Part shown: positions 1-64,000 of the stretch, in pieces
Position numbering within the stretch: position 1 is the stretch's first letter
How the letters are laid out: the number at the start of each line of letters is the position of its first letter
IMG/VR virus record: IMGVR_UViG_3300037245_001419
Location: 124,001-188,000 of that record
Strand: one strand, 5' to 3'
Length of the DNA: 64,000 nt
Made by a program: the position numbers and the translations under genes
The notes under the pieces: model-generated
What the model was told of the DNA's origin: nothing
Database searches by the model: none
What the model saw: the letters and a program-made list of their open reading frames with translations, nothing else

Positions 1-2
1 CA

Positions 3-1997
3 GAGACTTCAGTTTACCCCTTAAGTGCAGACGGTGACAATACAAAAACATATAATAGAATAGTATACCCAACTAAAGATAATATTATAAAAGAGTTATT
101 CCCAGCGACAGTTTTTAATAGTGATCCTTTACACTTACTACGTAAAGGCCCTGGTGCAAATGTGAGAATACTAGAATACTACCCTATTAGCGTTCCATTT
201 AGAGATCAAGTTCTTGCACTAGGAACTTCTGCAGAAAGCTTAACAGACGTTAGAGCAGCAGAATTTTGGAAGTATACAGTTAATACTTTTACTGCAACTA
301 CAATGGATCTAAATATGTTATCATCAGATTTCGATTCATCAACAGCGACATGGAATACTGAAGTTGACAACGTTAGCGCCAATATGTCAGACACTAATTT
401 TACAGGTTTATCAGTCCATGACAATCTTGAATTTGCAAGATGGGAAATAACAGACAAAGACATTATTAAATCATGGATGATTCCAACCACATCAGCAAAT
501 AATAAAGGCGTAGTTACAAAGTATGAAGTTGAATCTTCACCAGTTACAGAAGGCCCATATTTTTCGTCGTTGGAAACAACATTGGGAAATGAAACTAGAC
601 CAGCATTTGTTATTAACACTAATTTTATTCTAGGTGGTGAACAAATTTGGACTGGTGCAATAAATTCTAACTGGTCTAATCCTGGAAACTGGCAAAATAA
701 TGAAATACCAAGCATAGGATCAGTAGCAGCTTTTGATGGTGGTGTGTCAACAGTCCCATGTGTATTAGACTCAAACCAATCAGTATATAACCTAACATCA
801 AATGCAGGTAGTGGAAGTATAAACTTATCGTCATTCGATTTGACAATTGAGGGTAGTATTTGTGACTTTAATGGATTCAGTTCATTGACACAAGAAACAG
901 GAGGCAAATTAATATTAATAAACTCATGCGTATTAAATCTAGGTCAAGAATTTGCTACCGCATCTTTGCAAACATTGGAAATAACAGAAAATGCACATGT
1001 AAATTATTTCGCAGATAAATCTCTGAGATTGACTGAAAACTTTAATGTCAGTGGTACATTTATGATGCATTCTAATCTTACATTAGATGGGGCGCAATCA
1101 TCGTTTGGTGAAAATGCAATTATAGATTCTGAAAGATCTGGTTCTACAGCATTGTACACAATAACATTATTCGGTGGTTCACTTTCAAACACAGGCACTT
1201 TAAATACTAAAGTTCATTATACTTTTTCTGATAATGTAATAACTGGAAGATTTTATGGGGGAAAAGTATCAGTATCTAACGATGGCAGTCCTTTCGCTTC
1301 AACTACAACTATGACATTTGGAGATGGACAACATACATACCTTGATGGCCTCTTTATTAATAGCTCTCAACAAGGTAGCTTATTAGTAATAGATGCCTCA
1401 GCCAACGACCCAGATATATTAATGTTACAGGGATCAGGATTACTTACAATAGCAACAGGTTTTCCACCTGAAGATGAACTTATATTTTTAATGGGATCAA
1501 AAGATTGGATAATATCTACAGACCAACTAGATTTAGCATTTGTAGATAGTTTCGATTTAGGTGGAGGTGGTGGTTTTTACGTAAATGGTGATACTACTAG
1601 TATAATGTCCCCACTAACAGATATCATAATGCCACCATTAACAATAAATTCATCAACTGAAGTAATTGATATTAATAATAACATATACACACAAAACTTT
1701 ACAATGAATATAGGGTCAACAGTTAATTTTAATCACTTTAATATTAGTGCAGTTGATGCAATCAATATATCAGGAAATTCAGACTCAGTAAATCTATTAT
1801 CTGGAACTTCTCTCGCAGCATCTAACATAAATATTGTTGGAGATCCTTTAGATTATATAGACTTATCGACTGAAGAGTTTTGGTATATAAGTGCATCAGA
1901 TACATTAGATGTTGTTCATGTTGATTTAAAATCTTCAGATGCATCTGGTGGTGTAACTGGTATAGCAATAAGATCAAATGATTTGGGAGAACCATAA
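3..1997 (+). CDS. Virion baseplate/tail-associated protein with beta-helix adhesin-like region (5' truncated)
   Basis: Frame is open from base 3 (ETSVYPLSADG...), so the track start at 162 is internal. Contains WTGAINSNWSNPGNW and beta-strand-rich repeats. TAATG overlap with the next baseplate gene. Confidence 0.6.
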   Translation, partial: ETSVYPLSADGDNTKTYNRIVYPTKDNIIKELFPATVFNSDPLHLLRKGPGANVRILEYYPISVPFRDQVLALGTSAESLTDVRAAEFWKYTVNTFTATTMDLNMLSSDFDSSTATWNTEVDNVSANMSDTNFTGLSVHDNLEFARWEITDKDIIKSWMIPTTSANNKGVVTKYEVESSPVTEGPYFSSLETTLGNETRPAFVINTNFILGGEQIWTGAINSNWSNPGNWQNNEIPSIGSVAAFDGGVSTVPCVLDSNQSVYNLTSNAGSGSINLSSFDLTIEGSICDFNGFSSLTQETGGKLILINSCVLNLGQEFATASLQTLEITENAHVNYFADKSLRLTENFNVSGTFMMHSNLTLDGAQSSFGENAIIDSERSGSTALYTITLFGGSLSNTGTLNTKVHYTFSDNVITGRFYGGKVSVSNDGSPFASTTTMTFGDGQHTYLDGLFINSSQQGSLLVIDASANDPDILMLQGSGLLTIATGFPPEDELIFLMGSKDWIISTDQLDLAFVDSFDLGGGGGFYVNGDTTSIMSPLTDIIMPPLTINSSTEVIDINNNIYTQNFTMNIGSTVNFNHFNISAVDAINISGNSDSVNLLSGTSLAASNINIVGDPLDYIDLSTEEFWYISASDTLDVVHVDLKSSDASGGVTGIAIRSNDLGEP

Positions 1998-3196
1998 TGC
2001 CACAAAATATTAATTGGGATTTCCAACAGAATACAGACATATATCCACCAGTAATTACATTTTCTAATTCTCAACCAGAATCTAAAATGATTATAGAGGG
2101 TACAGGATCTGTACATGTTAGAATAAAAGATAGTAACCCTATTGGGACAAGTATTAATATTATCACTTCCGCTGGATTTGTCCTTACATCGGAAAGTTTA
2201 GGTGAAATAGATTACAGCAGTTTTGTTGAAGTTGCTGTAAATGATGTCGAGTTCGATGTCATTAACATTTCAGCAAGTGGTGACGTTATAGTTTCAGCAA
2301 GTGATATCTATGACAACAGCACAACAGCAGCTGACGGTAAATGGTACTTTAGTTGTGTAGACCCTTTAGATGATTCTTTAGATAATAACAGACTTATAAA
2401 CTTAACAAACTTCTTACCTCAACACTTGGTTGAATCTGAAGTGTTTGATTTTATGAAGTTCTTTCAAGACTATGAAAATACAATGTATGAAGTTGGTAAT
2501 GATTGTGAAGGTCATTGTCATATATCTATCCTTAAAAAGATAGAAAGGCTAACCACATTACACGACGCAGATACGATAGATGAAGAATATATCCAATTTC
2601 TAGCCTCTTTTATGGGATATGATGGACTGGACGTAAACAGAACTGACATTGGATCGTTTAGAGTTGGTGATGTCGATGCAGATGATATTGATAACCTTAC
2701 ACCGGATCAAATTTGTACCTTAGAAAAACAAGAGGGAGAATACCTACGATTTGTAGTAAGAAACTTACCAAACTGGTATAGAATAAAAACTACAGATAAT
2801 GCGGTCAAGATAGCATTATTTTCATTTGGTATCATCGGAGAGCTTGAAACACTTTTTACAAATGACTATGATGAAAACTGGCTTGCTGAAGATAAAAAAG
2901 ATGGTGTTGATATATCAACTGAATTTGGCGTAAATCGTCAAGACTATTTTCCATCACCACACTTTGTAATCGTAGTAGATACTAAAATAACCCTCCCAAA
3001 CTGGATCAATAATATTGATCGAGTAAAAGACGCTGTTAATTCAATAAGACCCATAAATACTGTATTTGAAGGTATAAACTCTCGATACGATATGGATCTT
3101 ATAACAGTAGGTCTTAATGGTAATGGTGCCCAAGCTGGCGTAATGATCAAAAACAACATTCAAGTAGCGTGGAACAAACCATCAGCTAATTTATAA
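1997..3196 (+). CDS. Baseplate wedge protein (Tail_P2_I-like)
   Basis: FLPQHL...YIQFLASFMGYD...NLPNWYRIKTTDNAVKIALFSFG...AVNSIRPINT matches the P2 gpI-type baseplate pattern; lies upstream of the tail fibre. Confidence 0.7.
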   Translation: MPQNINWDFQQNTDIYPPVITFSNSQPESKMIIEGTGSVHVRIKDSNPIGTSINIITSAGFVLTSESLGEIDYSSFVEVAVNDVEFDVINISASGDVIVSASDIYDNSTTAADGKWYFSCVDPLDDSLDNNRLINLTNFLPQHLVESEVFDFMKFFQDYENTMYEVGNDCEGHCHISILKKIERLTTLHDADTIDEEYIQFLASFMGYDGLDVNRTDIGSFRVGDVDADDIDNLTPDQICTLEKQEGEYLRFVVRNLPNWYRIKTTDNAVKIALFSFGIIGELETLFTNDYDENWLAEDKKDGVDISTEFGVNRQDYFPSPHFVIVVDTKITLPNWINNIDRVKDAVNSIRPINTVFEGINSRYDMDLITVGLNGNGAQAGVMIKNNIQVAWNKPSANL

Positions 3197-3236
3197 ATAA
3201 TAATAAATACAATAAGATATTGACCAGGAGTTATAC

Positions 3237-6200
3237 ATGGCAGATGTTATAATCACATCAGCAGGATTGGATGCAGTAATTAATCAATCATTACCGAAGT
3301 TTTCCATTAAATATTTTTTGCCTATATATGACCAAAGAATAGATCCTGAAATACATACAGCACTAAGTGCAGGGCTTGCCACAGACGTGATCCCTTTGTT
3401 AAACGCAGCATCTAGTGCAGATACACACGAAACATTAATAGGTGAAAAACTATGGAACTTTGAAAATATAGGTTTCACCTCTGCGTACGATTTGAATGAT
3501 AGCGAATACTTTGTGTATGAAGAATCAGGTACTTCAGTTAACCTTGTAACTGGACTTGTTCAAACAACATCTCAATCAGATACAGCACCTATAAACATTT
3601 TAGTAGATAACGCAGATCCACTTATTATTCACCCACTAAGCAATATGGTGAGTGGAACCAATATACCGGAAGCAAAATATAATAATGTTCCTGGTGATTT
3701 TTTCTACAACTCGCCTGTAGAGATAATCTCATCTGCATCAGAAGTATCACAGATTGCAGATAGAGATCTATTATGGGGTGGGGTAGTATATGCCCCAGCA
3801 AACCCAACACCAGACAATCAGATTGCGACATTTCAAGCAACTGTTGGTATAAAGAACGGTAGCCTTAAATTTAACAAGGGCGCTTTTTATATACAGAAAT
3901 TGCTTAGTGATGGAACAACAGATAACACGTATAATCCAGTGTTATTTGGTGAAGTATTATTCAATAAGACTCAATATGTTAGAACTGATGGTAATGGATC
4001 AGGATCAGTAGATATAACTCTAGCATTAGATTTTATTATAGACCCAGGAAATGAATTATTTATAGCTACAGATGACTGGGTTAAAACACCGCCAGTATCA
4101 GGCGCTCAGAACGGCTTATTTTATCACGGTGATGTAGCTATAGGTACATCAGGATTTAGTGGCTCATGGGAACCTAGAGCTGGTTTAGAGATAACAAAAG
4201 AAAATGAACCACAACTAAAGTTAACCAAAGATTATACTTCTAAATCTGCTACATTTGAAGTATTAGATTCTGGTGCATTGCACATAGAAACATCAGGATC
4301 AGCACCAAATTTATCATTTGGTTTTGGAACCTCTGCGAGTGGCAATGCTTCAATAGCTATGGGTTATGAGACATCAGCAGATGACTTTGCGTCATTTGCA
4401 ACAGGATATAACACTGCAGCACTTAGTGTGCATGATACCGCAATGGGCTATGTTACTCTTGCATACGGATCTAATTCATTTGCAATTTGTGATAGAACCA
4501 TAGCAGAAGGTGGTAATAGTGTTGCAATGGGATCTCTAGCTGTTGCAGCAGGTCTTACTTCTTTTTGTCATGGGAGTAATGTATTTACATCAGCACCTAG
4601 AAGTGCTATTATTGGCGCTTCTTCTAGTATCATATCAGCTACAGGATCTGGTAGTTCTATATTGGGAGGCCAAAACCATAGCATAGATAATAATTTTAGT
4701 GTAATTGCATCTGGTGCACGATGTAATATAATTAGTGGTGGTCAATACGGATCTATATTTGGTAGTTGGAGCAGTTCTATTTCTGCAGAGTCTGAATATT
4801 CTTCTATAATTAGTGGTCAATTAAATACAATTGAAAACAACTCTTTGAGATCTACCATAATAAACGGTCGTAATAATACAATTAATTTTAACTGTACTGA
4901 TGCAACAATCATTGGCGGTCAAGATCATATTATAGATAATGGAGTGGAAGGTTCATCTATTATTGGTGGCTTTAATAATTTAATATCACAAGATGCAGAA
5001 AATTCATCAATTCTAGGTGGTGAAAATAACTTTAACTATGGTTTCAACTCTTCTGTAGTTGGTGGTAAACAAAACCTCATATCAACAGATGCATTATTTA
5101 GCTCAGTAATAGGTGGTCAACATAATGCAATTAAATCTACCAACAATAATTCACAAATTATTGGCGGTCAGTATAATACTATTGAAGATGGAGCCAGTGG
5201 ACAAAATATTATAATATCTGGTAAATTGAACACTATAAAGGATTATCCAACTGGTGGACTTAACAGTAATTATGGATTTATATCTAGCTCTGTTTATGCA
5301 AGCTCTTTTGGTTATAGCAATTCGATGATTAATGCTAGTTATTCTGTAGTATATGGTCACTCTAATAACGTAATAGGGCCTTATAATACTATAGGTACAG
5401 ATGCTGGTGCTGATAGTATATCTCGTTTTAGTAATGTAATTGGAGAGGGTAACTCAGTATCTGCATCTAACAATCTTGCTATCGTTGGGTCGTATACTGA
5501 TTTTAAAGACATAAGTAACTCAACAATAATTGGGGATAATAACTGGGGATGGTGGCAGAAAGATGTTGCTGGTATTCCACCTTCATTTACATATGATAAA
5601 AGTCATATGTTTGGTGATCATAACTCTGTATACGGCAATACCGTAAGCGCACCTGACAACAAATCATATATATTTGGAGAAGATAATTTCCAATACGGGT
5701 CAAATGGAATGCTGTTAGGATTTGGCCTTCACCCTGGAACATTAGGATTTGATGAAGGTTCTGGAAACTGGACTTCTCCTTCGAAATCTCATGCAGCTAG
5801 TCATTATTTTGACGCTATAACAATTGGTTGTGAACAAATAAATGCAACAGTATCACCATCAGTTAATTATCTCAATCTTTATATGCCTCAAGGTTATATT
5901 GATCAGTATGCAGGTAATGACATAACAATACGTGCAGAAAATAATGTGAACATCACTTCAGACTCTGGTGACATTGTTCTAACCCCTAATAACAATGTCA
6001 GTATAGACGGTGATCTTAATGTTACTGGATCAATTACCACTGGTGGCGGCATACAAACTGTTCACCGACAGTTCATAACACAAAATACCGGAACTAGAGA
6101 TCTTAACTTTGCTATAGGCGTACCACTGTGGGACGATATAAATATTATTTCATTCGATTGTATGCTAGGATCTGAAAGTGATGACATATCTGCAGCAGAC

Positions 6201-6389
6201 CTCAGATGGATTCCTGGTGGGTTTACTGGCGGTGGCCCAGCACCACAGGTTGCAGGGTACAAATTTTTTAATTGGACTGCCCATAAAAATGGATCAGGTT
6301 TTCCTGAAATAAAGATTCAAGATAGAGGGCCGGATGTGAACAAAGCCGACACACCGTATTTAATATCTATGACATATGTATTAATATAA
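3237..6389 (+). CDS. Long tail fibre / receptor-binding protein with YadA-like and SIIGG repeats
   Basis: 1050 aa. N-terminal DVIITSAGLDA attachment motif, YadA-head-like repeats (ASIAMGY, DTAMGY, SVAMG), then many S(S/T)IIGGxxN repeats. Late promoter upstream. Confidence 0.75.
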   Translation: MADVIITSAGLDAVINQSLPKFSIKYFLPIYDQRIDPEIHTALSAGLATDVIPLLNAASSADTHETLIGEKLWNFENIGFTSAYDLNDSEYFVYEESGTSVNLVTGLVQTTSQSDTAPINILVDNADPLIIHPLSNMVSGTNIPEAKYNNVPGDFFYNSPVEIISSASEVSQIADRDLLWGGVVYAPANPTPDNQIATFQATVGIKNGSLKFNKGAFYIQKLLSDGTTDNTYNPVLFGEVLFNKTQYVRTDGNGSGSVDITLALDFIIDPGNELFIATDDWVKTPPVSGAQNGLFYHGDVAIGTSGFSGSWEPRAGLEITKENEPQLKLTKDYTSKSATFEVLDSGALHIETSGSAPNLSFGFGTSASGNASIAMGYETSADDFASFATGYNTAALSVHDTAMGYVTLAYGSNSFAICDRTIAEGGNSVAMGSLAVAAGLTSFCHGSNVFTSAPRSAIIGASSSIISATGSGSSILGGQNHSIDNNFSVIASGARCNIISGGQYGSIFGSWSSSISAESEYSSIISGQLNTIENNSLRSTIINGRNNTINFNCTDATIIGGQDHIIDNGVEGSSIIGGFNNLISQDAENSSILGGENNFNYGFNSSVVGGKQNLISTDALFSSVIGGQHNAIKSTNNNSQIIGGQYNTIEDGASGQNIIISGKLNTIKDYPTGGLNSNYGFISSSVYASSFGYSNSMINASYSVVYGHSNNVIGPYNTIGTDAGADSISRFSNVIGEGNSVSASNNLAIVGSYTDFKDISNSTIIGDNNWGWWQKDVAGIPPSFTYDKSHMFGDHNSVYGNTVSAPDNKSYIFGEDNFQYGSNGMLLGFGLHPGTLGFDEGSGNWTSPSKSHAASHYFDAITIGCEQINATVSPSVNYLNLYMPQGYIDQYAGNDITIRAENNVNITSDSGDIVLTPNNNVSIDGDLNVTGSITTGGGIQTVHRQFITQNTGTRDLNFAIGVPLWDDINIISFDCMLGSESDDISAADLRWIPGGFTGGGPAPQVAGYKFFNWTAHKNGSGFPEIKIQDRGPDVNKADTPYLISMTYVLI

Positions 6390-6452
6390 ATAAAAATAAA
6401 AGGTTGCTTGAAATATAGCAACCTTCTTTAAATTGAAAACAAAGGAATTGAA

Positions 6453-6884
6453 ATGATTGAATTAACACACGAAGAGTGGTTTAAAATCTATATGATTTTA
6501 GATAATCTCGAACCATCACAAAAATACCACAAAAACTTTTTATTATTTGTAGAATCATGGAAACAGATACTGCAATACACAATGAAAGTTTATGTATCAG
6601 CATCAGAATCCATCCAATACGATCCAGATTCAGATTTTTACCAGTATAAAGAAGCATTCTTATCACTAGACAATGATGAAGAAGCCATCAGCGAATTAAA
6701 TAAAAGTCACTTAGACCTTATCCAAGAAGTCAACTCATTAAATAACGAGATAACTGCAATAGTTAAATCTGTAGTATCCTTTCAAAACATATTAATACCA
6801 AGACACCTTGTACCAGAATTAGACGAAGAAATAATGCAAGTACTATCAGTATTAATAGAGGGGTACGAAGATGAAAAAAATTAA
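6453..6884 (+). CDS. Hypothetical helical protein (possible fibre assembly factor)
   Basis: ORF directly after the tail fibre under late promoter 6385; function inferred from position only. Confidence 0.5.
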   Translation: MIELTHEEWFKIYMILDNLEPSQKYHKNFLLFVESWKQILQYTMKVYVSASESIQYDPDSDFYQYKEAFLSLDNDEEAISELNKSHLDLIQEVNSLNNEITAIVKSVVSFQNILIPRHLVPELDEEIMQVLSVLIEGYEDEKN

Positions 6885-7350
6885 AATAACCAGAAGAATG
6901 TTTATGAGAATGTATATGTTATTTTTCATGACATCATTTCATAATAAAGATGGAATGTTCCAATACTATTTAACTAAAAATATTACGTTAATGGAAGATG
7001 AACATGAACGACTCGTCAAGCTAAATAACGCAGGTCTAGTATCTCCTAAAATGCAAGAGTATATCGTCAAGAAAGAAGCCATGGTGAAAGAATGGATTGA
7101 CAACGGGAACGTTATAGATGACTTGATTAAGCATAAAGAGTTTAAAGAATTACTTAATACATATAAAGATGAAATCTATAACTATGATGTTAATAATAAT
7201 AAAATAAATTCATTCTTGATTGAGGAAGATGAGTACGAATTAGTACCAATTCCATATCGTTATATCCCATCTGAAGTAGAACGAGAACTATTTGAATTTT
7301 TATATATGATCATTGAAGAAGATATTGGTCATCTTATTGGGAGAGCTTAA
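6871..7350 (+). CDS. Hypothetical protein
   Basis: ORF overlapping the previous one; shares an IP(R/Y)..P.E C-terminal pattern with 6453-6884. Confidence 0.5.
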   Translation: MKKIKITRRMFMRMYMLFFMTSFHNKDGMFQYYLTKNITLMEDEHERLVKLNNAGLVSPKMQEYIVKKEAMVKEWIDNGNVIDDLIKHKEFKELLNTYKDEIYNYDVNNNKINSFLIEEDEYELVPIPYRYIPSEVERELFEFLYMIIEEDIGHLIGRA

Positions 7351-7352
7351 TT

Positions 7353-8156
7353 ATGATTAACTACAATGAACTACTAGAAACTTCAAAACAAAAGTTTCAA
7401 GAGAATAACGGTAATGTATTTACTGAGTATTATAACTTCAATAAAGAAGGATCAAATGCTATCGCAATCAACAATATACATAATTTTGATTCTATCCCAA
7501 TAACAGATCATCAAAAAGAATTATGTAGTAAGATCACATTGGCAACTTCAATAATGAATCGTGAATCCCATTTGATGGAATCACTTAAGACCTGGATTAA
7601 ATTTCCATTTAAGAAGATTGTCATAGTTGATTGGTCTAGCGACAAACCGATAACTGAAAGCATCAAAGAACATTATGGTATTGATTATAAAACTTTAGAT
7701 GAACGAATAGAAATTCATCGTGTGTCAGATCAAAAATATTACGAACATGCTTTAGCTCGTAATGAGAAAATGAAACACACAGAAGGATGGGTACTCAGTA
7801 TCGACTCAGATATATTGCTATCTCCAAGATTCGGAAGATGTATCTGTCTAGGCGATAATAAAAAACTCATTTACAAAAACGATAGAAATAAAAATGACAA
7901 AGCTCTATATGGAACAACATTATTTCATAAAGACGAGTTTGATGCAGTGGGTGGTTGCAATACAAAATTCCATGGTTGGGGGTCAGAAGACACTACTCTA
8001 TTTGCAGATATGATTGACAACGGATGTAAGACTAGACTGTTAGTCGCTCATACAATGTTTCATATCCCTCACAGTGATTATGAGCGAGCAATTAATACCA
8101 AGCATGACGACATTTATGAAAGTTTAGCTAATAATAACGCCAGATTGGTAGAATAA
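7353..8156 (+). CDS. Glycosyltransferase (GT2 / GT7 C-terminal type)
   Basis: IVIVDWSS, SIDSD (DxD) and GGCNTKFHGWGSED (galactosyltransferase C-terminal motif). Confidence 0.85.
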   Translation: MINYNELLETSKQKFQENNGNVFTEYYNFNKEGSNAIAINNIHNFDSIPITDHQKELCSKITLATSIMNRESHLMESLKTWIKFPFKKIVIVDWSSDKPITESIKEHYGIDYKTLDERIEIHRVSDQKYYEHALARNEKMKHTEGWVLSIDSDILLSPRFGRCICLGDNKKLIYKNDRNKNDKALYGTTLFHKDEFDAVGGCNTKFHGWGSEDTTLFADMIDNGCKTRLLVAHTMFHIPHSDYERAINTKHDDIYESLANNNARLVE

Positions 8157-8165
8157 AAGCCCTTT

Positions 8166-8217
8166 TGTACTTTAGTCAATAAAAATTATTGACTAAAGTA
8201 CATTTTGTTTATATACT
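8166..8217 (+). promoter_or_regulatory. 17-bp-arm palindrome overlapping a sigma70 promoter for the glycosylation island
   Basis: TGTACTTTAGTCAATAA-aaa-TTATTGACTAAAGTACA at 8166-8202; TTGACT(8189)-17 nt-TATACT(8212). Confidence 0.7.
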
Positions 8218-8236
8218 GAGTTAATAACTTGAATTA

Positions 8237-8986
8237 ATGTGTCGGAGCATTATGAATATTGAAAAGATACAGGAAGATTCCCTTGAGATAATCATCCCAT
8301 TATACAATTTAGGTCATCACCTAAAGGAATGTCTCACTTCAGTTTACAATAGTGAATCATCCCTACAATTTACAGTGACAATAGTCGATGACTGCAGCAC
8401 TGACGACTCTCTTGCAGTAGCTAGAAAATTAGCAATGGAACTAATTGATCACCCAGGACACAGACTCACTTCAGTTTACTCGAACCCGAAAAACGTACAC
8501 TTGTCAGCCACTAGAAATATTGCTTTAGCTCGTACATCATCTACGCTAATCATATGTCTTGATGCAGACGACATGATTCCACCAAATTACATTGAAGACA
8601 ATTATAAAAACATTTTAGAGCATGATGTAGATATTTCTTACACCAACTCACAATGCTTTGGTACATCATCACAGTTATTAACCTGGCCTGAGTTCAGTAT
8701 AGACCTAATTCGAGAGTCCCCATTCATCAATTGTTCTGCAATGTATAAACGAAACGTATGGGACAAGGCAGGGCCGTATGATGAGACTATGAAGTTAGGT
8801 TGGGAAGACTACGACTTCTGGCTTTCAGCAGCGAAGAGAGGCTTCAAGTTTAGGAAATGCAACACTACTTATTTAGCCTACAGACAATCAGAATCATCCA
8901 TGATCAACACTACAAATGAACAAGCAAATCAATTTAAGATCCGTGAACATTTAAGAGAAAAGCACCCAGCTTTTTATAGAGGTTAA
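8237..8986 (+). CDS. Glycosyltransferase family 2
   Basis: IIIPLYN, IVDDCSTD, SATRNIAL, CLDADD, GWEDYDFWL. Likely start at ATG 8252. Confidence 0.92.
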   Translation: MCRSIMNIEKIQEDSLEIIIPLYNLGHHLKECLTSVYNSESSLQFTVTIVDDCSTDDSLAVARKLAMELIDHPGHRLTSVYSNPKNVHLSATRNIALARTSSTLIICLDADDMIPPNYIEDNYKNILEHDVDISYTNSQCFGTSSQLLTWPEFSIDLIRESPFINCSAMYKRNVWDKAGPYDETMKLGWEDYDFWLSAAKRGFKFRKCNTTYLAYRQSESSMINTTNEQANQFKIREHLREKHPAFYRG

Positions 8987-8987
8987 T

Positions 8988-9188
8988 ATGTCAGAAAATA
9001 TTTATGATATGAAATTGCACGATGAAATAAGCTTAAATAGTTTTGTCACAATTCGTCGAGTACCTGGTGGTTGGCTTTATATAGACTTTAGTTCTTGCTC
9101 ACCAAACTCTTCTGTTACATCTACATTTGTACCATCCAACTCGGAATTTACAGGATATAACCAGGACAAAAATGAAAAACATGAATAA
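8988..9188 (+). CDS. Small hypothetical protein
   Basis: 66 aa ORF (RRVPGGWLY) tightly packed in the operon. Confidence 0.55.
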   Translation: MSENIYDMKLHDEISLNSFVTIRRVPGGWLYIDFSSCSPNSSVTSTFVPSNSEFTGYNQDKNEKHE

Positions 9189-9918
9189 TATTATACAAAG
9201 CCTATGGATAGGCCCAAAACTGTCAGTGATGGAACAACTATGCATCAAATCATTCTTAGCAAACGGACACGAGTTCCACCTTTACTGCTACAATGAAATA
9301 GAGAATGTCCCAGAAGGTACAACTATATGCGACGGTAACGAGATTCTACCAGAATCAGAAGTATTTTCATATCAAGTGGGGCCTGGAAAAGGTTCGTACT
9401 CAGCATTCTCAAACTACTTTAGATATAAAATGCTAGAAATGAAAGGTGGATGGTGGGTGGATACTGACATCATTTGCCTAAAACCATTTGATCACAAAGG
9501 TGAATTCGTATTCAGCTCTGAGATTACACACGAAAACACGCAACACACCACAAGTTCAGTAATCAAAGCCCCAGCAGGAAATGACTTTAGTTACTACTGC
9601 TATAATATCTGTGCAGATCAAGATAAAAAGACTCTTGAATGGGGTACAGTTGGCCCTAAATTAGTCAAAGGAGCAGTAGAGTTCTTCGAAATGGAAGCAT
9701 ATGTTCAAGAACCCCATGTTTTTTGCCCTCTAGGATACCAACACGCCCCTTTAATTGTACAAGAAGGCATTGACATTGACTTCCCAGAAGAGACCTATGC
9801 GGTGCACCTATGGAACGAAATGTGGAGACGGCACGGCATCGACAAAGAAAAGAAATACGATGAGTCAACAATATACGAACAACTAAAGTCACGTTACGGA
9901 GTAACCAATGATAACTGA
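9169..9918 (+). CDS. Glycosyltransferase family 32-like (DxD sugar-binding)
   Basis: IIQSLWIG, AFSNYFRY, GGWWVDTD, WGTVGP, YAVHLWNEMW. Confidence 0.88.
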   Translation, partial: KMKNMNNIIQSLWIGPKLSVMEQLCIKSFLANGHEFHLYCYNEIENVPEGTTICDGNEILPESEVFSYQVGPGKGSYSAFSNYFRYKMLEMKGGWWVDTDIICLKPFDHKGEFVFSSEITHENTQHTTSSVIKAPAGNDFSYYCYNICADQDKKTLEWGTVGPKLVKGAVEFFEMEAYVQEPHVFCPLGYQHAPLIVQEGIDIDFPEETYAVHLWNEMWRRHGIDKEKKYDESTIYEQLKSRYGVTNDN

Positions 9919-10372
9919 AGTAAAAGCCCCCAATAAATATACTCATTCTAACCTGTTTTTGGCTGGATCAATTGAAAATGGTAAAGCCGAAGAATGGCAA
10001 CAAAGATTTCTTACAGACATGCGAAAGAAATTTACAGTCAACCCAGAAACAAATTTTTTAGTACTCAATCCACGTAGAGACAACTGGTCATTTTGTAGCA
10101 CTGAAATGGAGAAACAAGTATCATGGGAGCTTGATGGACTAGCATCTTCAGATTACATCGCCATGTACTTTGATCCTGATACAATTTCTCCAATTAGCCT
10201 CCTTGAATTAGGGCTATTCGCAACGGAAAAGATCTTCATATGTTGCTCACCTAGATACTATAGATATACTAACATAAAAGTATTATGTCAAAAAGCCGGA
10301 CTTCCTTTATTTGCTGAAGAAGAAGAATGGAGAGATGCAATTTTCCAAGCTATGACCGAGGAGTATTCATGA
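9908..10372 (+). CDS. Nucleoside 2-deoxyribosyltransferase-like protein
   Basis: LFLAGSI...WQ...LNPRR...QVSWELDGL...SPISLLELGL. Confidence 0.85.
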   Translation: MITEVKAPNKYTHSNLFLAGSIENGKAEEWQQRFLTDMRKKFTVNPETNFLVLNPRRDNWSFCSTEMEKQVSWELDGLASSDYIAMYFDPDTISPISLLELGLFATEKIFICCSPRYYRYTNIKVLCQKAGLPLFAEEEEWRDAIFQAMTEEYS

Positions 10373-11400
10373 ACATTTTATACCTAGTGGACAAAAAATA
10401 TTACGACACCAAGATGTCAAGAATTCGTTTCCGAACCATGGAAGCAATCGAAGAATTATGTGATGATTCGCCAGATAATAAATTTTACTGGTATGGCCCA
10501 GGTTGGAACGGATGGGACATACTGAAGACAGCATCAGAAAACATTAAAGATGCATTTGATGGTAATTCAAATCACATAAACCTTATAGTAGCATATAAAC
10601 CTTTAGATATCTACAAGGCAGATGAACTCCATAAAGAATATAAATGCTGCTTAAATTATAATGAAATGTATGATGTTGATTGGACTAAAAAAGAGATCAA
10701 ATATTTTGGTGCGACATTAGTTATCTGTCACCACTATAACGACTGGGAAAAATTTAATCATTATCCATCATTAAATGCGATAGAGTTCCATTACATTCCA
10801 CACTCAGCAGATGAGAAAGCATTTAAGCAATGGAGCTTTGACGGTGTACAGCTACCAAAAATATATGATGTCATGTTAGTGGGTGCATATAATGTATCTA
10901 ATAAATTTGGCAACATATACCCCTTACGTGACAGGCTATCAAAGCTACTTCCAAAGATAGCACCCAAATATAGATGGGGTATATTTAACCATCCATCATA
11001 TGAAAGAGAAGACGCTAATTCAAATCAGTACGCAGAGTTTTTCAGTAAAGCTTTAAATTCTACCAGGATTGCCGTATGCGACTCTTCTATATTTAAGTAT
11101 AGATTAGGCAAGTACATTGAAGTTCCTGCAAGCGGAACTGTATTAGCAGCAGATATGCCGATGACACATCCAGTAGACCAAGAAGCCCTTAAAAATGTCA
11201 TAATCGACATAAATATGGATATGTCAGATCAAGAAATTATAGATACTATAGCAGAATACTTAGAAGACGATACTAAGTATAACCTAAAGGTAAAGAATGG
11301 ATTGGAATATGCTAAAGCATTTACATGCGAATCATACGCCACTAAATTCTTAGATATAATTACGGATTTATATGAAGATACAAATACACACCCTCAATAA
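10369..11400 (+). CDS. GT-B glycosyltransferase (CgeB/YkvP-like)
   Basis: YDVMLVG...YPLRDRL...KYIEVPASGTVL. ATG 10369 follows GAGGAG. Confidence 0.75.
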   Translation: MNILYLVDKKYYDTKMSRIRFRTMEAIEELCDDSPDNKFYWYGPGWNGWDILKTASENIKDAFDGNSNHINLIVAYKPLDIYKADELHKEYKCCLNYNEMYDVDWTKKEIKYFGATLVICHHYNDWEKFNHYPSLNAIEFHYIPHSADEKAFKQWSFDGVQLPKIYDVMLVGAYNVSNKFGNIYPLRDRLSKLLPKIAPKYRWGIFNHPSYEREDANSNQYAEFFSKALNSTRIAVCDSSIFKYRLGKYIEVPASGTVLAADMPMTHPVDQEALKNVIIDINMDMSDQEIIDTIAEYLEDDTKYNLKVKNGLEYAKAFTCESYATKFLDIITDLYEDTNTHPQ

Positions 11401-11815
11401 TAATTTAGCTAAACTTAATGAAATATTAATATATGATAGCAAAGCAGATGAGTATCGACACATTAGTCGTAGCATTAAACCAGATGTTGTATGGTGCTTA
11501 TCAATAGAGGACTGGAAGTCTTTAGGTATAGACACGCTGAAGATACATAAGATAGTATTCAGTATGTATATATCAGACAAATACGAATTTAGTAGAAAAG
11601 AGTTTTTATTTAGAGACAACTTTGCAGCAGCATATCATGTTGTAGATGAAGAGACGAAAGAGCTAATTGAAAAATTGTCATTTAAACCTGTATACCTTAT
11701 TCCATATGAAGAAGATAATATAGATACATTTGATAGAACTGTAATTGAAAACTTTAAAACATCCAAAACTTTTCATAAAAAAATAATGGATATATTTAAA
11801 GAACTTAAAGAGTAA
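11372..11815 (+). CDS. Hypothetical protein in the glycosylation operon
   Basis: ORF overlaps its neighbours in the operon. Confidence 0.55.
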   Translation: MKIQIHTLNNNLAKLNEILIYDSKADEYRHISRSIKPDVVWCLSIEDWKSLGIDTLKIHKIVFSMYISDKYEFSRKEFLFRDNFAAAYHVVDEETKELIEKLSFKPVYLIPYEEDNIDTFDRTVIENFKTSKTFHKKIMDIFKELKE

Positions 11816-11816
11816 T

Positions 11817-12686
11817 ATGAGAAGGGTAGTATTTACATCGGAAAGATCTAACATGGCGACTGCAGGTTCTTTTTACCTGCGTGCAGTCCAAGTGTACATG
11901 GCATTGCAGAGACATGGCATAAAAGCTTTTATGGAGTCCCCTGAAAAATTAGCTACACAGTCAGGAAACATTATATTCTTTATAAAACCTATTGAAAATA
12001 GCATGGAAAAGATTGAAACACTATGCGAGAATAACACAGTAATTTTAGATCCTTTAGATTTCATACCAATATTTAAAGACCTACCTCCTGGATTAGTACA
12101 TGGTTGCTTATTCAACAATAATAAAGCTAGAAATAAGTTTATTCATTTGTTTAAAAATAAAGAAATGTGTCCAGTTATCTATCATCACATAGACTTACGA
12201 TTTCGGAGCGCAACGAATCCACCAGACGAACTAAAGTTTTTATACTTAGGCACTAACTCTGAAAGAAAAGTATATGCTTACAATGAGTTCGACGATATTG
12301 ATTACAAATCAATTAATGGCAATCCTTCAGATTTTAACCAGTACACAGATCTTATAGGAAAGTACAACTGTCACTATATTGTTAACGGTTTAAAAGACGC
12401 TAAACGAAGATCATACGAGCCTTTCACAAAGTTAGCAATGGCATCTATTAATCACAGTCCCGTAATAACATATAAGAAAGATCACATTGAAATATTAGGA
12501 GAATACTATCCTTATTATATAACTAGTAAAGATATAGGTTCTGTAAAAAATATGATAAACTACATAAAAAAGACTTATAAAACTAAAGTATGGAATGATG
12601 CAGTCTCTATAATGAAAGATGCTAAAGAGAAGTTTTTACTTGGTAATACAATTCATACATATATAGATATTATAAAAAAACATTAA
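11817..12686 (+). CDS. Putative GT-B glycosyltransferase
   Basis: GSFYLRA...KP...ILDPLD...YHHID...KLAMA pattern; operon context. Confidence 0.5.
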   Translation: MRRVVFTSERSNMATAGSFYLRAVQVYMALQRHGIKAFMESPEKLATQSGNIIFFIKPIENSMEKIETLCENNTVILDPLDFIPIFKDLPPGLVHGCLFNNNKARNKFIHLFKNKEMCPVIYHHIDLRFRSATNPPDELKFLYLGTNSERKVYAYNEFDDIDYKSINGNPSDFNQYTDLIGKYNCHYIVNGLKDAKRRSYEPFTKLAMASINHSPVITYKKDHIEILGEYYPYYITSKDIGSVKNMINYIKKTYKTKVWNDAVSIMKDAKEKFLLGNTIHTYIDIIKKH

Positions 12687-12718
12687 GGATAAATTGAAAT
12701 GAAAGTTTATATAGTGTC

Positions 12719-13631
12719 CGACATTGTTGACGGGCCGATGGGCGGTCGCAATCAACTAGTAAAATTTTTAATACACCTACTCAAACAAAAAAATGTATAC
12801 ACCGATAATGTGAAAGATGCAGACATAATCTTATTTGATTCTTGGCATAGATACAACGATGTCATAGAGCTTAAAAAAATATATGAAGACAAGATATTTG
12901 TGCATCGATTAGATGGCCCTATAAAACTATATAATAATATGGATGATAACAGGGACGATATAATATACGCTATGAATGGAAGAATTGCTTCAGCTACTAT
13001 ATTCCAATCTGAATACTCAAAACATAATAATGAGGAGATGGGACTATTAATAGACAAGCCATTCATAGTCGCCAACAATGTTGCAGACAGTAGATACTTC
13101 TATAGAAATAAAGATATTACAGAAGAAAAAGATTCATCTGGTAGAATAGAAATAATATCTACTTCATTTTCAAGTAACTACAAGAAAGGTTTTGACGTAT
13201 ATGAATACCTCGATAACAACCTGGACTTCGACACCTACAATTATACATTCATTGGAAACAGCCCTGTCAAATTTAAAAATATAATACACAAACCGCCAAT
13301 GAATAGCTTAGATCTGGGCAATGAGCTTCGAAACAGCGACTTATATATTTCGGCATCATTGAACGACCCCTGTTCCAACTCTTTAATAGAAGCTAAAGCA
13401 TGCGGTCTCCCAGTAATTGCACGAAACTCAGGTGGTCATCCTGAGATCGTCGGCAAAGGTAGTTTATTATTTAACGATACTGATAATATACTAGAAATTA
13501 TCAACGAAACATACGATAACTTAGTCACACTAATGTATGAAATAACCTCAAGAACTCCTAAAGATTTCATCGAACAATATATACAGTTTTTCACAGACCT
13601 ATTAAATCAGTCAAGGAACAACAATGATTAA
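12719..13631 (+). CDS. Glycosyltransferase family 4
   Basis: GPMGG, IFQSEY, DLYISASLNDPCSNSLIEAKACGLPVI, SGGHPEIV (EX7E-type motif). Confidence 0.9.
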
Positions 13632-14211
13632 TAAACCACTTATGGCTAACGACGATTTTATTAAAAAAGAAGCTAAGAAACATTCTTCTGAGAAGAAAAG
13701 AATAGTAACAATGTCTAAGAATGTTATTAGAAATGAACATGCAGAAATAATCAAAAAAATTAACGTAAAAAGAATGTTATGTATTGGTTGTAGACATGAT
13801 TCAGAAATAGTTTCATTTAACAAGAATGGATTCAGTGCGTCAGGTATCGACGTTGCAATAGAGACAGACCTTATCAAGCGTATGAACGCTCACGATATAA
13901 AAGAAACTTTTTCTGAAAATGAATTTGATGTTGTGTACTCTTCACATTCATTGGAACATATGTATGATCCTAAATTAGTGTTAGAAGGTATCAAGAAAAT
14001 AAGTAAACATGGCGTGTTTATTGTTCTCCCAATACAAATAAATGGTCAGCCATCTCATTCGCACCCCACAATGTTTGATGTGATGTTAAACCCACCACAA
14101 AGACTAAAAAAAGACAATCCTGTTTTAGACGACTTTAGTTGTCTTGGAGAATTTAAGGTGTCGTATTATAAAAAATCTTATGATGAAATAATTATGTATT
14201 TAACTTGGTAA
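13624..14211 (+). CDS. Class I SAM-dependent methyltransferase
   Basis: MLCIGCR...GID...FDVVYSSHSLEH. Confidence 0.85.
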   Translation: MINKPLMANDDFIKKEAKKHSSEKKRIVTMSKNVIRNEHAEIIKKINVKRMLCIGCRHDSEIVSFNKNGFSASGIDVAIETDLIKRMNAHDIKETFSENEFDVVYSSHSLEHMYDPKLVLEGIKKISKHGVFIVLPIQINGQPSHSHPTMFDVMLNPPQRLKKDNPVLDDFSCLGEFKVSYYKKSYDEIIMYLTW

Positions 14212-14217
14212 TAATTT

Positions 14218-14943
14218 ATGAAAATAGGTTGTATAATCAGATCCGTTGGTGAACGGACAGAAAATTTATGTATAGACTCTGTTGAACAATACATCAGTGA
14301 TGTTAATATAATAAAAAATGTTAGTCCATTTCACAAGGCTGTAGATCAAATGTTTGAGTATGCAGCTAAACAAGATTGGGACTGGTACATTGGTCTCGAT
14401 GCAGACGTAATACTTGCACCAGGTTGGTACGACACTTTAGTTAACTACCTCACTCATTTAGAAGGGAATGTTTTTAGAATAGACTTTCAGATTAAAGATA
14501 AGTTTGTTGACCCATTATTATGGGGGGTGCATGTTTATAATAATACCCACACTTCCTTATTAAGAGATGTATTGAAAAAAACTACACATCTAAATAAACC
14601 TGAGAGTGCCATTGTACACCAATTAAGAACCCACGCAAAGGCAATCAACGCCACTGGGATACTATTAGGATACCATGGATACCACCAATACAAGAAAGAC
14701 ATATTTAATAGATTTGCATTAAGAGCAACCCGTAACCCTGAGTGGTTAGAAAAATATAAATTGTTTAAACACTACGATGAAGATACAGCCATTGGAAAAC
14801 AAGGATGGAAGTATGGTCGAAAAAATATAAAAAAGATTGACTTCATGGACTACAATAATAAGAAAGACTTTGAGAACGAGTATCCACCTCTTAAAATAAC
14901 ACTTGAAGAATTCTATAAAGAAATAAAGGAGAGCAATGTTTAA
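14218..14943 (+). CDS. Putative GT-A glycosyltransferase
   Basis: IIRSVGERTE...WYIGLDADV (DxD). Confidence 0.6.
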   Translation: MKIGCIIRSVGERTENLCIDSVEQYISDVNIIKNVSPFHKAVDQMFEYAAKQDWDWYIGLDADVILAPGWYDTLVNYLTHLEGNVFRIDFQIKDKFVDPLLWGVHVYNNTHTSLLRDVLKKTTHLNKPESAIVHQLRTHAKAINATGILLGYHGYHQYKKDIFNRFALRATRNPEWLEKYKLFKHYDEDTAIGKQGWKYGRKNIKKIDFMDYNNKKDFENEYPPLKITLEEFYKEIKESNV

Positions 14944-15520
14944 GTCTACTCTTGATAAAATAAAACACAAAGATACTTACGGCCCAACAACTTCTCGAAA
15001 ATTTAAAGAAGATATGATAGAAATTCTTATGGATAAACCCTGGAATGGAGACATACTAGAAGTAGGAATATTTACAGGTGAGACCACTCTCATTTTAGCA
15101 AAAATTGCAGAGAAGTTAAATAAAAAAGTATACGCATTTGAACAAAACAGTTCGTACATTAACCAAACACAGAGACTTCTAAAAGCTCATAATATAACTA
15201 ATGTAGAAATACAATTGAAAGATGTATATACGCAAGAATGGACAGTTGAAAATATAGGCTGTACGTTTATTGATTGTGTTCATACGCAAATGCATATTAG
15301 ACAAGACATACATAATACAAAATCAGTCATGTCAGGCAAAGGCTTTGTTTTTGTCCATGATTATGGGTTGATTGATGAACATGGTCAAAGTATAAAGCCA
15401 TATATAGATATATGTGAAATAACAAAGATCGTTAGGTTTATGGGTGAAGAATCCGATTGGGATAAAGTCCCGTATGGTAAAATTGTTGACTGGGAAGCAG
15501 CCCAATTGGAATTTATATAA
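14936..15520 (+). CDS. SAM-dependent methyltransferase (Methyltransf_24-like)
   Basis: ILEVGIFTGET...FIDCVH...VFVHDY. Confidence 0.82.
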   Translation: MFKSTLDKIKHKDTYGPTTSRKFKEDMIEILMDKPWNGDILEVGIFTGETTLILAKIAEKLNKKVYAFEQNSSYINQTQRLLKAHNITNVEIQLKDVYTQEWTVENIGCTFIDCVHTQMHIRQDIHNTKSVMSGKGFVFVHDYGLIDEHGQSIKPYIDICEITKIVRFMGEESDWDKVPYGKIVDWEAAQLEFI

Positions 15521-15532
15521 CAAGGAGTATAT

Positions 15533-16441
15533 ATGAAAATATTAGTAACAGGTGGCTTAGGCTTTATAGGGTCAAACTTAGTAGATAAACTATGTGAAGA
15601 TCTTAACAATGATGTATATGTAATGGATAATTTGTCACGGGGTGACGAGATTAGAGCAAACATCAAAGCAACTACATATTCAGTAGATATTCGGGACGAA
15701 CCAGATGTAAATTTCTTTTTCCCCAATGGTCTAGACGTAATAGTCCATTTAGCAGCCTTAGCACGCATACAGCCGTCTTTCGAAGAACCCGTAGAGACAT
15801 GTTCTGTTAATATAGAAGGCACGCAGAAGGTACTCGAAATGGCCCGTAAACTGAAGTGTAAGGTTGTATACGCAGGTTCTAGTTCTGCACTTGGCGATCC
15901 TCATATTAATCCTTATTCATCATCCAAATATATGGGTGAACAAATGGTTGAAGCATACTATAAATGTTTCGATGTTCCAGGAGTTATAACCCGTTTCTAT
16001 AATGTATACGGAAATCGTAACGTCCAGGATGAAAAAATGGGTAATCTATTAGGAATATTACAAAAACAATACCTAGAAGACAAGCCCCTTACTTTAGTTG
16101 AAGATTGTAAGTCAAAAAAGAGAGATTTTACTTCAGTTAATGATATATGTGCCGGATTGATGCTCGCTGCAAGTCTAGATGGAGAGAAAATGAAAGCTCA
16201 GATATATAATTTGGGTAGAGGGTCGAACTTATCGGTCTATGAGGTTGGTATGTTCTTCAAAAAGTACTCTAAAAAGGATATAGTGATCGAATATTTACCT
16301 AAGAGAAAGGGAGAACAGGCAACGTCTTTAGCTGACCTGAAGAAATCACACTCTGAGTTGGGGTTCTACCCCGAAGAAAATATGGAAGATTATATACAAA
16401 ATTGGATTGAAATGAAGGAGATTGATGATGTCAATTTATAA
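15533..16441 (+). CDS. NAD-dependent NDP-sugar epimerase/dehydratase
   Basis: ILVTGGLGFIGS, HLAA, YSSSK (YxxxK), RFYNVYG, RDFT. Confidence 0.93.
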   Translation: MKILVTGGLGFIGSNLVDKLCEDLNNDVYVMDNLSRGDEIRANIKATTYSVDIRDEPDVNFFFPNGLDVIVHLAALARIQPSFEEPVETCSVNIEGTQKVLEMARKLKCKVVYAGSSSALGDPHINPYSSSKYMGEQMVEAYYKCFDVPGVITRFYNVYGNRNVQDEKMGNLLGILQKQYLEDKPLTLVEDCKSKKRDFTSVNDICAGLMLAASLDGEKMKAQIYNLGRGSNLSVYEVGMFFKKYSKKDIVIEYLPKRKGEQATSLADLKKSHSELGFYPEENMEDYIQNWIEMKEIDDVNL

Positions 16442-17210
16442 AAGATTAGATTTTAGCGGTTTGAATGGTTATGGAATAGCAGGTATGGGTTTTGTAGGCT
16501 CAGCTGTATTCAATACCTTTAATAATAAAGATTTTATTGTAGTATACGACAAATATAAAAAACATTTAGACAATAAACTGCCCATATTGAAAAAATGTAC
16601 ATACATATTTGCATGTCTACCCACCCCTATGGGTAAAAATGGCAAACAAGATTTCTCTGCATATCATACATTCTTTAAAGAGATTGAAGGGTATGAAGGT
16701 ATAGTTATTGTAAAAAGTACAGTATTATACTCAAATATAAAACCATACCTTGATAATTTCAACATAGTTATGAATCCAGAGTTTCTTAATCAGAATTCCG
16801 CATACTCTGACATGGAAAATGAGAAGGTAGTTATACTTGGTGGTGAAATTGACCTGGTAACTAAAGTAAAAAAACTTTATCAGAATAGCATGGGCAAAAA
16901 AGATGTATCATTTGAGATGTGCTCTATTGAAGAATCTATTAATATTAAGTATTTACATAACAACTACCACGCATATAAGGTATTGTTCTGGAATATGGTA
17001 TATGAAGTCACTGGAAATCACCGCAAAATCTTTGATGTGTACTCTAAACTCACTGGTAATACTCATGAGATGGCTAACGTAGCCTCAGATGGTAAGCTAG
17101 GATACGGTGGTGCATGCTTCCCGAAAGACGTAAACGCATTTTTTCATGAACATAACCACGAACTTAGCGAATTCATGAACAAATATAACGACCGTTTAAG
17201 AGGCGAATAA
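16422..17210 (+). CDS. UDP-glucose/GDP-mannose dehydrogenase family, lacking the C-terminal domain
   Basis: GMGFVG, CLPTP, KSTV, NPEFL, GYGGACFPKD (catalytic Cys); ends about 25 aa later. Confidence 0.88.
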   Translation: MMMSIYKRLDFSGLNGYGIAGMGFVGSAVFNTFNNKDFIVVYDKYKKHLDNKLPILKKCTYIFACLPTPMGKNGKQDFSAYHTFFKEIEGYEGIVIVKSTVLYSNIKPYLDNFNIVMNPEFLNQNSAYSDMENEKVVILGGEIDLVTKVKKLYQNSMGKKDVSFEMCSIEESINIKYLHNNYHAYKVLFWNMVYEVTGNHRKIFDVYSKLTGNTHEMANVASDGKLGYGGACFPKDVNAFFHEHNHELSEFMNKYNDRLRGE

Positions 17211-17262
17211 CTAAAGTAAACCCATAATATAAATACTTCAAACCATTTTGGAGTGTTTGTAT

Positions 17263-17787
17263 ATGGGTTTCCCTAACGCTTTTAGTTCCGACAAGTTTCA
17301 ATTAAGATTTAGCAACATACCTACTGTCGGTGACAAGAAGGTAGACACTAGACTATTTGATTTATATGTCAAATCAATCATTGTATCAGATATTAACGAA
17401 GAGTTAGTTAACTCTGACATCTTTAATTTTCAGATAAGACATCCTATATCTAGAGCGAATGAAAATCTCAATCAGCTCATCATAGAATTTGTGTTAGATG
17501 AAGATTTCGAGAACTACTTCACGTTCTTTAATTTCATGCAACAAGAGAGATACCTGTACACTGAGAACACACCATCACAACCAAACGATGTTTTTAGACT
17601 TAATAATATAAAAACAATCGCCCTGGAACTACTGGATAATCAAGGCAGAGTTAAAAAAAGCCTGGACTTTACAGAAGCATATATTACATCCCTTAATTCA
17701 CTCAATTTAATTATGGGACTGTCAGAACAAGTAACATTTAATGCGTCATTTCAATACGAGCAGATATTGTTTAGAGAGAACGATTAA
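17263..17787 (+). CDS. T4 gp3-like tail terminator / tube-fold protein
   Basis: FQLRFSNIP...IEFVLDEDFENYF...LELLDN...FTEAYITSL; late promoter at 17228. Confidence 0.7.
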   Translation: MGFPNAFSSDKFQLRFSNIPTVGDKKVDTRLFDLYVKSIIVSDINEELVNSDIFNFQIRHPISRANENLNQLIIEFVLDEDFENYFTFFNFMQQERYLYTENTPSQPNDVFRLNNIKTIALELLDNQGRVKKSLDFTEAYITSLNSLNLIMGLSEQVTFNASFQYEQILFREND

Positions 17788-17816
17788 AATGTGAAAATTT
17801 TATAAATATTAAAAAA

Positions 17817-18227
17817 TTGATTGAAGAGGACTATATGGAAACTATAGATAATTTGATAGAGTTTGAACCTTTGACTGATCTTAAGATCATCAAAGAAACT
17901 CTAGGCAGAATGGGTATCGCCAACAAGAAAGATAAAATATTATACCCGACAGCGTACATTTATGGAAACTTCGATAAGATGTACCTGGCACATTTCAAAC
18001 AACTGTTCCTTCTATCCCGTAAAGATGCGTATCCAAATGTATCAAGCGAAGACATAGAGAGACTAAACAGTATAGCTTTCTGCTTAGAAAGTTGGGGCCT
18101 TATTAAAATAATAAACGAAAGCATCGAACCCCACAACAAATTTATATTCGTTCTCCCATTTGAAGAAAAAGTAAACTGGGAAATATCACATAAATTCAAC
18201 ATTAAATCACTAAAATTTGCGAGGTAG
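17817..18227 (+). CDS. regA: T4-like translational repressor RegA
   Basis: IKETLGRMGIANKKDKILY...HFKQL...RLNSIAFCLESWGLIKI closely follows T4 RegA. Confidence 0.93.
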   Translation: MIEEDYMETIDNLIEFEPLTDLKIIKETLGRMGIANKKDKILYPTAYIYGNFDKMYLAHFKQLFLLSRKDAYPNVSSEDIERLNSIAFCLESWGLIKIINESIEPHNKFIFVLPFEEKVNWEISHKFNIKSLKFAR

Positions 18228-18228
18228 C

Positions 18229-18372
18229 ATGAAAAGTTATGGCTTATTTGACGACGACGAGAATGGTTTAGAAGACGGTATGGGAATACCAAAATACGAT
18301 AATATATTTGGTGAAGAACCGGAAGAAGAGACAGAAGAATTAGATTTTTCACACGATGATGAGAATTTATAA
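18229..18372 (+). CDS. 47-aa acidic peptide (not in the ORF track)
   Basis: GAGGT SD, then MKSYGLFDDDENGLEDGMGIPKYDNIFGEEPEEETEELDFSHDDENL. Confidence 0.55.
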   Translation: MKSYGLFDDDENGLEDGMGIPKYDNIFGEEPEEETEELDFSHDDENL

Positions 18373-18397
18373 ATAATAGAATAAAGCGGAGGGACGA

Positions 18398-18904
18398 ATG
18401 CCTTATTTTAACGAATACATAAAAACATTACTTGAGAACGATGAAAATTGTGTTTTTATCAATGAAGACGACATTCAGAATTATGATCTGTCACAAATGG
18501 ATGAGAGAATCATTAAACAGAGAGTTGTTAGAGGTGGTAAAAGAAAGTTTAAATTTCAAACGAGTAAGGCTGGATTCAAAGTTTTAGTAAACAAAGAAGG
18601 CGTACCGAAAGAAGTTTTAATTCCACCCAAAGAAAGAAAAGCAAGAGAAATTTCACAGAAACGAGCTGCAAGACTAAGAAAAGTTAAGCAAGATCCGGCA
18701 CAAGAAAAAAGAGCTGCATCAATCAAACGATCTGAGATCATCCATAAGACTTCTTCAGAAAAGAAGCAAGATGAGCTACTTAAGAAGAAAAGAGATAAAG
18801 AAAAAGAAGATAAAGAAAGACAAAAACGCTTAACAGGTGGTGGTGGTACTAAGCCAAGCGACACCAAGAGAGAATCTTTCTCAGGAGTATACTATGGGAT
18901 TTAG
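18398..18904 (+). CDS. Prohead core protein, gp68-like
   Basis: Acidic N-terminus followed by basic RVVRGGK...GFK...ERKAR...KRAAR...KRAASIKRS, resembling T4-like gp68 core proteins. Confidence 0.55.
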   Translation: MPYFNEYIKTLLENDENCVFINEDDIQNYDLSQMDERIIKQRVVRGGKRKFKFQTSKAGFKVLVNKEGVPKEVLIPPKERKAREISQKRAARLRKVKQDPAQEKRAASIKRSEIIHKTSSEKKQDELLKKKRDKEKEDKERQKRLTGGGGTKPSDTKRESFSGVYYGI

Positions 18905-19073
18905 ACAATTTTTTTACGTTGAAACTAAATCACCAAAAACCAGTGGTACACGCTTTGGATTTGCTCACGTCATTAGACACCCTGCCACATCTAGTAAAGA
19001 GAATGGTAACGGCAATGGTGAAGGTGATAGTGGTAGCGATGGTGGTGGTGATGGTGGCGGTGGGGGCGAGTAA
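18894..19073 (+). CDS. Small putative internal head protein
   Basis: AGGAG then ATG 18894: MGFRQFFYVE..., Gly-rich tail. Confidence 0.55.
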   Translation: MGFRQFFYVETKSPKTSGTRFGFAHVIRHPATSSKENGNGNGEGDSGSDGGGDGGGGGE

Positions 19074-19075
19074 CT

Positions 19076-19594
19076 GTGAACTTTAAAGATTTTTATAGCA
19101 TAGACCCAGTAATAGTTAATCTCTCTGAAGCACTTCAGATGGACGAAGAAACTGTTGCAGATCTGCGTTCATCTACAGATTCTGGAAGAAAGAAAAGATC
19201 TGGCCCAGTGGGTTCATTTTTTGAGAATGTATCAGCTAATTGGACGGTTATGTATACCTCTACTGCAGTAACTACACCAGGCGTAAGCCGTTGGACTCAA
19301 TATATTCAACCAGTAAATTTACCTGGACTGCGAGCATCACTAGATGAAGTGAGAGCATCATTTAATGGTGACGTTTTGGCGCATTGTACGTGTCCAGATT
19401 ATCGTTACAGGCTCGAATATTATGCAACACAAGATAGTTGGAATTATGGATCTGGGCAATCGACACCACCAAATGTAACAAATCCACCACCACCTCAGTA
19501 TGGAAAACTATGCAAGCATCTGGTAAATAGCATGGGTGTTATCAAAGGATCAACACCTACGATATTAAGCAATTACAGAAAGAAATTTTTATAG
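19076..19594 (+). CDS. SWIM zinc-finger protein
   Basis: HCTCPDYRYR...GKLCKHL (CxC...CxH). Confidence 0.8.
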   Translation: MNFKDFYSIDPVIVNLSEALQMDEETVADLRSSTDSGRKKRSGPVGSFFENVSANWTVMYTSTAVTTPGVSRWTQYIQPVNLPGLRASLDEVRASFNGDVLAHCTCPDYRYRLEYYATQDSWNYGSGQSTPPNVTNPPPPQYGKLCKHLVNSMGVIKGSTPTILSNYRKKFL

Positions 19595-19603
19595 GAGTAT
19601 TGA

Positions 19604-19858
19604 ATGAGTTTTTTTGAATTTTTAAATGAGAAAAGATTACTAGAAGAATTGGGAAACTTCCCAGACATAGCACTCAAAGCAGGTCGTAAGAAAAAATTCT
19701 TAGTAGTTGAATATAGTGAATGTGATGGTGGAATTAAGTTAAAATCCAACCAAGGCAAAGTTTTAGCTGAACATGACGTAGGGCAATTCCTACATGCAGA
19801 TCTACTTTGTCACTTCCTTGAGGCTCACGACCATCAAGTAAAACTAAAAGAGATATAA
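19604..19858 (+). CDS. Small putative internal head protein
   Basis: MSFFEFLNE N-terminus; AGGAG SD. Confidence 0.5.
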   Translation: MSFFEFLNEKRLLEELGNFPDIALKAGRKKKFLVVEYSECDGGIKLKSNQGKVLAEHDVGQFLHADLLCHFLEAHDHQVKLKEI

Positions 19859-19900
19859 ATAGTAACAGATTGATTGAATAATTCGGGAGGATAATTTAAT

Positions 19901-20221
19901 ATGAGTTTTAGACAATTTTTTTATGAAGGCATGGCCGTTCTTAATGATAGACAAAGCAAACTAGAAGCATCACCATACCCACGAGTGGGGAGAACTTCTT
20001 ATAATGCAGTCGATGAGAATACATGGTCTGGTCACGATGCACACGCACATGGATTTAATCTAGATGAGAACGGTAACGGTAAAACAGATAGCTTCGGTAA
20101 CGTAAGCGGAAAAGATACCCACTACCATGAAGTTAGAGGATGGGCAGTATTGCCAGCCAATAACCACGCTCACGGACTTACAGACAAATCTATCAGCGAT
20201 AAGAACTTCAAGAACAGCTAA
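19901..20221 (+). CDS. His-rich YmaF-like protein, putative internal head protein
   Basis: MSFRQFFYE start; repeated HxH motifs (HAH, HYH, HAH); late promoter at 19854. Confidence 0.55.
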   Translation: MSFRQFFYEGMAVLNDRQSKLEASPYPRVGRTSYNAVDENTWSGHDAHAHGFNLDENGNGKTDSFGNVSGKDTHYHEVRGWAVLPANNHAHGLTDKSISDKNFKNS

Positions 20222-20357
20222 GGATTAAAGTAATCACCTTCAGATGGTATTTCTTTATCCCACGGCCAATAGACATGAAAATTATCTGGTATGTAATGAA
20301 TGCCAGGTATTAAACTTATGGAAATCACTATGTGATTTTCGTTTGTGATTATACACA

Positions 20358-20783
20358 TTATTTTTTATCTCCTGTCCAAGTATCCCATTCTTTCCAACGT
20401 GTAAAATTAATATGTATTTCTTTTTCAGAGAAATACTTTAGTTTTAGTTGGCATATTTCTTCAAGGCCGTCAATACGAGAGTAATTCAACGCACATCCCT
20501 TGCTACTACAAATATCCTTCAGCTTACTCAATTGATTTTGAGGTATACCAAGTGTATAGTAATAGTCTCCACTATAACGCAACGCCCACGCATGCCTATC
20601 ACCATCTTCACCTGATCTAACTAAAGTAATTTTATCAGTCAACCCATACTTATAATTACCAATCAACAAACTAAAGTTCATACTACTATTACTATAACCA
20701 GACGGTTTACCTTCAAAATGAGTGTTAAATATATTTCCGTATAAGTATTTGAGCACTACTTTTCTTTTATCTAACTTTGCCAT
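20358..20783 (-). CDS. Paralogue family X member
   Basis: MAKLDKRKV start; C-terminal ICSSKGCALNYSRIDGLEEICQLKLKYF. Confidence 0.75.
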   Translation of the reverse strand: MAKLDKRKVVLKYLYGNIFNTHFEGKPSGYSNSSMNFSLLIGNYKYGLTDKITLVRSGEDGDRHAWALRYSGDYYYTLGIPQNQLSKLKDICSSKGCALNYSRIDGLEEICQLKLKYFSEKEIHINFTRWKEWDTWTGDKK

Positions 20784-20786
20784 ACA

Positions 20787-21173
20787 TTACCAGGTTTTAA
20801 ATTCTACTTCTTTATCTGCAAAATACTTTAGTTTGATTGCACAAATCGCTTCGAGACCTTCTTCTCTTGATAGCAGCATAGCCTTGTTCCTATCCTTCAA
20901 TATCTCTTCTGCCATTTTAACCTTATCTAAATGTATCTCAAAAGCAAACCAATAAGGCGTACACCCATACGTAGCACGCACAGGATTATATAACAACCCT
21001 TTACTTACTCTAATTCCACTAAGCTTTACCAGCTCATATTTATCAGTTAAAACATAACTATAATTGCCGATACGTAAACTGTAGTATGTCATCCTAGAGT
21101 ATATGTTACCTCTATACGCATACCCATGTAAACGATGTACCCGTACTTTTCTTTTATCAAGCTTTGCCATCAA
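20787..21173 (-). CDS. Paralogue family X member
   Basis: MAKLDKRKV start; AMLLSREEGLEAICAIKLKYF. Confidence 0.75.
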   Translation of the reverse strand: MMAKLDKRKVRVHRLHGYAYRGNIYSRMTYYSLRIGNYSYVLTDKYELVKLSGIRVSKGLLYNPVRATYGCTPYWFAFEIHLDKVKMAEEILKDRNKAMLLSREEGLEAICAIKLKYFADKEVEFKTW

Positions 21174-21507
21174 ATATTATCTCCGTATTGGGAAAACACT
21201 TTAGTTTGCACTCACAGAAATCCACTATCTTATTATCATTATCTCGTGAATGAAGAACAGCATATCGTGAGTGCTCACAAATCTTTTTAACTATATCTAA
21301 CTTAGCCTCTGAGAATGAAAATGTATGAGACCTTCTTACAGACCATTGATTGTCATGAACAGTCATAGATGGACGACGAGTTACATTTCCTTTATGGTAA
21401 TCATATAATACGTTATCTATTAATAATCTGAAGTAGTGATTGTCATGAAATACATTGATGCCGTTATCGTGTAAAAACTTAAGTTTAACTATCTTTTTCT
21501 TTGTCAT
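21157..21507 (-). CDS. Paralogue family X member
   Basis: ICEHSRYAVLHSRDNDNKIVDFCECKLKCF. Confidence 0.75.
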   Translation of the reverse strand: MTKKKIVKLKFLHDNGINVFHDNHYFRLLIDNVLYDYHKGNVTRRPSMTVHDNQWSVRRSHTFSFSEAKLDIVKKICEHSRYAVLHSRDNDNKIVDFCECKLKCFPNTEIIFDGKA

Positions 21508-21784
21508 ACATTTTTATTCGGTGTGGATAAAGCTTTTTCAAATCATCTAACGTTTCATGCATTTGCTGCAAAAGCTCTCGACCTTTGGTAGGCTTAAAAC
21601 AACCCATTTTAGTTTTTTCTTCGTCTGATTTACGAATGCCATTTTCATCCCACCATATCTCTAACATTCTATCATTACCATCTTTACACACTCTATCATA
21701 TACAAGTTTATGATTTACAAATCTGTCATTGCAACATTCATAAGAATCACATTCGTTACAACCACCAGTAATTTCTTCACTCAT
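21485..21784 (-). CDS. Cys-containing hypothetical protein
   Basis: CNECDSYECC motif; overlaps its neighbours. Confidence 0.6.
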   Translation of the reverse strand: MSEEITGGCNECDSYECCNDRFVNHKLVYDRVCKDGNDRMLEIWWDENGIRKSDEEKTKMGCFKPTKGRELLQQMHETLDDLKKLYPHRIKMYDKEKDS

Positions 21785-22476
21785 TTGTTTTTCCTCCGTT
21801 TTTTGCCGCCAGGTAACGTTTTAAAAGAGTAATCATAGAACCCCTTAGAATCTCGTATGACTTCATCAGATCCAACAGGAACTGTCCCTTGTGACTCCAA
21901 CGCCAACTCATTATTAAGATACATATGCAGCTCTTGCATTGCAGTATATGGATCTAGAACTCTAACGAAATCTAAAGGTTTCAACTCAGGATTAACTTCT
22001 AATCCATATTTGGAATCACGCCAATAATGATCATGAATTACCCTAAAGATAGGCACTTTATATTTTAAAAATAATGATTGAAGAAACTTATTATTGCGCA
22101 TCTTCTCATATGCATTTTTATATGAATAATTATCTCTAATATGATGTCGCCTACCCTCCTTTGAGTATTCAGCAAAGAATATATCCATTTCATCAGAATC
22201 AAATATATACCGATCTTTAGTATGATAATTTGAAGACACTACTTTCACATAAGGATATATCACTCCGGCAAAACCGATAGCTTCAATCTCATGAATAGTA
22301 TTGGATTTATTCCAATCATCCCAATATATACAGTGATCATCCCATGTGAATATTTCCAACTTATGTAGAGCATTTTCAATTATTTCAGTTTTACGTTCAT
22401 ACACTGGCACAACCTCGTCTTGAAACATGTTCAAGACGGAGTCGTAGTAATCAGTAAACTTGGAATAGATCCTCAT
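21781..22476 (-). CDS. Conserved phage hypothetical protein
   Basis: MRIYSKFTDYYD...DPYTAMQEL...KGF..YSFK, a pattern familiar from large myophages. Confidence 0.65.
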   Translation of the reverse strand: MRIYSKFTDYYDSVLNMFQDEVVPVYERKTEIIENALHKLEIFTWDDHCIYWDDWNKSNTIHEIEAIGFAGVIYPYVKVVSSNYHTKDRYIFDSDEMDIFFAEYSKEGRRHHIRDNYSYKNAYEKMRNNKFLQSLFLKYKVPIFRVIHDHYWRDSKYGLEVNPELKPLDFVRVLDPYTAMQELHMYLNNELALESQGTVPVGSDEVIRDSKGFYDYSFKTLPGGKKRRKNK

Positions 22477-22958
22477 TACTTTTCATCCATAAACTTTTTA
22501 CGAACATCCATCAGACATATACCCAATAGATTTTTTCCCTTCCAGTTTTTCCGGTCAAATCTTTTCGGGTCATGCTCATCCAAACCGATACCCCAAATCT
22601 TATCAACAGGGGAAGCTTCAACAAGTTCTTTATCACCAGTATCAAACATATACTTTTTTAGTTGCTCGTTCTGACCGAACTTAGCTATGTTCGCATCGAT
22701 AACAATTTTAATGCGGTGCTTATTCCACTCAGCATCATTAAAGCCTTCAACCATACGACCATGCATTTTTTGATCCCATGGATTTTTAGCTTCGAGTATC
22801 ATAGCGAGTCGTTCGTCATCATTAAAGACCCGTGCCTTACCTGCCATCATGTATTGCTCTGCAGTTAAGTATGTAACTCCATCAACGACAAATTCTGATT
22901 TGAACCACTGGCTAAAAGGGCCACCGTAAAAGAAATGAAAATTGTTAGGCTTAGTCAT
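22476..22958 (-). CDS. NADAR (YbiA-like) family protein
   Basis: FSQWF...TAEQYMMAGKA...KFGQN...LVEASPVDKIWGIG...GKNLLG. Confidence 0.93.
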   Translation of the reverse strand: MTKPNNFHFFYGGPFSQWFKSEFVVDGVTYLTAEQYMMAGKARVFNDDERLAMILEAKNPWDQKMHGRMVEGFNDAEWNKHRIKIVIDANIAKFGQNEQLKKYMFDTGDKELVEASPVDKIWGIGLDEHDPKRFDRKNWKGKNLLGICLMDVRKKFMDEK

Positions 22959-23439
22959 TAGTTTTTCCTCCAAGTAATGTTTCTGCTTCAACCAGTGTGG
23001 CATTCTTGTCCCATATGACAACGGTAACATCTTCTCCTCCTAGTTCTTCATTAATAATTAGTTCTATAATTTCCCAGTCACCTCTTGCAAGACCAGCACC
23101 TATTTTAGGCATGCCAATCTTCTTGCCAGAGAACAACTTTTTAATACATCTCATTGCACCACGAACAGCATCGTAGTCAATGTTTATGTTTTGCCTGTTA
23201 CAACCAAACTGTGTGTAAGAGTTTATAACTGTTGGCTTAGTTTTCATAGTGTATGTAATCGTACCCAACTTACTTCTATCACCCTTAATAGTTGCTTTAT
23301 CCTTTTCCCAGGCTTCAGGGAAACTTTCTTTAATCTGTGGCGCAATACCAGACCCCATGTTACAGAAGCAGTTACAGCCATGTGTAATAGCATCAAACTG
23401 AAGTGCATCTTTTACGAGGTCTCCTTTAATATACTTCAT
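22951..23439 (-). CDS. Macrodomain (ADP-ribosylhydrolase) protein
   Basis: KGDL...HGCNCFCNMGSGIAPQIK...INSYTQ...PKIGAGLARGDW. Confidence 0.92.
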   Translation of the reverse strand: MKYIKGDLVKDALQFDAITHGCNCFCNMGSGIAPQIKESFPEAWEKDKATIKGDRSKLGTITYTMKTKPTVINSYTQFGCNRQNINIDYDAVRGAMRCIKKLFSGKKIGMPKIGAGLARGDWEIIELIINEELGGEDVTVVIWDKNATLVEAETLLGGKTND

Positions 23440-23918
23440 TTACCCTTCTTGTAGTTAAAAAATTTGTCAATGTCTTTTTCTTCACCCTGATCTCTGAACA
23501 TGTTAATAGATGATATAAGGTCTTCGTAACTATCAACTAGGTAGTTATGCTTAATTTTAACATCAAATGGTATAACGTGTTTTGGGAAAAACTTTAGTTT
23601 AATCTTCGAGAATAGGTTCACTTCATCAGATTTATGTCTGTGGATAAGAGCCATGTTAGTGGACGTACATATCTCAGAAACCGCAGTTAAGTCATCAGCA
23701 CTAAACATAAATGTATAATGGAAAGAAGACGACGACCCATACCAACGTTGCTTAGACCTATCCTCATAAGTTTTAGCATCGTACCGCACAAGATTGTCAT
23801 TCAACATCATGTATTTGTAGTTGCCAACCAACAAGTTAAAATGAACCCCATCTTTTGAATCACGAGGATGGCTTAGCAGCCATCTTAAATTAATTTTTCT
23901 ATCATCAAGATTAGCCAT
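23436..23918 (-). CDS. Paralogue family X member
   Basis: MANLDDRKI start; ICTSTNMALIHRH...FSKIKLKFF. Confidence 0.7.
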   Translation of the reverse strand: MANLDDRKINLRWLLSHPRDSKDGVHFNLLVGNYKYMMLNDNLVRYDAKTYEDRSKQRWYGSSSSFHYTFMFSADDLTAVSEICTSTNMALIHRHKSDEVNLFSKIKLKFFPKHVIPFDVKIKHNYLVDSYEDLISSINMFRDQGEEKDIDKFFNYKKGK

Positions 23919-24369
23919 TTTCAGCCTCCTTAGATTTTTTAGTTGCTAGATACTCAAGAGAGTATTTAATGTTATCGGTTACTTCAGTTACATTAGAAAA
24001 CAACATGTCTACCTTGTGGTAGTTATTATCATAAATCTTGTATAGCCGAAGACCGTCATCAAATATAATTAATGAATGCTGAGGGTATTGCTTCAATATT
24101 GTTTCAGTGTACTTCAAATCCATTAACGTCTGGTCTAGGTATGCTGCCTCGTGATTCTCCTCAAGTGTGTAATGCATGGGGGAACTATCACGTACTTTTT
24201 CACGCTTAATGTTTTCACATTTATTTTTAGTAATACGTTGTTGTATGCCAAAGCTGTTACCACGCTTATCAATAAGCACAAAGTTCATCTTAACACGAGT
24301 GTGTATTAAGTTATAACACGCTGAAAGCATCTTAGATGATTCGCTTAGTGTAAAATACCGTTCTGTCAT
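23911..24369 (-). CDS. Hypothetical protein
   Basis: ORF in the operon. Confidence 0.6.
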   Translation of the reverse strand: MTERYFTLSESSKMLSACYNLIHTRVKMNFVLIDKRGNSFGIQQRITKNKCENIKREKVRDSSPMHYTLEENHEAAYLDQTLMDLKYTETILKQYPQHSLIIFDDGLRLYKIYDNNYHKVDMLFSNVTEVTDNIKYSLEYLATKKSKEAENG

Positions 24370-24590
24370 GTTTCACCCTCATAAGAGTTTATTATGTTTA
24401 CCGCCTCTTCCATGCTATACGTTGGACTAGACTCACTGTCTCTATTTTTATCCATCCTAGCTACTTTCCAATAGTCCGCAGTTCTAGAATTCTCAATATC
24501 ATCTTCGGTTATTGTGCGTAATGCATCATTTAACCCAATCTGGCCGATCTTATAACACAAGTCATAGTCGGTTAACTTTTTTACATCCAA
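24366..24590 (-). CDS. Hypothetical protein
   Basis: ORF in the operon. Confidence 0.5.
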   Translation of the reverse strand: MDVKKLTDYDLCYKIGQIGLNDALRTITEDDIENSRTADYWKVARMDKNRDSESSPTYSMEEAVNIINSYEGET

Positions 24591-24618
24591 TCCATTGACC
24601 TCTCCAACCCAGTGATTA

Positions 24619-24855
24619 TTATTCTTCCACGCTCTCTTTTACTACTTTAGTTTGATCTTCCTGACTGTCAATATACAGCTGAAGCATACCACCGACAACG
24701 GCATCAAATGATACACTATAACCATCACATACAGTCATGATATGATCTATAGTTTCGTCGCTTATAGTAACATCTATCTCTGATACTTTAGTCATGGATA
24801 GATGTTTTTCATACAATTTAAAGTATGATTTTTCTGGTACTTTTGGTGTATCCAT
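24619..24855 (-). CDS. Hypothetical protein
   Basis: ORF in the operon. Confidence 0.55.
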   Translation of the reverse strand: MDTPKVPEKSYFKLYEKHLSMTKVSEIDVTISDETIDHIMTVCDGYSVSFDAVVGGMLQLYIDSQEDQTKVVKESVEE

Positions 24856-25262
24856 TAATGCTCCTTCTCAGTGACTTCATCAACGAATTCCCATTTTTTG
24901 TCGGATGTATTGAATCTGTATATCATAACATCTTGATACTCAACTGCAATCTCAAGTATACCACTACGTATCATTTTACCGCTAGTGATTGATTCGAAAT
25001 ACGCAAGTATCTCATCAACATCACTATAGTCTCTGAGATCACCATAGAAGATAACCGCACGACATGCAAGAGCGTTCTCAGTACCTGTCTTGATAAGCTT
25101 GTATTCCAGGCTACCTTCACTACCACACGGCAGTATAGTGTCTTCTACATCATTCTCCCATGTAGATATTTCACCTAGTTCTTTTTCTGTTATGATGGGT
25201 ATACCTAGGGCAGGTATTCCGTCATATCTAATTGATGCATTTACATGAGTCCATTGGGACAT
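24855..25262 (-). CDS. Conserved phage hypothetical protein
   Basis: MSQWTHVNASIR...LPCGSEGSL...GDLRDY. Confidence 0.65.
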   Translation of the reverse strand: MSQWTHVNASIRYDGIPALGIPIITEKELGEISTWENDVEDTILPCGSEGSLEYKLIKTGTENALACRAVIFYGDLRDYSDVDEILAYFESITSGKMIRSGILEIAVEYQDVMIYRFNTSDKKWEFVDEVTEKEH

Positions 25263-25263
25263 A

Positions 25264-25545
25264 TTATTCCTCGTCTTTGTTGAATATTTCTATAACCTGT
25301 TTTACCTTGTCGATCATATGAAGATCATCGCAATAAAATACCCCATCACCAACAAACTCACGCTGTTGAGTAAGATAAAAGTCAGGAACTTTATCCACTT
25401 TAGTTACTTCCTTCAAGACATTAGCTAAAGCAATCATTTTATACTTATCATCCATTTTTGTATCTTCACATACATCAGTACAAGAAGTAAAAGCTAAAGC
25501 ACCGATTATTAACTGTGCTTCTTTTTTAGTAATTTCTATTTTCAT
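25264..25545 (-). CDS. Hypothetical protein
   Basis: First gene of the minus-strand block. Confidence 0.55.
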   Translation of the reverse strand: MKIEITKKEAQLIIGALAFTSCTDVCEDTKMDDKYKMIALANVLKEVTKVDKVPDFYLTQQREFVGDGVFYCDDLHMIDKVKQVIEIFNKDEE

Positions 25546-25617
25546 AAGTTATTTCACAAAAGTGGCGTATATGTAATAAAATAACAAAATAAAAGTTATT
25601 GTCAATGTATTTTTTTA

Positions 25618-25646
25618 TTGAAATTAATAATTATATTTACTATACT
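25618..25646 (+). promoter_or_regulatory. sigma70-type promoter for the + strand block
   Basis: TTGAAA-17 nt-TATACT upstream of GGAG and ATG 25682. Confidence 0.6.
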
Positions 25647-25681
25647 TATTATATAATATATGTACTAAGATTGGAGTTAAT

Positions 25682-25882
25682 ATGATTATTTGTGTTGAGT
25701 GTCACACAGAGATGAAAGTTGAGAAAAATGGTGTTGTTGTCCGCTATGGTGGAAACCACTGTTACTCAGGAGACAGTTGGAAATGCCCTACATGCGGTAA
25801 AATGGTAATCAATTGCAATAACAGCCCGTACCCTTCAGATGAACCTTTAGATCCGAAACACGATATCGAAATGAATCAATGA
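25682..25882 (+). CDS. Zinc-ribbon protein
   Basis: CVEC...CPTC. Confidence 0.7.
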   Translation: MIICVECHTEMKVEKNGVVVRYGGNHCYSGDSWKCPTCGKMVINCNNSPYPSDEPLDPKHDIEMNQ

Positions 25883-26901
25883 TAAAAATAGTAGATGACT
25901 TACTGTACATGATTCGCCAGTTGAAAGCAGTTGAATTGTCAATAGACAAGCTAGACATTATAGAGAAATATCCTCAATGTAGAAATTTATTGGAGATAAC
26001 CTATAATCCTTTTAAGCACTTCGCAGTTGGTACAAAACAGATAGATAAAGAGTTAGAATCTACTTTAGTTGATATTCCGAAAATAGATAAGCCGTACATC
26101 ATGATCCATCACTTCTACAATTTTTTAAACGATTCGTTGCTTAACAAAAGATACAGTCGTTCTGTAGGAATCAAAGCGATAAAGAGATGGTGTACAATAT
26201 TTCCCGAATATGAGACCCTTATTATCAACATTTTCAATAAGAACTTGAAGTGTGGAATAGATGCTCAGCTTATCAATTGTATCTATCCGAAACTTATACC
26301 AATGTTTAACCCTACACGACCCAAAATTTGGGATACGATGTGTCCTAAGAGGGTCTTTTCTGAGTACGTTACAATGGAGAAGGTTGAGGGCGAACTGGTC
26401 TACATGAGCATTAGAAACCGAAAGGTGAACATATATAGCAAGCACACCATACCTATTGTCACATTGAATTACCTTAAGGATGAAGTACAGTCATTTATCG
26501 ACATTACTGATATTGATAATATCATGATTGAAGGTCATGTATTCATAGGCAACCAGAGCTTTGATGAGTCTCACCAGAGCATCGTTAGAGGCAGTAAGAA
26601 GTTAACTAATATAATATTTAAAGTGTATGACATACTAACCCTCGATGAGTTCGAGGTGTATTACGACGAGTCAAAAAAATACACAGATCGACATAAGAGA
26701 TTCGCAGAGATGGGTTTCTCTAATTTAAGTATGATACAAGTCGTACCATACCAGCAGTATGATCCAAACGGTGAACACATACTATCACACATGAAAACAA
26801 CAATTTCCGATAACAATTGGAAAGGAGCAATTCTTCGTAAGAACATACCTTACGACATTAAAATTTCGTATAACATAATTAAAGTATACCCCAATTCGTA
26901 A
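25879..26901 (+). CDS. Degenerate ATP-dependent DNA ligase (T4 gp30-like), no OB domain
   Basis: N-terminal DBD-like region (YNP, NLKCGI..LIN.IYP.LIP); motif I EKVEG; IIIa VYDIL; motif IV KGAIL (E to K); stop after motif V. Confidence 0.7.
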   Translation: MIKIVDDLLYMIRQLKAVELSIDKLDIIEKYPQCRNLLEITYNPFKHFAVGTKQIDKELESTLVDIPKIDKPYIMIHHFYNFLNDSLLNKRYSRSVGIKAIKRWCTIFPEYETLIINIFNKNLKCGIDAQLINCIYPKLIPMFNPTRPKIWDTMCPKRVFSEYVTMEKVEGELVYMSIRNRKVNIYSKHTIPIVTLNYLKDEVQSFIDITDIDNIMIEGHVFIGNQSFDESHQSIVRGSKKLTNIIFKVYDILTLDEFEVYYDESKKYTDRHKRFAEMGFSNLSMIQVVPYQQYDPNGEHILSHMKTTISDNNWKGAILRKNIPYDIKISYNIIKVYPNS

Positions 26902-26917
26902 TTTTACGGAGGTAAAT

Positions 26918-27406
26918 ATGAAAACAATAATTAGTACAGGACTTCGAGGCGCAAGCCAAGGAGCTGTAGGAGCAGCATTTATTAATGAGATAGCTGTAGA
27001 TGGATATTGTCCAAAAGGATTTATCTTGCCAACAGGCAAGCAACCAGAACTCGCATCAATGGGACTCAAAGAGCATGAGTCAGACTCGGTTGTAGAGTGT
27101 TTTGAAGATAACATGAACGCATCAGACGGCACAATATTTTTCTTTATGGAGAGCCTGGTAGACCAACTCGATAAAGAGTTAATGGACATCGTTGAAGCGT
27201 CAAACACACCATCACTACTGATAGACCTTGATAGCCCTTTGGACGTAAGAATCGTTGAGAAATTTATCCAGAAAAATGACATAGAGACCTTGCACGTAGA
27301 CGGCTGTCAAGACTCGCCCCACGATAAAACCATATATAAGTTTGTGTGTGGATATGTAACTAAAGTAGTTAAGAACCTAAAACATGAGGCTTTATTCGAG
27401 CACTAG
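26918..27406 (+). CDS. SLOG / molybdenum-carrier-like protein, divergent
   Basis: IIS.G..GA...A...GYCPKG...N...SDGT...LHVDG. Confidence 0.7.
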   Translation: MKTIISTGLRGASQGAVGAAFINEIAVDGYCPKGFILPTGKQPELASMGLKEHESDSVVECFEDNMNASDGTIFFFMESLVDQLDKELMDIVEASNTPSLLIDLDSPLDVRIVEKFIQKNDIETLHVDGCQDSPHDKTIYKFVCGYVTKVVKNLKHEALFEH

Positions 27407-27413
27407 GAGCAAC

Positions 27414-27902
27414 ATGAGCAAACCCTCACTACTAAGAAAAGAGATGGAAGACAGACGTATAGAGATGAAAGGAAAATTAAATGCAGTTGAAGTAGAATTA
27501 GTACAGATACCAAATACCCACTTTAAGTCTGAAGAATGTCAACGTCTAAACTCCACAAAGAGATTATTAATTAAAGAACTAAACAAATTAACTATAGGGA
27601 TTAAGAATATCATGGAACTCGAATCAGACCCTAATGTAGTAAAACAAATGGATGACATCTATAAAAAACTTGAATCTGGCGAGATGTCACCATCTGACTT
27701 GCAGAACATGGTAGTCAAGATGGAGGGCGGTGTTGAAAATGACGATGATACCCCAGACTGGCTAACTGAAGTAGACGATGATGAGAATGAAGATTCAGAC
27801 ACTATTGAACCAAAAAAAGAGGAAGAGGACGAAAAAGGAGTAAATACCGCTTCAGACGATGATATATCTCAATCTGTAGACGATCTACTCGACAATTTAT
27901 AA
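27414..27902 (+). CDS. Coiled-coil protein with acidic tail
   Basis: AGGAG then MSKPS; D/E-rich C-terminus. Confidence 0.6.
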   Translation: MSKPSLLRKEMEDRRIEMKGKLNAVEVELVQIPNTHFKSEECQRLNSTKRLLIKELNKLTIGIKNIMELESDPNVVKQMDDIYKKLESGEMSPSDLQNMVVKMEGGVENDDDTPDWLTEVDDDENEDSDTIEPKKEEEDEKGVNTASDDDISQSVDDLLDNL

Positions 27903-27937
27903 ATAATTTCATAAACACCATATATCTAGGAGACAAG

Positions 27938-28339
27938 ATGAAAATAATCTGGAAAGATATAAAAGGGTTTGAAGGAATTTATAAAATATCAAATACTGGC
28001 AGAGTAGTTCACAGTAAAACTCAAGCAGAACTCACAGGGCCGGACGTTACCTTAACTAAGAACAATACACGTTCAAAAGTTAAGATAACAAATATTATGA
28101 AGACTCACTACCCAGAGTTATTCGTAGTAAAAGAAATAGTTACAGATACTTTAGTTGAGACTTTAGTTGATGTGTTAGTGAAGGACATAACAGGCGAACA
28201 AAAACTTCTTGTCTTGTCCATCGAAGGAATTGAGTACACTTCTTATAGAGAAGCATCCGACAAATTGAACTTGAAAACGTCTACCATAAAGAGACGGGTC
28301 AACTCAAAAAAGTTCGAGGCTTACTTAAGCTTAGAGTAA
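27938..28339 (+). CDS. NUMOD4 DNA-binding protein lacking the HNH nuclease
   Basis: WKDIKGFEGIYKISNTGRV; C-terminal YTSYREASDKLNL HTH-like motif; no HNH motif. Confidence 0.75.
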   Translation: MKIIWKDIKGFEGIYKISNTGRVVHSKTQAELTGPDVTLTKNNTRSKVKITNIMKTHYPELFVVKEIVTDTLVETLVDVLVKDITGEQKLLVLSIEGIEYTSYREASDKLNLKTSTIKRRVNSKKFEAYLSLE

Positions 28340-28356
28340 CAATTTTTTCGGGAGAC

Positions 28357-28653
28357 ATGGTCATGATTATGAAAATTAATCATTATGACTTTCTAACAAC
28401 ATATCAACTAGATGATAGGTCTAGCTGGTATTTGTCTCTAAAACCAGAAAAGATGCAAAGAATAAATACGATTGTATACAGCGTATGTACATCTAATAGT
28501 TTAGCTCTTCTGTATTCGAAGTTCGAATCTAAAGAGTTTAAATATTTGAGTAACGATATAAACGAGTTGTGTAAAATAAAGCTAAAACACAGTGAACCTA
28601 TATTCATTGAAAGGAAATATAATTATGAGCAAAAAAAAAACATTCGGGATTGA
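28357..28653 (+). CDS. Paralogue family X member
   Basis: VCTSNSLALLYSK...INELCKIKLKH. Confidence 0.65.
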   Translation: MVMIMKINHYDFLTTYQLDDRSSWYLSLKPEKMQRINTIVYSVCTSNSLALLYSKFESKEFKYLSNDINELCKIKLKHSEPIFIERKYNYEQKKNIRD

Positions 28654-29122
28654 CGATTACATTAATAAAGACCTGAAGCAGCTAGGTAAAGAAGAGGATA
28701 CAACTTCTAAAAAAGCACCCAAGCTTACTATGTTACGCTATATGGTAACGCCTAGACAATTCAATCAAAACTTTGGTGAAAACAAACCAAATCTAGTTCA
28801 GCCTGTAGAAGAATTCAACATGAATAACGATGTGTACAACATGGTTTATGTTCTATTCAATCATGACAAAGAGATTTGGAGAATGTTTACCACCATGGAA
28901 TCACAAGAGACTGTAGAGCTTATCAGAGATAATAAAGCTGGCCGTGTCGAGTTGATATGCCGTGAGAACTATCACGCTATCGTTAGACTTAAAGATGACA
29001 ACAAAAAAATTCAAGAGCTTGCTGACTTCAAAAGAAAGTATAAGCAAAATATCGATGTGTATCATCTTGAATTAGACTTCGCACAAGGTGTAAAGAAGTT
29101 CGTCGGTCAAGAAATAGCATAA
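28625..29122 (+). CDS. Hypothetical protein
   Basis: ORF MSKKKTF... Confidence 0.6.
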   Translation: MSKKKTFGIDDYINKDLKQLGKEEDTTSKKAPKLTMLRYMVTPRQFNQNFGENKPNLVQPVEEFNMNNDVYNMVYVLFNHDKEIWRMFTTMESQETVELIRDNKAGRVELICRENYHAIVRLKDDNKKIQELADFKRKYKQNIDVYHLELDFAQGVKKFVGQEIA

Positions 29123-29442
29123 TGAAAACGGTCGTAAAATACGGATTCGACGACCATGGGAATAAGATAGAACCAGAAAATGTCGATGGAACCTTAAATG
29201 GTTCCGTTGGTATTTTATACTATGATATTAATGAAGGTCTTGATAGATTCACATTTTACCACCACGATGAAATAGAATTAGCACAAGATATAATGGAATC
29301 TGGCAACTTGATTTCGTCTATATTAAACATCCGCAATAATAATAAATACATTTGTAGGTTGTGTGAATGGAGACTAAAGAATCGTAAGATTAAATTAGTA
29401 TATGGTGATGAGAAATCCTATAACCCAAGTCTGTCTTGTTAA
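29122..29442 (+). CDS. Probable paralogue family X member
   Basis: SSILNIRNNNKYICRLCEWRLKN. Confidence 0.55.
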   Translation: MKTVVKYGFDDHGNKIEPENVDGTLNGSVGILYYDINEGLDRFTFYHHDEIELAQDIMESGNLISSILNIRNNNKYICRLCEWRLKNRKIKLVYGDEKSYNPSLSC

Positions 29443-29782
29443 GATACAAAAAATTTATACTGAAACACGATCAGTAGAGTATTTTCTTAAGGGTAAAATT
29501 ACAGACGTATACAACTCAAAAAATTTCGATAACAGATTAAAAGCCTCATTTATAACTAACGATACTGGTTATAAATGGGGCTTCTTTCGTCACACCTACA
29601 GCGAAGAATTCTTTGAGCTTGTCACAGATATATGCTCCAACAATGCAATCGCAATAATCAACATGCAACATGAAGAAAAGTTTATAAGGAAGCTGGCTTG
29701 GTACAAACTGAAGTACAGGTCGTGTATTCCTATTAAGGAAAAGATAGTATTACAAACTCAAAAAAACAGACTCATGAATTAA
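29402..29782 (+). CDS. Paralogue family X member
   Basis: DICSNNAIAIINMQHEEKFIRKLAWYKLKY. Confidence 0.65.
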   Translation: MVMRNPITQVCLVKIQKIYTETRSVEYFLKGKITDVYNSKNFDNRLKASFITNDTGYKWGFFRHTYSEEFFELVTDICSNNAIAIINMQHEEKFIRKLAWYKLKYRSCIPIKEKIVLQTQKNRLMN

Positions 29783-29784
29783 GA

Positions 29785-30018
29785 ATGTTCGTTACTATTC
29801 TTGTCAATTCAGTTTTGTTTAAACTGGTTAAATACGATGGGGATAAATTTGCAAATAAACTTCAGTTTCAAGTAATCAAATCAGACATACCTAAGATAAT
29901 TTCGATATGTAAAAACAATGCTGCAGCCTTGATACATTCAAGAGATGATAGTGAACAGATAAGAAAATTTTGTGTGATTAAGCTTAAGCATAAAGAGATG
30001 ATTAAGATATTTTATTAA
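29785..30018 (+). CDS. Paralogue family X member (minimal)
   Basis: SICKNNAAALIHSRDDSEQIRKFCVIKLKH. Confidence 0.7.
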   Translation: MFVTILVNSVLFKLVKYDGDKFANKLQFQVIKSDIPKIISICKNNAAALIHSRDDSEQIRKFCVIKLKHKEMIKIFY

Positions 30019-30050
30019 GGGAGAGGATGCGAGTGACACCCTCTCCCTTA
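30016..30050. terminator. GC-rich hairpin between convergent blocks
   Basis: TAAGGGAGAGG...CCTCTCCCTTA. Confidence 0.7.
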
Positions 30051-30070
30051 CACTGACCGAGGGTAAGAGG

Positions 30071-30418
30071 TCAGTGTTGAGGCTCTTCTTTACAATGTTT
30101 AACACGCCCACGCAAGTCTGTCATGACGATAAAATTTTCTCTTCCATAAGACTTGTATAGGTAATAATTAACTTTATTTTTACAAACTATAATGGTATTT
30201 TGTTGTTTCTCAACATGAACATGCATTAACCCATGATGAGTATGTTCACCATTTACATTATCGACTGTCCTATTTTTGACACTTAAAGGAGATTCTACTG
30301 AATATAAAATAAGACCCCACAAAATTAAACCTATAAATGCAAAAATAATAGAATATTTTTTAAGTTTGTCACTCTCTTCTTTATTAACATCAAACATATA
30401 TTTTAAATACCCTATCAT
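30071..30418 (-). CDS. Membrane-anchored hypothetical protein
   Basis: TM segment YSIIFAFIGLILWGLILY. Confidence 0.6.
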   Translation of the reverse strand: MIGYLKYMFDVNKEESDKLKKYSIIFAFIGLILWGLILYSVESPLSVKNRTVDNVNGEHTHHGLMHVHVEKQQNTIIVCKNKVNYYLYKSYGRENFIVMTDLRGRVKHCKEEPQH

Positions 30419-30430
30419 CAGTCACACCAA

Positions 30431-30652
30431 TTACTTGCCACGTCTTTTACGTCTTTCTCTTTTCTCTCGATTCTTTCTTTTGCCAGTAAATATCTTACCT
30501 AGCTCTGATCGGTTGTCATGCTTGCTGACTTGCATTAACTCTTCCTGTTTTGCTGTCATCTGCTCTCTATGCACTCGTTCATAACGCTCAGGGTCTAACC
30601 CTTTCATTTCTTCTTTGCTGAATTGCTCAATCATTCCTGTTCTTGTATCCAT
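30431..30652 (-). CDS. Basic hypothetical protein
   Basis: Arg/Lys-rich C-terminus; AGGAG SD. Confidence 0.6.
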   Translation of the reverse strand: MDTRTGMIEQFSKEEMKGLDPERYERVHREQMTAKQEELMQVSKHDNRSELGKIFTGKRKNREKRERRKRRGK

Positions 30653-30663
30653 ACTTTACTCCT

Positions 30664-31032
30664 TTAACACCAACACGATTCTAAACTTATTTTACTTAAT
30701 GTTTCTTTATCTGTAACTACTTCTACTTCGATATTAAGTAACTTTCGTATATCGAACCCTTCTTTTCTTCTAAATGCCCTTGCCCAATAACCAACTTCGG
30801 AAGCTCGTATGAGAAGCTTGTTGTTATCAGCTATTTCTATTTCATTAACAGAAAAATAATGCACTTCTTTTTCATAGCACATTTTTAATTTGTCATTTTG
30901 CTTTAAAGTATCTTCTGAATGAAATTCTATTACACATCCATCTAAACCAATCATTCGTCCAGACCGTCTGTCACGCTCAGCAACTTTTATAGAAGCATTA
31001 ATTATTTTCATGACTCCTCTTCCCCTATCCAC
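30664..31032 (-). CDS. Hypothetical protein
   Basis: ORF in the operon. Confidence 0.55.
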   Translation of the reverse strand: MDRGRGVMKIINASIKVAERDRRSGRMIGLDGCVIEFHSEDTLKQNDKLKMCYEKEVHYFSVNEIEIADNNKLLIRASEVGYWARAFRRKEGFDIRKLLNIEVEVVTDKETLSKISLESCWC

Positions 31033-31553
31033 TTCCTGTCTTGCAACAATTTAATAATCTCTTCTGCACTAGGTGACTTAGGCATCGGCTTCCACAAAAT
31101 GATCGGGTCGCATCGCTCTATACGATTTTCAGTGAGTTTTCCATCTTTTTCGAAACCATACGCACTAGTCATTTTAAACCCGTCTTTTTTACGAAAAAAC
31201 TCTTGATGTACGCTGGGCCTGTTTAACATAGTACCAGTCCAACAAGGATCATAATCAATAGCCAAAACATATGTACCAAATCTACCTTCTTGAATTTCTG
31301 GTAGTTGATCATCAACGAATATCCACTCGTCTTTTACCTTGTCCGCTATTGCTTCAGCTATGATTTCATCAGACCGTTTCTTTCTAGCTTCCCATGCTGA
31401 ACCACCACAATCCTTACAAACCATTTTGTCGTGAAATTTAATTGGAATTATGAAAGCACTGGAAGAAATACAATGTGGATTGCCGCACTTGTAATAAACT
31501 TCTTCGGCTGCCAGTTCTTCTTTTACGATGGCTAGTATTTCTTCTTTATTCAT
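31008..31553 (-). CDS. Zinc-finger + DUF551-like protein
   Basis: Start MNKEE; CGNPHC...CKDC; WIFVDDQLPE...WKPMPKSP. Confidence 0.65.
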   Translation of the reverse strand: MNKEEILAIVKEELAAEEVYYKCGNPHCISSSAFIIPIKFHDKMVCKDCGGSAWEARKKRSDEIIAEAIADKVKDEWIFVDDQLPEIQEGRFGTYVLAIDYDPCWTGTMLNRPSVHQEFFRKKDGFKMTSAYGFEKDGKLTENRIERCDPIILWKPMPKSPSAEEIIKLLQDRKWIGEEES

Positions 31554-31839
31554 AAGCAATAGGATATTGAGATTTAGGCTTGCACTGTATGATCTTGCTG
31601 TCTGTACCAAACTTTGCAGATAAAGAAAATATGTGGACACCAGCACTATAAACATATGTAACACCGTCTATACAAGCTGTTTTGCTATAGTGCTCTATTT
31701 GATTAATAAGTCTTTCCTCAGCTCTTTCACGTTCTTTTTTTGAATCGAAACCTTCGCACGCAACAGCGCAGAATAATGCAACTATCAATATCACGATTAA
31801 TGATAGTTGCAGATTAGGATGATCATTAATACACATCAA
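31546..31839 (-). CDS. Membrane-anchored hypothetical protein
   Basis: N-terminal TM; C-terminus (CIDGVTYVY...KIIQC) resembles that of 30071-30418. Confidence 0.55.
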   Translation of the reverse strand: MMCINDHPNLQLSLIVILIVALFCAVACEGFDSKKERERAEERLINQIEHYSKTACIDGVTYVYSAGVHIFSLSAKFGTDSKIIQCKPKSQYPIAYE

Positions 31840-32105
31840 TTAAACTCATCAGGAACAGTAACTAACAGAGCATTCCCTATTATACAATCCATGTTAAAAT
31901 ATTTCCTAACATATTCAGTAGCCCTCAGATTGATTTGTTGGTCTTGTTTTAATCTACTCTCTTCATCAACCAGAAGAACTGTGTCTTCGTCAATAGTGAT
32001 CGCTTCCACCATCTCACAACCTATCAAATCGTAGTATGATTTCAGATGATCTTCACCAATTTCAACTGAAGTAACTTCACCATTTGTATTGTACAAAGTC
32101 GCCAT
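31836..32105 (-). CDS. DUF3846-like protein
   Basis: YYDLIGCEMVE...LVDEE...N.RAT...IIGNALLV. Confidence 0.7.
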   Translation of the reverse strand: MATLYNTNGEVTSVEIGEDHLKSYYDLIGCEMVEAITIDEDTVLLVDEESRLKQDQQINLRATEYVRKYFNMDCIIGNALLVTVPDEFN

Positions 32106-32202
32106 GTTATTTCCTTTTTATTTGCGTTCCCACATTAAATATAACTAAAAAATATTAATTGTGTTATACTTTTTTAATAACAGATAAAAACGGAGTAAGA
32201 TT

Positions 32203-32547
32203 TTGATAACTAAAGTACATAAAACCGTATTAAGAGTGGCAGATATAACTGACACGGACGTTGATGAGCGCTTATATAATTATGTCAGATATAAATCTGA
32301 CGATATGGAGTTCACTACACATGCAGTATTTGACGGTATTGTAGAGGAAATATTAACTAACAAGAGCTTTGCAATCTTGTATTCAAGGGATAGAGACAAA
32401 AACATTCGTGACTTGGTGAATTACTCAATGAGAAACAAATGCGAGTTTGAATTGGTAAAGGAAGAAGCCGTGTCTTGCCATGTAGACATGTATGACTGGG
32501 AATCTTTATATGTGTCAACATTTTCAGAGACTGCTTTAGCTGTCTAA
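32203..32547 (+). CDS. Paralogue family X member
   Basis: EEILTNKSFAILYSRDRDKNIRDLVNYSMRN; GGAG SD. Confidence 0.6.
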   Translation: MITKVHKTVLRVADITDTDVDERLYNYVRYKSDDMEFTTHAVFDGIVEEILTNKSFAILYSRDRDKNIRDLVNYSMRNKCEFELVKEEAVSCHVDMYDWESLYVSTFSETALAV

Positions 32548-32619
32548 GATGCTGTGTATTGCTGTTTTAAGGTGTCTCTAAGGCACTTTCTCTCAGCCTT
32601 GGTGTTTAGCTATAGATAC

Positions 32620-32671
32620 AAAAAAACCCCTGCCATTTATCAATAGTTAAGTCAACAGGGCAGGGGTTTTT
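32620..32671. terminator. Bidirectional terminator
   Basis: AAAAAACCCCTGCC...GGCAGGGGTTTTT. Confidence 0.75.
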
Positions 32672-32688
32672 CAATAGGGTTGTTGCTA

Positions 32689-33261
32689 TTAAGCAACAGC
32701 CTTTTGAGCCCGACTTTTCTTTAAAGACCTGTTTTCTTTTTCAAGCTTTGCAATATTAGCCTTCATTGTGTCATGTTCATCAGCACGACTAATATCTTCC
32801 ATAACAGCGACAATGCTACTAGGGGTTTCTTCAATCTCTTTAGCAAGCTTATCAGATTCAATCTTTTTACGCATTACTGAATTAATTAACTCTTTATGCT
32901 CTTTGGTGAAGCTATCAGAACCTTTTGTAAGCTCGTATAACGCCATGAATTTGCTAAGATCGAAACGTCCTTCACCTTTAGGCATGCTGTATACAGGCTT
33001 GCTGTAATCCGAACCTATAGCAAACTGAGCCTTGATCTCTTGTGCGCTATAGCCTTGATCAGCCATGAGAACAACTGCATCTCTTCTCGTTTTAGCTTCT
33101 TCGATTGTTTCCATTGTACCAAAATAATCTTGAGTTTTGCCAACTTTTTTAATTATACGAAACTTACCATTCCAGTCTACAATATATTTCATCGTAGGGT
33201 CTTTTTTTGCTTTTTTTTCTTGGGAGGCGATTGCGTTTTCTGATTTGTTAGATGCGCTCAT
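32689..33261 (-). CDS. AP2-like DNA-binding domain protein with coiled-coil tail
   Basis: KYIVDWNGKFRIIKKVGKTQDYFGTMETIEEAKTRRD. Confidence 0.7.
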   Translation of the reverse strand: MSASNKSENAIASQEKKAKKDPTMKYIVDWNGKFRIIKKVGKTQDYFGTMETIEEAKTRRDAVVLMADQGYSAQEIKAQFAIGSDYSKPVYSMPKGEGRFDLSKFMALYELTKGSDSFTKEHKELINSVMRKKIESDKLAKEIEETPSSIVAVMEDISRADEHDTMKANIAKLEKENRSLKKSRAQKAVA

Positions 33262-33495
33262 GTTTACCTTTCCTTTTGAGTAAATTATCTTTCTTTACTA
33301 AAGATAGAATATAATTACTAAGAAGTCAAATATTATTTACAGAAATAATATTTTTTATGCATTTTTATTATTAAGATGAAATAGTACATATTATTTTTCG
33401 CTGTCTTTCAGCTTTTTAAGCTCTAAATACCAATGTAATACAGTTTCTTTGATTTTCTTTGGAGTTTTTTTAATAGACATATTATACCTTAAACG

Positions 33496-33524
33496 AAAAA
33501 AGGAGTGCCGAAGCACTCCCTTTT
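33496..33524 (-). terminator. Intrinsic terminator
   Basis: AAAAAGGAGTGC-CGAA-GCACTCCCTTTT. Confidence 0.75.
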
Positions 33525-33525
33525 A

Positions 33526-34242
33526 TTACACAGCTAATTTTTTTTCAGCTCGTGTTAGTCGATTTTGAAGTGACTTCTTATCCTTCGCCAGAACCTTTGC
33601 TTCATTCTTATAGAATAGTAGTTCAGCATGAGGTAAATGTTCTTCCAGACGACTGTTAAGACGGTCTATAGTACCATTGATGGTGTCGAGGTCATCAAAG
33701 ATTTCATCAAAACGCTTAGTATCCTGTTCTGACATATCCAGAGACTTAAGGGTCGCATACATGTTTGAGAATTGTTTGAGACTTTCAGCATTGAGACTTG
33801 TAAAAGATACCAGTTGAGTTTCTGTATTTGCAGTAACATCAATATTCTCAGACTCTAACACACCAGAGTCGGCACTGGTAGATTGTGTTTCAGTCGCTAG
33901 GATTTCTTCGGGTGGTATAAAATCTGAATAATCAGAAGTTTCATCTGCAGAGCTTGCAGACCCTTCAGCTTCAGCAACTTTCTCACTTAACGATTCTAAG
34001 AAAAGCTTTGCCACTTTTAACTTAGAGAAGTCCATTGATCTAATCTGTGTTTTGATCACATCAACATCATTCCCTGCATCAAGCATAGCAACAGTAACAT
34101 CACGCATACGTTGAACCTGTTTCAATGCGTTGTCTTTCTTATGATTCACACTTCCGAAGTAAATCTGCTTACCTTCAATAGTCCTTATAATTTGATAGCA
34201 TGTAAGCATCTTTGTAATGTATTTCATATTCTTTTTACTCAT
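33526..34242 (-). CDS. AP2-like DNA-binding domain protein (paralogue of 32689)
   Basis: KYITKMLTCYQIIRTIEGKQIYFGSV...KQVQRMRD; acidic linker; coiled-coil end. Confidence 0.6.
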   Translation of the reverse strand: MSKKNMKYITKMLTCYQIIRTIEGKQIYFGSVNHKKDNALKQVQRMRDVTVAMLDAGNDVDVIKTQIRSMDFSKLKVAKLFLESLSEKVAEAEGSASSADETSDYSDFIPPEEILATETQSTSADSGVLESENIDVTANTETQLVSFTSLNAESLKQFSNMYATLKSLDMSEQDTKRFDEIFDDLDTINGTIDRLNSRLEEHLPHAELLFYKNEAKVLAKDKKSLQNRLTRAEKKLAV

Positions 34243-34261
34243 ATGGCATTCCTTTTATTTG

Positions 34262-34660
34262 TTATTGTGTTTTTGTATTGTAGTTAAGTAATTCTCCGTT
34301 ACCTTCTTGTCTAAACAGAAGGTATTCCGCTTGATCAACAACAGTTTTTCTGTTTTTAGTTGATAGCTGTGCGTATAGATTGTTAATTTTTGATTTCTCT
34401 GAAGTCTTAGTGATGTACCCAATAAGTTCATTCACATCGACATTATAAACATTTGCCAAGTCTACTAAAATCATAATAGAAGGTTTCTGCTTATCGTTCT
34501 CATATGCTGACAATGTTGGAGGTTGGACGTGTATAGCATCAGCAACCTCTTCTTGTGTTAAACCTCGATTGATACGAATCTTTTTAAGGATAGTACCAAA
34601 ATCATATTCAACACCGTACTCAACCTTGTTTCTTTTTATCTTAGTTTTAGCTTTAGCCAT
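34262..34660 (-). CDS. XRE-family HTH transcriptional regulator (cI/SinR-like)
   Basis: FGTILKKIRINRGLTQEEVADAIHVQPPTLSAYENDKQKPS...LANVYNV. Confidence 0.92.
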   Translation of the reverse strand: MAKAKTKIKRNKVEYGVEYDFGTILKKIRINRGLTQEEVADAIHVQPPTLSAYENDKQKPSIMILVDLANVYNVDVNELIGYITKTSEKSKINNLYAQLSTKNRKTVVDQAEYLLFRQEGNGELLNYNTKTQ

Positions 34661-34896
34661 TTTCAAATTCCTTGTTGAATTGTTCTCTCGTATAAATGTG
34701 CTCCAACTCCATCTTATTACATTTAATAATAACTTTCTTACTATCAAATATAACTATAAAACTAATATCTGTCAAGTTATTTTCTAAGTTATATAGTTTC
34801 TTAGCTAATATTTCTGCGCTAATGACCGATCTATATTGCTTTATATACCTCACACCTAACAGGTTAATAACGTGTGTTACCTCCTGTATAGATACT

Positions 34897-35265
34897 TTAG
34901 TTAGCCAAATTAAGAGTGTCTTCCATTTCGTTAATCTTATCATTTGTATAGTCTCCGAGTGCCTTAATAGTTTGGCTGACTACATCCTGTACATCTTTAA
35001 CATCCATAACATTTTCATGGTGAAACTCTATTGCAATCAAAGCATACATAATACTCTGCAATGAGTTATTAGTAGTTTCAATATTGAGATTAATATATTC
35101 TGTATTCCAACCGTCTTTACCAAAGATGCATGATAGTTCAAAGTCATGTTTCTTCGATAGTTCTTCTGCTTTAGCTAAAAGCTTGTGACACTTTTCCAAT
35201 GCAGACTTTTTAGCAAAGCTTTTTTCTGCATTAATTTTCGCATATATCCGTTTACTTTTTCTCAT
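34897..35265 (-). CDS. Hypothetical protein
   Basis: Start MRKSK after a CAGGA SD. Confidence 0.55.
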   Translation of the reverse strand: MRKSKRIYAKINAEKSFAKKSALEKCHKLLAKAEELSKKHDFELSCIFGKDGWNTEYINLNIETTNNSLQSIMYALIAIEFHHENVMDVKDVQDVVSQTIKALGDYTNDKINEMEDTLNLAN

Positions 35266-35388
35266 CGTGTTTTCCTGCTCTAGCCGTTTTGTAACAAATA
35301 GTGGAGCAAGTATCGTGTATAAACGGCTTGCTCCCATACTTGTTAATTGATTCACTTACATTGAAGTCTGCCTTACATACTTTGCAAA

Positions 35389-36246
35389 TCAATCATCATC
35401 CTCTTCATCTTCTTTGTATTTGTACTCACCATCTACCAATTCATAGTAATCTTTATTACTGGGAATAACTTCAAACGCAAGCTCGTAAGCCTCAATAGAA
35501 CAATTTTCTGGAATAACTTCAGTTGATAATTTACCTTCATCATACGTTAAGCGACCACAATTGCAACCAGTGTCCTCATCTGCATATACATATTCAATTA
35601 ATACAGTTGGAAATTTTTCAGCCATTTTACCAATCATGTCTGGCACACTGCTCCATGCAGTTTGAATTTCAAAAATAATTTCGGTTGCAGAATCATGTTT
35701 TTTACATGAGTATGAATTCCACTTAGTACCCCAATTTTTAATAGCCCAATCATACCATGTTGTATGACCATATTTTGCCTTATTGTCAATGTATTGTTGA
35801 CCAACCTTTAAAGCTTTTTGTTGGTCTTCTTCAGACAATCCCGCAAACCGCTTACGCAATTCTTCATCACCTAAAAATGTACTCCCACCAGTACCATTTA
35901 TGATATACTGCCCAAGTTCACCCTGTGATCCAGAAGAGATATTAAGCTCTTCTGGCATAGGAATAATTTTATTGAAATCTGGAAAACGTGTCCATGCTTC
36001 AGTCATAAGAGGCTCATAATCTTCGGGAACACCTATAGCTGTATCACCACCCTTAATTTGAAACTCCTTAGTCTTTTCGTCAAGCCACCCATAACCATGA
36101 TCCGTACCAATCTTTTTGTATATAAGACGTTCGTCATAACCTCTATCGTGTTCAGACTTATAGTGAGTACTGTATTGAGCGACCAGTTTATCAATTTCGA
36201 TCTGTTCACCAGATAGTTTAAGTATGTTTGTTATGTGATTTGGCAT
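35389..36246 (-). CDS. DUF1281/YubB ferredoxin-like domain protein
   Basis: MPNH..N...DFNKIIPMPEEL...WYDWAIKNWGTKWN...TAWS. Confidence 0.85.
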   Translation of the reverse strand: MPNHITNILKLSGEQIEIDKLVAQYSTHYKSEHDRGYDERLIYKKIGTDHGYGWLDEKTKEFQIKGGDTAIGVPEDYEPLMTEAWTRFPDFNKIIPMPEELNISSGSQGELGQYIINGTGGSTFLGDEELRKRFAGLSEEDQQKALKVGQQYIDNKAKYGHTTWYDWAIKNWGTKWNSYSCKKHDSATEIIFEIQTAWSSVPDMIGKMAEKFPTVLIEYVYADEDTGCNCGRLTYDEGKLSTEVIPENCSIEAYELAFEVIPSNKDYYELVDGEYKYKEDEEDDD

Positions 36247-36298
36247 TTTTACTCCTTTAATTATCTATTATTAAAGTTAACTAATTAACTAAAGTATG

Positions 36299-36679
36299 TC
36301 AATAGAATTTACGTATCCCTAAAACTTTTTGTATTTCTTCTAATTTGTCATCACACCCATCAGTATAGGCTTCATTTTTTACGTTGCTCATTATAACTTT
36401 GATGCGAGGTAATAATTTCGATGGAGTTATTTTTCTCAATATAAGACGATCCAACCACTCTTGTATGGCATTAACCTTAACATTCTTATTTAACAGGCCA
36501 GTAAGGTGTTCACCTTCTTTAGTATCCTTATAGATGGTGATACCTAAATCAAGAATACAATCATCGCACCAGTAACTTTGTGAGTTTTGTGAAATAGTTG
36601 TTATCTCATGACTAACACCACCTGCCGAATTCATCTTTCTACCGTTAGGTTCACCAATTATAATATCATCCCATGACAT
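36299..36679 (-). CDS. Hypothetical protein
   Basis: ORF with GGA SD. Confidence 0.6.
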   Translation of the reverse strand: MSWDDIIIGEPNGRKMNSAGGVSHEITTISQNSQSYWCDDCILDLGITIYKDTKEGEHLTGLLNKNVKVNAIQEWLDRLILRKITPSKLLPRIKVIMSNVKNEAYTDGCDDKLEEIQKVLGIRKFY

Positions 36680-36684
36680 AATCC

Positions 36685-37764
36685 CTACTTTACTAAATAT
36701 TGTTTCTGGTTAATCTCTTCTAGCATGCCCTTACCCTTTGTGTATGGCTCGATCCACTTCATACGTCGATCAGTCATTTTAATACCACAAGCTTGACTAC
36801 GCCAATGACCTCTTACAAGCCATTTGGGACACGACACAACGTTCTTTAAGTTTGTCAGGCAACTATACTCATCATCAGTCAAACGTCTGTTAGAACCTAT
36901 TACAATGCGACCTATCTTAGACAAATCTTTGTTCTTTTCAGCTACTTTAGTTGCTTCTTTTAACCGATTAGCTTTAGTCTTTTTCTTCTTAGTAACATAT
37001 CGCTTAGCAGGGGTATGATTAAACGATTCCATTGAGCAGATATATAACAGAGAATTGATAATGAAACTATAATGCCTTCTGTATATTGTTTCGTCATCAT
37101 TAAAGTCAATGTCGGTCATTTTTTTATCTTTAGATGTTTTACGGGCTAATAATACATCGTCAAGACTTAGTTGGATCATATCTTCAACTGAAGTACAGTT
37201 AAGTCTTAATGACATTCCAGACTGTTCCAACATACGTTGATCGCCCTTTCGCCCTTCTCCGAACGATTGGGCAAGGATAGAGTTTTCAGCTTCATTGTAT
37301 GTCAATACAATGTCTTTAAAAACCATAACTAAATCACCACTAGCTTGAACCTCTAGTGAAGGGATAGACAACACCATGTTATCAAAAGGCATTTTAATTA
37401 ATTCTGGATTGATATTTTTTATCTCTGTATTAACAAGCTTAAAGAATAAGTCTTCAGTTATATTAAACACTTTTGCTTTACGCATACCCAGATATATTGA
37501 TGCAAAAGTAGATTCAAACAATGGATTGTTATGAAAAAACATATCCCCATATACTTTGATCATTGCAAAACTACAAAACAGCAAACGACTAATGTCAGTA
37601 GGGTATGATTCATTGACAAATTTGTTGCCAAACGCATCGGCCCTTTCATCTGATATTGCAGGAAGAGCTTCATCCATTTGAGCTATAATATCTATACCTT
37701 TATCCTTAAAGTATTCGCATATCTCTTCAATGTGTAAAGGTTCAAATTTCTTAGCTTCCATCAA
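36685..37764 (-). CDS. Conserved phage protein with C-terminal VRGHWR motif
   Basis: KWLVRGHWRSQACG...KWIEPYTKG. Confidence 0.7.
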   Translation of the reverse strand: MMEAKKFEPLHIEEICEYFKDKGIDIIAQMDEALPAISDERADAFGNKFVNESYPTDISRLLFCSFAMIKVYGDMFFHNNPLFESTFASIYLGMRKAKVFNITEDLFFKLVNTEIKNINPELIKMPFDNMVLSIPSLEVQASGDLVMVFKDIVLTYNEAENSILAQSFGEGRKGDQRMLEQSGMSLRLNCTSVEDMIQLSLDDVLLARKTSKDKKMTDIDFNDDETIYRRHYSFIINSLLYICSMESFNHTPAKRYVTKKKKTKANRLKEATKVAEKNKDLSKIGRIVIGSNRRLTDDEYSCLTNLKNVVSCPKWLVRGHWRSQACGIKMTDRRMKWIEPYTKGKGMLEEINQKQYLVK

Positions 37765-37765
37765 T

Positions 37766-38326
37766 TTATCCTACAATAAACTTTGTTTCGGTTTCAATTT
37801 TGACTTGTGCTTCGATAGCCTTAAGAAGAACTTTTGCATCAAAGTTTTTCTTTGGCTCGATAAATGAAGTACCCTCATTCCACGTCTCAACACAAATCTT
37901 ATTGCTGGTAACAATGATCTTACCAGCGTCGCCAGTTTCTTCACCAGAGTAGAGAATCGTACCATCTAACTGCCTATCTAAAGGCATGAAAACTTTTGTT
38001 ATGAGGTATTCTATCCACTCAGTATAAGCATAGAACTTTTCACTACCACCCCACTCTAAAGTTGTACCATCTTCAGAAATTTCCCACCTTAACCAAAGAC
38101 TAGGTTGTGTTCTAGGGGGTTGATTATAATCAGCTATATTGAGTTCATTGTCTTGACCTGCAAAACCCTTACCAATATAGAACTCGCCCTGTACTCCATA
38201 AATTGATTCGTCAACATTTCTAGCCATTCTACGAGTATCCGCAAGCTTGTTAAGAAACACTACTTGTTGTGGTTCCAGTGCAGGTGTTATAGTCATTTTG
38301 CCTTCAAAATCAGTAGTATATCCCAT
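37766..38326 (-). CDS. Conserved phage hypothetical (MGYTTDF family)
   Basis: MGYTTDFEG...QP...WL.W...W.G.EKFY.Y.EW..YLI. Confidence 0.7.
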   Translation of the reverse strand: MGYTTDFEGKMTITPALEPQQVVFLNKLADTRRMARNVDESIYGVQGEFYIGKGFAGQDNELNIADYNQPPRTQPSLWLRWEISEDGTTLEWGGSEKFYAYTEWIEYLITKVFMPLDRQLDGTILYSGEETGDAGKIIVTSNKICVETWNEGTSFIEPKKNFDAKVLLKAIEAQVKIETETKFIVG

Positions 38327-38415
38327 GCGTTCTCCTTAAGTTTTAATAAAAGATAGTTATTTAGTTAATTTTTGTCTATACTTTAGTTAATATTATTCAT
38401 AAAATATAACTAAAG

Positions 38416-38679
38416 CTACTTGTGTTCAGCTCGTATCTTTTCAGCTAATAAAGACTGTTTTTCGGGAGAAAAGAACACATCATCATGTGGTATCTGTTCA
38501 GCAGCTTGATCTTGAACTTCATCTAAAAAATGAATTATCCCATTAAGAGTATCATCCTCCGCTTTAGTCAAGTCATTAGATCTACTCAACAACTCAAGTA
38601 TAATAAGCTTTTGACCGCTTAGCATCTCCCAGTCCATGTGCTTTAGTTCTACATTTACTACTTTATTAATGTTTGCCAT
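38416..38679 (-). CDS. Hypothetical protein
   Basis: Own promoter; GGAG SD. Confidence 0.6.
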   Translation of the reverse strand: MANINKVVNVELKHMDWEMLSGQKLIILELLSRSNDLTKAEDDTLNGIIHFLDEVQDQAAEQIPHDDVFFSPEKQSLLAEKIRAEHK

Positions 38680-38763
38680 GTTATTCTCCGTTGCTTATCT
38701 ATTATATAAGATAGCTAATTAACTAAGTCTTGTCAACAAAAAAAGATGGAATTAACCACCTTT

Positions 38764-38982
38764 TTAAAAAACCATCTTTGGTTCTGTCATTGGGAACTGT
38801 TTACTAGTTTTTGTAATTTTGTACAGCTCAAAATGAACTATAAACTCTTTATGACAGTCAGGGTTTAAACACGCCACACACCACTCAACGCCACCATGAG
38901 ACATACTGAACATAGGGGCGCTGACCCCTTGAGTACGCTTGTCATTACCACAGTGCGGACACTTGACTACTTTAGTTTTCAT
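38764..38982 (-). CDS. Zinc-ribbon protein
   Basis: CPHC...CLNPDC. Confidence 0.6.
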   Translation of the reverse strand: MKTKVVKCPHCGNDKRTQGVSAPMFSMSHGGVEWCVACLNPDCHKEFIVHFELYKITKTSKQFPMTEPKMVF

Positions 38983-39232
38983 CGTTAACCTTTACCGTAT
39001 GCCTATCTATTGATACACGCTTGATATTGCGGAAACCTAAAGTATATTCTGCTTCAGCTTGAACGTCTATCTCTTCTTCATAGTTACTTTCGAGATAGTG
39101 CTGTTTTTTCACTGTTGCGTACTCGTAAGCAGTTTTAATCGCTTCCGTCACTTCAGCTACTGTTTCAGTACCTTCAGCCATGTAAAGCCCTAAGGCTTCA
39201 CCGTTTGCATTTACTACTTCAATTAAGTGCAT
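38972..39232 (-). CDS. Hypothetical protein
   Basis: ORF in a three-gene unit. Confidence 0.55.
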   Translation of the reverse strand: MHLIEVVNANGEALGLYMAEGTETVAEVTEAIKTAYEYATVKKQHYLESNYEEEIDVQAEAEYTLGFRNIKRVSIDRHTVKVNDEN

Positions 39233-39414
39233 GATTTTACTTCCTTCTCGACAACGCCATAGTCGTTACTCTCTTGCTCATAATCATAAGAGATTGGACA
39301 TTCTTCATCAACACAAGGGTCACATACAAAATATTCACCATCAGAAAATATACATGCATTGTCATAATTGACTACTAATCCACATTGTGCACATTTAACA
39401 GTTTGTATTTTCAT
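39223..39414 (-). CDS. Zinc-finger-like protein
   Basis: CAQC...CDPC. Confidence 0.6.
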   Translation of the reverse strand: MKIQTVKCAQCGLVVNYDNACIFSDGEYFVCDPCVDEECPISYDYEQESNDYGVVEKEVKSCT

Positions 39415-39477
39415 ATGATCTCCTTGTTATCTATTATTAAAGATAGTTAATTAACTAAGCGTTGTCAATGTAAAAGA

Positions 39478-40242
39478 TTAGATTTTCCCAGATTTATCAT
39501 ACTGAAGTTGTTTCATATCAGCAAATGCATCAGCATCTTCTTTATTGAACACAATGCCGACAACTTCATCATTAGTAGTAGTAAATTCACCAGTAAATCT
39601 TATCTCAAAATTTACATCAGTTTCTACAACATAAAAAATTGACAGATACTTTTTTTGCAATTCTTTCATGTCACAAATTTTTGAACCCTTTAGGTAAAGC
39701 CCTTCATCGTCTGGACAAACATCATGTAGTCGCTGTACCAAGCCTTCAATGATAGTTGTTTGAGATAGCTTCTTAAGGTCTGCCTTATCAAATGCAACTT
39801 CAATGTTACAACTATCACATCCGGCATCTTCTTTTCCAGAGTGGCCACCATCGGGACTATTTGGATCGTGAAGATAAATGTCAATATGAATATCTTTAGC
39901 TTTTTTAAGAATGTCTTCATCTGAAGTTCCTGTAACGTCCCATGAATGAGTAACTTGAGCTTCAGTAACTTGATAGTATACTGTTTTTGTAAACTTCCTT
40001 GGCGTAGGGGTATGGGTCTCTTGCTCACCTACCAAGCCCCACTCTTCTGATTCTCTGATAGCAGACCATGTAGAATAGCTGTTCTTAAAGTGGTTCGTGA
40101 TAACAGCATCATCTAAACACTTGTCGCACAGATCAACAGTTTCATTTGTTTCTTGAATTAGAGTGCCGTGTATACTGCCTTCGTGTGATTCTAAATCTAC
40201 ACCAGTGTTTTGTAGGTCGTTTAAGTGTTTACAAATTCTCAT
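39478..40242 (-). CDS. Hypothetical protein
   Basis: Own promoter; GGAG SD. Confidence 0.65.
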   Translation of the reverse strand: MRICKHLNDLQNTGVDLESHEGSIHGTLIQETNETVDLCDKCLDDAVITNHFKNSYSTWSAIRESEEWGLVGEQETHTPTPRKFTKTVYYQVTEAQVTHSWDVTGTSDEDILKKAKDIHIDIYLHDPNSPDGGHSGKEDAGCDSCNIEVAFDKADLKKLSQTTIIEGLVQRLHDVCPDDEGLYLKGSKICDMKELQKKYLSIFYVVETDVNFEIRFTGEFTTTNDEVVGIVFNKEDADAFADMKQLQYDKSGKI

Positions 40243-40307
40243 AATAGTTTCTCCGTTGAGGTCTTTAATAAAGATAGTTAATTAACTAAGAGCTGTCAAG
40301 TTAAATA

Positions 40308-40806
40308 TTACCATTCCCAAAGAATAGCAACATCTTTGTGTTGTTCTTTTACAGAAACGTATGTACGGTTATCATCAGACCTATTCAACATGTCGTCAAC
40401 ATTCGCCCAATTGTTAATAATCAATTTGTCAGAATCATCCACAAATGGAATGTCTTTGTGGTGCTCAAACAATTTTCCTAAAGTAGGAAAAGAAAATTGG
40501 TGTTGTTTCTGAAATTTTTCAAAGTCTGCATCAACTTGTTCTTCAAACTTTGGTATGTGCTTGAAAACATAGTCAGCTAAAAAATGTATCACTGAAATTT
40601 TAACAACAGCACCATGTGTGATAGCAGTAATACTATCAACAGCATTGTATATGTCATCACCAGTTTGATAAGCTTCACCGCTCCAATTCTCGATACTTTT
40701 TATGTCAGCATCAATCGCATCAACTTTACCTTTGAGTATTTCTACAAGGGCTTCAATAGTTGGGTCGTTTGATACTTCTAAAATTTTGTTAAGTACAGTT
40801 ATCATA
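40308..40806 (-). CDS. Hypothetical protein
   Basis: GGAG then MITVLNK. Confidence 0.6.
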
Positions 40807-40819
40807 TTTTCTCCATCGA

Positions 40820-40966
40820 TTAATAACATTGGCATTCAACATCATCATTACAGCAATGATTGAGCCACATTTCACAACATGAACACCAATCCATTAACCC
40901 ACCACAAGCACAGCAATATTCATCGCCTTCTTCATATTCATAGTGTAATTTATAGTCTTCATTCAT
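40820..40966 (-). CDS. 48-aa metallothionein-like Cys-rich peptide (not in the ORF track)
   Basis: MNEDYKLHYEYEEGDEYCCACGGLMDWCSCCEMWLNHCCNDDVECQCY; 10 Cys; ATG lies 7 nt after the -10 box. Confidence 0.6.
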   Translation of the reverse strand: MNEDYKLHYEYEEGDEYCCACGGLMDWCSCCEMWLNHCCNDDVECQCY

Positions 40967-41195
40967 ATTATATAAGATAGTTAATTAGTTAAGTATTGTC
41001 AAGTATTCTTTATACAATTAATACAATATTTTTTTCCTTTAACGACACCACCCAAATGAGATTTCACGGGGTAGTATCGTTTAAACGGAATTTTACTTTG
41101 ACAATTGTAACATGAAAATAACTCTGTAAGTTTTCTAGCCTTTCTAATAACATATCTTATAGGCTCCCTTAGTGCAGAGTTATTAACAGTCATTA

Positions 41196-41714
41196 CTATT
41201 CGTCCATTTCTTCAATTACTTCATCTTGTGGGAACTCAGGTTTTCGAATTTCAATAAACAGTTCATCAATAGACTTCTGAGTTTTTCGAGACTTAAGACA
41301 ATGTAGAACATACAGCTCATACCCTTCTCTAAGCTCACCTCTATCACCATCACTGGTAAAGCTCAGTGCATCACCCAAATGGTGTTTGTACACACACAAT
41401 GAGGCAACAACAATAGCATCGTAATTCTTCCGAGCAGTTTTACAGAACGCAAATTGACCATCCCATTCCTCTTCAAATACCATGCCCTCATGACTTTCAT
41501 CACCAATACCATTGAACGCTACATATTTTTTATCAGCATCAATTACAGGGTTAGTATCTTTTGTACCATGACCATCAGCCAATATATTAGGCATATCTTT
41601 ATTGGCCCATTTCAAAAACGATCTTACAGCTTTAATAGAAGACATTTTCTTTGCATCTGTTAAAGGCTTGCTTCCCTCTTCCCAGTAGTGTGTATAACCC
41701 ATGTTATTCTCCAA
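41196..41714 (-). CDS. Conserved phage hypothetical (MGYTHYW family)
   Basis: MGYTHYW...FNG.G...HE...FCKTARKNYD..V.A.L...SDGD. Confidence 0.7.
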   Translation of the reverse strand: MENNMGYTHYWEEGSKPLTDAKKMSSIKAVRSFLKWANKDMPNILADGHGTKDTNPVIDADKKYVAFNGIGDESHEGMVFEEEWDGQFAFCKTARKNYDAIVVASLCVYKHHLGDALSFTSDGDRGELREGYELYVLHCLKSRKTQKSIDELFIEIRKPEFPQDEVIEEMDE

Positions 41715-41999
41715 TGTTATAGTTAATGTTTCTTATACTTAAGTTAGTTAAATAGCTAACCAATGTCAACAAAAAAACCCATTAAAATTAATTAATGGGT
41801 TTAAATTTACTTTAGTTTACAATCTAAAGACGAATATACTTATCTGAAAACTCTGATTCATATGTAGATTTCCATCCACAACTAGGGCATATAAATTGCC
41901 CAGACTCTTTTTTAGTTCGTGGCATCTTACGACAATTAACACTCCCACAATAAGGACGGTAATTAGGGTCGGCTATAATATTTTCCCGAACTATGCTCA

Positions 42000-42386
42000 C
42001 TATTTAGCCTTCCTTAATTCGTCACACTTTTCCCAACAAACACTTTCAGTCACATCTTTAATAACTTCAAATGCTTCATTCAATTTATCTAATGCGTCAT
42101 AGTATTTTTCATTAAACTTATCCATAGGGGCGTTTACTTTAGTTGATAGAATCGCTTCTGCTCTTCTGTCAGCAGTGGTATCCATTTGATTCCATAATTC
42201 GTCGAAAAAGAATTTAGGATTAACATCAATACCATCAATCTGCATGGTAATATCATATGACTTGTTGGATTTATTTTTGTCTAACCATTCACCGTTAAGT
42301 TCTTTAAGCATACCAACAGCTTGTAAAAAGAAGTGACCCATAAGCTCTTTATTGTTGTGCAATAGTTCTTCTCTATCAAATTTCAT
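42000..42386 (-). CDS. Hypothetical protein
   Basis: TAATG-coupled to the cca gene. Confidence 0.6.
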   Translation of the reverse strand: MKFDREELLHNNKELMGHFFLQAVGMLKELNGEWLDKNKSNKSYDITMQIDGIDVNPKFFFDELWNQMDTTADRRAEAILSTKVNAPMDKFNEKYYDALDKLNEAFEVIKDVTESVCWEKCDELRKAK

Positions 42387-43753
42387 TACGCCTCCAAACT
42401 AAAGTTTTTTATGTAGTCTCTGATTGCATCCATGTTGTCAAGGTCAACCATGTTGTCGTATATCCATTGCTTAGTACCTTTAATGATAACCCCAAGCTCT
42501 TTACAGGGTTTATCAATACCAGTAATTTCCATTACAAGCTTACCAGATACAAGTTTATCAACAGGCATATTGTTACGGTTAACAGGGTCGTTATACTTCT
42601 TAATAACAAAGTTAACATACTCCATCTTATTATCCCATGCCGATTGAGGAGATAGCTGTTCACCCCTGCACATTTCATCACAAAACGCAACCTTTACTAG
42701 TGCATCCCAGTTCACATTGTCAGTGAGAGTAATCAGCTTTGATACTCTCATTCCCTTCAGTCTATGGAATTTCATATGATTAACACAAGGGTAAACTAAA
42801 GTAGCCCTAGTCTTATTATCGATTTTAAGGCGGTCACAGATGGCGTTAACAATAGCCTCCCCTGCACCCTCATGGCAGTGATAAGTGTTCTTACCGTCCT
42901 TTACAACGTGCGTAAGAGCCTTTCCTACATCGTGTAATAGTATAGCCATGTTGATAACAGGATTTTCTTCTTTATTAACAGCTAAAGCACTCATAGTATG
43001 CAACCATGCGTTTGCACCTTCTGGATGTGAACTTAAATCATGGGGAAATTGATCTAATATGTCAACTTCTGGTAAGATATACTTCAGTAGGTTAGAAGTT
43101 TTCAATAACTCTAATGCATATGCAAAGCGTTCGCCAGTCTGTTCAGCCATTTTAAACAGCTCTTTTGCGATACGTTCTTGAGCTACTTTAGTTATGTTGT
43201 GGGCGAGTTCTTGAATGGCTTCCATTGTATCATTTTCGATTACAAAATCCATTCTACTTGCAAATCGAATAGCTCTTAACATTCTTAAATAGTCTTCAGC
43301 AAACCGCTCTTTAGGGTCTCCAACAGTTCTAATAATTTGATTTTTAATATCACATTTACCATTATGATAATCAATTACACCATAGTCTTTTCTTAAACCC
43401 ATAGAATTAATAGTAAAATCTCTTCTTTTAGTATCCTCTTCAAAGGTTACACCCAGTACTACATTGTCCGGTCTTCTACCATCAGAATATTCACCATCAG
43501 TTCTGAATTGAGCAACCTCAAAGTGATCGTCTTTATATTCTACAACAACAATACCAAAGACTTTGTTCTTACCAATATCATGAGTGGGGAATAACGATTC
43601 TATCTTATCCATGGGAACATTGGTTGCAATATCAATATCAGATGCAATTCTATTCATCAATGAATCTCTAACAGCACCACCAACAATATAAGCTTCCCCA
43701 TACTCTGATAGAAGTTTTATTATTTCCATTCCTTTAGATAATGCATTACTCAT
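42386..43753 (-). CDS. cca: CCA tRNA nucleotidyltransferase with HD domain
   Basis: YIVGGAVRD, DIDIAT, EVAQFR.D, EDTKRRDFTINSM, FAEDYLRMLRAIRFA, ERIAKEL, LLHDVGK. Confidence 0.93.
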   Translation of the reverse strand: MSNALSKGMEIIKLLSEYGEAYIVGGAVRDSLMNRIASDIDIATNVPMDKIESLFPTHDIGKNKVFGIVVVEYKDDHFEVAQFRTDGEYSDGRRPDNVVLGVTFEEDTKRRDFTINSMGLRKDYGVIDYHNGKCDIKNQIIRTVGDPKERFAEDYLRMLRAIRFASRMDFVIENDTMEAIQELAHNITKVAQERIAKELFKMAEQTGERFAYALELLKTSNLLKYILPEVDILDQFPHDLSSHPEGANAWLHTMSALAVNKEENPVINMAILLHDVGKALTHVVKDGKNTYHCHEGAGEAIVNAICDRLKIDNKTRATLVYPCVNHMKFHRLKGMRVSKLITLTDNVNWDALVKVAFCDEMCRGEQLSPQSAWDNKMEYVNFVIKKYNDPVNRNNMPVDKLVSGKLVMEITGIDKPCKELGVIIKGTKQWIYDNMVDLDNMDAIRDYIKNFSLEA

Positions 43754-43784
43754 ACTACCTCACAATTAACAGTTAATATCTTCA

Positions 43785-44030
43785 TTAATGCTCTATTCCA
43801 TAACGGAAGGTTTTTCGTTGTATTAAAATATAACCCAAAAACAGATTTTTACATTCATAACCAGCATATCTATAACTTCCACCTTCCCATTTGGATTTAG
43901 CTTCTTTTATACATGATTCGTAAGATAAGGAATTACTTTTTTTTCCTTTATTAACGAAATTAGAATTACTTTTTACGGCACAGCCAACTAAAGTAACCGA
44001 TATGAGTAAACATAATATTATATATTTCAT
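43785..44030 (-). CDS. Small lipoprotein
   Basis: MKY + hydrophobic stretch + lipobox LVGC. Confidence 0.7.
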   Translation of the reverse strand: MKYIILCLLISVTLVGCAVKSNSNFVNKGKKSNSLSYESCIKEAKSKWEGGSYRYAGYECKNLFLGYILIQRKTFRYGIEH

Positions 44031-44117
44031 TTTATTCCTTCTATATGATTACATTATTAAAGTTAGTTAATTAAATAAGTTATGTCAATATAAAACTGAA
44101 GTATTTGGCGAATTGAT

Positions 44118-44753
44118 CTAATAAGATTTTTTTATTTTTTTCAACTTATAGCGTCCTTCGATATTTTTTGGAAAATTTGCGAAGTAATTTAATAAAACTT
44201 TTTGACTGGAATTATTCCATATTTTCTTATCTATGCCTATTTTACCTTCCCAAGCCTTATATGAATTAGAAACTCTATTTACTGGATACATATCTAACCA
44301 AACATGTTTTGTATTGATAATACGTTCGTATGGAACATAAGAAGTTGTTTTTGTAGTTGTCTTATAATTTTTATTTTTATAGATTGATACATCAACTTCA
44401 CCTAATTTTGTCTGGTTGGGAGTATTCAATTTACCCTTAGTTGTACTGTAGTTAGTTACGGGTCTAACTCCTGTTTGTTTTGTAGTTGATTCGCTTGTAC
44501 TAACAAACATAAGATAATCAGCCTTTAAGGTTTTAGTATATACTTGAAACCCTAAACCATTCATTGCTTCGTATACATCATAAACCAAATTTCTGTCTTC
44601 AATACTACTATTATCCAAAGTAACAATTAGGATTTTAGAATCTTGGTTAATAGATATAGATTTGTCCGATCGGCCTAAAAAATATGCAGATTTTGTTTTA
44701 TGGTGAGTACAGTTCATTAATAACAATGTGAGTAGTAATAATAGAATTTTCAT
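44118..44753 (-). CDS. Lipoprotein (DUF4136-like fold possible)
   Basis: MKILLLLLTLLLMNC signal; ADYLMFV...WEGKI. Confidence 0.65.
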   Translation of the reverse strand: MKILLLLLTLLLMNCTHHKTKSAYFLGRSDKSISINQDSKILIVTLDNSSIEDRNLVYDVYEAMNGLGFQVYTKTLKADYLMFVSTSESTTKQTGVRPVTNYSTTKGKLNTPNQTKLGEVDVSIYKNKNYKTTTKTTSYVPYERIINTKHVWLDMYPVNRVSNSYKAWEGKIGIDKKIWNNSSQKVLLNYFANFPKNIEGRYKLKKIKKSY

Positions 44754-44756
44754 AAT

Positions 44757-45542
44757 TTAGTTCTCCTTGTTAAAAGAAATATGTTGGCACGGATATACTT
44801 TAGTTTCATCGGATGAGCTATAGTAGTATAAACTCCCTATGACAACAATGCTATCGAATTGTGATATTGCAGATATACTAGCATACAGATGATGATCACT
44901 AAGGTCGTAAGTACTATAATCTCTTGTTCTATCGAACTCCATTAGTTCACCGTCTAGATAGCGGATATAGTCGTCGTATATTGTTAACGGGTGCTTAAGG
45001 AGTAAATAAGATTCATCACCAATAAAAGCTTCAACTAAAGTATCTGGTAAAAACATCAGTTCCTTATTTTCTAGTTCACCTTTTACAGAGTGAAAATAAT
45101 ATTTCAAAACAGAATCACCAATAAGCATAGCAACATCATATTCTGTTGTAGAATCGTATTCGTCGCTGTACACTGTAAGGCTAAAGAATGTTGTATCACC
45201 AAACGTTGTATCAAATACCATATTCCCTAGACTAAGTGTTGTATCAATAGTGAATCCTTCAGATTTGTGATGTATGCTAGTGTAATTTGCATAGTCTGTT
45301 GAGTCATCTGCATTCCAATATCTAGGGTTATTATCTAGACCAAATTCGACAGGATAAAAGCCGATAGAATCGGATATTACCAGTTCCCAATTATGTTTTA
45401 CTGTACCGTCTACAATTTCTGATTCTGAACAGTAGCCATGTATAATAGGGTCTTGTTTAGGCTTAGATGAATATGTTATTTTGTCGGAGCACCCAACTAA
45501 AGTAATCGACAACACTAGTAGTGTCATAATACATAATTTCAT
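44757..45542 (-). CDS. Lipoprotein
   Basis: MKLCIMTLLVLSITLVGC lipobox. Confidence 0.7.
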   Translation of the reverse strand: MKLCIMTLLVLSITLVGCSDKITYSSKPKQDPIIHGYCSESEIVDGTVKHNWELVISDSIGFYPVEFGLDNNPRYWNADDSTDYANYTSIHHKSEGFTIDTTLSLGNMVFDTTFGDTTFFSLTVYSDEYDSTTEYDVAMLIGDSVLKYYFHSVKGELENKELMFLPDTLVEAFIGDESYLLLKHPLTIYDDYIRYLDGELMEFDRTRDYSTYDLSDHHLYASISAISQFDSIVVIGSLYYYSSSDETKVYPCQHISFNKEN

Positions 45543-45543
45543 A

Positions 45544-45849
45544 TTACCAAGAACTTTTTGCTAATATACGAGAAGAACTTTGATTGACAATTGATACTAC
45601 AATTGAAGAACCTACTCGTTTCACATAAACATCCTTAATCAAATTTGCCATATCTTCAAGTTCTTCTTTAGATGAATCGTATTGAGAACTTGATAGCTGA
45701 ACCCACAGAGAATTATTTCCAGCATAATAACACTCTATAACTGGCGAGTTTGATATTATATAATCTCCAAATTCTTTCTGTGTTGATGAAGGTGTGTATG
45801 CATACGTCATAGAGACTAAACATATGGTAATAAATATTATTTTTAACAT
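45544..45849 (-). CDS. Secreted/periplasmic protein
   Basis: Sec signal MLKIIFITICLVSMTYA. Confidence 0.6.
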   Translation of the reverse strand: MLKIIFITICLVSMTYAYTPSSTQKEFGDYIISNSPVIECYYAGNNSLWVQLSSSQYDSSKEELEDMANLIKDVYVKRVGSSIVVSIVNQSSSRILAKSSW

Positions 45850-45947
45850 GGTATATCCTTTTTGTTACTAAATTTAATTAATTATACATAAATTGTCTAT
45901 AAAAACTGAAGTACCCTCTCAAATACTTCAGTTTTGCTGTCTGCAAT

Positions 45948-46253
45948 TTACTTTTCAACACCAAAAACTAAATCACCACCATCGAATAATCTAGGTAGGT
46001 TGTGGGTTTCATCGATCAGAAAATTTGAATCGTCTCTAATGTCAATAGCATAAACTTCTTGTTTATCCCATCGATCTCTTACAAACACATTAGATACAAT
46101 ATGAAAAGATTCGTCAGATTCAACAGTTATACAAACTGCATTAGAATCTGAAGAACATTGTTCACAACTTTGTTGACTGTGAGGCTTAGCACCTCCACAA
46201 TTTCTAGCTTCACTGCAATTTCTTCTCATAGCACAAATAACTTCATCACTCAT
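45948..46253 (-). CDS. Cys-rich hypothetical protein
   Basis: Six Cys in the N-terminal 41 aa. Confidence 0.6.
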   Translation of the reverse strand: MSDEVICAMRRNCSEARNCGGAKPHSQQSCEQCSSDSNAVCITVESDESFHIVSNVFVRDRWDKQEVYAIDIRDDSNFLIDETHNLPRLFDGGDLVFGVEK

Positions 46254-46340
46254 AGATTCTCCGTTTGATTATATAACTAATATAGCTAAATAGATAAGTT
46301 ACGTCAACAGTTTTTGTGTAAGTTCTGTTATTTGTTACTT

Positions 46341-46370
46341 AAAAAAATACCCCCTCCGTCGAGGGGGATT
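46341..46370 (-). terminator. Intrinsic terminator after the tRNA-like gene
   Basis: Minus strand: ATCCCCCTC-GACG-GAGGGGGTAT-TTTTTTT. Confidence 0.85.
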
Positions 46371-46372
46371 AT

Positions 46373-46494
46373 TCAATTAGATGGGATTCAAACCCATACA
46401 TTCCCACACTATAGACCTTTGCCAAAGATAACCCTTTGTAGTCAATAATGTGTTGGCTCTAAACCAGATACGCTATCAGTTGCGCCACTAATTA
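46373..46494 (-). tRNA. tRNA-like gene (anticodon UAG, Leu) interrupted by a ~49-nt hairpin insert; no encoded CCA
   Basis: Acceptor TAATTAG/CTAATTG + A73; D arm GCGC-AACTGATA-GCGT; anticodon arm TCTGG-TTTAGAG-CCA[insert]GG; T arm ATGGG-TTTGAAT-CCCAT. Confidence 0.7.
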
Positions 46495-47124
46495 AATATC
46501 AAAACCATAATCCCATTTAGCTTTCTGCTCTGCTATCCATTCAGATAAAGAAAAGTCAAGTTCTTTATCCTCATCTTTATTTACTGGTCTCTCAAACGCC
46601 TTCAGCTTTACCATAAGCTTTCTAAGGTCTTCAGATACACCACCAAACCAATCTTTTGCTTGATTTATATCACCATCTTTAAATGACTTCTCAACACCTT
46701 CCATACACTTACGCAAATAAGAAAAAGAATGTATGAACTCTTGCATCACTTCACCCTTATGGGTTTTCGGGTGTGCAGACTCAACCACTTGACCATATTG
46801 TGCACCATAAGTAAGAATGCTACCAACTAAAGTTTCAATAGGCTTTCTACCTTGATCTACATCACTGAAAGCAACGTGATCTTTTTGTAAATTAACAGGT
46901 AGTGGGTAAGAATAAGATAGACCACCGTTGTGACCTTTAAACTCATCCATAAGACCTTTTTCATCAACCTTGTCACATTCAAATTCGTCATGATTTTTAA
47001 CCGCTTCAGCATACCCTTTAGGCTCTACAGAGATATCCCAGTACTTCTTTAGATACTCTAGTATTGCTTCAGCATGGAATTCAAAATTCTTTACTTTAGT
47101 TTCTTTTGATATGTCATAAGCCAT
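46492..47124 (-). CDS. Hypothetical protein
   Basis: 210 aa ORF whose TAA overlaps nt 1-3 of the tRNA-like element. Confidence 0.65.
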   Translation of the reverse strand: MAYDISKETKVKNFEFHAEAILEYLKKYWDISVEPKGYAEAVKNHDEFECDKVDEKGLMDEFKGHNGGLSYSYPLPVNLQKDHVAFSDVDQGRKPIETLVGSILTYGAQYGQVVESAHPKTHKGEVMQEFIHSFSYLRKCMEGVEKSFKDGDINQAKDWFGGVSEDLRKLMVKLKAFERPVNKDEDKELDFSLSEWIAEQKAKWDYGFDI

Positions 47125-47327
47125 TATAAATCCTCATTTAATTCAAGGTACTCAACTTCTCTGTAGTTCCAATACCATGTACGTTCAGCAGATAGTTGTC
47201 TGCTTAACCATAAAGTCAAGTCTCTTTCAGATTCTTCCAATAATTCGGGATCGTCACTCATTCCGGCACGACCTATAGCACTAAGCACGTTAAAGCGTAC
47301 TTTTTTAGTGATACGTCTTTTAGCCAT
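47124..47327 (-). CDS. Hypothetical protein
   Basis: TAATG coupling at both ends. Confidence 0.55.
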   Translation of the reverse strand: MAKRRITKKVRFNVLSAIGRAGMSDDPELLEESERDLTLWLSRQLSAERTWYWNYREVEYLELNEDL

Positions 47328-47632
47328 TAGAAAAAGTCCTTTATGTCACCTTCAGTGAAAATACTATCAATAGGGTAAGGCAAATCGTCTTTACTATTAA
47401 CCCCCCAACTATCACAAAACAACAAACAGTCAGTACCATACTCTTTTTTAATCTGTTCTTTAACTGAAGTAATGTTTTCTTTAGCCCATTTCTTACAGAT
47501 TTCAATATCGGTATCCATAAAAACACTCATTGTACCATACTGTTCACCAGTGTCAACAGCCACTTCAAACCATACACACAAATAACCTTGTTTTTCTATT
47601 TGAGTGTGAATAAAATTGTTTTGAGCTATCAT
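47327..47632 (-). CDS. Hypothetical protein, paralogue of the N-terminal domain of 47698-48375
   Basis: WFEVAV...G.T..F.D.D...CKKWA...LFCD.W is shared. Confidence 0.65.
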   Translation of the reverse strand: MIAQNNFIHTQIEKQGYLCVWFEVAVDTGEQYGTMSVFMDTDIEICKKWAKENITSVKEQIKKEYGTDCLLFCDSWGVNSKDDLPYPIDSIFTEGDIKDFF

Positions 47633-47697
47633 ATTATTCTCCGAGTGCTTATCTATTATTAAAGATAGTTAATTAACTAACCTTTGTCAAGTGTTTT

Positions 47698-48375
47698 TTA
47701 TTTTACAAATATGTTTTCATTGTGGGCTTTATAATAAGCTTTATAATAAGCTTTAATCTTATCCTTATTGGCCTCTCGATAAGCTTTAATCTTATCCTTA
47801 TTGGCCTCTCGATAAGCTTTATTATAAGCTTTAATCTTATCCTTATTGGCCTCTCGATAAGCTTTAATCTTATCCTTATTGTTCTCTCGACAATCTTTAT
47901 GATAAGCTTTAATCTTATCCTTATTGGCCTTTTGATAATCTTTCTGGAAAGCTTTAATCTTATCCTTATTGGCTTCTCGATAATCTTTCTGGGAAGCTTT
48001 AATCTTATCCTTATTGGCTTCTCGATAATCTTTCTGGGAAGCTTTAATCTTATCCTTATTTTTGGCATAATAATCTTTATTATATGCTTTATTATAATCT
48101 TTAATCTTATCTATTAATTTTGGATTGTAATTAAAAATTGCTTCTCCATGCGTCTGTACACTTGACTCTGTCTTCATAGTCCACTCATCACAAAATAAAT
48201 ATCCCTCTTCTTTGTAAGACTCTTTATTGTCATCAGCCCATTTTTTACAAACATCAAGGTCATCGTCACTAAAAATAGTTTCTGTACCACCACCATTTTC
48301 ATCATCATCGTCATACCATGAAATAGCTACTTCATACCATGAATAAGGATATACTACTTTTTCTTCATCTGCCAT
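47698..48375 (-). CDS. Protein with Lys-rich tandem repeats (NKDKIKA...YREA)
   Basis: About 10 imperfect repeats in the C-terminal half. Confidence 0.75.
   Translation of the reverse strand: MADEEKVVYPYSWYEVAISWYDDDDENGGGTETIFSDDDLDVCKKWADDNKESYKEEGYLFCDEWTMKTESSVQTHGEAIFNYNPKLIDKIKDYNKAYNKDYYAKNKDKIKASQKDYREANKDKIKASQKDYREANKDKIKAFQKDYQKANKDKIKAYHKDCRENNKDKIKAYREANKDKIKAYNKAYREANKDKIKAYREANKDKIKAYYKAYYKAHNENIFVK
47720..48110. repeat. Coding tandem repeat (27/39-bp units)
   Basis: AAGCTTTAATCTTATCCTTATT core repeated about 9 times. Confidence 0.9.
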
Positions 48376-48543
48376 TACATTCCATCCGAATCAAAATTAA
48401 TGTCAACCTGTCCATCAATGTCGTCGTCAACCATAGAGAATTCCACACGACCACCTGTAGTTTGATCGTATGCATAGATAGGGACTGTTTTGTCTTCCAC
48501 TTGTTGTAGTTCGTCAATCATATCTTGTACAGTTTTAATCATA
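48376..48543 (-). CDS. Small acidic protein (not in the ORF track)
   Basis: MIKTVQDMIDELQQVEDKTVPIYAYDQTTGGRVEFSMVDDDIDGQVDINFDSDGM; GGAG SD and own promoter. Confidence 0.55.
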
Positions 48544-48786
48544 ATGTTCTCCGTGTTCTTACCTATTATTAAAGATAGTTAATTAACTAAAGTCTGTCTA
48601 TAAAAAAATCATCATTAAGAATAAAATTAAGATAGACACATAATAAACTAGGCTCAATTTAGTATTGTATCGTATTCGCTTATAAGTACCGACTATAACT
48701 ATTATACAACACATTATTTGCAACAGTAAGTCGATACTTTTAATAATTTTTAATACATAATCTAAATATTCCATAAATAATCCTTA

Positions 48787-49026
48787 TTAATATATTTCGA
48801 TTACAGAGCCTAATGTAACACATTCAGCAATTTCTAGTTTGTCTCTAGCCAATAGTTCTTTTGCATTGATTGAACTGCATACTTCTGTTCTTAATCCTTT
48901 AACATTAGCAGTCCAAGAATATGCACCTGATCCAAGCATATGTATTCCTGCATAAGTTCTGCTAAAATTAACAAGCTCCCAACCAGTGTCTTTTTTGATT
49001 TTTTCTGCCAGCTTTTTAAAACTCAT
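48787..49026 (-). CDS. Early hypothetical protein
   Basis: Own dyad promoter and SD. Confidence 0.6.
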   Translation of the reverse strand: MSFKKLAEKIKKDTGWELVNFSRTYAGIHMLGSGAYSWTANVKGLRTEVCSSINAKELLARDKLEIAECVTLGSVIEIY

Positions 49027-49081
49027 ACAGGCTCCTTATCTATTATATAATATAGTTAATTAACTAAACATTGTCAACAAA

Positions 49082-49528
49082 TTATTTATATACATTATGC
49101 CAGTTATCTCTATCACCTCTATTATCATCTAACATCCTGTCTATAATAATTTTGTGACCTATACTAGTAATATTTGCAATGATATATCCCATATTATAAT
49201 CATTAAACATGCCTTCATTAATAAGCAGGTCATAGTTTACACACATCCAATACATACTTTCAACCGTGATTGTGAATGAATCACTATAGTTCTTACAATT
49301 GTGTGTAATATTGACATATTCACGCCAGAAATTTTGGATAAATACGTTATTATCAAGGTACACTATGTTAAATATAGTAATTAAATCATAACCTTCAGCA
49401 GTCCCATTAATTATATCCTTAAAATCAATATAATCAAGTTTTTCACCCCAGTTAAAGGTGTCACAGCTTCTTATATAAGCTATAGTAACAGCTAAACTAC
49501 AGCTTAATTTTTCATCCATAAGGTTCAT
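49082..49528 (-). CDS. Early hypothetical protein
   Basis: Own dyad promoter and SD. Confidence 0.6.
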   Translation of the reverse strand: MNLMDEKLSCSLAVTIAYIRSCDTFNWGEKLDYIDFKDIINGTAEGYDLITIFNIVYLDNNVFIQNFWREYVNITHNCKNYSDSFTITVESMYWMCVNYDLLINEGMFNDYNMGYIIANITSIGHKIIIDRMLDDNRGDRDNWHNVYK

Positions 49529-49654
49529 GGTTAACTCCTTATTGTATCTATTATTAAAGATAGCTTATTAACTAAAGTATGTCAACGAAAAAAACTGAAG
49601 TATAAAAGAAAAATGGGTAAGATTCCTAATATACTTCAGTCTGCATTGGAGTGT

Positions 49655-50098
49655 CTATTTAAACATATCTATGTAATCGACACTAGATATACCTACATAC
49701 CGTGCATAGTTGTAGCCCTCTGTATTGATATACAGAGTCAACTTATCTTTAGATTCAAGCTTAACCACTTCAGCATAACAAAACTTTCTAAACTCATTAG
49801 AAAGTTTTTCATTTGAAAACCAAAATTTACCTTCAGCATCTTGTTTACAAATCTCTTTGTAAATGTCAGGGTCAATGTCAGTACCTTCTACATCTTGCCC
49901 TCCAATATTATCCCATATTGGATTGTCAGATAACAAACTATTTGTAATCAAATTGTAATCAGTGCTGTCAACAGTTAAAGTTTTCATAACTCTAGCTTTG
50001 GCGCTTGAATAACCTTCTTTCAAAGCTTTATTATTATCTCTAAGACTGTCATTCTTATTTAGACTAGGAAATCTTACATTTACAAGTTCAATAGACAT
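49655..50098 (-). CDS. Early hypothetical protein
   Basis: Own promoter; ends TEGYNYARYVG. Confidence 0.65.
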   Translation of the reverse strand: MSIELVNVRFPSLNKNDSLRDNNKALKEGYSSAKARVMKTLTVDSTDYNLITNSLLSDNPIWDNIGGQDVEGTDIDPDIYKEICKQDAEGKFWFSNEKLSNEFRKFCYAEVVKLESKDKLTLYINTEGYNYARYVGISSVDYIDMFK

Positions 50099-50157
50099 TT
50101 TAATTACTCCACTTGTTATCTATTATTAAAGATAGTTAATTAGCTAATCACTGTCAA

Positions 50158-50809
50158 CTAAAAAGATATACATTTTGAAAATTTTGTTTCATCGACAATA
50201 TTCATCACTATGAAAACATTTACATCGTCAAATGAAGGGCTTAAGCGAACACAACCATTGCTAACGTCAAGTGTTCTGTTTTCAAAGTCAATAGATAACA
50301 CTATACAACGTTGTGGGTCGGGCGTTCGGTTTTTAAACTCACATTCGTAAGGTATTTGTAAGTGGCCGTACAGCCTTGTGAGATTGGCCTTGTTTATGTA
50401 TGGTTTATCCATGTTTCCACCATCCGCTATAATCCTGCTCTTCACCATCAACTAAAACTGAAGTATGCAATTCACCTTCAGTATAACCGTGTTGAATCAT
50501 TTGGTTTGCACGTTCAACAGCTTGTGTTCTAAAATGGTCTGCATGTTCTTTTAACACACAACACTCAACATCAAACCAATTATATGAAACCTTACCTTGC
50601 ATTGTACAATTCATGTGTTAATCCTTAATTAGCTTATCTTGCATTTTTCCACAACGTGAACACGTTCTACGTTGTCTTAGTTCTTCACCTTTATAAGTCT
50701 TACCTCTCATTTCTTTTGGGGCTAAAATTCCCCCTATGAATGAATAAGACTCAATGTATTGTTTCCATTTACTCCACTGGTGAAATAATATACACACAAA
50801 ATACTCCAT
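50158..50809 (-). CDS. Three small early ORFs (50158-50410, 50405-50614, 50618-50809)
   Basis: Coupled ORFs under the promoter at 50830; 50618 has a C..FHQW...C.RC zinc-ribbon pattern. Confidence 0.5.
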
Positions 50810-50843
50810 TGCTTAACTATTATTAAAGATAGTTAATTAACTA

Positions 50844-51155
50844 TTAATAGTCAACCTTTATATCACCAATTTCTGCAATATCACCTAATTTATAGAGTAC
50901 TCTATTTTTGTATGCATCATCTAAAGTGATTCCATCAGAGGTTTTAGAAACCTTGTTTAGAGTTATTGAAATACTAGTGATAATATCGCCATTAACAGGA
51001 CTTTTAAAGAATATAACATTCAAACTACACTTAAAACCTTTGTGTGGTGCAACCGCAACATATAGTTGACCACCTAAGATTTCCCTTTTAACGTCCTCTA
51101 AGGTCTTTTGATGAATCTCACACCCTATAGGCTCTTGAATACTAAATACTGCCAT
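50844..51155 (-). CDS. Early hypothetical protein
   Basis: ORF with GAGG SD. Confidence 0.55.
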   Translation of the reverse strand: MAVFSIQEPIGCEIHQKTLEDVKREILGGQLYVAVAPHKGFKCSLNVIFFKSPVNGDIITSISITLNKVSKTSDGITLDDAYKNRVLYKLGDIAEIGDIKVDY

Positions 51156-51322
51156 TATTTACCCTCTTTAATTTCAATATCATTATCACCTGTATCAAGT
51201 GCTCTTCCCAAGTTCTTACAAATGTCAATAGCTGCTTCTTTTTCAGATACACGCTGTATAAATTCGCCATTAATTTTAATTTCCCATTCGTAATTATGAG
51301 TATACTCAATAAAAAAATTCAT

Positions 51323-51985
51323 TTATTCATCATCCTTAGCTTTGATAGCTTCTAAAACATCAGAAGGGGTAGCCTTTTCATCAAAGGTATAGTAATCACA
51401 TAAACTGTTATTACCGCCCCAATCAGCAACATGATCATAGTCTTCTTTTGTATCACACTCATTGTCATAAATGAATTCCAGTATACATGAAATTTGCGTT
51501 TCATCACTCTTTAAATTATCAGCAACTAAAGTCTTATACCAATCTTTAGCTTCATTAGAATACAACGGGCAAAACCCGTCACTAGACGTAAATTTTGCGG
51601 TGAGATAATCTTGAAAGTCTTCATTGTGGTCTTCAATATATTCTACAATCTTTGCATAGTTATTGTTGGTTATAATAATTTCAACATATATTTGGTCTGT
51701 AGAATAATTGTAGTATTTTGGGGATTTAACCTTTTGAAATTTCATTGAGGTTATGAAACCACCATCTACCAATTCAGTTTCAACTTCACCTGCATAGTAT
51801 TTGGCTATTGATTCTTGATATTTCTTTTGGTCAAAATTTAAGTAGTCAAAATTAATGTCAATACCAAAATGTTCACTTTCACTGGTCAAATGACATTCCC
51901 AATCACCACCCCAGGCAGTCTCATAGAATCCTGAAAATGATGGACATACACCATCTACTACTTTAGTTTCTGTTATATAAACCAT
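51323..51985 (-). CDS. Conserved phage early protein (FSGFYET family)
   Basis: FSGFYE..W...SPKYYNYSTD.I...FTSSDGF. Confidence 0.65.
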   Translation of the reverse strand: MVYITETKVVDGVCPSFSGFYETAWGGDWECHLTSESEHFGIDINFDYLNFDQKKYQESIAKYYAGEVETELVDGGFITSMKFQKVKSPKYYNYSTDQIYVEIIITNNNYAKIVEYIEDHNEDFQDYLTAKFTSSDGFCPLYSNEAKDWYKTLVADNLKSDETQISCILEFIYDNECDTKEDYDHVADWGGNNSLCDYYTFDEKATPSDVLEAIKAKDDE

Positions 51986-52038
51986 GTTAATACTCCGTTA
52001 CTTCCTTATTATAAAGATAGTTAATTAACTAAGCCATG

Positions 52039-52239
52039 TCAAGTGTTTTTATGGTAAGGATACAAATTTAATTCTTTTTTTATTTCATCTGTATTTAAAC
52101 CCTGCTCAATAAGAACCTCTACCTTATCTAATACATCGCAAGCCTCTTGTCTGGTATCATACGTACCAAAATATTGCACCGCTTTATCAACAGTTTTTAA
52201 TACTCTAAACTTGTATTCCCATGTTATAATATTTCTCAT
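52039..52239 (-). CDS. Stand-alone AP2-like domain protein
   Basis: KFRVLKTVDKAVQYFGTYDTRQEA; aligns with the N-terminus of 32689. Confidence 0.65.
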   Translation of the reverse strand: MRNIITWEYKFRVLKTVDKAVQYFGTYDTRQEACDVLDKVEVLIEQGLNTDEIKKELNLYPYHKNT

Positions 52240-52280
52240 TCTGGTTGCTCAGTTTATTCGTTATTATATAATATAGTTAA

Positions 52281-53184
52281 TTAACTAAGTCTTGTCAAGG
52301 GTTTTTCTAGCTTAAATGTTTTTGGGTCATAATAAGTATCTAACAACTCAATGCTAAAGCGTTCACTTTCATTGCCATGAGCCTTATCCCAACTATTATT
52401 ACTAACTTGATCGTCTGTTAAAAAAACTCTATAAACTCTACCCTGCAAACTCTTTTCAGATACCCATTTTGAACCGCTATAACCTGTACCATCCCTACCA
52501 TAAGAAAACACACATAGAAAAGCCCTTCCTGTTCTATCATCTAAATTGTCTCTATCAAATTCTGCCTTTAATCTGATAGCTAAATCAATAGACTTTAGTT
52601 TGTCCTTATTCATATCACCCCCAAAAAAATTCAAATCCACACGTCTGGAAAAAGTAAACACCATTACAACTAAAGTATTTTATTTCATCACCAGTCGAAT
52701 CTCTGTACTGCTCCCATGTTTCACCGTCATCTAAAATATCAGCTTTGTACATATCGACGTTCTTTAAAAAATGATCCTCACTGCATGGGCGCTTATGTTT
52801 CATTAAGCGCTTCCACCACCGCTCCCAGTGTGAAGAGTCACGTCTTAATTTGTCGCACTGTCCAAGATACTTTAGTTTGGGTGTTGAAACAATAACATAT
52901 TCAATTGTAACATGTTCGGGTATTGTATATTGCTCGTTTGTATATCCATAATTCCGTGTTGTTTTAAACTCATGGGTAATCGTACGGTCACAATTTTTAT
53001 ACTCAATGATAGGGTACTCTATACCACAAATACAATGTGTTTGGACTTGCTTGTTTATAGTAACTTTACAAGATTTTGGGTCAATATGTATATATTCGTC
53101 ACACTTACACTTAAGTGAGTGATATACTATCAACTGTTTTTTAGCATCATGTGTGACATTTCTATGAATGTAAAATCCTGCCAT
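52281..53184 (-). CDS. Two early hypothetical ORFs (52281-52612, 52615-53184)
   Basis: 52615 carries CxC...CxC and ends YFFQTCGFEFFW. Confidence 0.5.
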
Positions 53185-53185
53185 A

Positions 53186-53446
53186 TTATATTGCCTCCAT
53201 CATATCACACAATCCAGTTACTTCAAAAAATAAAAATTGGCTCACTTTATCAGTAGTCATATTCGTTCGCTCGACAAGGGATTTAAAATCATTTACACCA
53301 TTAATAGTTTCTTTGATTAAAGCAATTTTAACAGGGTGTATTTCATCTTTCAAACGTTTCTTTAACTTTTTTAAGGTTTTACCTATAGCATCGTTCGCTA
53401 TTGGTTCATCCTTTTGATTGATAGACATATTAATAATATATGACAT
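53186..53446 (-). CDS. Early protein, paralogue of 55026-55229
   Basis: TLKKL...V.IALIK..I..V..FK.L..R....DK.S.FL..E.T.LCD..AI/V. Confidence 0.7.
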   Translation of the reverse strand: MSYIINMSINQKDEPIANDAIGKTLKKLKKRLKDEIHPVKIALIKETINGVNDFKSLVERTNMTTDKVSQFLFFEVTGLCDMMEAI

Positions 53447-53671
53447 AAGTTTATTTACTCCTTATCTTACCTATTATTAAAGATAGCTTATTAACTAAAG
53501 TATGTCAACCATTTTTCTTTAAACCAGAATAAAAACTTTCCTATTTGTTTTCCTATTTCCCACCATATAACACAATACACACAAAAAACCACAATACATA
53601 TTATACCAAATGGTATATAGATAACGCACATACCTAAGAATTCTAGTAAACTTAAATCGCTCAACATACAA

Positions 53672-54374
53672 TTACCAAAAGAAAGGTATTACAATAGGTG
53701 CTTTAGCTTGTGACCAATCAATAGTACGTCTATTACCTACAAAGATACCCATTGATATACCCCATATACCCATTACAGGCAAATGAAAATATAAGAAGTT
53801 TTCGTGCAACGGTATACCTGCTTTCCAACAAATAAACATACCTATATGCATGCCAATTACAAAAAACGTTAAACAAATCATTTTTAACATATAACACTTC
53901 CTTTTAATACAATTAAATTTGCACTCAATGTATTTCGCTTCTCTTCAACTTGTTGTCTTGTTAGGTTATTACTATTCAAGTCATTAATTATCCATAGAGT
54001 ATTAAAATACATATCCCATACATCTGGTGATAAATTACAAGCCTTCATATTTCGCACTTCAATAGAATCGTTATAAGCTTTTACATTACTAATAGTTTTG
54101 GTTACACTATTGTACATAAATATCATGAACACCATGAACGCAACTAACAACACACCTACAATATATTCACCCATTAGTTAACCTCTTCATATACTTTAGT
54201 TAAAATCTTATCAACATACCGCTCTATGTTAGTTTCATCAACCCCTATTATGTTTAGTGATTTGACAGTGTTGTATTTGAGTATGTAGTGTCGAGTGTCT
54301 TTTTTACGTATCTTTGCAAATTTTAAATGCTCAATACGTTCTCTTACTACACATAACCCATTATATCCAACCAT
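53672..54374 (-). CDS. Three small ORFs, two of them membrane proteins (53672-53890, 53884-54174, 54174-54374)
   Basis: Hydrophobic segments; coupled under the promoter at 54407. Confidence 0.5.
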
Positions 54375-54417
54375 GTTTAACTCCTTACCTTACCTATTAT
54401 TAAACATAGCTAATTAA

Positions 54418-54615
54418 CTAAGCATTGTCAACAGAAAAAGTGATAGTTTTACAAATAGTACATATTGCTCTACCATTACCGCCCATTTCTTGAGAATGAC
54501 TTTTTGGGCACGTACACATATTAAGTGCATCCTGTTCTAGTTTTCTAGATTTTGCATTAAGCTTGTGAGCTTCATTTATCATTGCAGTAACTTTTTTAAT
54601 ATCTGATTGTCTCAT
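54418..54615 (-). CDS. Zinc-binding protein, paralogue of the C-terminus of 58028-58417
   Basis: A.KL....R..E..A..MCTCP...IC..C. Confidence 0.7.
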   Translation of the reverse strand: MRQSDIKKVTAMINEAHKLNAKSRKLEQDALNMCTCPKSHSQEMGGNGRAICTICKTITFSVDNA

Positions 54616-54625
54616 GTTTTCCTTT

Positions 54626-55045
54626 TTAAGCTAGTACATAGCCCAAGAATAAATTGTTAAGGGAGTGGTTTAATTGAACGTCTTTAGAGACTGTAGGGGA
54701 CATTAGAGGACATTCTTTGTCGTGCTCTATGTCATAGCAAGCGTGTAATAATTCATGGTACACAACATGCTTTAATATTTCTGGTTTGGCTACTGTATTT
54801 TCTGGAATCCATATTATATTGCCATTACGAACACCCATACCCAAACACTCATTAGAAGCATGAGCGATACGTACTTTAACAGTGGGTAGTATGATCTTAT
54901 AGTCTGCTAAAAATGATTTAAGATAGGTTATGTGAACCTTAACGATATTAGCCAGTTTTGTCCGTTCTTTAGATTTAGGCATTAACTTTAATGTTACACC
55001 GTCACAACTTGTTGCACTTGCCATATTAAACAGCGTCCAGTGTAT
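54626..55045 (-). CDS. HExxH zinc metallopeptidase-like protein
   Basis: HVVYHELLHACYDIEH...CPLM. Confidence 0.75.
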   Translation of the reverse strand: MHWTLFNMASATSCDGVTLKLMPKSKERTKLANIVKVHITYLKSFLADYKIILPTVKVRIAHASNECLGMGVRNGNIIWIPENTVAKPEILKHVVYHELLHACYDIEHDKECPLMSPTVSKDVQLNHSLNNLFLGYVLA

Positions 55046-55229
55046 CACATAGTGTTGTTGTTTCATCCATTAAGAATGCACTGATTTTATCTGAAGAAAA
55101 TTTACATCTATCTGATAGCTGTTTAAATTCTTCTACACTTATGATAGCTTTTTTGATTAGAGCAATGCGAACATAGTCGCACTCATAGCTCAATTTTTCT
55201 CTTAATTTCTTTAACGTCCGTTCAATCAT
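55026..55229 (-). CDS. Early protein, paralogue of 53186-53446
   Basis: Same motif pattern as 53186; AGGAGTGCCAA-ATG. Confidence 0.7.
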   Translation of the reverse strand: MIERTLKKLREKLSYECDYVRIALIKKAIISVEEFKQLSDRCKFSSDKISAFLMDETTTLCDTLDAV

Positions 55230-55336
55230 TTGGCACTCCTACCGTTATCTATTAATAAATATAGCTTATTAGCTAATCATTGTCAACAAAAAAGAGGTAC
55301 ACTAATTAATTTTAGTGTACCTCTTTTCGGTCGGAG

Positions 55337-55549
55337 TTAAAAATCCTCTATTTCGCTGTCTGTGCCTTCTAAAGCTTCTTGTATAATATGATATTCGTTT
55401 TCACTCATACCTTTATCGACACCCAAGGTTTTAAACACTTCAGCCATTGATAACATTTCATCAATACAAGAATTGCGTAAAAATTCTTTTGCGTGTCCAC
55501 ACTCTTCCAAAGACTCTTTAACAGATTCTACTAGTTCAGCTCTATTCAT
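55337..55549 (-). CDS. Early hypothetical protein
   Basis: Start MNRAELV, TAATG-coupled. Confidence 0.6.
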   Translation of the reverse strand: MNRAELVESVKESLEECGHAKEFLRNSCIDEMLSMAEVFKTLGVDKGMSENEYHIIQEALEGTDSEIEDF

Positions 55550-55659
55550 TAGTTTTTCCAATTTTTAAAAAGTTTATGTGCAATGAGTTGAATTGCAAAA
55601 CCTGATACAATACCTAGTATAGTAAAGGTTACATCTACATGATACCCAAACAATTCCAT
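55549..55659 (-). CDS. 36-aa single-TM peptide (not in the ORF track)
   Basis: MELFGYHVDVTFTILGIVSGFAIQLIAHKLFKNWKN; TAATG coupling at both ends. Confidence 0.6.
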   Translation of the reverse strand: MELFGYHVDVTFTILGIVSGFAIQLIAHKLFKNWKN

Positions 55660-56835
55660 TATTTTTTAAATTGGTAACAAATATTATTAGCTACTGTTAA
55701 ACCGCCACATTTAATAGGGTCTCTAACAAGTTTACAACAACCTTGATAAATAAGCTTGTCTAGTATCCGTTTGATACTTTTCTTCTTATTCTGTATGAGA
55801 GCACTCTCCATATAAGTAGGGACTTTAGGCTCTTTAAAGATAATACCAAATATTTGGCTGATTGAAAAGATAGTATCATTCGTAAAGATGATAGTTCTTA
55901 CTTTTCCGTACAATTCATCATTTGGTATACGATAACTCAAATTAACTTGACTATCCTTAAAGTATTGATCCTTGACATAATTAGGTTTTGTTTGTTCTTT
56001 ATGCATTGTTACTCCTTACCGTTTCTATTATTAAAGATAGTTAATTAGCTATCCTTTGTCAACAACTAAATGTTAAAATCTTAAAGAGTATTTGAAAATG
56101 TCAGCTATGCTGTTAAGCTTATTTGATTTTTTGGTTAGGTCTTCAATAGTTATCAATTGATTACATAGTTCAGATAAATCGGTTGGTGAAATATCGTCGG
56201 TTTCATATAAAGTAATATTCTCTTTATACAGATCTCTCAGTTTTGCAAATGATAAAAATATTGTGGCATGTTTCGCTGTTATATGCTTTATGATTTGCTT
56301 ATCACCCTGCATAATTTGAAAGAATGGGTATATTAAATCTACACCAAAATGAGACTCTTCTATTAAAACATGGACACCGTCAAAGTATTCTCCAATGATA
56401 GCATATTTGAAAGAAGGTGTTATATCGACTACTTCATTGCAGTAAACTATTGCGTAACACTTCTTAATTTCAAATGTTTTTTTCATAAATTATTCCTACA
56501 GTTTAACTATTATAAAGATAGATAGTTAATTAGTTATGTACTGTCAACAACTAAAGTAATATTTTAACAATGTAAAATACAATTTTACGTTTAAAGTCAA
56601 TTGGGTATAAATGGTTGATTGTAATTAACACCATGCTTTTATAGCTCTCTTTTATGGTAATGGTCGGTGCACAAACATGATGATCTTTTACAATATCGTT
56701 TCTAATGAGTGTTATACCTGCTTGAACGTCCGATAAATAAGAGCCTTCTTTAGTTTGTGCCTTAACCAGTTTAGGTGCTTTACGGTCTCTGTGAGCTGTT
56801 TTAATTGCCTGTATAATGTTCTTAATAATATCCAT
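55659..56835 (-). CDS. Three early hypothetical ORFs (55659-56006, 56073-56486, 56551-56835)
   Basis: Each preceded by its own promoter or hairpin element. Confidence 0.55.
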
Positions 56836-56909
56836 GTTTACCTATAAAGAAACTGAAGTATACTATAAACGGAATAACATATAGTATACTTCAGTCGGTC
56901 GGGTCGGAG

Positions 56910-57548
56910 TTAATATTGTGATTTGCCTGTAACAATGTTTCTTATCGTTTCATTTTGGGTTAGATCAGGTTCTGCTGTATCAATTAAACCCCACCATGAT
57001 CCAAACTTAGTCTCTAAAATTATTTCGTTGTGTTCCTTGAGTGCCTTGAGTATGTGGTCACTAACTAAATACCATCGCTTAACCGTGTAACTTTCTGAAT
57101 CTAGACCCTTTAGAGTGGTTAGTTTGTCTTCTATCGTGGATTCAATATCCTCTTTTTCATCTAAACAAGTTCTTACATTTGAAACGTCTTCAAGTAATTG
57201 TGTTAACTTGTCATCATTGGTCATAGTAGGTTCAATACAGTCCTCAATAGCTTCTAAATCGCTCTTCAGTTGATATACTTCAGTTGATACATTGTCTAAA
57301 TCCTGTACGTACTGTTCAATCAAATCTGTAACGTCATCATTGCTGAGTTGTTCACCTTCCCACATATAATACTCAGTATTGATAGCGTCATTTTCTAAAT
57401 GTGGATTACAATTAATTAAATATTCAACTAAAGTACTTTGATCTTTGTAAACCTCTTCTCTGATAAGTTCATAAATCCTGTAAACAATGTTACTCTCTTT
57501 AAATGATGCTTTAACTACTGCATTGCTTTCGTTTGTATGTGACATAAT
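56910..57548 (-). CDS. Acidic coiled-coil early protein with FGSWWG motif
   Basis: WYLVSD.I...L..H.E.ILE..FGSWWG. Confidence 0.65.
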   Translation of the reverse strand: MMSHTNESNAVVKASFKESNIVYRIYELIREEVYKDQSTLVEYLINCNPHLENDAINTEYYMWEGEQLSNDDVTDLIEQYVQDLDNVSTEVYQLKSDLEAIEDCIEPTMTNDDKLTQLLEDVSNVRTCLDEKEDIESTIEDKLTTLKGLDSESYTVKRWYLVSDHILKALKEHNEIILETKFGSWWGLIDTAEPDLTQNETIRNIVTGKSQY

Positions 57549-57653
57549 TTTCTCCAACTCTTAACCTGTATTAAATATAGCTAATTAGTTAACCCCTGTC
57601 AACAAAAAAAGAGATACACCAAAATTAATTAGTGTACCTCTTTTCGGTCGGAG

Positions 57654-57965
57654 TTATAGTCTTTCGTAATTTTCAATCTCACCATTTGAGACATAAAATT
57701 TAATTCTGTCAATCTCTTTTTTAGTTTCTTCAATACCAATACCCATAACTAAATTATCAGAGTAGTTTTTGAGGATTGCTACAATATACTTTAGTTTTTT
57801 GTTTAGCTTGTCGGTATCTCTTAACAATATTTCATCTTGTTCCAGTACATTAAATTGTTTACCTTCTGAAATAGTTGTATTAATTGTTTCTTGATTTATA
57901 GCTATACTACATTGCAATTCACAAATTAAATCTATTGCTGTTCTATTCGCTTTAATGCTACTCAT
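57654..57965 (-). CDS. Early cassette ORF
   Basis: AGGAGTGCCAAAC-ATG start; TAACTCCGACCG end. Confidence 0.65.
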   Translation of the reverse strand: MSSIKANRTAIDLICELQCSIAINQETINTTISEGKQFNVLEQDEILLRDTDKLNKKLKYIVAILKNYSDNLVMGIGIEETKKEIDRIKFYVSNGEIENYERL

Positions 57966-58027
57966 GTTTGGCACTCCTACCGTTATCTATTATTAAATAT
58001 AGCTTATTAACTAAAGTATGTCAACCC

Positions 58028-59028
58028 TTATTGTGATTTGTGACATACTAAACAAATATTATGACCTTCAATATAGATAAAACGTCTAGGGGGACACGTA
58101 CACATTTTTCTAGCTTCCGCTTCCATCTCTCTAGCTTGTTTAATTAGCTTTTGTGCAGTAACAAACATCCCTTTAATTTTATTAGCTTTATCGTCTGTCA
58201 TTTCACGTTTAAGCCATACTTCAGTTTGATTCTCTATTATGTCAATAACAGATAAACGTATACCCATACTATCATCATCAACCGTTACACTGTCAACATC
58301 TTGTCTATCAACATCTAACTCTAAGTTAAGATCATTATATACTTCTCTTAAGTGCATAGCTAAATCATGTTTGGCTATATCGGGGTAGTTTAACGGTAAT
58401 ACTATAGTTAAATTCATTCGTTGCTCCTACCGTTTAATCTGCAAAATTTGCTGTTATGGTATTACATTCAATATCGATTGTGATTTCAGTAAAGCCTAAA
58501 CCTTTAACATAGCCTTGATAAGTAGGTTTTTCTTTAAACTTTTCTACCGCTTCTTTACAAGTTTTACGTTGTTCAGTTGAGCACAAATATTCACCGTTCT
58601 TAAAGATGTTTATTTTTCTAGCCATTATTTACTCCAATTCTTAACCTGTATTAAAGATAGTTAATTAACTAAGCACTGTCAACAATAAAAGGTTTAAATT
58701 CACAAATATATTCTTTTTTAACCTCTTCAACTAAAGTCAAAAGCTCATTACTAAAGTAAGTACTATCATTTTGAGCCATTGAGTCAAGTGCCTTGACAAA
58801 TGTCAAAATAATTTGATCTTTGGTTGTGATACTTTTTCCAACTTCTAAAATACTTGTCTTAGTAGCAAGCAATAAATCTAAAACAGTGCTCTCCAGATTC
58901 TTACTGATAATATCATTAATATTAATATCGTCATACTTTTCAGAAAATCTTAGTATACAAGATATACCACTAATAGAATTGCTAATATGTGAACCACAAT
59001 TAGAGTCACTGATTGAACCAATATTCAT
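58028..59028 (-). CDS. Three early ORFs (58028-58417, 58434-58625, 58669-59028)
   Basis: Promoter/SD elements; 58028 ends in a MCTCP...CLVC zinc domain. Confidence 0.6.
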
Positions 59029-59132
59029 AATATACTCCCTGTATTAAATATAGTTAATTAACTAAGCAATGTCAACAAAAACTGAAGTATACCAAAAATA
59101 AATTAGTATACTTCAGTTTAGGCGGTTTGGAG

Positions 59133-59840
59133 TTATTCTTCTATTACTAACTGCATCACTTTAGCAAGTTTCAAAGATTGAGATACTGATAGCTTAGTAT
59201 TGTAAACCTCAATCTTGATAGTGTCATCTTTAACGTGAATACATAAAGAATTATTTTCATCTGAGTAATAATAATTTTTGTGTTCAATGTATCTACCATT
59301 GGGAAAAGCTATTGTAAGAGCCTCAACCGTTTCGGTCTTGAAATTTTTGATTTTAAGAGCTTCCTGCTCCTGTTTTTCTTTTACGTCCAGTTCCCATTGA
59401 TTTTCTCTATCTAACCATGTACACAAATCTGTAAGCTTTGTTTTAAGGGTAACAAGATTTTTAAGAAACAAATTGATGGTTTTAGGTCGTTCTTCTATTT
59501 CGTCACTGTATTGTTTTGAGTTGTTATTGAATTTAGCAACCCGATACAATGTAAACCTGGGGAATTGTTGACACGCACAAAAGAACTTATACTTACCATC
59601 TAAGACAAGTTCGTTTGAGTTGTCATTGTATTTTGGATTGTTTAACGTGCTTTCAATGGTAGTGAAAAATTGACTAAAGAATTGTCTGTATACTTCATTT
59701 TGTTCTAGTTCGCATAAATTATCCCAAACTCTCATTGAAGGATTTTTCACTAAATACTCAGCAATATCCGAGCGGTTTGGATATTTTTTAGTCATCATGT
59801 GAATTTTATTGACAGAAAGAATAGTTTCAAAAGATCTCAT
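59133..59840 (-). CDS. Early cassette ORF
   Basis: Conserved RBS unit; TAACTCCAAACCG end. Confidence 0.65.
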   Translation of the reverse strand: MRSFETILSVNKIHMMTKKYPNRSDIAEYLVKNPSMRVWDNLCELEQNEVYRQFFSQFFTTIESTLNNPKYNDNSNELVLDGKYKFFCACQQFPRFTLYRVAKFNNNSKQYSDEIEERPKTINLFLKNLVTLKTKLTDLCTWLDRENQWELDVKEKQEQEALKIKNFKTETVEALTIAFPNGRYIEHKNYYYSDENNSLCIHVKDDTIKIEVYNTKLSVSQSLKLAKVMQLVIEE

Positions 59841-59918
59841 GTTTGGCACTCCTACCGTTTATCTATTAATAAATATAGCTTATTAATTAATACCTGTCAA
59901 CAACTAAATCACTTTAGT

Positions 59919-60125
59919 TTATAATATTTCTTGTCTTATTATTTGATGCAATGTATTGTAGTCTCCTTTTCTATACCTTGCATCCGTATACAAAACCCCT
60001 TTGACTTTTCTTTTTGCCTCATGGTCATTATCAGCCATAAATGGTATTATGGTGTTTTTACTGACATTACCACCCATTACAACATCAAATTCTACAATAT
60101 TGTATGTTAATTCATAGTGATTCAT
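59919..60125 (-). CDS. Early cassette ORF
   Basis: AGGAGCGCCAAAC-ATG. Confidence 0.6.
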   Translation of the reverse strand: MNHYELTYNIVEFDVVMGGNVSKNTIIPFMADNDHEAKRKVKGVLYTDARYRKGDYNTLHQIIRQEIL

Positions 60126-60235
60126 GTTTGGCGCTCCTACCGTTATCTATTATTAAATATAGTTAATTAACTAACCCTTGTCAACAAAAAAAGAGATACA
60201 CCAAAATTAATTAGTGCACCTCTTTTCGGTCGGAG

Positions 60236-60523
60236 TTAAAAGTGTAAAAATAGTTTTGTTGTTTGCTCAAATGTACTAACCAATTGATCATTATAGATAT
60301 TTTCAAATCTATCAACTATCGGAGCGTTTTTGCCATGAATTTTAATGAAGTCGATATCATATAAATCCATGCCATTTAAAGTTATTTTACAGTAGTTTGA
60401 GTGACGACTACCCTTGAATCTAAACATTAGGGAGTTATCATCTTTTAAGAATTGTTTCACCCCCAAGAAGTGACTAATTCTTGATCCACCCAATTGCTCT
60501 AAAATTGTTTCTGCTACTTCCAT
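60236..60523 (-). CDS. Conserved phage early protein (VAETILEQLGG family)
   Basis: VAETILEQLGG...ITLNGMDLYD.DF...IY.DQL...FE..T.L. Confidence 0.7.
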   Translation of the reverse strand: MEVAETILEQLGGSRISHFLGVKQFLKDDNSLMFRFKGSRHSNYCKITLNGMDLYDIDFIKIHGKNAPIVDRFENIYNDQLVSTFEQTTKLFLHF

Positions 60524-60576
60524 TTGGTACTCCTACCGTTAACTTATATTAAATATAGTTAATTAACTAAAGTATG

Positions 60577-61627
60577 TCAAGCGTTTTTTAATGCAAAGTA
60601 AATTAAATCTTCAATAGTTTTGCAGTCCTCTATTAATGAGTAGATAGTGTGATTAATATCACTACTACTTATACCTTGACCACTACCCTCAAAATCGCTT
60701 TCAAGTTGTTTTGATGCAATGTCACGTATTGCTGTTTGTATTATCTTATTTGATGATCTATAGAGCTTAAAAACACGTTTCCAATTTTCGGCGTGTGTTA
60801 ATTCTTTAACAGGTCTTACAATATCACAAGTGATGCATTCACTCATTACTTCTTTAGGAAATGACTCTGTATTAAACATTTGTCCAACAAAATACTTTTT
60901 TATTTCAAAATCTGAACTATCACCATTAACTGAAGTTTTCCAACTGTGACCATTTTCACACGTAAGTGTTGCACTAATAAGATTTGACATATTTGGTACT
61001 CCTACCGTTTATCTATTAATAAATATAGCTTATTAATTAACCGTTGTCAATGGATTATACAAATTAATAATTAATTTTATAACCTTTTCTTAAAATTATA
61101 TCTCTAACCAATTCCCTGTCTATTGTATCACCATCAAAATCTAGGTCGGGTAGTTCTTCAGCTCTAATTTCAATAGCTTCTCTAATATCACTATCTTTTA
61201 AACCGTCAATTGGATAAATCCCCTCTATAGAGTAAAAGCTATTAAAGTATTCTATAAACTTCTTTATACAATGTTCTTTTTTATCAGCCTCTGTCATACC
61301 ATTCAAAATCTCTAAAGTCATAATTGTAACCCGTTAGTTAACTATATAATAAATATAGCTTATTAATTAACCTTTGTCAATAAGTTTCTGTATTTCGTCG
61401 GTAATAATAATATTATTTTGTGACCTGTTTTTTTCCCAATGTGCACTGTCTGGCAATACACTATTTTTACCGTCATTTGTCCATATAGTATATTTTGACT
61501 TAAAAGGTTTTTCCTTTAAAACAATATTACCTTGTAATGGGAATGTAACCTCATTGTTACAACTATTAAATTTATTGTACCCATGGATAATAACTCTTTT
61601 GCCACCAACTGTTTTAGTCTCAATCAT
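60577..61627 (-). CDS. Three early ORFs (60577-60990, 61064-61321, 61367-61627)
   Basis: 60577 has a CENGHSW.T.VNG...C zinc ribbon; promoters at 61026 and 61356. Confidence 0.6.
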
Positions 61628-61700
61628 AATAAGCCTTTAAAAAAACTGAAGTACACTATACCAATGTCAAAAAATATAATGTACTTCAGTCGGGTCGGAG

Positions 61701-61964
61701 TTAAATTACTTTAGTTAGTGTATCGGTAAGGTACTGATTAAAATCCTTTACACTTATATCCATTAATGAGCCGTCAACTTCAACCCCGTCAACATAACAA
61801 CGTTGCACCCAAGTTCTATAACACTTCATAACAACATTTTTACCGTTCAACTCAAATTTTGGATAATACCAACTATCTTTGTCCTGTTTTCTCACGGTGT
61901 TAATGTGCTTTACCGCATCAATTACTGTTTTAATCGGGGTCAATGTAATTGCTTCTTTAATCAT
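61701..61964 (-). CDS. Early cassette ORF
   Basis: Conserved RBS unit; TAACTCCGACC end. Confidence 0.65.
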   Translation of the reverse strand: MIKEAITLTPIKTVIDAVKHINTVRKQDKDSWYYPKFELNGKNVVMKCYRTWVQRCYVDGVEVDGSLMDISVKDFNQYLTDTLTKVI

Positions 61965-62077
61965 GTTTGGCACTCCTACCGTTATCTATTAATAAATATA
62001 GCTAATTAACTAAGTACTGTCAACAAAAAAACTGAAGTATACCAAATAAATTCAATATACTTCAGTTTGGGTCGGAG

Positions 62078-62491
62078 TTAATTTCTAACTTCAAATCCAT
62101 TTGTTGATGGATTATATTCCATACGCTTAATATTTTTATGTTTAAGGTAGTTTAATAGCATTCCAAACTGTGTAGTCGCTTTATATTTAGCAGTGCAAGG
62201 GTGTTGCATTGCTTTGATCTTAAAGATCTCAAACCCTCTTATAAGCTTCTGAAAATCCACTATCTTATCATCACTATAATCAAATAATACTTTAGGGGCG
62301 TAAGGCATAAAATAGTCATCACTTGATTGAAACGTAAATTTGCATATTTCTACTAAACAGTGACGATTTTTATCAAATGATCTAATTAAAATAGAGTGCT
62401 CTCTAATATCCTTAAGAAATCGATTACTATGTGTACTACTTCCATAACTGAAGTAAATTTTCCCTAATTTCAATTGAACATAATCTAACAT
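62078..62491 (-). CDS. Early cassette ORF
   Basis: Conserved RBS unit; TAACTCCGACC end. Confidence 0.65.
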   Translation of the reverse strand: MLDYVQLKLGKIYFSYGSSTHSNRFLKDIREHSILIRSFDKNRHCLVEICKFTFQSSDDYFMPYAPKVLFDYSDDKIVDFQKLIRGFEIFKIKAMQHPCTAKYKATTQFGMLLNYLKHKNIKRMEYNPSTNGFEVRN

Positions 62492-62562
62492 TTTTTGGCA
62501 CTCCTACCGTTTATCTATTAATAAATATAGCTAATTAACTAAAGTATGTCAACCCCTAAACG

Positions 62563-63129
62563 CTAATAACCTTTATTTTTTAACATGGTTGAAATACCAC
62601 CTGTATTAGCTAAACCTTCTTTTTTAATTAGACCGTTAATACTTTTATTTAATCCTGTTATAGCTTGCTTTGCTTGACTTTCTATTATAGCCGTAAATAC
62701 TTCAGTTATAACCGTTTTTTTACGCTTTCCTACTTTGCCATTTCGAGCCATTTCAGCTACTCTATAAGCATAAAAATCATCAAGCTCCTTTATATCACCA
62801 CACTCATTAAGATACTTTGTAGATACCTTATTAGCCTTTAAAACTACTGTTATGTTCTTGAATACTTTAGTTTGTATAGTAACCATAAATAACCCCTAAA
62901 TACAATTAACTAACATTTTCTTAAGCTTCTTTCTTACTTCAGTTTTGCCGAAAAAATCCCCTTTAATGTGACCTTTTGGTGCCAGTGATATACTAAATTG
63001 AATATTATTAGGTATATCATTACATTTAGTATGTTTACGTATGTATTTTACTCTCAATAAATGACCCTGTTTAGTATCAATCATTTTAGTAATAACATGC
63101 TTTGTTTTGGTACGTGTAACAGTTTCCAT
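62563..63129 (-). CDS. Two early hypothetical ORFs (62563-62886, 62896-63129)
   Basis: GGGG-type SDs; compact ORFs. Confidence 0.55.
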
Positions 63130-63141
63130 TTTAAGCCCCTT

Positions 63142-63999
63142 TTAAGCTACTATTTTACATCTGGTTATTTTGGTCTGCTTTTGTTCTTTGTAGGTGCTGT
63201 GCTCTTTTATAGTCCCTGTAATAGTACCTTTTGTGCCATTGTCAAAAAACTTATTTGTAGACCATGAAAAGATATAATTTTCTTTAGATTGAATAGTGTA
63301 AATAAAAGTAGTACCATATTTTGTATCAAAAGAACTTACCCTTATTATTTCACATTCAAAAGATATTTTGTCTTTAACCGCTCCAAAAAATTCATTGACG
63401 GTTACTTTAGTTTCTTTTTTCTTGATTAACTCAGTACCGTTTAATAGGTAATCAAAAACAGAATAAACAACTAAACCCTTTTTAGTACTCATAGTAGTGA
63501 GTGATAAGAATATATTACGGGTAAATTCTGAATTGTCGGTTTTGATTTTATTTGTCCAGTATTCATAAAACGAATCAATATTAAACAGCTTTATAACCGC
63601 TTCAAAATCATCTATCTTTTGAACTACAATAGCGTTTACTATATCTATTGTAGTCATACCGTTATTATCGGGTTTTGCTTTTGAGTAATACCGCTTATCG
63701 TTATAGATGACATAAAAAGCTTTGTTTAAAATTTCATCAATACATTCAACGTGTTTAAAATATTCTACCTCTTCTAAATTCTGAATACTTACAAACAGCT
63801 TTGTATAGTTATCTAACTGCATTGCAATATTAACACCAAAATACTCTTTTGCACAACTACTGGCAATTTGAATAATCTCTTTTGTTTCGGTATCTTGAAA
63901 CAAGTGTACTTTTTTACGGTCTCGAATAGTATTACAGTGATCACAGTAAAATTTAACATCAAAGTAGCTACTCAAATCAAGATCATTGTCACTTCTAAA
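63142..63999 (-). CDS. Conserved large-phage protein with zinc-binding and C-terminal OB-like region (5' truncated)
   Basis: CDHC...R.R...IASSC; FFG.V.DK...TKYGTT...WST...TGTIKEH..Y...KQT..TRCK. Frame is open to the window edge. Confidence 0.65.
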   Translation of the reverse strand, partial: FRSDNDLDLSSYFDVKFYCDHCNTIRDRKKVHLFQDTETKEIIQIASSCAKEYFGVNIAMQLDNYTKLFVSIQNLEEVEYFKHVECIDEILNKAFYVIYNDKRYYSKAKPDNNGMTTIDIVNAIVVQKIDDFEAVIKLFNIDSFYEYWTNKIKTDNSEFTRNIFLSLTTMSTKKGLVVYSVFDYLLNGTELIKKKETKVTVNEFFGAVKDKISFECEIIRVSSFDTKYGTTFIYTIQSKENYIFSWSTNKFFDNGTKGTITGTIKEHSTYKEQKQTKITRCKIVA

Positions 64000-64000
64000 A

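Follow-up and report, generated by a model that had tools for sequence, protein, structure and literature searches.

An uncultured 212-kb T4-like phage from marine sediment carries one strict ten-base word about 440 times, and this word is kept by selection even inside genes. It may thus act as a dispersed "self" tag read by a sequence-specific factor, although both the factor and the use are inferred from sequence alone. The word has the form 5'-A-R-C-T-R-A-A-G-Y-A, in which the outer R and Y must be complementary. Tags of this kind are known in bacteria (uptake sequences, Chi), while our literature searches found none described for phages.

The analysis started from a 64,000-bp stretch of DNA (here "the window"), corresponding to positions 124001-188000 of a 211,777-bp virus record (G000). 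An initial annotation had noted that the 8-mer ACTAAAGT/ACTTTAGT is heavily over-represented in the window, in both orientations and inside genes. This observation proved to be real, and stronger than first described. The 8-mer occurs 66 times (31 on the plus and 35 on the minus strand), whereas dinucleotide-preserving shuffles give 4.89 +/- 2.16 copies with a maximum of 11. The earlier tally of more than 45 was therefore an undercount, while its chance estimate of about 5 was right. Most of the positions originally listed are exact or off by one or two bases (12230, 26062, 47093 and 62864); the copy listed at 56541 actually lies at 56550. The complete record holds 230 copies against 16.5 expected under an order-3 Markov model, the highest z-score of all 8-mers. 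Several accompanying claims were also confirmed: the encoding of TKV and TLV tripeptides, the extension to AACTAAAGTA (A at -1 in 92% of the sites and A at +8 in 72%), the existence of a sister word, ACTGAAGT (40 copies in the window, 132 in the genome), the presence of the word in both arms of a palindrome at 8166-8202, and its position directly after TTGACA in several early promoters.

Two further words that had escaped notice, GCTAAAGC and GCTGAAGC, belong to the same family and bring the number of sites in the window to 125. In the genome, ACT[AG]AAGT is present in 362 copies and GCT[AG]AAGC in 74, for a total of 436 sites or 2.1 per kb. The two types share the same A flanks. In contrast, words with mixed arms (such as AACTAAAGCA) stay at background and have background flanks. 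The features referred to below, in window coordinates, are as follows.

6-63411, both strands: all 125 copies of the word family in the window (ACTAAAGT 66, ACTGAAGT 40, GCTAAAGC 12, GCTGAAGC 7), 96 of them in ORFs and 29 between ORFs.
1206-1213, plus strand: typical in-gene copy, in frame 0 of ORF 3-1997, read ACT AAA GTn = T-K-V.
11311-11318, plus strand: example of the covarying GCT[AG]AAGC type, of which there are 19 in the window (for example 24678, 25424, 42981 and 52353 on the plus strand and 7749, 8522 and 12987 on the minus strand).
8166-8202, no strand assigned: perfect 16-bp inverted repeat GTACTTTAGTCAATAA/TTATTGACTAAAGTAC (-12.9 kcal/mol, z -8.9), each arm holding the word (8169-8176 on minus, 8192-8199 on plus), between ORFs 7353-8156 and 8237-8986.
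17210-17217, plus strand: copy overlapping the TAA stop of ORF 16422-17210 (gaaTAACTAAAGTAaa), representative of copies found just after a stop codon.
62524-62552, minus strand: early promoter TTGACA-17-TATATT with the word at 62538-62545, directly after the -35 hexamer (TTGACATACTTTAGTTAAT); the same arrangement occurs at 60552-60580 (word at 60566), 57996-58024 (word at 58010), 49571 and 36288.
62029-62068, minus strand: terminator-like hairpin with arms AAACTGAAGTAT / ATACTTCAGTTT (words at 62031 on plus and 62059 on minus), followed by a T-run and the next TTGAC promoter; it corresponds to hairpin family B of the initial annotation and to a promoter-terminator (PeSL-type) cassette (PMC4122927). 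Other pairs lie at 45905/45925, 49594/49633, 56852/56888, 59081/59110 and 61645/61683.
34262-34747, minus strand: XRE-type helix-turn-helix protein (161 aa), the only annotated sequence-specific DNA binder found in the window and a putative candidate for the reader.

To assess whether the enrichment could reflect coding habits, a condition set beforehand as a potential refutation, the coding sequences were shuffled in two ways. They contain 142 copies of the 8-mer, against 36.3 +/- 5.6 after synonymous-codon shuffling and 11.3 +/- 3.7 after codon-order shuffling; thus, the enrichment does not disappear. Synonymous opportunities are nearly saturated: 53 of 64 TLV, 43 of 50 TKV, 38 of 41 TEV and 28 of 31 TSV tripeptides (83-93%) are spelled with the word. 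These tripeptides are themselves 2.0-3.6 times over-represented, with TLV, TKV and TEV among the five most over-represented of all. Of the 436 sites, 310 (71%) lie in ORFs, 165 in sense and 145 in antisense orientation. Plus and minus copies are balanced in nearly all 10-kb bins, with no switch point, and spacing is near random (CV 1.17; 62 gaps of 60 bp or less, against 50.6 +/- 6.3 expected). Density is highest where sequence is free (spacers, positions just after stop codons, terminator stems and promoter spacers) and falls as protein constraint rises, from 6.6 per kb between genes to 1.72 per kb in non-core genes and 1.14 per kb in the most conserved core genes.

Comparison with other phages showed that the two known close relatives, G001 and G011 (approximately 72-76% nucleotide identity), carry the same word. 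In G011 the ten-base form AACTAAAGTA occurs 67 times against 0.9 expected. Among aligned sites, 15 of 29 are conserved in G001 and 47 of 79 in G011 (52-59%), against 16% and 11%, respectively, for random 8-mers, a conservation 4-5 times better than that of random 8-mers between diverged relatives. The changes seen at conserved sites are R to R swaps, centre flips that reverse the orientation, and one compensatory ACT..AGT to GCT..AGC double change, a pattern of purifying selection with allowed swaps. Segments of G011 DNA with no nucleotide similarity to G000 still have 2.5 sites per kb, pointing to ongoing accumulation. The word is lineage-specific, as relatives with about 50% capsid identity are not enriched.

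The original interpretation, a genome-wide binding site for a phage nucleoid, segregation, protection or packaging protein analogous to matS, parS or Chi, is only partly supported. That the word acts on DNA, is genome-wide and is kept by selection is supported by its occurrence in both orientations relative to transcription, its survival of codon-preserving nulls and its conservation, as would be expected of a recognition site for a DNA-binding or DNA-processing factor. However, no binding protein was identified, the sequence offers no basis for choosing among the four roles, and the distribution does not match that of matS, parS or KOPS: the 436 sites occupy all regions, with no regional restriction, polarity or spacing rule. 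The link to the -35 box holds for only about 10 of 436 sites, and only 3 of 11 near-consensus early promoters in window positions 56000-63000 carry the word.

Other identities were examined and set aside. The word is not a promoter, and promoter-terminator cassettes account for fewer than 15% of copies. TRCTTYA resembles TGCTTYA, but the word does not qualify as a T4 MotA box, since no MotCF domain was found and positions beyond -2 to +9 carry no information. It is not the T4 late promoter either: canonical TATAAATA sits upstream of the structural genes and is a different word, and the two are not spatially linked (5 within 50 bp, against 8.2 expected). Nor is it a site for a detectable phage methylase, as none of four DNA methylase families (PF01555, PF02086, PF00145 and PF02384) was found in the 93%-complete record.

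What the analysis establishes is the strict ten-base duplex word with its complementary outer positions, its abundance in this phage and in its two known close relatives, its maintenance at the DNA level in either orientation, and its relation to constraint. That a sequence-specific factor of this phage lineage reads the word is an inference, as is the notion that the benefit, or the transmission advantage, grows with the number of copies per stretch of DNA. In this view, which we hold with moderate confidence, the word would set phage DNA apart from host DNA, following the logic of bacterial uptake sequences and Chi. Ten-base forms occur about 1.4 times per kb in the phage, against about one per 100-200 kb in the bacterial genomes searched (at most about 54 copies per 2-3 Mb); with the host not identified, a host-encoded reader or host-wide enrichment is not excluded. 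The tag might serve end protection or recombination, condensation or early shut-off, packaging, or priming. The complementary-arms rule suggests either two-fold symmetric reading or a protein-stabilised pairing of the arms. Several findings sit uneasily with this model. Pfam and PHROG scans of about 130 of roughly 358 ORFs gave only three XRE proteins as sequence-specific binders, and an 8-bp palindrome with half-sites 5 bp apart does not suit a helix-turn-helix dimer. A simple homodimer with additive half-site reading would accept mixed arms, which are not enriched. The three-base arms do not fold on their own (0 kcal/mol). Motif-free relatives also lack a thymidylate-synthase-family gene, so the idea that the tag replaces base modification has no comparative support. 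Finally, a pure transmission-bias ("drive") origin with no benefit to the phage would give the same statistics.

Among alternatives, all of which we consider unlikely, the one that survives best is a Chi-like signal. Here a DNA-end-processing nuclease (host RecBCD/AddAB, or the phage's own gp46/47, PD-(D/E)XK or DEDD exonucleases) would read the word and be tamed by it, so that degradation from any end of a headful-packaged, permuted genome would stop within about 1 kb and switch to recombination. More copies would help and both orientations would be needed; each orientation occurs about once per 970 bp. The terminase, UvsX, UvsW and gp46/47 are of the T4 type, and no DNA methylase or hydroxymethylase family was detected, so the DNA is probably unmodified. 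A DenA-like GIY-YIG nuclease, a PD-(D/E)XK exonuclease and an RNase T-like exonuclease are shared with the motif-bearing G011 and not detected by tblastn in the motif-free relative G003. Yet known Chi sequences are asymmetric, G-rich and read on one strand, and nothing in that mechanism asks for complementary arms. Motif-free relatives also lack a modification route. No enrichment was seen in five candidate marine genomes or in 301 Campylobacterota genomes, a sample chosen without knowledge of the actual host.

Somewhat less likely are architectural or regulatory binding sites, as proposed in the initial annotation, where a phage protein would coat or condense the DNA and, at early promoters, block RNA polymerase, resembling SPO1 TF1 or, on a larger scale, mycobacteriophage stoperators. 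A strict ten-base site is the right size for one small DNA-binding domain or a ribbon-helix-helix dimer, the word directly follows TTGACA in about 10 early promoters, and two XRE genes (genome positions 7656-7967 and 8467-8832) are shared with G011 and not found in G003. Against this, most near-consensus early promoters in the region examined lack the word, about 300 copies lie inside genes in either orientation, where a regulator has no evident use, and there is no phasing or clustering beyond chance.

More doubtful still is a site of covalent DNA processing, such as site-specific nicking (as in T5), base modification by a host or novel enzyme, or lagging-strand priming. Strict 8-10 bp specificity is typical of nucleases and modification enzymes, and the phage has several nucleases and two DNA ligases, one NAD-dependent and one ATP-dependent. 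The A at -1 together with R-C gives 5'-GTT or 5'-GCT on the other, pyrimidine-rich strand, and these are the two template triplets of T4 primase. However, T at +8 is rare (10%), so only one strand would carry a primase triplet; spacing is not more even than random; none of the four methylase families was found in the record; and there is no association with late promoters, which in T4 are activated from nicks. The absence of any function, the word being a by-product of mutation or repair bias, cassette duplication or codon habits, is largely refuted: although duplicated cassettes in the small-gene regions carry the word and one-mismatch neighbours are mildly depleted (to about 0.6-0.7 of expectation), no single neighbour is strongly depleted as short-patch repair bias would require, flanks beyond -2 to +9 carry no information so that most copies are independent, codon-preserving nulls are exceeded by 10 to 35 standard deviations, and sites are conserved far above background while tolerating compensatory and orientation-flip changes.

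A more speculative and improbable reading is that the arms must pair with each other. The outer R and Y are complementary in three phage lineages, the next position out is actively non-complementary, the centre is free to flip, and one orthologous site shows a compensatory change. The word would then be used as a protein-stabilised fold-back of 3 bp with a 2-nt tip on single-stranded or cleaved phage DNA, rather than as an ordinary duplex binding site. If so, it would represent a new class of dispersed phage signal, for example for priming, strand-end formation or recombination restart.

Among known systems, the DNA uptake sequences of Haemophilus (USS) and Neisseria (DUS) are 9-12 bp words found roughly once per kb, in both orientations and mostly inside genes, with preferred reading frames and over-represented tripeptides. 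They are enriched between genes, often in inverted pairs that form terminators, are fewer in constrained proteins, and are conserved but turn over between relatives. The phage word shares these properties. It differs in being carried not by a competent bacterium with an uptake receptor but by a lytic-type, T4-like phage (with Gp23, Gp20 and a T4-type terminase), with no uptake machinery involved, in having complementary arms with covariation, which USS and DUS lack, and in a density about twice as high. Chi, which is also enriched in some phage genomes, is likewise a short over-represented word whose value rises with copy number and which marks DNA as "own" for a nuclease and recombinase; it is, however, asymmetric, read on one strand and co-oriented with replication, whereas the phage word shows no polarity and has complementary arms. 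The HIP1 palindrome of cyanobacteria also has an 8-bp palindromic core present about once per kb in genes and spacers and conserved above expectation, its function being still debated. But HIP1 (GCGATCGC) is a perfect palindrome tied to resident DNA methylases, whereas the phage word has an asymmetric centre (RA/TY) and asymmetric A..A flanks (complementary flanks: 127 seen, 195 expected), and no methylase family was detected in the phage. The PeSL cassettes of T4-like phages (Comeau, Arbiol and Krisch 2014, PMC4122927) match the intergenic contexts, as in the small-gene regions a stem-loop with a T-run is followed by a TTGACA-17-TATATT early promoter, repeated between genes. These 50-100 bp intergenic cassettes explain about 10 promoter copies and about 21 hairpin pairs, but not the roughly 300 in-gene copies. 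Lastly, the stoperators of cluster A mycobacteriophages are many copies of one asymmetric repressor site dispersed over a phage genome, often at gene junctions. They number about 25-35 per genome, are almost all intergenic and have one orientation relative to transcription, whereas the word described here is present in 436 copies, most of them in genes and in both orientations.

The octamer ACTAAAGT and its complement occur 66 times in the 64-kb window, 31 copies being on the + strand and 35 on the - strand, whereas dinucleotide-preserving shuffles yield 4.89 +/- 2.16 copies with a maximum of 11. The 211,777-bp IMG/VR virus record to which the window belongs (bases 124001-188000; hereafter G000), rated 93% complete by CheckV, holds 230 copies, against 16 for the backwards-read control and 16.5 expected under an order-3 Markov model. 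This is the top z-score of all 8-mers. The over-representation described in the initial annotation was thus confirmed and extended; the positions listed there are right to within a base or two, except for 56541, which is really 56550.

Closer analysis showed the real word to be wider. Two related octamers are also enriched in the record: ACTGAAGT, with 132 copies against 12.9 expected, and GCTAAAGC, with 53 against 5.6. Eight of the ACTGAAGT copies are supplied by simple duplication within an 18- or 36-nt tandem coding repeat (AGTTCAACTGAAGTGATTAGCTCATCTGAAGTGATT...) at the end of the contig (G000:C1:211050-211510, sequence segment L017). Sites of the form ACT[AG]AAGT have an A at position -1 in 92% of cases and an A at +8 in 72%, with nothing beyond -2 to +9 carrying information. 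Sites of the form GCT[AG]AAGC have the same flanks (82% and 78%). In contrast, mixed arms sit at expectation, ACTAAAGC occurring 7 times and GCTAAAGT 6 times with about 8 expected for each, and their flanks are at background. The word is therefore 5'-A-R-C-T-R-A-A-G-Y-A, with the outer R and Y complementary, as represented by AACTAAAGTA and AGCTAAAGCA but not by the mixed-arm form AACTAAAGCA. The next position out is less complementary than chance (127 seen, 195 expected). The genome holds 436 eight-base cores, of which 295 are full ten-base forms. The perfect palindrome ACTGCAGT is also enriched in the record, at 15 places against about 2.7 expected; since it lacks the A..A flanks, it may be a separate signal.

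To assess whether the enrichment could result from coding or composition, the coding sequences were shuffled in two ways. Against 142 copies of ACTAAAGT observed, synonymous-codon shuffling gave 36.3 +/- 5.6 and codon-order shuffling 11.3 +/- 3.7. The other three words behave alike. Disappearance of the enrichment under such a null model had been set beforehand as the condition that would refute the observation; the enrichment stays. In the encoded proteins, 53 of 64 TLV, 43 of 50 TKV, 38 of 41 TEV and 28 of 31 TSV tripeptides are spelled with the word. TLV is the most over-represented tripeptide of the proteome, TKV and TEV rank fourth and fifth, at 2.7-3.6 times expectation, and TSV is at 2.0 times. 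Selection on DNA has therefore changed protein sequence. PWE and WEV are also among the most over-represented tripeptides. A family of small genes at G000:C1:197000-205100 (segments L016 and L017) ends in ...PWE(V/G), each member being followed by TAA-ACTAAAGT-ATG or -GTG, which leads into the next gene.

Of the 436 cores, 126 lie between ORFs as delimited by crude ORF calls, a density of 6.6/kb, against 1.72/kb in non-core genes and 1.14/kb in the most conserved core genes. Within genes, 165 copies are sense and 145 antisense, and the frames that would create a stop codon are empty. There is no polarity along the genome and no phasing; spacing is near random (mean 486 bp, CV 1.17, largest gap 3.7 kb), and no preferred pair distance appears. 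One-mismatch neighbours are mildly depleted, none of them strongly.

The intergenic copies fall into three contexts. In the first, the word directly follows the -35 hexamer of early promoters of the form TTGACA-17-TATATT. About 10 copies are of this kind, and only 3 of 11 such promoters in window 56000-63000 carry the word. In the second, the word forms both arms of AT-rich stem-loops followed by a T-run and the next promoter. There are about 21 such pairs, including the hairpin at window 62029-62068, and a sister pair (words at 59081/59110) folds at -12 kcal/mol. In the third, the word overlaps or lies just after stop codons, ahead of the next ribosome-binding site. The first two contexts match the PeSL promoter-terminator cassettes described for T4-like phages (PMC4122927), but together they hold fewer than 15% of the copies. 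The simplest reading is that the word fills whatever sequence is free. The early promoters on the - strand of window 57990-62560 (for example 62524-62552) further share a spacer built around the 14-bp perfect palindrome TAGTTAATTAACTA. The sequence GTTAATTAAC is counted 24 times on both strands of the window, which is 12 places; it looks like an operator in its own right and overlaps the word by four bases.

The phage is T4-like. It has Gp23, the Gp20 portal, a T4-type large terminase, a tail sheath and UvsW, as well as a family B polymerase, a gp41-type helicase, primase, gp32, UvsX and gp46/47. No cultured phage has a capsid protein more than 37% identical. The two runs that contain the phage are marine sediment metagenomes, and near-identical contigs from other samples show that the sequence is real. 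Further features of the genome, with coordinates in the window or in segments (L) of the record, are the following.
L010:2846-19912 and L011:676-7040 (genome about 22.8-47 kb): 23 tRNA genes and a tmRNA with tag peptide ANNTFAVAA.
Window 42386-43753, - strand: a tRNA nucleotidyltransferase.
L009:2360-4345, + strand, and window 25879-26901, + strand: two DNA ligases, a full-length NAD-dependent LigA type and an ATP-dependent type.
L011:14662-17829, - strand: a class II (B12-type) ribonucleotide reductase of 1055 aa with a weak match to an intein-splicing domain.
L011:19171-19593, nearby: a 141-aa DenA-like GIY-YIG nuclease.
L009 and L010 (genome 13.9-39 kb): a block of host-like and counter-defence genes comprising a Na/Ca exchanger (45% identical to a Bathymodiolus symbiont protein), two TerD proteins, nicotinamide phosphoribosyltransferase, a NUDIX protein, an anti-Pycsar Apyc1 homologue and an RlaP-type nucleotidyltransferase.
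Window 9127-17210, + strand: a block of glycosyltransferase and nucleotide-sugar epimerase genes downstream of the tail genes, whose target could be DNA, the virion or the host surface.

Two diverged relatives carry the same word family with the same covariation. In G001 (31.8 kb, 76% nucleotide identity to G000) the counts of ACTAAAGT / ACTGAAGT / GCTAAAGC are 13 / 14 / 11. In G011 (104 kb, about 72-74% identity) the word counts are 114 / 66 / 38 / 9, with mixed arms at 1-4 each. Alignment with G000 showed 15 of 29 sites to be conserved in G001 and 47 of 79 in G011, whereas random aligned 8-mers are conserved at 16% and 11%, respectively. The changes seen at conserved sites are A to G swaps at the central purine and two centre flips that reverse the orientation, together with one replacement of AACTGAAGTA by AGCTAAAGCT, which is a compensatory double change. 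DNA of G011 with no nucleotide similarity to G000 still has 2.5 sites/kb; each lineage therefore keeps adding copies. Relatives with about 50% capsid identity have fewer copies than the control word. One of these motif-free relatives, the complete genome G003, has no comparable word and shows only a mild excess of ATGTATCT / CGATGTAT (62 against 20 and 44 against 12; segments L079-L089). Partial pattern scans of IMG/VR and of metagenomes found no other carrier, and a partial metagenome scan and a second, likewise partial, viral scan for paired words gave only tandem repeats and chance hits. As for variation within the population, 2 variants fell in sites against 3.0 expected, numbers too small to give the comparison any power.

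A number of known signals were considered and rejected. The word is not the late promoter: late genes have canonical TATAAATA promoters, which are present and separate. It is not a MotA box, as no MotCF domain and no linked -10 element were found, nor a site for a detectable phage methylase, four methylase families having been looked for in the record and not found. No thymidylate-synthase-family gene is present in G000, but the motif-free relatives G003 and G004 lack one too, so that a contrast based on hydroxymethyl-cytosine gives no argument either way. Short-patch repair bias was discarded because no neighbour word is strongly depleted, and a free hairpin because the predicted folding energy is 0 kcal/mol. 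Association with the ends of homology blocks between relatives was not significant (11 sites within 30 bp against 7.6 +/- 2.7). Homologues of the Na/Ca exchanger point only vaguely to marine Gamma- and Zetaproteobacteria, Campylobacterota and Flavobacteria as hosts; their genomes and 301 Campylobacterota genomes are not enriched, and the word is not host-wide in any of the 306 bacterial genomes searched. A protein reading the word was sought through Pfam and PHROG scans of about 130 of roughly 358 ORFs, a profile of genes shared with G011 but not G003, and an Atlas look-up of a 605-aa orphan; none of these gave a convincing candidate. Among the phage proteins that might be considered are XRE proteins encoded at genome 7656-7967 and 8467-8832 and at window 34262-34747, and the DenA-like, PD-(D/E)XK and RNase T-like nucleases. 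In the literature searched, no paper contains the word as such, the only hit, for CTRAAG, being an unrelated paper on canine fetal fluid, and phrase searches found no report of an iterated word in a phage genome.

Together, these data establish a strict, orientation-free DNA word under strong purifying and positive selection and specific to one phage lineage. That a sequence-specific factor reads it, and that the pay-off rises with copy number, are inferences from sequence alone; the word would then act as a dispersed self-tag. The interpretation in the initial annotation, a genome-wide binding site for a phage nucleoid/segregation, protection or packaging protein, is thus partly supported, being right in kind (a DNA-level recognition site) but not established in any of its specific forms. 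Among the specific uses that might be envisaged, we rank end protection or recombination, in a Chi-like manner, first, followed by condensation or early shut-off, and then by nicking, modification or priming. None of these explains the complementary-arms rule; a homodimer with additive half-sites would accept mixed arms. Two paralogous readers, or a protein-stabilised pairing of the arms, would explain it, although both remain hypothetical.

If these inferences hold, some step of the phage life cycle must read phage DNA sequence-specifically about every 500 bp. The reader would reveal either a new way for a phage with apparently unmodified DNA to tell its own DNA from that of the host, or a new replication or recombination signal, and the complementary-arms rule with an asymmetric centre provides an unusually sharp test of specificity for any candidate. 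The word is also a practical marker, identifying DNA of this phage lineage in metagenomes and flagging recently acquired genes. Genome-wide words of which more copies are better have so far been known as a bacterial matter, as with uptake sequences, Chi and HIP1; here, a virus spends real protein-coding freedom on one, the encoded tripeptides being among the commonest excesses in its proteome. The statistical anatomy of the word is that of bacterial uptake sequences, with which it shares the presence of both orientations, frame and tripeptide bias, terminator pairs and fewer copies in constrained genes.

What the first reader, a model, noticed from the sequence alone, without database searches (positions are those of the whole stretch)
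7353..17210. 10-kb glycan-biosynthesis island between tail-fibre and tail-terminator genes
Seen: about 7 GT-like genes (GT2, GT7C-like, GT32-like, GT4, CgeB-like), two methyltransferases, an NDP-sugar epimerase, a short UDP-glucose dehydrogenase and a nucleoside deoxyribosyltransferase-like gene in one coupled operon. One GT is under a late promoter (6385); the rest follow a sigma70 promoter (8189). Established: virion glycosylation is known in chloroviruses and some mycobacteriophages, and glycosylated DNA in T-even phages. Inference: the phage builds a complex methylated uronic-acid-containing glycan, on the virion (structural neighbourhood), on the host surface (receptor masking) or on DNA.
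Basis: partly seen in the sequence, partly recalled or inferred. Interest (0 to 1): 0.65.

Follow-up and report, generated by a model that had tools for sequence, protein, structure and literature searches.

The report
Phage glycan-assembly operon beside tail fibre
An uncultured marine T4-like phage carries, at the end of its tail-gene block, a tightly packed 10-kb operon of seven or eight sugar-transferases, two methyltransferases and two sugar-nucleotide enzymes that should build a methylated oligosaccharide inside the infected cell; islands of this kind are already known in marine T4-like phages, but what they decorate has never been shown.

Summary
Window 7353-17210 is a co-directional gene string with no gap over 12 nt after 8237. 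It encodes 7 supported glycosyltransferases (4 GT-A, 3 GT-B) plus one doubtful 147-aa ORF, two SAM methyltransferases, a GalE/UDP-GlcA-epimerase-like SDR, a conserved short UDP-glucose-dehydrogenase-like enzyme and a 4mcj-type nucleoside-deoxyribosyltransferase-like protein.

The first GT and two unknown small genes follow a T4-type late promoter motif. The rest follows a strong hairpin and the only well-placed sigma70-type promoter on the late strand of the 212-kb genome.

All products are soluble. The genome has no priming transferase, flippase, polymerase or other glycan genes, and no ThyA-like hydroxymethylase, so DNA glycosylation is unlikely.

A related contig keeps the island under purifying selection. 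The fibre-to-GT7C part is 92% identical, while 8237-12686 is a deeply diverged cassette. A near-identical strain has an HNH homing endonuclease inside the island.

GT-rich hypervariable islands next to tail fibres are already described in pelagi- and cyanomyophages, so this is a new member of a known kind. The acceptor is unresolved: a virion protein, probably the fibre (about 0.4), or a host envelope glycan (about 0.3).

The parts
3237..6389 (+). 1050-aa fibrous protein, the putative tail fibre and a candidate acceptor. It is preceded by the late-promoter motif at 3192.
   Evidence: Weak YadA/Hep_Hag head similarity at residues 279-574. No match in cultured phages. Upstream genes are tail sheath, baseplate hub and tail-spike-like. 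The C-terminus is 91% identical in L005.
6385..6392 (+). T4-type late promoter motif TATAAATA, overlapping the fibre stop codon. It is followed by a 9-bp hairpin at 6400-6425.
   Evidence: Seven of the 8 + strand copies in the window lie within 70 nt upstream of a + strand gene start.
6453..6884 (+). 143-aa protein of unknown function, first gene of the late unit.
   Evidence: No Pfam, PHROG or NCBIfam hit. 92% aa identity and dN/dS 0.30 against L005.
6871..7350 (+). 159-aa protein of unknown function. It overlaps the previous gene by 14 nt.
   Evidence: No family hit. 88% aa identity and dN/dS 0.14 against L005.
7353..8156 (+). GT-A glycosyltransferase with a GT7C/chondroitin-synthase-like C-terminal motif, in the late unit.
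   Evidence: PF02709 4.8e-9. GWGxED-type alignment. dN/dS 0.10.
8166..8202 (+). Perfect 17-bp hairpin followed by a T-run, terminator-like. Its 3' arm carries the -35 box of the next promoter.
   Evidence: Free energy -21.5 kcal/mol, z -7.7. Conserved in L005, where identity breaks at 8209.
8189..8217 (+). Sigma70-type (early-type) promoter: TTGACT, 17-nt spacer, TATACT. It lies 20 nt before the GT2 start.
   Evidence: Of 48 such motifs in the genome, 46 lie on the - strand before early genes, and this is the only well-placed one on the + strand. L005 has TTGACT-17-TATAAT at the same place.
8237..8986 (+). GT2-family GT-A glycosyltransferase with no membrane segment.
   Evidence: PF00535 1.4e-22. 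TuaG/EpsE-like in NCBIfam, below cut-offs.
8988..9188 (+). 66-aa ORF with a Ser/Thr-rich C-terminal half, function unknown.
   Evidence: A 66-aa counterpart at 43% identity in L005.
9172..9918 (+). GT32-like GT-A glycosyltransferase (DxD). It forms a conserved pair with the next GT-B in phages and bacteria.
   Evidence: PF04488 5e-6. SetA-like DxD alignment. The pair is conserved in L006, L009-L011 and L019.
9908..10372 (+). Nucleoside 2-deoxyribosyltransferase-like protein (PF15891, 4mcj family). Its role in the pathway is unknown.
   Evidence: It is inserted between the GT32-like/CgeB-like pair only in this lineage.
10369..11400 (+). CgeB-like GT-B glycosyltransferase.
   Evidence: 28 homologues. 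Several carry PF13524 and some are fused to methyltransferase domains.
11372..11815 (+). 147-aa ORF, doubtful: it may be the remnant of a GT-B N-terminal domain.
   Evidence: PF13477 at 0.0025 only. Absent from L005. Present in the near-identical L008.
11817..12686 (+). Compact GT-B glycosyltransferase of a family that Pfam does not name.
   Evidence: 311 relatives in the representative library. AF2 pLDDT 93.6. Foldseek top hits are Gtf3/GtfC, which glycosylate serine-rich-repeat adhesins, and SenB: E 1e-8, TM 0.64-0.69. Atlas lead.
12699..13631 (+). GT4/GT1-type GT-B glycosyltransferase.
   Evidence: PF00534 1.5e-10. phrog_2170.
13624..14211 (+). Class I SAM methyltransferase (Methyltransf_23/11).
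   Evidence: Homologous GT-MT fusions exist.
14218..14943 (+). GT-A-fold protein, a probable glycosyltransferase.
   Evidence: PF00535 at 0.0036. The Atlas model has TM 0.57-0.66 to GT2 clusters.
14936..15520 (+). SAM methyltransferase (Methyltransf_24).
   Evidence: PF13578 2.8e-10. The same family sits in the bacterial homologous cluster L006.
15533..16441 (+). Extended-SDR NDP-sugar epimerase/dehydratase.
   Evidence: PF01370 4.9e-42. Best solved relatives are 4zrm (UDP-hexose 4-epimerase), 6zl6 (labelled only 'Epimerase domain-containing protein' by the tool; a UDP-GlcA 4-epimerase from my own knowledge of the entry) and UXS.
16425..17210 (+). Short (261 aa) UDP-glucose-dehydrogenase-like enzyme. 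It has the NAD-binding and central domains and intact catalytic residues, but no UDP-binding C-terminal domain.
   Evidence: No PF03720 anywhere in the genome.
17228..17235 (+). Late promoter motif that ends the island and starts the next late gene.
17248..17787 (+). 179-aa late protein, possibly a T4 gp3-like tube terminator (weak evidence). It is followed by RegA at 17817-18227.
   Evidence: phrog_45 7.7e-10. T4 gp3 at E 0.53, same length. RegA PF01818 4.9e-21.

Best explanation
Shown: the island is a self-contained, purely cytoplasmic glycan-assembly line of a deep-branching marine T4-like phage.

Inferred pathway:
- Host UDP-sugars are converted by the short UGDH-like dehydrogenase and the adjacent SDR epimerase, probably to a uronic acid or its 4-epimer or pentose derivative.
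- Seven soluble glycosyltransferases (four GT-A, three GT-B) add sugars one after another.
- Two SAM methyltransferases O-methylate the product.

Inferred timing:
- Most of the pathway (8237-17210) is switched on early from a host-sigma70-type promoter, so donors and enzymes are ready in advance.
- The first GT (7353-8156) is made late, in one transcript with two small unknown proteins directly behind the fibre gene.

Inferred acceptor, and the least certain step: a phage structural protein, most likely the 1050-aa fibre or another late virion protein. The virion would then leave the cell carrying a phage-specified methylated oligosaccharide. The type of that glycan can be exchanged between strains as a cassette.
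For: - Domain inventory.
- Tight packing, with overlaps or gaps of 12 nt or less from 8237 to 17210.
- Purifying selection: dN/dS 0.10-0.35 against L005.
- No hydrophobic segment in any island protein.
- The only proteins with more than three predicted membrane segments in the whole genome are an ion channel and a Na/Ca exchanger, plus one 131-aa reading frame overlapping a gene on the other strand that I take to be spurious.
- No Bac_transf priming enzyme.
- All GT1/GT2 hits in the genome lie in the island, and there is no NTP_transferase. Nothing for lipid priming, flipping, polymerisation or export is phage-encoded.
- The island lies at the distal end of the late block: terminase, sheath, baseplate hub, tail-spike-like, fibre-like.
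- The first GT shares a late promoter with the genes after the fibre. It stays linked to the fibre C-terminus at 92% identity in L005 while the rest diverges.
- The best fold matches of the 289-aa GT-B are enzymes that extend O-glycans on proteins, Gtf3/GtfC. This is fold level only.
- Precedents: mycobacteriophage virions carry glycans made by phage GTs (Freeman et al. 2023, as cited in PMC12619734). From my own knowledge, chlorovirus and mimivirus GT/methyltransferase clusters glycosylate capsid or fibrils, and chlorovirus GT genes are expressed early.
Against: - No acceptor is identified. The major capsid protein shows no obvious C-terminal extension relative to cyanophage homologues (one search covers residues 9-433 of 439).
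- Early-type expression of most of the island would also suit host takeover.
- The closest bacterial homologous cluster (L006) contains a 491-aa protein with five or more membrane segments and looks like a surface-polysaccharide locus.
- In the more distant viral contigs L009-L011 the related island sits next to PhoH, not next to fibres.
- Soluble or peripheral GTs are also the norm in O-antigen assembly on host lipid carriers.
- Promoters are motif matches only.
Confidence: 0.4

Rival explanations
1. Host-envelope remodelling. The soluble phage GTs and methyltransferases work at the inner face of the membrane on the host's own undecaprenyl-linked O-antigen, capsule or LPS-core intermediates. 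The host's flippase or ABC exporter then carries the altered glycan to the surface. There it masks the receptor against superinfecting or competing phages, or stops progeny from sticking to debris. This is the reading given in the literature for such islands.
For: - An early-type sigma70 promoter drives 8237-17210.
- Homologous gene sets occur in bacterial clusters that include a multi-pass membrane protein (L006).
- NCBIfam's nearest names are teichuronic-acid, EPS and colanic-acid GTs.
- Tail fibres and GTs co-localise in a hypervariable 'host recognition cluster' in pelagimyophages, which the authors interpret as O-chain modification (PMC7029224). The same view is taken for cyanophages (PMC12801897).
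- Cassette-like divergence fits an arms race at the cell surface.
Against: - No phage-encoded priming transferase, flippase, polymerase, ligase or Gtr-type membrane protein.
- Seven GTs plus two methyltransferases make a whole new glycan rather than a side-branch, and host exporters would have to accept it.
- The first GT is under a late promoter, co-transcribed with genes behind the fibre. That is too late to protect the cell.
Confidence: 0.3
2. Another cytoplasmic acceptor. The glycan would be built on a host protein, a small molecule or lipid, or as a free methylated oligosaccharide or polysaccharide. Possible uses are host takeover, a decoy, or storage.
For: - All enzymes are soluble.
- Fold relatives of the 289-aa GT include small-molecule enzymes (SenB, BshA, MshA) and a methylmannose-polysaccharide transferase.
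- The NDT-like protein has no obvious place in a protein- or LPS-glycan pathway.
- Expression is early-type.
Against: No precedent that I know of in phages for a pathway of this size. The linkage to the fibre module would be coincidental.
Confidence: 0.17
3. DNA hypermodification. The GTs would glycosylate modified bases in phage DNA, as in T-even phages, with the NDT-like protein acting on nucleotides.
For: - Early-type promoter.
- A nucleoside-deoxyribosyltransferase-like gene sits inside the operon.
- Phage GTs that put diverse glycans on DNA are known (Pyle et al. 2024, cited in PMC12619734).
Against: - No thymidylate-synthase-family hydroxymethylase anywhere in the 93%-complete genome. 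The same search finds the family in 10 of 14 control genomes.
- The GT families here are polysaccharide or protein types. The T4 alpha/beta-GT families were not searched directly here, and none appeared in the Pfam scans of the island proteins.
- Seven GTs, sugar methylation and a uronic-acid branch go well beyond the DNA glycans I know of.
Confidence: 0.04
4. Decaying passenger DNA. The island would be a recent acquisition from a bacterium with no function in the phage.
For: The short UGDH and the 147-aa ORF could look like fragments. An HNH endonuclease polymorphism shows the region is in flux.
Against: - All ORFs are intact in three independent contigs, with dN/dS 0.10-0.35 even at saturated dS.
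- GC content is like the rest of the genome.
- The short UGDH is a conserved family with invariant catalytic residues.
- The promoter is conserved.
Confidence: 0.03

Closest known systems
Hypervariable 'host recognition cluster' and LPS-like gene islands of marine T4-like myophages: pelagimyophages (PMC7029224) and cyanomyophages P-SSM2, S-SCSM1 and S-SCSM2R, the last with up to 13 GTs (PMC12801897)
   Same: - T4-like genome: gp23 MCP and RegA.
- The island lies inside the structural block next to fibre genes.
- Many GTs together with an NDP-sugar epimerase and UDP-glucose dehydrogenase.
- Strong variability between close relatives.
- Function unproven in all cases.
   Different: - MCP is only about 37% identical to any cultured phage, and no island GT except the generic epimerase has a cultured-phage homologue.
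- The gene set differs: CgeB-like, GT32-like, Gtf3-like and GT7C-like, not the GT8 family reported as most represented in pelagimyophages.
- The dual late/early promoter layout has not, to my knowledge, been described.
- Position relative to VrlC and gp14 was not tested.
Virion glycosylation in mycobacteriophages (Freeman et al. 2023, cited in PMC12619734) and, from my own knowledge, in chloroviruses and mimiviruses
   Same: - Virus-encoded soluble GTs, with methyltransferases and NDP-sugar enzymes in the giant viruses.
- No viral export machinery is needed.
- GT-methyltransferase fusions exist among homologues of the CgeB-like GT here, which recalls multi-domain chlorovirus enzymes.
   Different: - No glycan has been detected here and no acceptor motif identified.
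- There is no sequence relationship to those viral GTs.
- Mycobacteriophage systems have 2-4 genes, not about 15.
Bacterial O-antigen, EPS, teichuronic-acid and spore-crust (CgeB) glycan clusters, for example the metagenomic bacterial locus L006
   Same: - The same GT32-like + CgeB-like gene pair at 42-46% identity.
- The same two methyltransferase families, plus GT2 and GT1 genes.
- UGDH next to an epimerase, as in uronic-acid polymers.
   Different: The phage island has no membrane protein, priming transferase or exporter. It also has the short UGDH form.
Phage serotype-conversion systems (GtrABC) and T-even DNA glucosylation
   Same: They are phage-encoded glycosyltransferases. The GT2 has a weak PHROG match to the GtrB-like family at 1.8e-6.
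   Different: No GtrA/GtrC, and no membrane anchor on the GT2. No hydroxymethylase for DNA.

Membership tests
GT-rich hypervariable island of marine T4-like myophages (HRC / 'LPS genes') | T4-like core genome | tested here: met
   Gp23 PF07068 3.8e-85; RegA; terminase, sheath and baseplate hub; T4-type late promoter motifs before late genes.
GT-rich hypervariable island of marine T4-like myophages (HRC / 'LPS genes') | Cluster of several GTs with NDP-sugar enzymes, inside the structural region beside tail-fibre genes | tested here: met
   The fibre assignment itself is weak.
GT-rich hypervariable island of marine T4-like myophages (HRC / 'LPS genes') | Non-syntenic or hypervariable between related genomes | tested here: met
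   L005 is 92% identical up to 8209, then about 69% with one gene missing, then identical again. There is an HNH insertion in L008.
GT-rich hypervariable island of marine T4-like myophages (HRC / 'LPS genes') | Located between VrlC and neck gene gp14, as in pelagimyophages | not tested
   VrlC and gp14 were not searched for. Downstream neighbours here are a gp3-like protein and RegA.
Virion glycosylation system | Glycan covalently attached to capsid, tail or fibre proteins | not testable with these tools
   Needs virions or co-expression plus mass spectrometry.
Virion glycosylation system | GT genes expressed with, or linked to, structural genes | tested here: inconclusive
   The first GT is behind a late promoter motif and linked to the fibre. 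The other genes are behind an early-type promoter motif. These are motifs only; no transcripts were available.
Virion glycosylation system | Recognisable acceptor extension on a structural protein | tested here: inconclusive
   The MCP aligns to cyanophage MCPs over residues 9-433 of 439, so there is no long C-terminal extension. Fibre and tube were not analysed for acceptor sites.
Wzx/Wzy- or ABC-dependent surface polysaccharide pathway; GtrABC serotype conversion | Priming polyprenyl-phosphate transferase | tested here: not met
   PF02397 is absent. There is no WecA-like multi-pass protein.
Wzx/Wzy- or ABC-dependent surface polysaccharide pathway; GtrABC serotype conversion | Flippase, polymerase, exporter or GtrA/GtrC membrane proteins | tested here: not met
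   A hydropathy scan of all ORFs found only a Na/Ca exchanger and an ion channel as real proteins with more than three predicted membrane segments; a 131-aa frame overlapping a gene on the other strand was taken to be spurious. The island proteins all score 1.45 or less.
DNA glycosylation (T-even type) | dCMP/dUMP hydroxymethylase of the ThyA family to create the acceptor base | tested here: not met
   PF00303 is absent from the genome, which is 93% complete. The control search finds it in 10 of 14 genomes.
UDP-glucose/GDP-mannose dehydrogenase family | N-terminal NAD-binding domain with GxGxxG | tested here: met
   PF03721. G20, G22 and G25 are invariant.
UDP-glucose/GDP-mannose dehydrogenase family | Central domain with catalytic Cys and the Lys/Asn/Asp set | tested here: met
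   PF00984. The GYGG-C-PKD motif aligns to 7kws. K175, N179, C231 and D235 are invariant in 42 sequences.
UDP-glucose/GDP-mannose dehydrogenase family | C-terminal UDP-binding domain (PF03720) | tested here: not met
   The protein ends about 30 residues after the catalytic Cys. The model covers only about half to two thirds of UGDH (TM 0.77 by query, about 0.5 by target). PF03720 is absent from the whole genome.

The most novel reading that the evidence does not exclude
This would be the first virion-glycosylation system of a T4-like phage of marine bacteria. A late-made GT primes the tail fibre or another virion protein. An early-made set of six GTs, two methyltransferases and a new short type of sugar dehydrogenase extends it into a methylated, acidic oligosaccharide. 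The central GT cassette is swapped between strains, so closely related phages carry different glycan 'serotypes' on their host-recognition apparatus.
Probability: 0.3. Interest if true: 0.75.

Novelty: new member of a known kind. Interest (0 to 1): 0.45.

Why it matters
GT-rich islands are among the most common unexplained features of abundant marine myophages. For twenty years they have been labelled 'LPS genes' by annotation alone.

This island is a compact, complete example that could be tested:
- It has no membrane steps.
- It has a clear split between a late and an early transcription unit.
- A candidate acceptor gene lies directly upstream.

If it decorates the fibre or virion, glycosylation would have to be counted among the host-range and stability determinants of ocean phages. 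If it remodels the host envelope, it would be a lytic-phage form of serotype conversion.

The short UGDH-like family is widespread in metagenomes, also occurs in Campylobacter phages, and lacks the UDP-binding domain. It is an enzymological question in its own right.

Tried and rejected
Searches that found nothing:
- Megablast of the island and of 20 kb of the window against cultured phages gave no match.
- Protein searches of cultured phages with the gp3-like protein, the fibre and the CgeB-like GT gave no match.
- PDB sequence searches with the 343-aa and 289-aa proteins, and a profile of the latter, gave nothing significant. The 289-aa protein's fold was then settled by a model and Foldseek.

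Ideas rejected:
- The short UGDH as a truncated pseudogene. More than 120 clusters of the same length share invariant catalytic residues, and no separate C-terminal domain gene exists.
- ORFs 11372-11815 and 11817-12686 as one split GT-B. They are in different frames, L005 lacks the first, and the second folds as a complete GT-B on its own.

Attempts that failed:
- The wider context of the bacterial locus L006: the record is not held.
- One call failed on a coordinate slip of mine and was corrected.

Other results:
- A genome-contig scan with the CgeB-like profile gave only four loci in unrelated phyla and no clue to the host.

Full report
WHAT THE WINDOW IS

The window is bases 124001-188000 of a 211,777-bp IMG/VR virus record judged 93% complete.
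- It is a T4-like myophage. It has a gp23-type major capsid protein (PF07068 3.8e-85) and RegA at 17817-18227.
- The 20 kb before the window hold terminase, tail sheath, baseplate hub and a tail-spike-like protein.
- It is far from anything cultured. There is no megablast match, and the MCP is at most 37% identical to cyanomyophage MCPs.
- GC content is 30-38% throughout, and the island does not stand out.

CHECK OF THE OBSERVATION

Seven glycosyltransferases are supported:
- 7353-8156: GT-A with the Glyco_transf_7C motif.
- 8237-8986: GT2.
- 9172-9918: GT32-like with DxD.
- 10369-11400: homologues carry the CgeB-like PF13524, and some are fused to methyltransferases.
- 11817-12686: discussed below.
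- 12699-13631: GT4/GT1.
- 14218-14943: GT-A fold.

The 289-aa protein at 11817-12686 had no family or PDB sequence match. The word search found only one relative. I therefore used the full representative search, which found 311 relatives. I aligned 46 of them and folded the protein, giving pLDDT 93.6. Foldseek places it among compact GT-B enzymes. The best hits are Gtf3/GtfC, which extend O-glycans on serine-rich-repeat adhesins, and the selenosugar synthase SenB (E about 1e-8, TM 0.64-0.69). This shows the fold, not the acceptor.

The 147-aa ORF 11372-11815 has only a weak GT4-N match and is missing from a relative, so I count it as doubtful.

The other enzymes are:
- Two SAM methyltransferases (13624-14211 and 14936-15520).
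- An extended SDR (15533-16441). Its best solved relatives are a UDP-hexose 4-epimerase (4zrm), entry 6zl6 (a UDP-glucuronate 4-epimerase from my own knowledge; the tool labels it only 'Epimerase domain-containing protein') and UDP-glucuronate decarboxylases.
- The short UGDH-like protein (16425-17210).
- The PF15891/4mcj-type NDT-like protein (9908-10372).

From 8237 to 17210 neighbouring genes overlap or lie at most 12 nt apart. 'One coupled operon' is therefore fair for that part.

THE SHORT UGDH IS A CONSERVED FORM

- It matches only positions 74-278 of the 413-position NDP-sugar dehydrogenase model.
- It ends about 30 residues after the catalytic cysteine motif.
- More than 120 protein clusters at 40-66% identity have the same length of 245-285 aa. 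In 42 of them the GxGxxG motif and the Lys/Asn/Cys/Asp catalytic set are invariant.
- The model (pLDDT 92) overlays UGDH structures with TM 0.77 by query length but only about 0.5 by target length, so it has the NAD and central domains only.
- No separate UDP-binding domain is encoded anywhere in the genome.
- The same short form is annotated as UGDH in Campylobacter phages CP21 and CP220. It sits next to an epimerase in the distant viral contigs L009-L011.
- How it binds its substrate is open. The 'uronic acid' inference is therefore plausible but not shown.

TRANSCRIPTION LAYOUT (MOTIFS ONLY)

- TATAAATA is not enriched overall (10 found, 14 expected). However, 7 of the 8 + strand copies lie just upstream of + strand gene starts: 3192, 6385, 17228, 17801, 18368, 19854 and 27898. 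None lies between 6393 and 17227.
- The copy at 6385 precedes 6453-6884, 6871-7350 (both unknown) and the first GT.
- Next comes a perfect 17-bp hairpin with a T-run at 8166-8202 (-21.5 kcal/mol, z -7.7).
- Overlapping its 3' arm is a sigma70-type promoter at 8189-8217.
- A genome-wide scan for that promoter form found 48 sites. Forty-six are on the - strand, mostly 20-40 nt before small early-type genes. Only two are on the + strand, and the one at 8189 is the only one placed before a gene.
- The related contig L005 has an even better match at the same place.
- So the bulk of the island looks like an early unit embedded in the late strand, and the first GT belongs to a late unit tied to the fibre gene.

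WHAT IS ABSENT

- No island protein has a membrane-like segment.
- In the whole genome the only proteins with more than three predicted membrane segments are a Na/Ca exchanger and an ion channel, plus one 131-aa reading frame overlapping a gene on the other strand that I take to be spurious.
- There is no Bac_transf priming enzyme and no NTP_transferase.
- There is no GT1 or GT2 outside the island.
- There is no ThyA-family hydroxymethylase.
- The phage therefore draws on host NDP-sugars and encodes nothing to prime, flip, polymerise or export a glycan. It also lacks the enzyme that makes the acceptor base for the known DNA glycosylations.

RELATIVES AND EVOLUTION

- A 6,984-bp JGI contig (L005) is syntenic.
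- From the fibre C-terminus through the first GT and the hairpin it is 92% identical in DNA (dS 0.1-0.4).
- From 8210 to about 12700 it falls to about 69% in DNA and 43-80% in protein, with saturated dS, and it lacks the 147-aa ORF.
- At the start of the GT4 gene it is identical again.
- dN/dS is 0.10-0.35 wherever it can be computed, so the genes are under purifying selection.
- The central block has a much older divergence than its flanks, which means it was exchanged as a cassette, with one breakpoint at the hairpin.
- A near-identical contig (L007/L008) carries a 186-aa HNH-type homing endonuclease inserted between the NDT-like and CgeB-like genes. Seventy-one mismatches cluster in window 10000-10499.
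- More distant viral contigs (L009-L011, 42-190 kb) share the GT32-like + CgeB-like pair and the epimerase + short-UGDH pair. L011 adds a sulfotransferase, APS kinase, LicD, an FkbM methyltransferase and a B12-radical-SAM enzyme, and its island lies next to PhoH.
- A bacterial 382-kb contig (L006, GC 33.6%) has the same GT pair and the same two methyltransferase families. It also has further GTs, Glf and a 491-aa protein with five or more membrane segments, so it is probably a surface-polysaccharide locus.
- Genome-collection homologues are scattered over Planctomycetota, Acidobacteria and a low-GC contig binned as Nisaea. They give no clue to the host.

WHAT IS KNOWN

- Zaragoza-Solas et al. 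(PMC7029224) describe a large hypervariable 'host recognition cluster' in pelagimyophages and cyanomyophages. It lies inside the structural region and mixes tail fibres with many GTs and enzymes such as UDP-glucose 6-dehydrogenase. They suggest modification of the host O-chain.
- Cultured cyanomyophages with up to 13 GTs plus epimerases are reported, and are likewise interpreted as host-surface modification (PMC12801897).
- Virion glycosylation by phage GTs has been demonstrated in mycobacteriophages (Freeman et al. 2023, as cited in PMC12619734). I could not read that paper itself.
- The finding is therefore a new member of a known kind whose function has never been demonstrated.

MECHANISM AND RIVALS

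Shown: a complete set of soluble enzymes for converting NDP-sugars, for about seven glycosyl transfers and for methylation. They are conserved and selected, split into a late and an early-type unit, and lie at the fibre end of the tail block.

Inferred: the product is a methylated hetero-oligosaccharide, possibly acidic.

The acceptor is the open step.
- I put a phage structural protein first (about 0.4). Nothing needed for a lipid-linked surface pathway is encoded. The first GT is transcriptionally and evolutionarily tied to the fibre gene. Every demonstrated case of a large virus-encoded GT set without export genes that I know of decorates the virion.
- Host-envelope remodelling through host carriers and exporters is a serious rival (about 0.3). 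It is favoured by the early-type promoter, the bacterial homologous cluster and the literature view.
- Another cytoplasmic acceptor gets about 0.17, DNA about 0.04 and non-function about 0.03.

LIMITS

- Promoters are consensus matches, and no expression data could be obtained.
- The fibre and gp3 labels are weak.
- The roles of the NDT-like protein, the 66-aa ORF and the two late small proteins are unknown.
- GT donor and acceptor specificities cannot be read from sequence.

Noticed in passing
L008:9463-10023 (would fall between window 10372 and 10369): A near-identical strain carries a 186-aa HNH-type homing endonuclease ORF inserted exactly between the NDT-like and CgeB-like genes. Seventy-one of about 95 mismatches between the two strains cluster in window 10000-10499, like a co-conversion tract.
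   Followed up: partly
window 49077-62552, - strand, continuing beyond the window to genome 193685: About 20 almost identical early-type promoters: TTGACA, a conserved spacer, then a TATATT -10 box. Each lies about 30 nt before a small ORF. This is a stereotyped early-gene array.
   Followed up: partly
outside the window: G000:C1:13947-15002 (-) and G000:C1:833-1525 (+): The phage encodes a Na+/Ca2+ exchanger family protein with about 8 predicted membrane segments (PF01699 3e-42) and an Ion_trans-type channel (PF00520 4e-27). Both are unusual auxiliary genes.
   Followed up: no
window 16425-17210 and proteins P0180-P0299: The two-domain UGDH-like family (245-285 aa, no UDP-binding domain) is abundant in metagenomes. 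It also occurs in Campylobacter phages CP21, CP220 and CPt10. In CP21, the one context examined, it sits among hypothetical proteins without annotated GTs. Its substrate is unknown.
   Followed up: partly
L011:5919-19237: A 190-kb viral contig has a larger related island with two GT1 genes, a B12-radical-SAM enzyme, LicD, a sulfotransferase, an FkbM methyltransferase and APS kinase. This implies a sulfated and methylated glycan. The island lies next to PhoH.
   Followed up: no
L019 (contig binned as uncultured Nisaea sp., GC 27.8%): This contig carries two GT32-like copies, the CgeB-like GT, a relative of the 289-aa GT-B and an epimerase. Its GC content is far too low for the named genus, so it may be a misbinned phage or low-GC bacterial contig.
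   Followed up: no
window 8988-9188: A conserved 66-aa ORF inside the operon has a Ser/Thr-rich C-terminal half and no family match. It could be a small carrier or acceptor, or just a spacer gene.
   Followed up: no
window 42386-43753 (-) and 25879-26901 (+): The window also encodes a tRNA nucleotidyltransferase (phrog_2244 4e-76) and an ATP-dependent DNA ligase (phrog_114 2e-20).
   Followed up: no
window 6400-6425: A 9-bp hairpin lies immediately downstream of the late promoter motif at 6385 and the fibre stop codon. It could end fibre transcripts or form the 5' end of the next late transcript.
   Followed up: no

Follow-up and report, generated by a model that had tools for sequence, protein, structure and literature searches.

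Internal proteins of phage T4 and their targeting sequence

The three internal proteins of phage T4 (IPI, IPII and IPIII) have only their N-terminal leader in common, are injected, and each inhibits a GmrSD enzyme (PMC12373910, PMC9391042); all three disarm type IV restriction enzymes (PMC12373910). They are the first phage proteins that the host meets. Within the leader, the capsid-targeting sequence (CTS), residues 4 and 7 govern targeting and residues 8 and 10 processing; the prohead protease gp21 cleaves after L/I-x-E, and Asp in place of the cleavage Glu stops processing (PMC9026906). A preliminary description of the DNA analyzed here had ascribed the leader MKTYQEFIAE to all three proteins. 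According to the T4 record this holds for IPII and IPIII, which start with MKTYQEFIAE followed by A, but not for IPI, which starts with MKTFKEFTSTTTPVSTITE followed by A.

Five putative late genes behind regA

The window is the whole stretch of 64,000 nucleotides that was analyzed. It comes from a distantly T4-like, uncultured phage seen solely in marine-sediment metagenomes, whose gp23 is 37% identical to that of the nearest cultured phage, a cyanophage. Inspection of the ORFs at positions 18398–20221 (+ strand) identified five co-oriented ORFs, g1 to g5, each of which opens with a leader of the form M-x-[FY]-x-x-[FY]-hydrophobic-x-E. The preliminary description, which had reported five consecutive genes with N-termini resembling the T4 CTS, had placed all of these ORFs correctly. 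The locus has the following features:

17801: TATAAATA box before regA
17817–18227, + strand: regA, translational repressor (Pfam Translat_reg, 4.9e-21; PHROG 242, 1.3e-28); conserved, it anchors the locus on the left
18217–18372, + strand: very acidic ORF of 47–51 aa between regA and the array, with a conserved C-end (..EELDF[SR]H)
18368–18375, + strand: predicted late promoter box of the T4 type, TATAAATA, 30 nt before g1; same position in L006 (4341) and L007 (513)
18398–18904, + strand: g1, 168 aa; leader MPYFNEYIKTLLE (F4, Y7, I8, then L-L-E13), a short acidic stretch, then a very basic body
18894–19073, + strand: g2, 59 aa; leader MGFRQFFYVE, then a Gly/Asp-rich peptide with a GGGE end
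19076–19594, + strand: g3, 172 aa; 18-residue leader MNFKDFYSIDPVIVNLSE (MNFKDFYS...NLSE); CxC...CxH (SWIM-type) signature in the body
19604–19858, + strand: g4, 84 aa; leader MSFFEFLNE (L-N-E); 75-residue body with conserved His and Cys
19854–19861, + strand: second TATAAATA box, overlapping the g4 stop codon, 47 nt before g5; position conserved in L006 (5790) and L007 (1996)
19901–20221, + strand: g5, 106 aa; leader MSFRQFFYE; six His are invariant in the body, a tri-HxH domain

The same five genes were called independently, in unchanged order, in L006 and L007 (g3 identity 71% and 67%), and the 11-nt overlap of the g2 start with the g1 end is identical in both. The start codon of g3 is GTG in the window and ATG in the relatives. 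RegA also precedes leader-bearing genes in L006, L007, G001 and G002; equivalents of the acidic ORF, which is probably devoid of a leader, were found in the first three of these. The propeptides of g1–g5 comprise 9–18 residues and the predicted mature forms 4.7–18 kDa.

Both TATAAATA sites named in the preliminary description, at 18368 and 19854, were recovered, and their positions are conserved in these two diverged relatives. The octamer is not enriched in the AT-rich window (10 found vs 14 expected), but the sites before g1, g5, a tail-tube-like gene and regA have kept their positions in L006 and L007 while their flanks have diverged; in these relatives the first two precede g1 by 30 nt and g5 by 50 nt. 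We regard g1–g5 as putative late genes transcribed from predicted TATAAATA promoters.

Cultured phages gave no DNA match to the locus by megablast, and tblastn of g1, g3, g5 and one tri-HxH relative against cultured phages gave no useful match. A word-index protein search with g3 and g5 retrieved only the immediate clade, and scans of Pfam and PHROG assigned no family to g1, g2, g4 or g5. In cyanophage P-HM2 regA sits in the replication module, with no array of leader genes there. A sugar-gene cluster lies upstream of the locus, and hmC-type DNA modification was considered as a link; the thymidylate-synthase/dCMP-hydroxymethylase family gene looked for in this connection is absent from the contig.

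Leaders and further tagged genes

The leaders place an aromatic residue, a second aromatic residue, a hydrophobic residue and Glu at the spacing of the mapped T4 positions 4, 7, 8 and 10. At least two further genes with such leaders adjoin the head module:

genome 92095–92328, outside the window: orf77, a paralogue of g5, located upstream of the portal gene at a distance of about 1.4 kb
directly after gp23: orf160, which has a late box of its own and runs from an acidic front to a very basic tail

The [FY]-x-x-[FY] pattern is present in all seven genes, and g1 fits the T4 numbering directly. Three leaders end with Leu at the third position from the cleavage site (P3): L-L-E in g1, L-S-E in g3 and L-N-E in g4. 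The other four have an aromatic residue at P3: Y-V-E in g2, F-Y-E in g5, Y-T-E in orf77 and F-I-E in orf160. In the L006 orthologue of g3, Asp replaces the cleavage Glu found in the window.

The genome-wide motif search proposed in the preliminary description was done with a regular expression derived from T4 IPI–III only, which matched six starts in the 212-kb genome vs 0.23 in triplet shuffles. Trained on G002 leaders alone, a matrix ranked orf77, g5, g4, g3 and g2 as numbers 1, 2, 5, 9 and 11, respectively, among 3571 candidate starts. The motif is absent from the portal, protease, scaffold and capsid genes, which are also late. A 40-aa ORF at genome position 210060 (MGFREFEY), lacking a ribosome site as well as a late box, was set aside as a chance match.

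The genome also encodes a gp21-type prohead protease (PHROG 207, 1.1e-66; 39% identity to T4 gp21, E 2e-28) with GELxHPP and SSRGxG motifs and a match to PDB 5JBL (1.7e-18). Its gene (genome 95824–96480) is adjacent to those of the scaffold (genome 96830–97666), the portal and gp23, and beside it the positions of gp67 and gp68 are taken by two other small ORFs, 85 and 90 aa long.

Bodies of g3, g4 and g5

For g3, the putative SWIM finger of the preliminary description, residues C104, C106, C146 and H148 do not vary among four orthologues; the homologue in G002 scores above the Pfam SWIM (PF04434) cut-off (21.1 bits), the window protein itself below it (13.5 vs 19.6 bits). The "His-rich metal binder", g5, proved to contain a genuine conserved domain, which has three HxH pairs and may bind metal. 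The nearest catalogued families to this body are YmaF (PF12788), DUF5661 and PHROG 15223, all with matches below the curated cut-offs. Eight of 30 members of the tri-HxH family match YmaF weakly, and several match the C-terminal part of PHROG 15223. As g5 has no Pfam match to YmaF and its relatives reach at most 23 bits vs a cut-off of 27 bits, we treat tri-HxH as a separate domain; by its sequence, g5 belongs to a widespread, uncatalogued family. Tri-HxH hits number 142. Outside the clade, 24 of 71 stand-alone tri-HxH proteins have such a leader, compared to 6.1 with shuffled N-termini; the contigs carrying P0038, P0021 and P0045 are short and yielded no gene context.

No solved structure matches the tri-HxH body, and a search of the ESM Atlas with g4 gave no match. 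AlphaFold models built from alignments of 4–5 sequences were of poor quality (mean pLDDT 38 for g3 and 51 for g5). None of the cargos resembles known anti-defence proteins.

Tagged arrays in relatives and other phages

In G002 (regA 56% and protease 53% identical) the slot after regA holds about 13 leader genes. Their leaders all end with [LI]-x-E, and their cargos are unrelated: a P-loop kinase, DUF5856, SWIM and a tri-HxH domain. The operational definition of a leader is also satisfied by about 9% of ordinary ORFs and, in G002, by a family of endonucleases. Predicted enzymes tagged in relatives also include a HAD-like protein, and G002 has a leader-bearing P-loop protein of the AAA_33/Zeta_toxin type. 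G001 has a single leader gene, MDFLELLE followed by G, behind a late box. In L062, eight genes starting with MGK[FI]xxLL..E lie between the terminase and portal genes, and the head module of L032 contains leaders of the T4 type, MQTYNGFINE and MITYKKFIE.

The cargo families shared between these genomes (tri-HxH, SWIM and g1-like) bear the local leader in each of them; the leader follows the genome and not the cargo. The slot after regA is a cargo hotspot, in which the leader has been kept while the number and the kind of cargos have changed among relatives.

Candidate packaged and injected proteins

Since the leaders match the T4 signal at experimentally mapped positions, g1–g5 are candidates for packaging. 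We consider it probable that their leaders are this lineage's version of the T4 CTS and that the cargos are packed in the head, cleaved and probably ejected with the DNA. Transcription would occur late, from the two TATAAATA promoters; the leader (aromatic, two residues, aromatic, hydrophobic) would dock the protein into the scaffolding core during prohead assembly, and the gp21-type protease would cleave behind the Glu of the terminal hydrophobic-x-E. The freed bodies would remain in the head with the DNA and would most probably exit with it at infection. Packaging, cleavage and ejection are what we infer from the analogy with T4; an early action of the cargos in the host, perhaps directed at defences in the way that the T4 proteins counter GmrSD enzymes, is speculation.

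Another explanation, which we consider unlikely, is that the leader does target the prohead core, but that some or all of these proteins are core or scaffold accessories like gp67, gp68 and gp22, which are degraded and expelled before DNA entry and are neither retained nor injected. Core proteins are reported to be cut to fragments that exit the head (PMC9026906). The position of orf160 directly after gp23 and the tiny, Gly/Asp-rich g2 would suit such a role, as would the layout of g1 and orf160, which like gp68 combine an acidic front containing several hydrophobic-x-E sites, likely cut at several of them, with a very basic tail. The predicted mature form of g1 has 18 kDa and a pI of 10.

The preliminary description had likened g1 to the gp68 core protein, but this likeness is compositional only (BLASTP E 0.76): T4 gp68 matches PHROG 1049 (1.7e-71), 14114 and 3503, while g1 has no PHROG match. 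The same candidate relationship was rejected for orf160 (BLASTP E 0.31; none of these three PHROGs matched), and homology between g1 and orf160 is not demonstrable (E 0.023). A search of the ESM Atlas with g1 gave nothing above chance; a weak g1 homologue in the G002 array (E 7e-4) has the leader MRFKELYE. T4 gp67 and gp68 have no CTS-type start, unlike g1 and orf160, and g3, g4 and g5 with their conserved Cys and His resemble folded domains and not spacers. Moreover, the P-loop kinase and the HAD-like protein tagged in relatives would be implausible as disposable scaffold, and the locus varies as accessory cargo does, unlike structural parts.

It is very improbable that the shared start is an RNA-level signal, that is, a U/A-rich stretch behind the start codon serving translation initiation or RegA binding. 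RegA binds U-rich sites at start codons, regA lies immediately upstream, and A and U strongly dominate the first codons (TTT, AAA, GAA, TAT). However, orthologous leaders have been kept through synonymous or conservative codon changes (AGT/TCA/TCT, TTT/TTC, GAA/GAG, AGA/AAA, TTA/TTG). Because the leader is retained despite such changes, its sequences point to selection at the peptide level, and we reject the RegA-site reading on account of this synonymous variation. Besides, the closing Glu lies at a variable distance (9–18 residues), other phages keep the residue pattern with different codons and a different local consensus, conservation falls on the positions that genetic work mapped in the T4 peptide, and the motif is missing from the genome's other late genes.

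Equally improbable is that the leaders have no targeting role and are left over from an ancestral gene that was duplicated in tandem, or arose by chance through AT-rich codon usage. The genes do lie side by side, g5 has its paralogue orf77 in another part of the genome, and Phe, Tyr, Lys and Glu are common at 35% G+C. But the bodies (a basic protein, a Gly-rich peptide, SWIM and tri-HxH) are unrelated, their divergence has left the leader in place, the number of matching starts far exceeds that in shuffles, and the same cargo families have genome-specific leaders in G002, L062 and L032, whereas descent of whole genes from a common ancestor would predict the opposite.

Returning to the proposed CTS-like function of the leaders, a broader proposal can be made tentatively, at somewhat less than even confidence: a lineage-tuned N-terminal tag may mark packaged and ejected proteins across the T4 superfamily. 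Arrays of five to more than 13 genes, including predicted enzymes (P-loop/zeta-type kinases, HAD-like, kinase-like and SWIM proteins) and the tri-HxH family, would then be a large reservoir of first-minute effectors, readable from sequence in uncultured phages. If the tag works in remote lineages, injected proteins could be listed by a simple rule, namely a leader, a late promoter and a gp21-type protease. Such a list would focus the search for counter-defence or take-over factors on a limited number of candidates. Phage engineering would gain new packaging tags, and the tri-HxH domain a first functional handle.

Comparison with known systems

In our reading, the system is of the known kind of T4 internal proteins and their CTS; new are the deep-branching lineage and the cargos. 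The N-terminal propeptide of T4 IPI–III and the predicted one of the window genes are both short, with two aromatic residues at a distance of three and hydrophobic-x-Glu behind them, and the 18-residue leader of g3 is much like the 19-residue leader of IPI. In both cases these are late genes (predicted ones in the window) in a genome with a gp21-type protease, the bodies are unrelated with the leader alone in common, the content of the locus differs among relatives, and the mature proteins are small (8–21 kDa in T4, a predicted 4.7–18 kDa here). The differences concern the leader consensus, which is MxFxxF[FYL]xE in the window, often with an aromatic P3, and MKTYQEFIAE in T4; the cargos, which show no sequence similarity to IPI–III (all E > 0.3); and the position of the array, which sits behind regA in a late cluster, unlike the T4 ip loci, in a phage very remote from the T-evens.

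Among cultured phages, RB43 ORF241c (present in the pseudo-T-even phages RB43, RB16, Lw1, Miller and others, and annotated as hypothetical) provides an example in which a CTS-type leader precedes a predicted enzyme. Its start, MKSFKDFVSLDE followed by A, is IPI-like; it has a P-loop (GGAGSGKG) and is homologous to a leader gene of the L062 array, with 37–38% identity from residue 1. It is absent from the window, and the literature searched contained no packaging data for it.

The giant phages phiKZ, 201phi2-1 and SPN3US also have many head-internal proteins, their ejection (E) proteins, which a diverged gp21-type protease cuts after Glu and which reach the host. These proteins belong to a different phage group and have long propeptides with an S/A-x-E motif and no short conserved tag.

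Organization of the locus

The contig (211,777 bp, 34.8% G+C), of which the window covers bases 124001-188000, originates from marine-sediment metagenomes. Its RegA and major capsid protein are ~39% and ~37% identical, respectively, to those of the nearest cultured phages, in both cases cyanophages, which points to a phage that is T4-like yet remote from cultured phages. The five co-oriented ORFs that the preliminary description had placed at 18398-20221 are present exactly as it stated.

Genes and promoter boxes of the array (window coordinates)
g1, + strand: 168 aa; leader MPYFNEYIKTLLE
g2, + strand: 59 aa; leader MGFRQFFYVE; starts within the end of g1
g3, + strand: 172 aa; GTG start; leader MNFKDFYSIDPVIVNLSE
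g4, + strand: 84 aa; leader MSFFEFLNE
g5, + strand: 106 aa; leader MSFRQFFYE
18368 and 19854: TATAAATA boxes (T4-type late promoter octamer) before g1 and g5

Upstream of the array lie a tail-tube-like gene and regA, each preceded by one TATAAATA box, and downstream of g5 a gene block runs in the opposite direction. All five genes are found in unchanged order in two diverged relatives, L006 (g3 71% identical) and L007/L008 (67%), where the g1/g2 overlap is retained and every gene keeps its own leader. Given the AT-rich DNA, the octamer shows no enrichment (10 observed, 14 expected). However, the boxes before g1 and g5 are likely late promoters, since their distances to the start codons (30 and 47 nt in the window, 30 and 50 nt in both relatives) are kept although the adjacent bases differ; in the L007 contig the octamer occurs only at these two positions.

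Several neighboring features were also observed. The regA gene, with its own box, and the adjoining tail-tube-like gene (together 17228-18227) belong to a late-looking cluster, whereas in T4 and cyanophage P-HM2 regA is located between genes 62 and 43 in the replication module. A very acidic ORF of 47-51 aa (18217-18372) overlaps the regA end upstream of g1; its C-terminal ..EELDF[SR]H is kept in L006 and L007, and the more distant relative G001 has an acidic equivalent. Directly opposite the g5 end, three small tandem paralogues of 141, 128 and 116 aa (20358-21507, - strand) are encoded, two beginning with MAKLDKRKV... and the third having one additional Met. In the leftward, presumably early block, a NADAR gene adjoins a Macro-domain gene (22476-23439, - strand; Pfam, near-identical contig L009); as both families reverse ADP-ribosylation, these may be counter-defence genes. 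Immediately before the tail-tube-like gene and regA lies a cluster of sugar genes (8237-17210, + strand), which comprises two glycosyltransferases, methyltransferases, an NAD-dependent epimerase/dehydratase and a UDP-glucose-dehydrogenase-like gene.

Leaders and protease compared with T4

The sequence MKTYQEFIAE, previously ascribed to all three T4 internal proteins, is the capsid-targeting sequence (CTS) of IPII and IPIII, where Ala follows the cut; according to the T4 record, IPI has MKTFKEFTSTTTPVSTITE instead, also followed by Ala. Residues 4 and 7 of the T4 CTS are the main targeting determinants, residues 8 and 10 are needed for processing, and the prohead protease gp21 cuts after L/I-x-E (reviewed in PMC9026906). 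The leaders in the window show an aromatic residue, a second aromatic at +3, a hydrophobic residue and Glu at the spacing of the mapped T4 positions; in T4 numbering, g1 has F4, Y7 and I8 and ends with L-L-E13, while the g3 leader (18 residues) parallels that of IPI (19 residues), including ..P-V....[LI]-[ST]-E before Ala. The leaders of g1, g3 and g4 end with L-x-E, and in g2 and g5 the third residue before the proposed cut (P3) is Tyr or Phe.

The same genome encodes a head module (genome 93758-99046: portal, 85-aa ORF, protease, 90-aa ORF, scaffold, gp23). Its protease shows 39% identity to T4 gp21 (E 2e-28), retains both GELxHPP and SSRGxG and has a match in 5JBL, the solved structure of gp21. 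Elsewhere outside the window (genome 103556-105909; L003:3556-5909), the ATPase part of the large terminase is matched by each of two neighboring ORFs (259 and 532 aa), which may represent a duplicated or split gene.

The genome-wide motif search proposed in the preliminary description bore out the motif: a regular expression derived from the three T4 leaders alone matched 6 of 3571 candidate starts, where triplet shuffles gave 0.23 on average, and half of the six matches (g2, g3 and g5) fall in the array. Further tagged genes were found outside the window.

Further tagged genes (genome coordinates)
25381: 54-aa gene, MSNFKEF, own late box and ribosome site; T4-only expression
84780: orf108, perhaps a member; looser scan
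92095: orf77, MSFKQFYTE, ~1.4 kb upstream of the portal gene; T4-only expression
99138: orf160, MSFGSFYFIE, directly after gp23, late box ahead; looser scan

In this genome the motif is absent from the portal, protease, scaffold, capsid and tail genes, though these are late as well.

Predicted cargos

The predicted mature forms (4.7-18 kDa) are similar in size to the T4 internal proteins, and no sequence similarity to IPI-III was found for any of them; structure models were too poor for use. The g1 body consists of a short acidic stretch followed by a very basic part (pI 10). Its reported likeness to the gp68 core protein proved to be compositional only (E 0.76, none of the gp68 PHROGs matched). 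The g2 product is a Gly/Asp-rich peptide. In g3, for which a SWIM finger had been proposed, a CxC...CxH signature is invariant, but the protein falls below the Pfam SWIM cut-off, which its homologue in the distant relative G002 passes. No match to g4 was obtained in Pfam, PHROG or ESM Atlas.

The paralogous g5 and orf77 (E 1e-8) belong to a family whose core of ~55 residues has three HxH pairs (tri-HxH), H.H..V[DN]..G[ND]G.T ... H.H.I..W.V ... H.H. Its nearest catalogued relatives, YmaF, DUF5661 and PHROG 15223, are all sub-threshold, and no solved structure matched it. A whole-library search with the g5 family profile yielded 142 proteins that have this core in common, many of them stand-alone (70-90 aa) with CTS-like N-termini such as MKSFKEYIKE, MKFQKYLNE and MKLRDYLKE; outside the present clade, 24 of 71 stand-alone proteins carry a leader versus 6.1 with shuffled N-termini. 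Two to three copies of the domain also occur within giant proteins (2400-3150 aa) encoded by viral contigs (P0012, P0014 and others; L029, L036, L037). One family member (P0045, L022:232-477) is obtained as recorded only with TGA read as Trp; L022 may thus belong to a phage whose host uses genetic code 4.

Tagged arrays in other phages

A degenerate DNA pattern for the tri-HxH core identified 49 viral contigs, among them G002, L062 and L032. In G002 (189 kb; regA 56%, protease 53% identical to the present phage), the slot after regA holds ~13 genes on one strand that have nothing in common but the leader (MRFKELYE, MKLKDYINE, MAFTNYLKE, MSFSNYIKE and others, all ending with [LI]-x-E), with additional ones elsewhere. 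Weak homology to g1, g3 and g5 is seen among the cargos; others are a DUF5856 protein, a P-loop protein of the AAA_33/Zeta_toxin type, a kinase-like protein and one that shows a HAD-like DMDGVL motif but has no Pfam match. A matrix trained on 15 G002 leaders only ranked orf77 first, g5 second, g4 fifth, orf108 sixth, g3 ninth and g2 eleventh among the 3571 candidate starts of the present genome. The G002 array is interrupted by a GIY-YIG-like ORF, and at least eight endonuclease-like copies starting with MNYQRIY..ERAK.RGLNK are scattered over both strands of this genome (L073-L082).

G001, found by a separate regA search (regA 56% identical), has one tagged gene in the same slot (460 aa, MDFLELLE before Gly, late box ahead). 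L062, a different phage, has eight successive genes starting with MGK[FI]xxLL..E between terminase and portal, one encoding a tri-HxH protein; in L032, whose head module is T4-like, the leaders MQTYNGFINE and MITYKKFIE are of the T4 type and two tri-HxH genes are tagged. Each genome compared has its local leader version on the same cargo family, so that the leader goes with the phage rather than with the cargo. This comparison is the strongest part of the case.

One L062 cargo is homologous to the P-loop protein ORF241c of cultured phage RB43, which starts with MKSFKDFVSLDE followed by Ala. This hypothetical protein of pseudo-T-even phages (L084:5001-5834) has an IPI-like leader, lies near hoc and inh and adjoins two deoxyribonucleotidase genes; RB43-group phages may therefore have here an internal protein that has gone unrecognised.

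Proposed mechanism and alternatives

Given the observed anatomy, protease gene and comparative pattern, we infer by analogy with T4 that the g1-g5 products are packaged, cleaved and ejected. The genes would be transcribed late, the leader would dock the protein into the scaffolding core, the gp21-type protease would cleave behind the closing Glu, and the bodies would stay in the DNA-filled head and probably exit with the DNA. That the tagged proteins are instead disposable core parts carries some weight, above all for g1, g2 and orf160. An RNA-level signal at the shared start (for example, a RegA site) deserves little weight, because the leader peptide is retained in orthologues across synonymous and conservative codon changes. 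Similarly little weight falls to a duplication remnant: a leader that follows the phage is predicted if a co-evolving receptor recognises it as a targeting signal, whereas simple common descent of the genes predicts the opposite.

A host-directed or anti-defence role of the cargos is speculative. It is a reasonable idea because, in T4, a different GmrSD enzyme is blocked by each of the proteins Ip1, Ip2 and Ip3 (PMC12373910, PMC9391042). No cargo suggests a particular target, and the contig has no gene of the dCMP-hydroxymethylase/thymidylate-synthase family, which would have pointed to DNA modified as in T4.

Comparison with the T4 system

The array appears to work like the T4 internal-protein/CTS system, with its two defining experimental features, processed protein in virions and ejection, assigned by analogy. 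All sequence-testable features of that system are found here, save two: P3 is not always the Leu or Ile of the T4 cut motif, and late expression is predicted from promoter boxes. CTS-tagged internal proteins have been reported for T-even phages ("at least 10"); for distant T4-like lineages, no description was found in the freely accessible literature searched. The present data would extend the reach of a CTS-type tag beyond T-even phages and offer a way to pick out, from sequence only, proteins that uncultured phages may inject, among them a domain family that is new and widespread.
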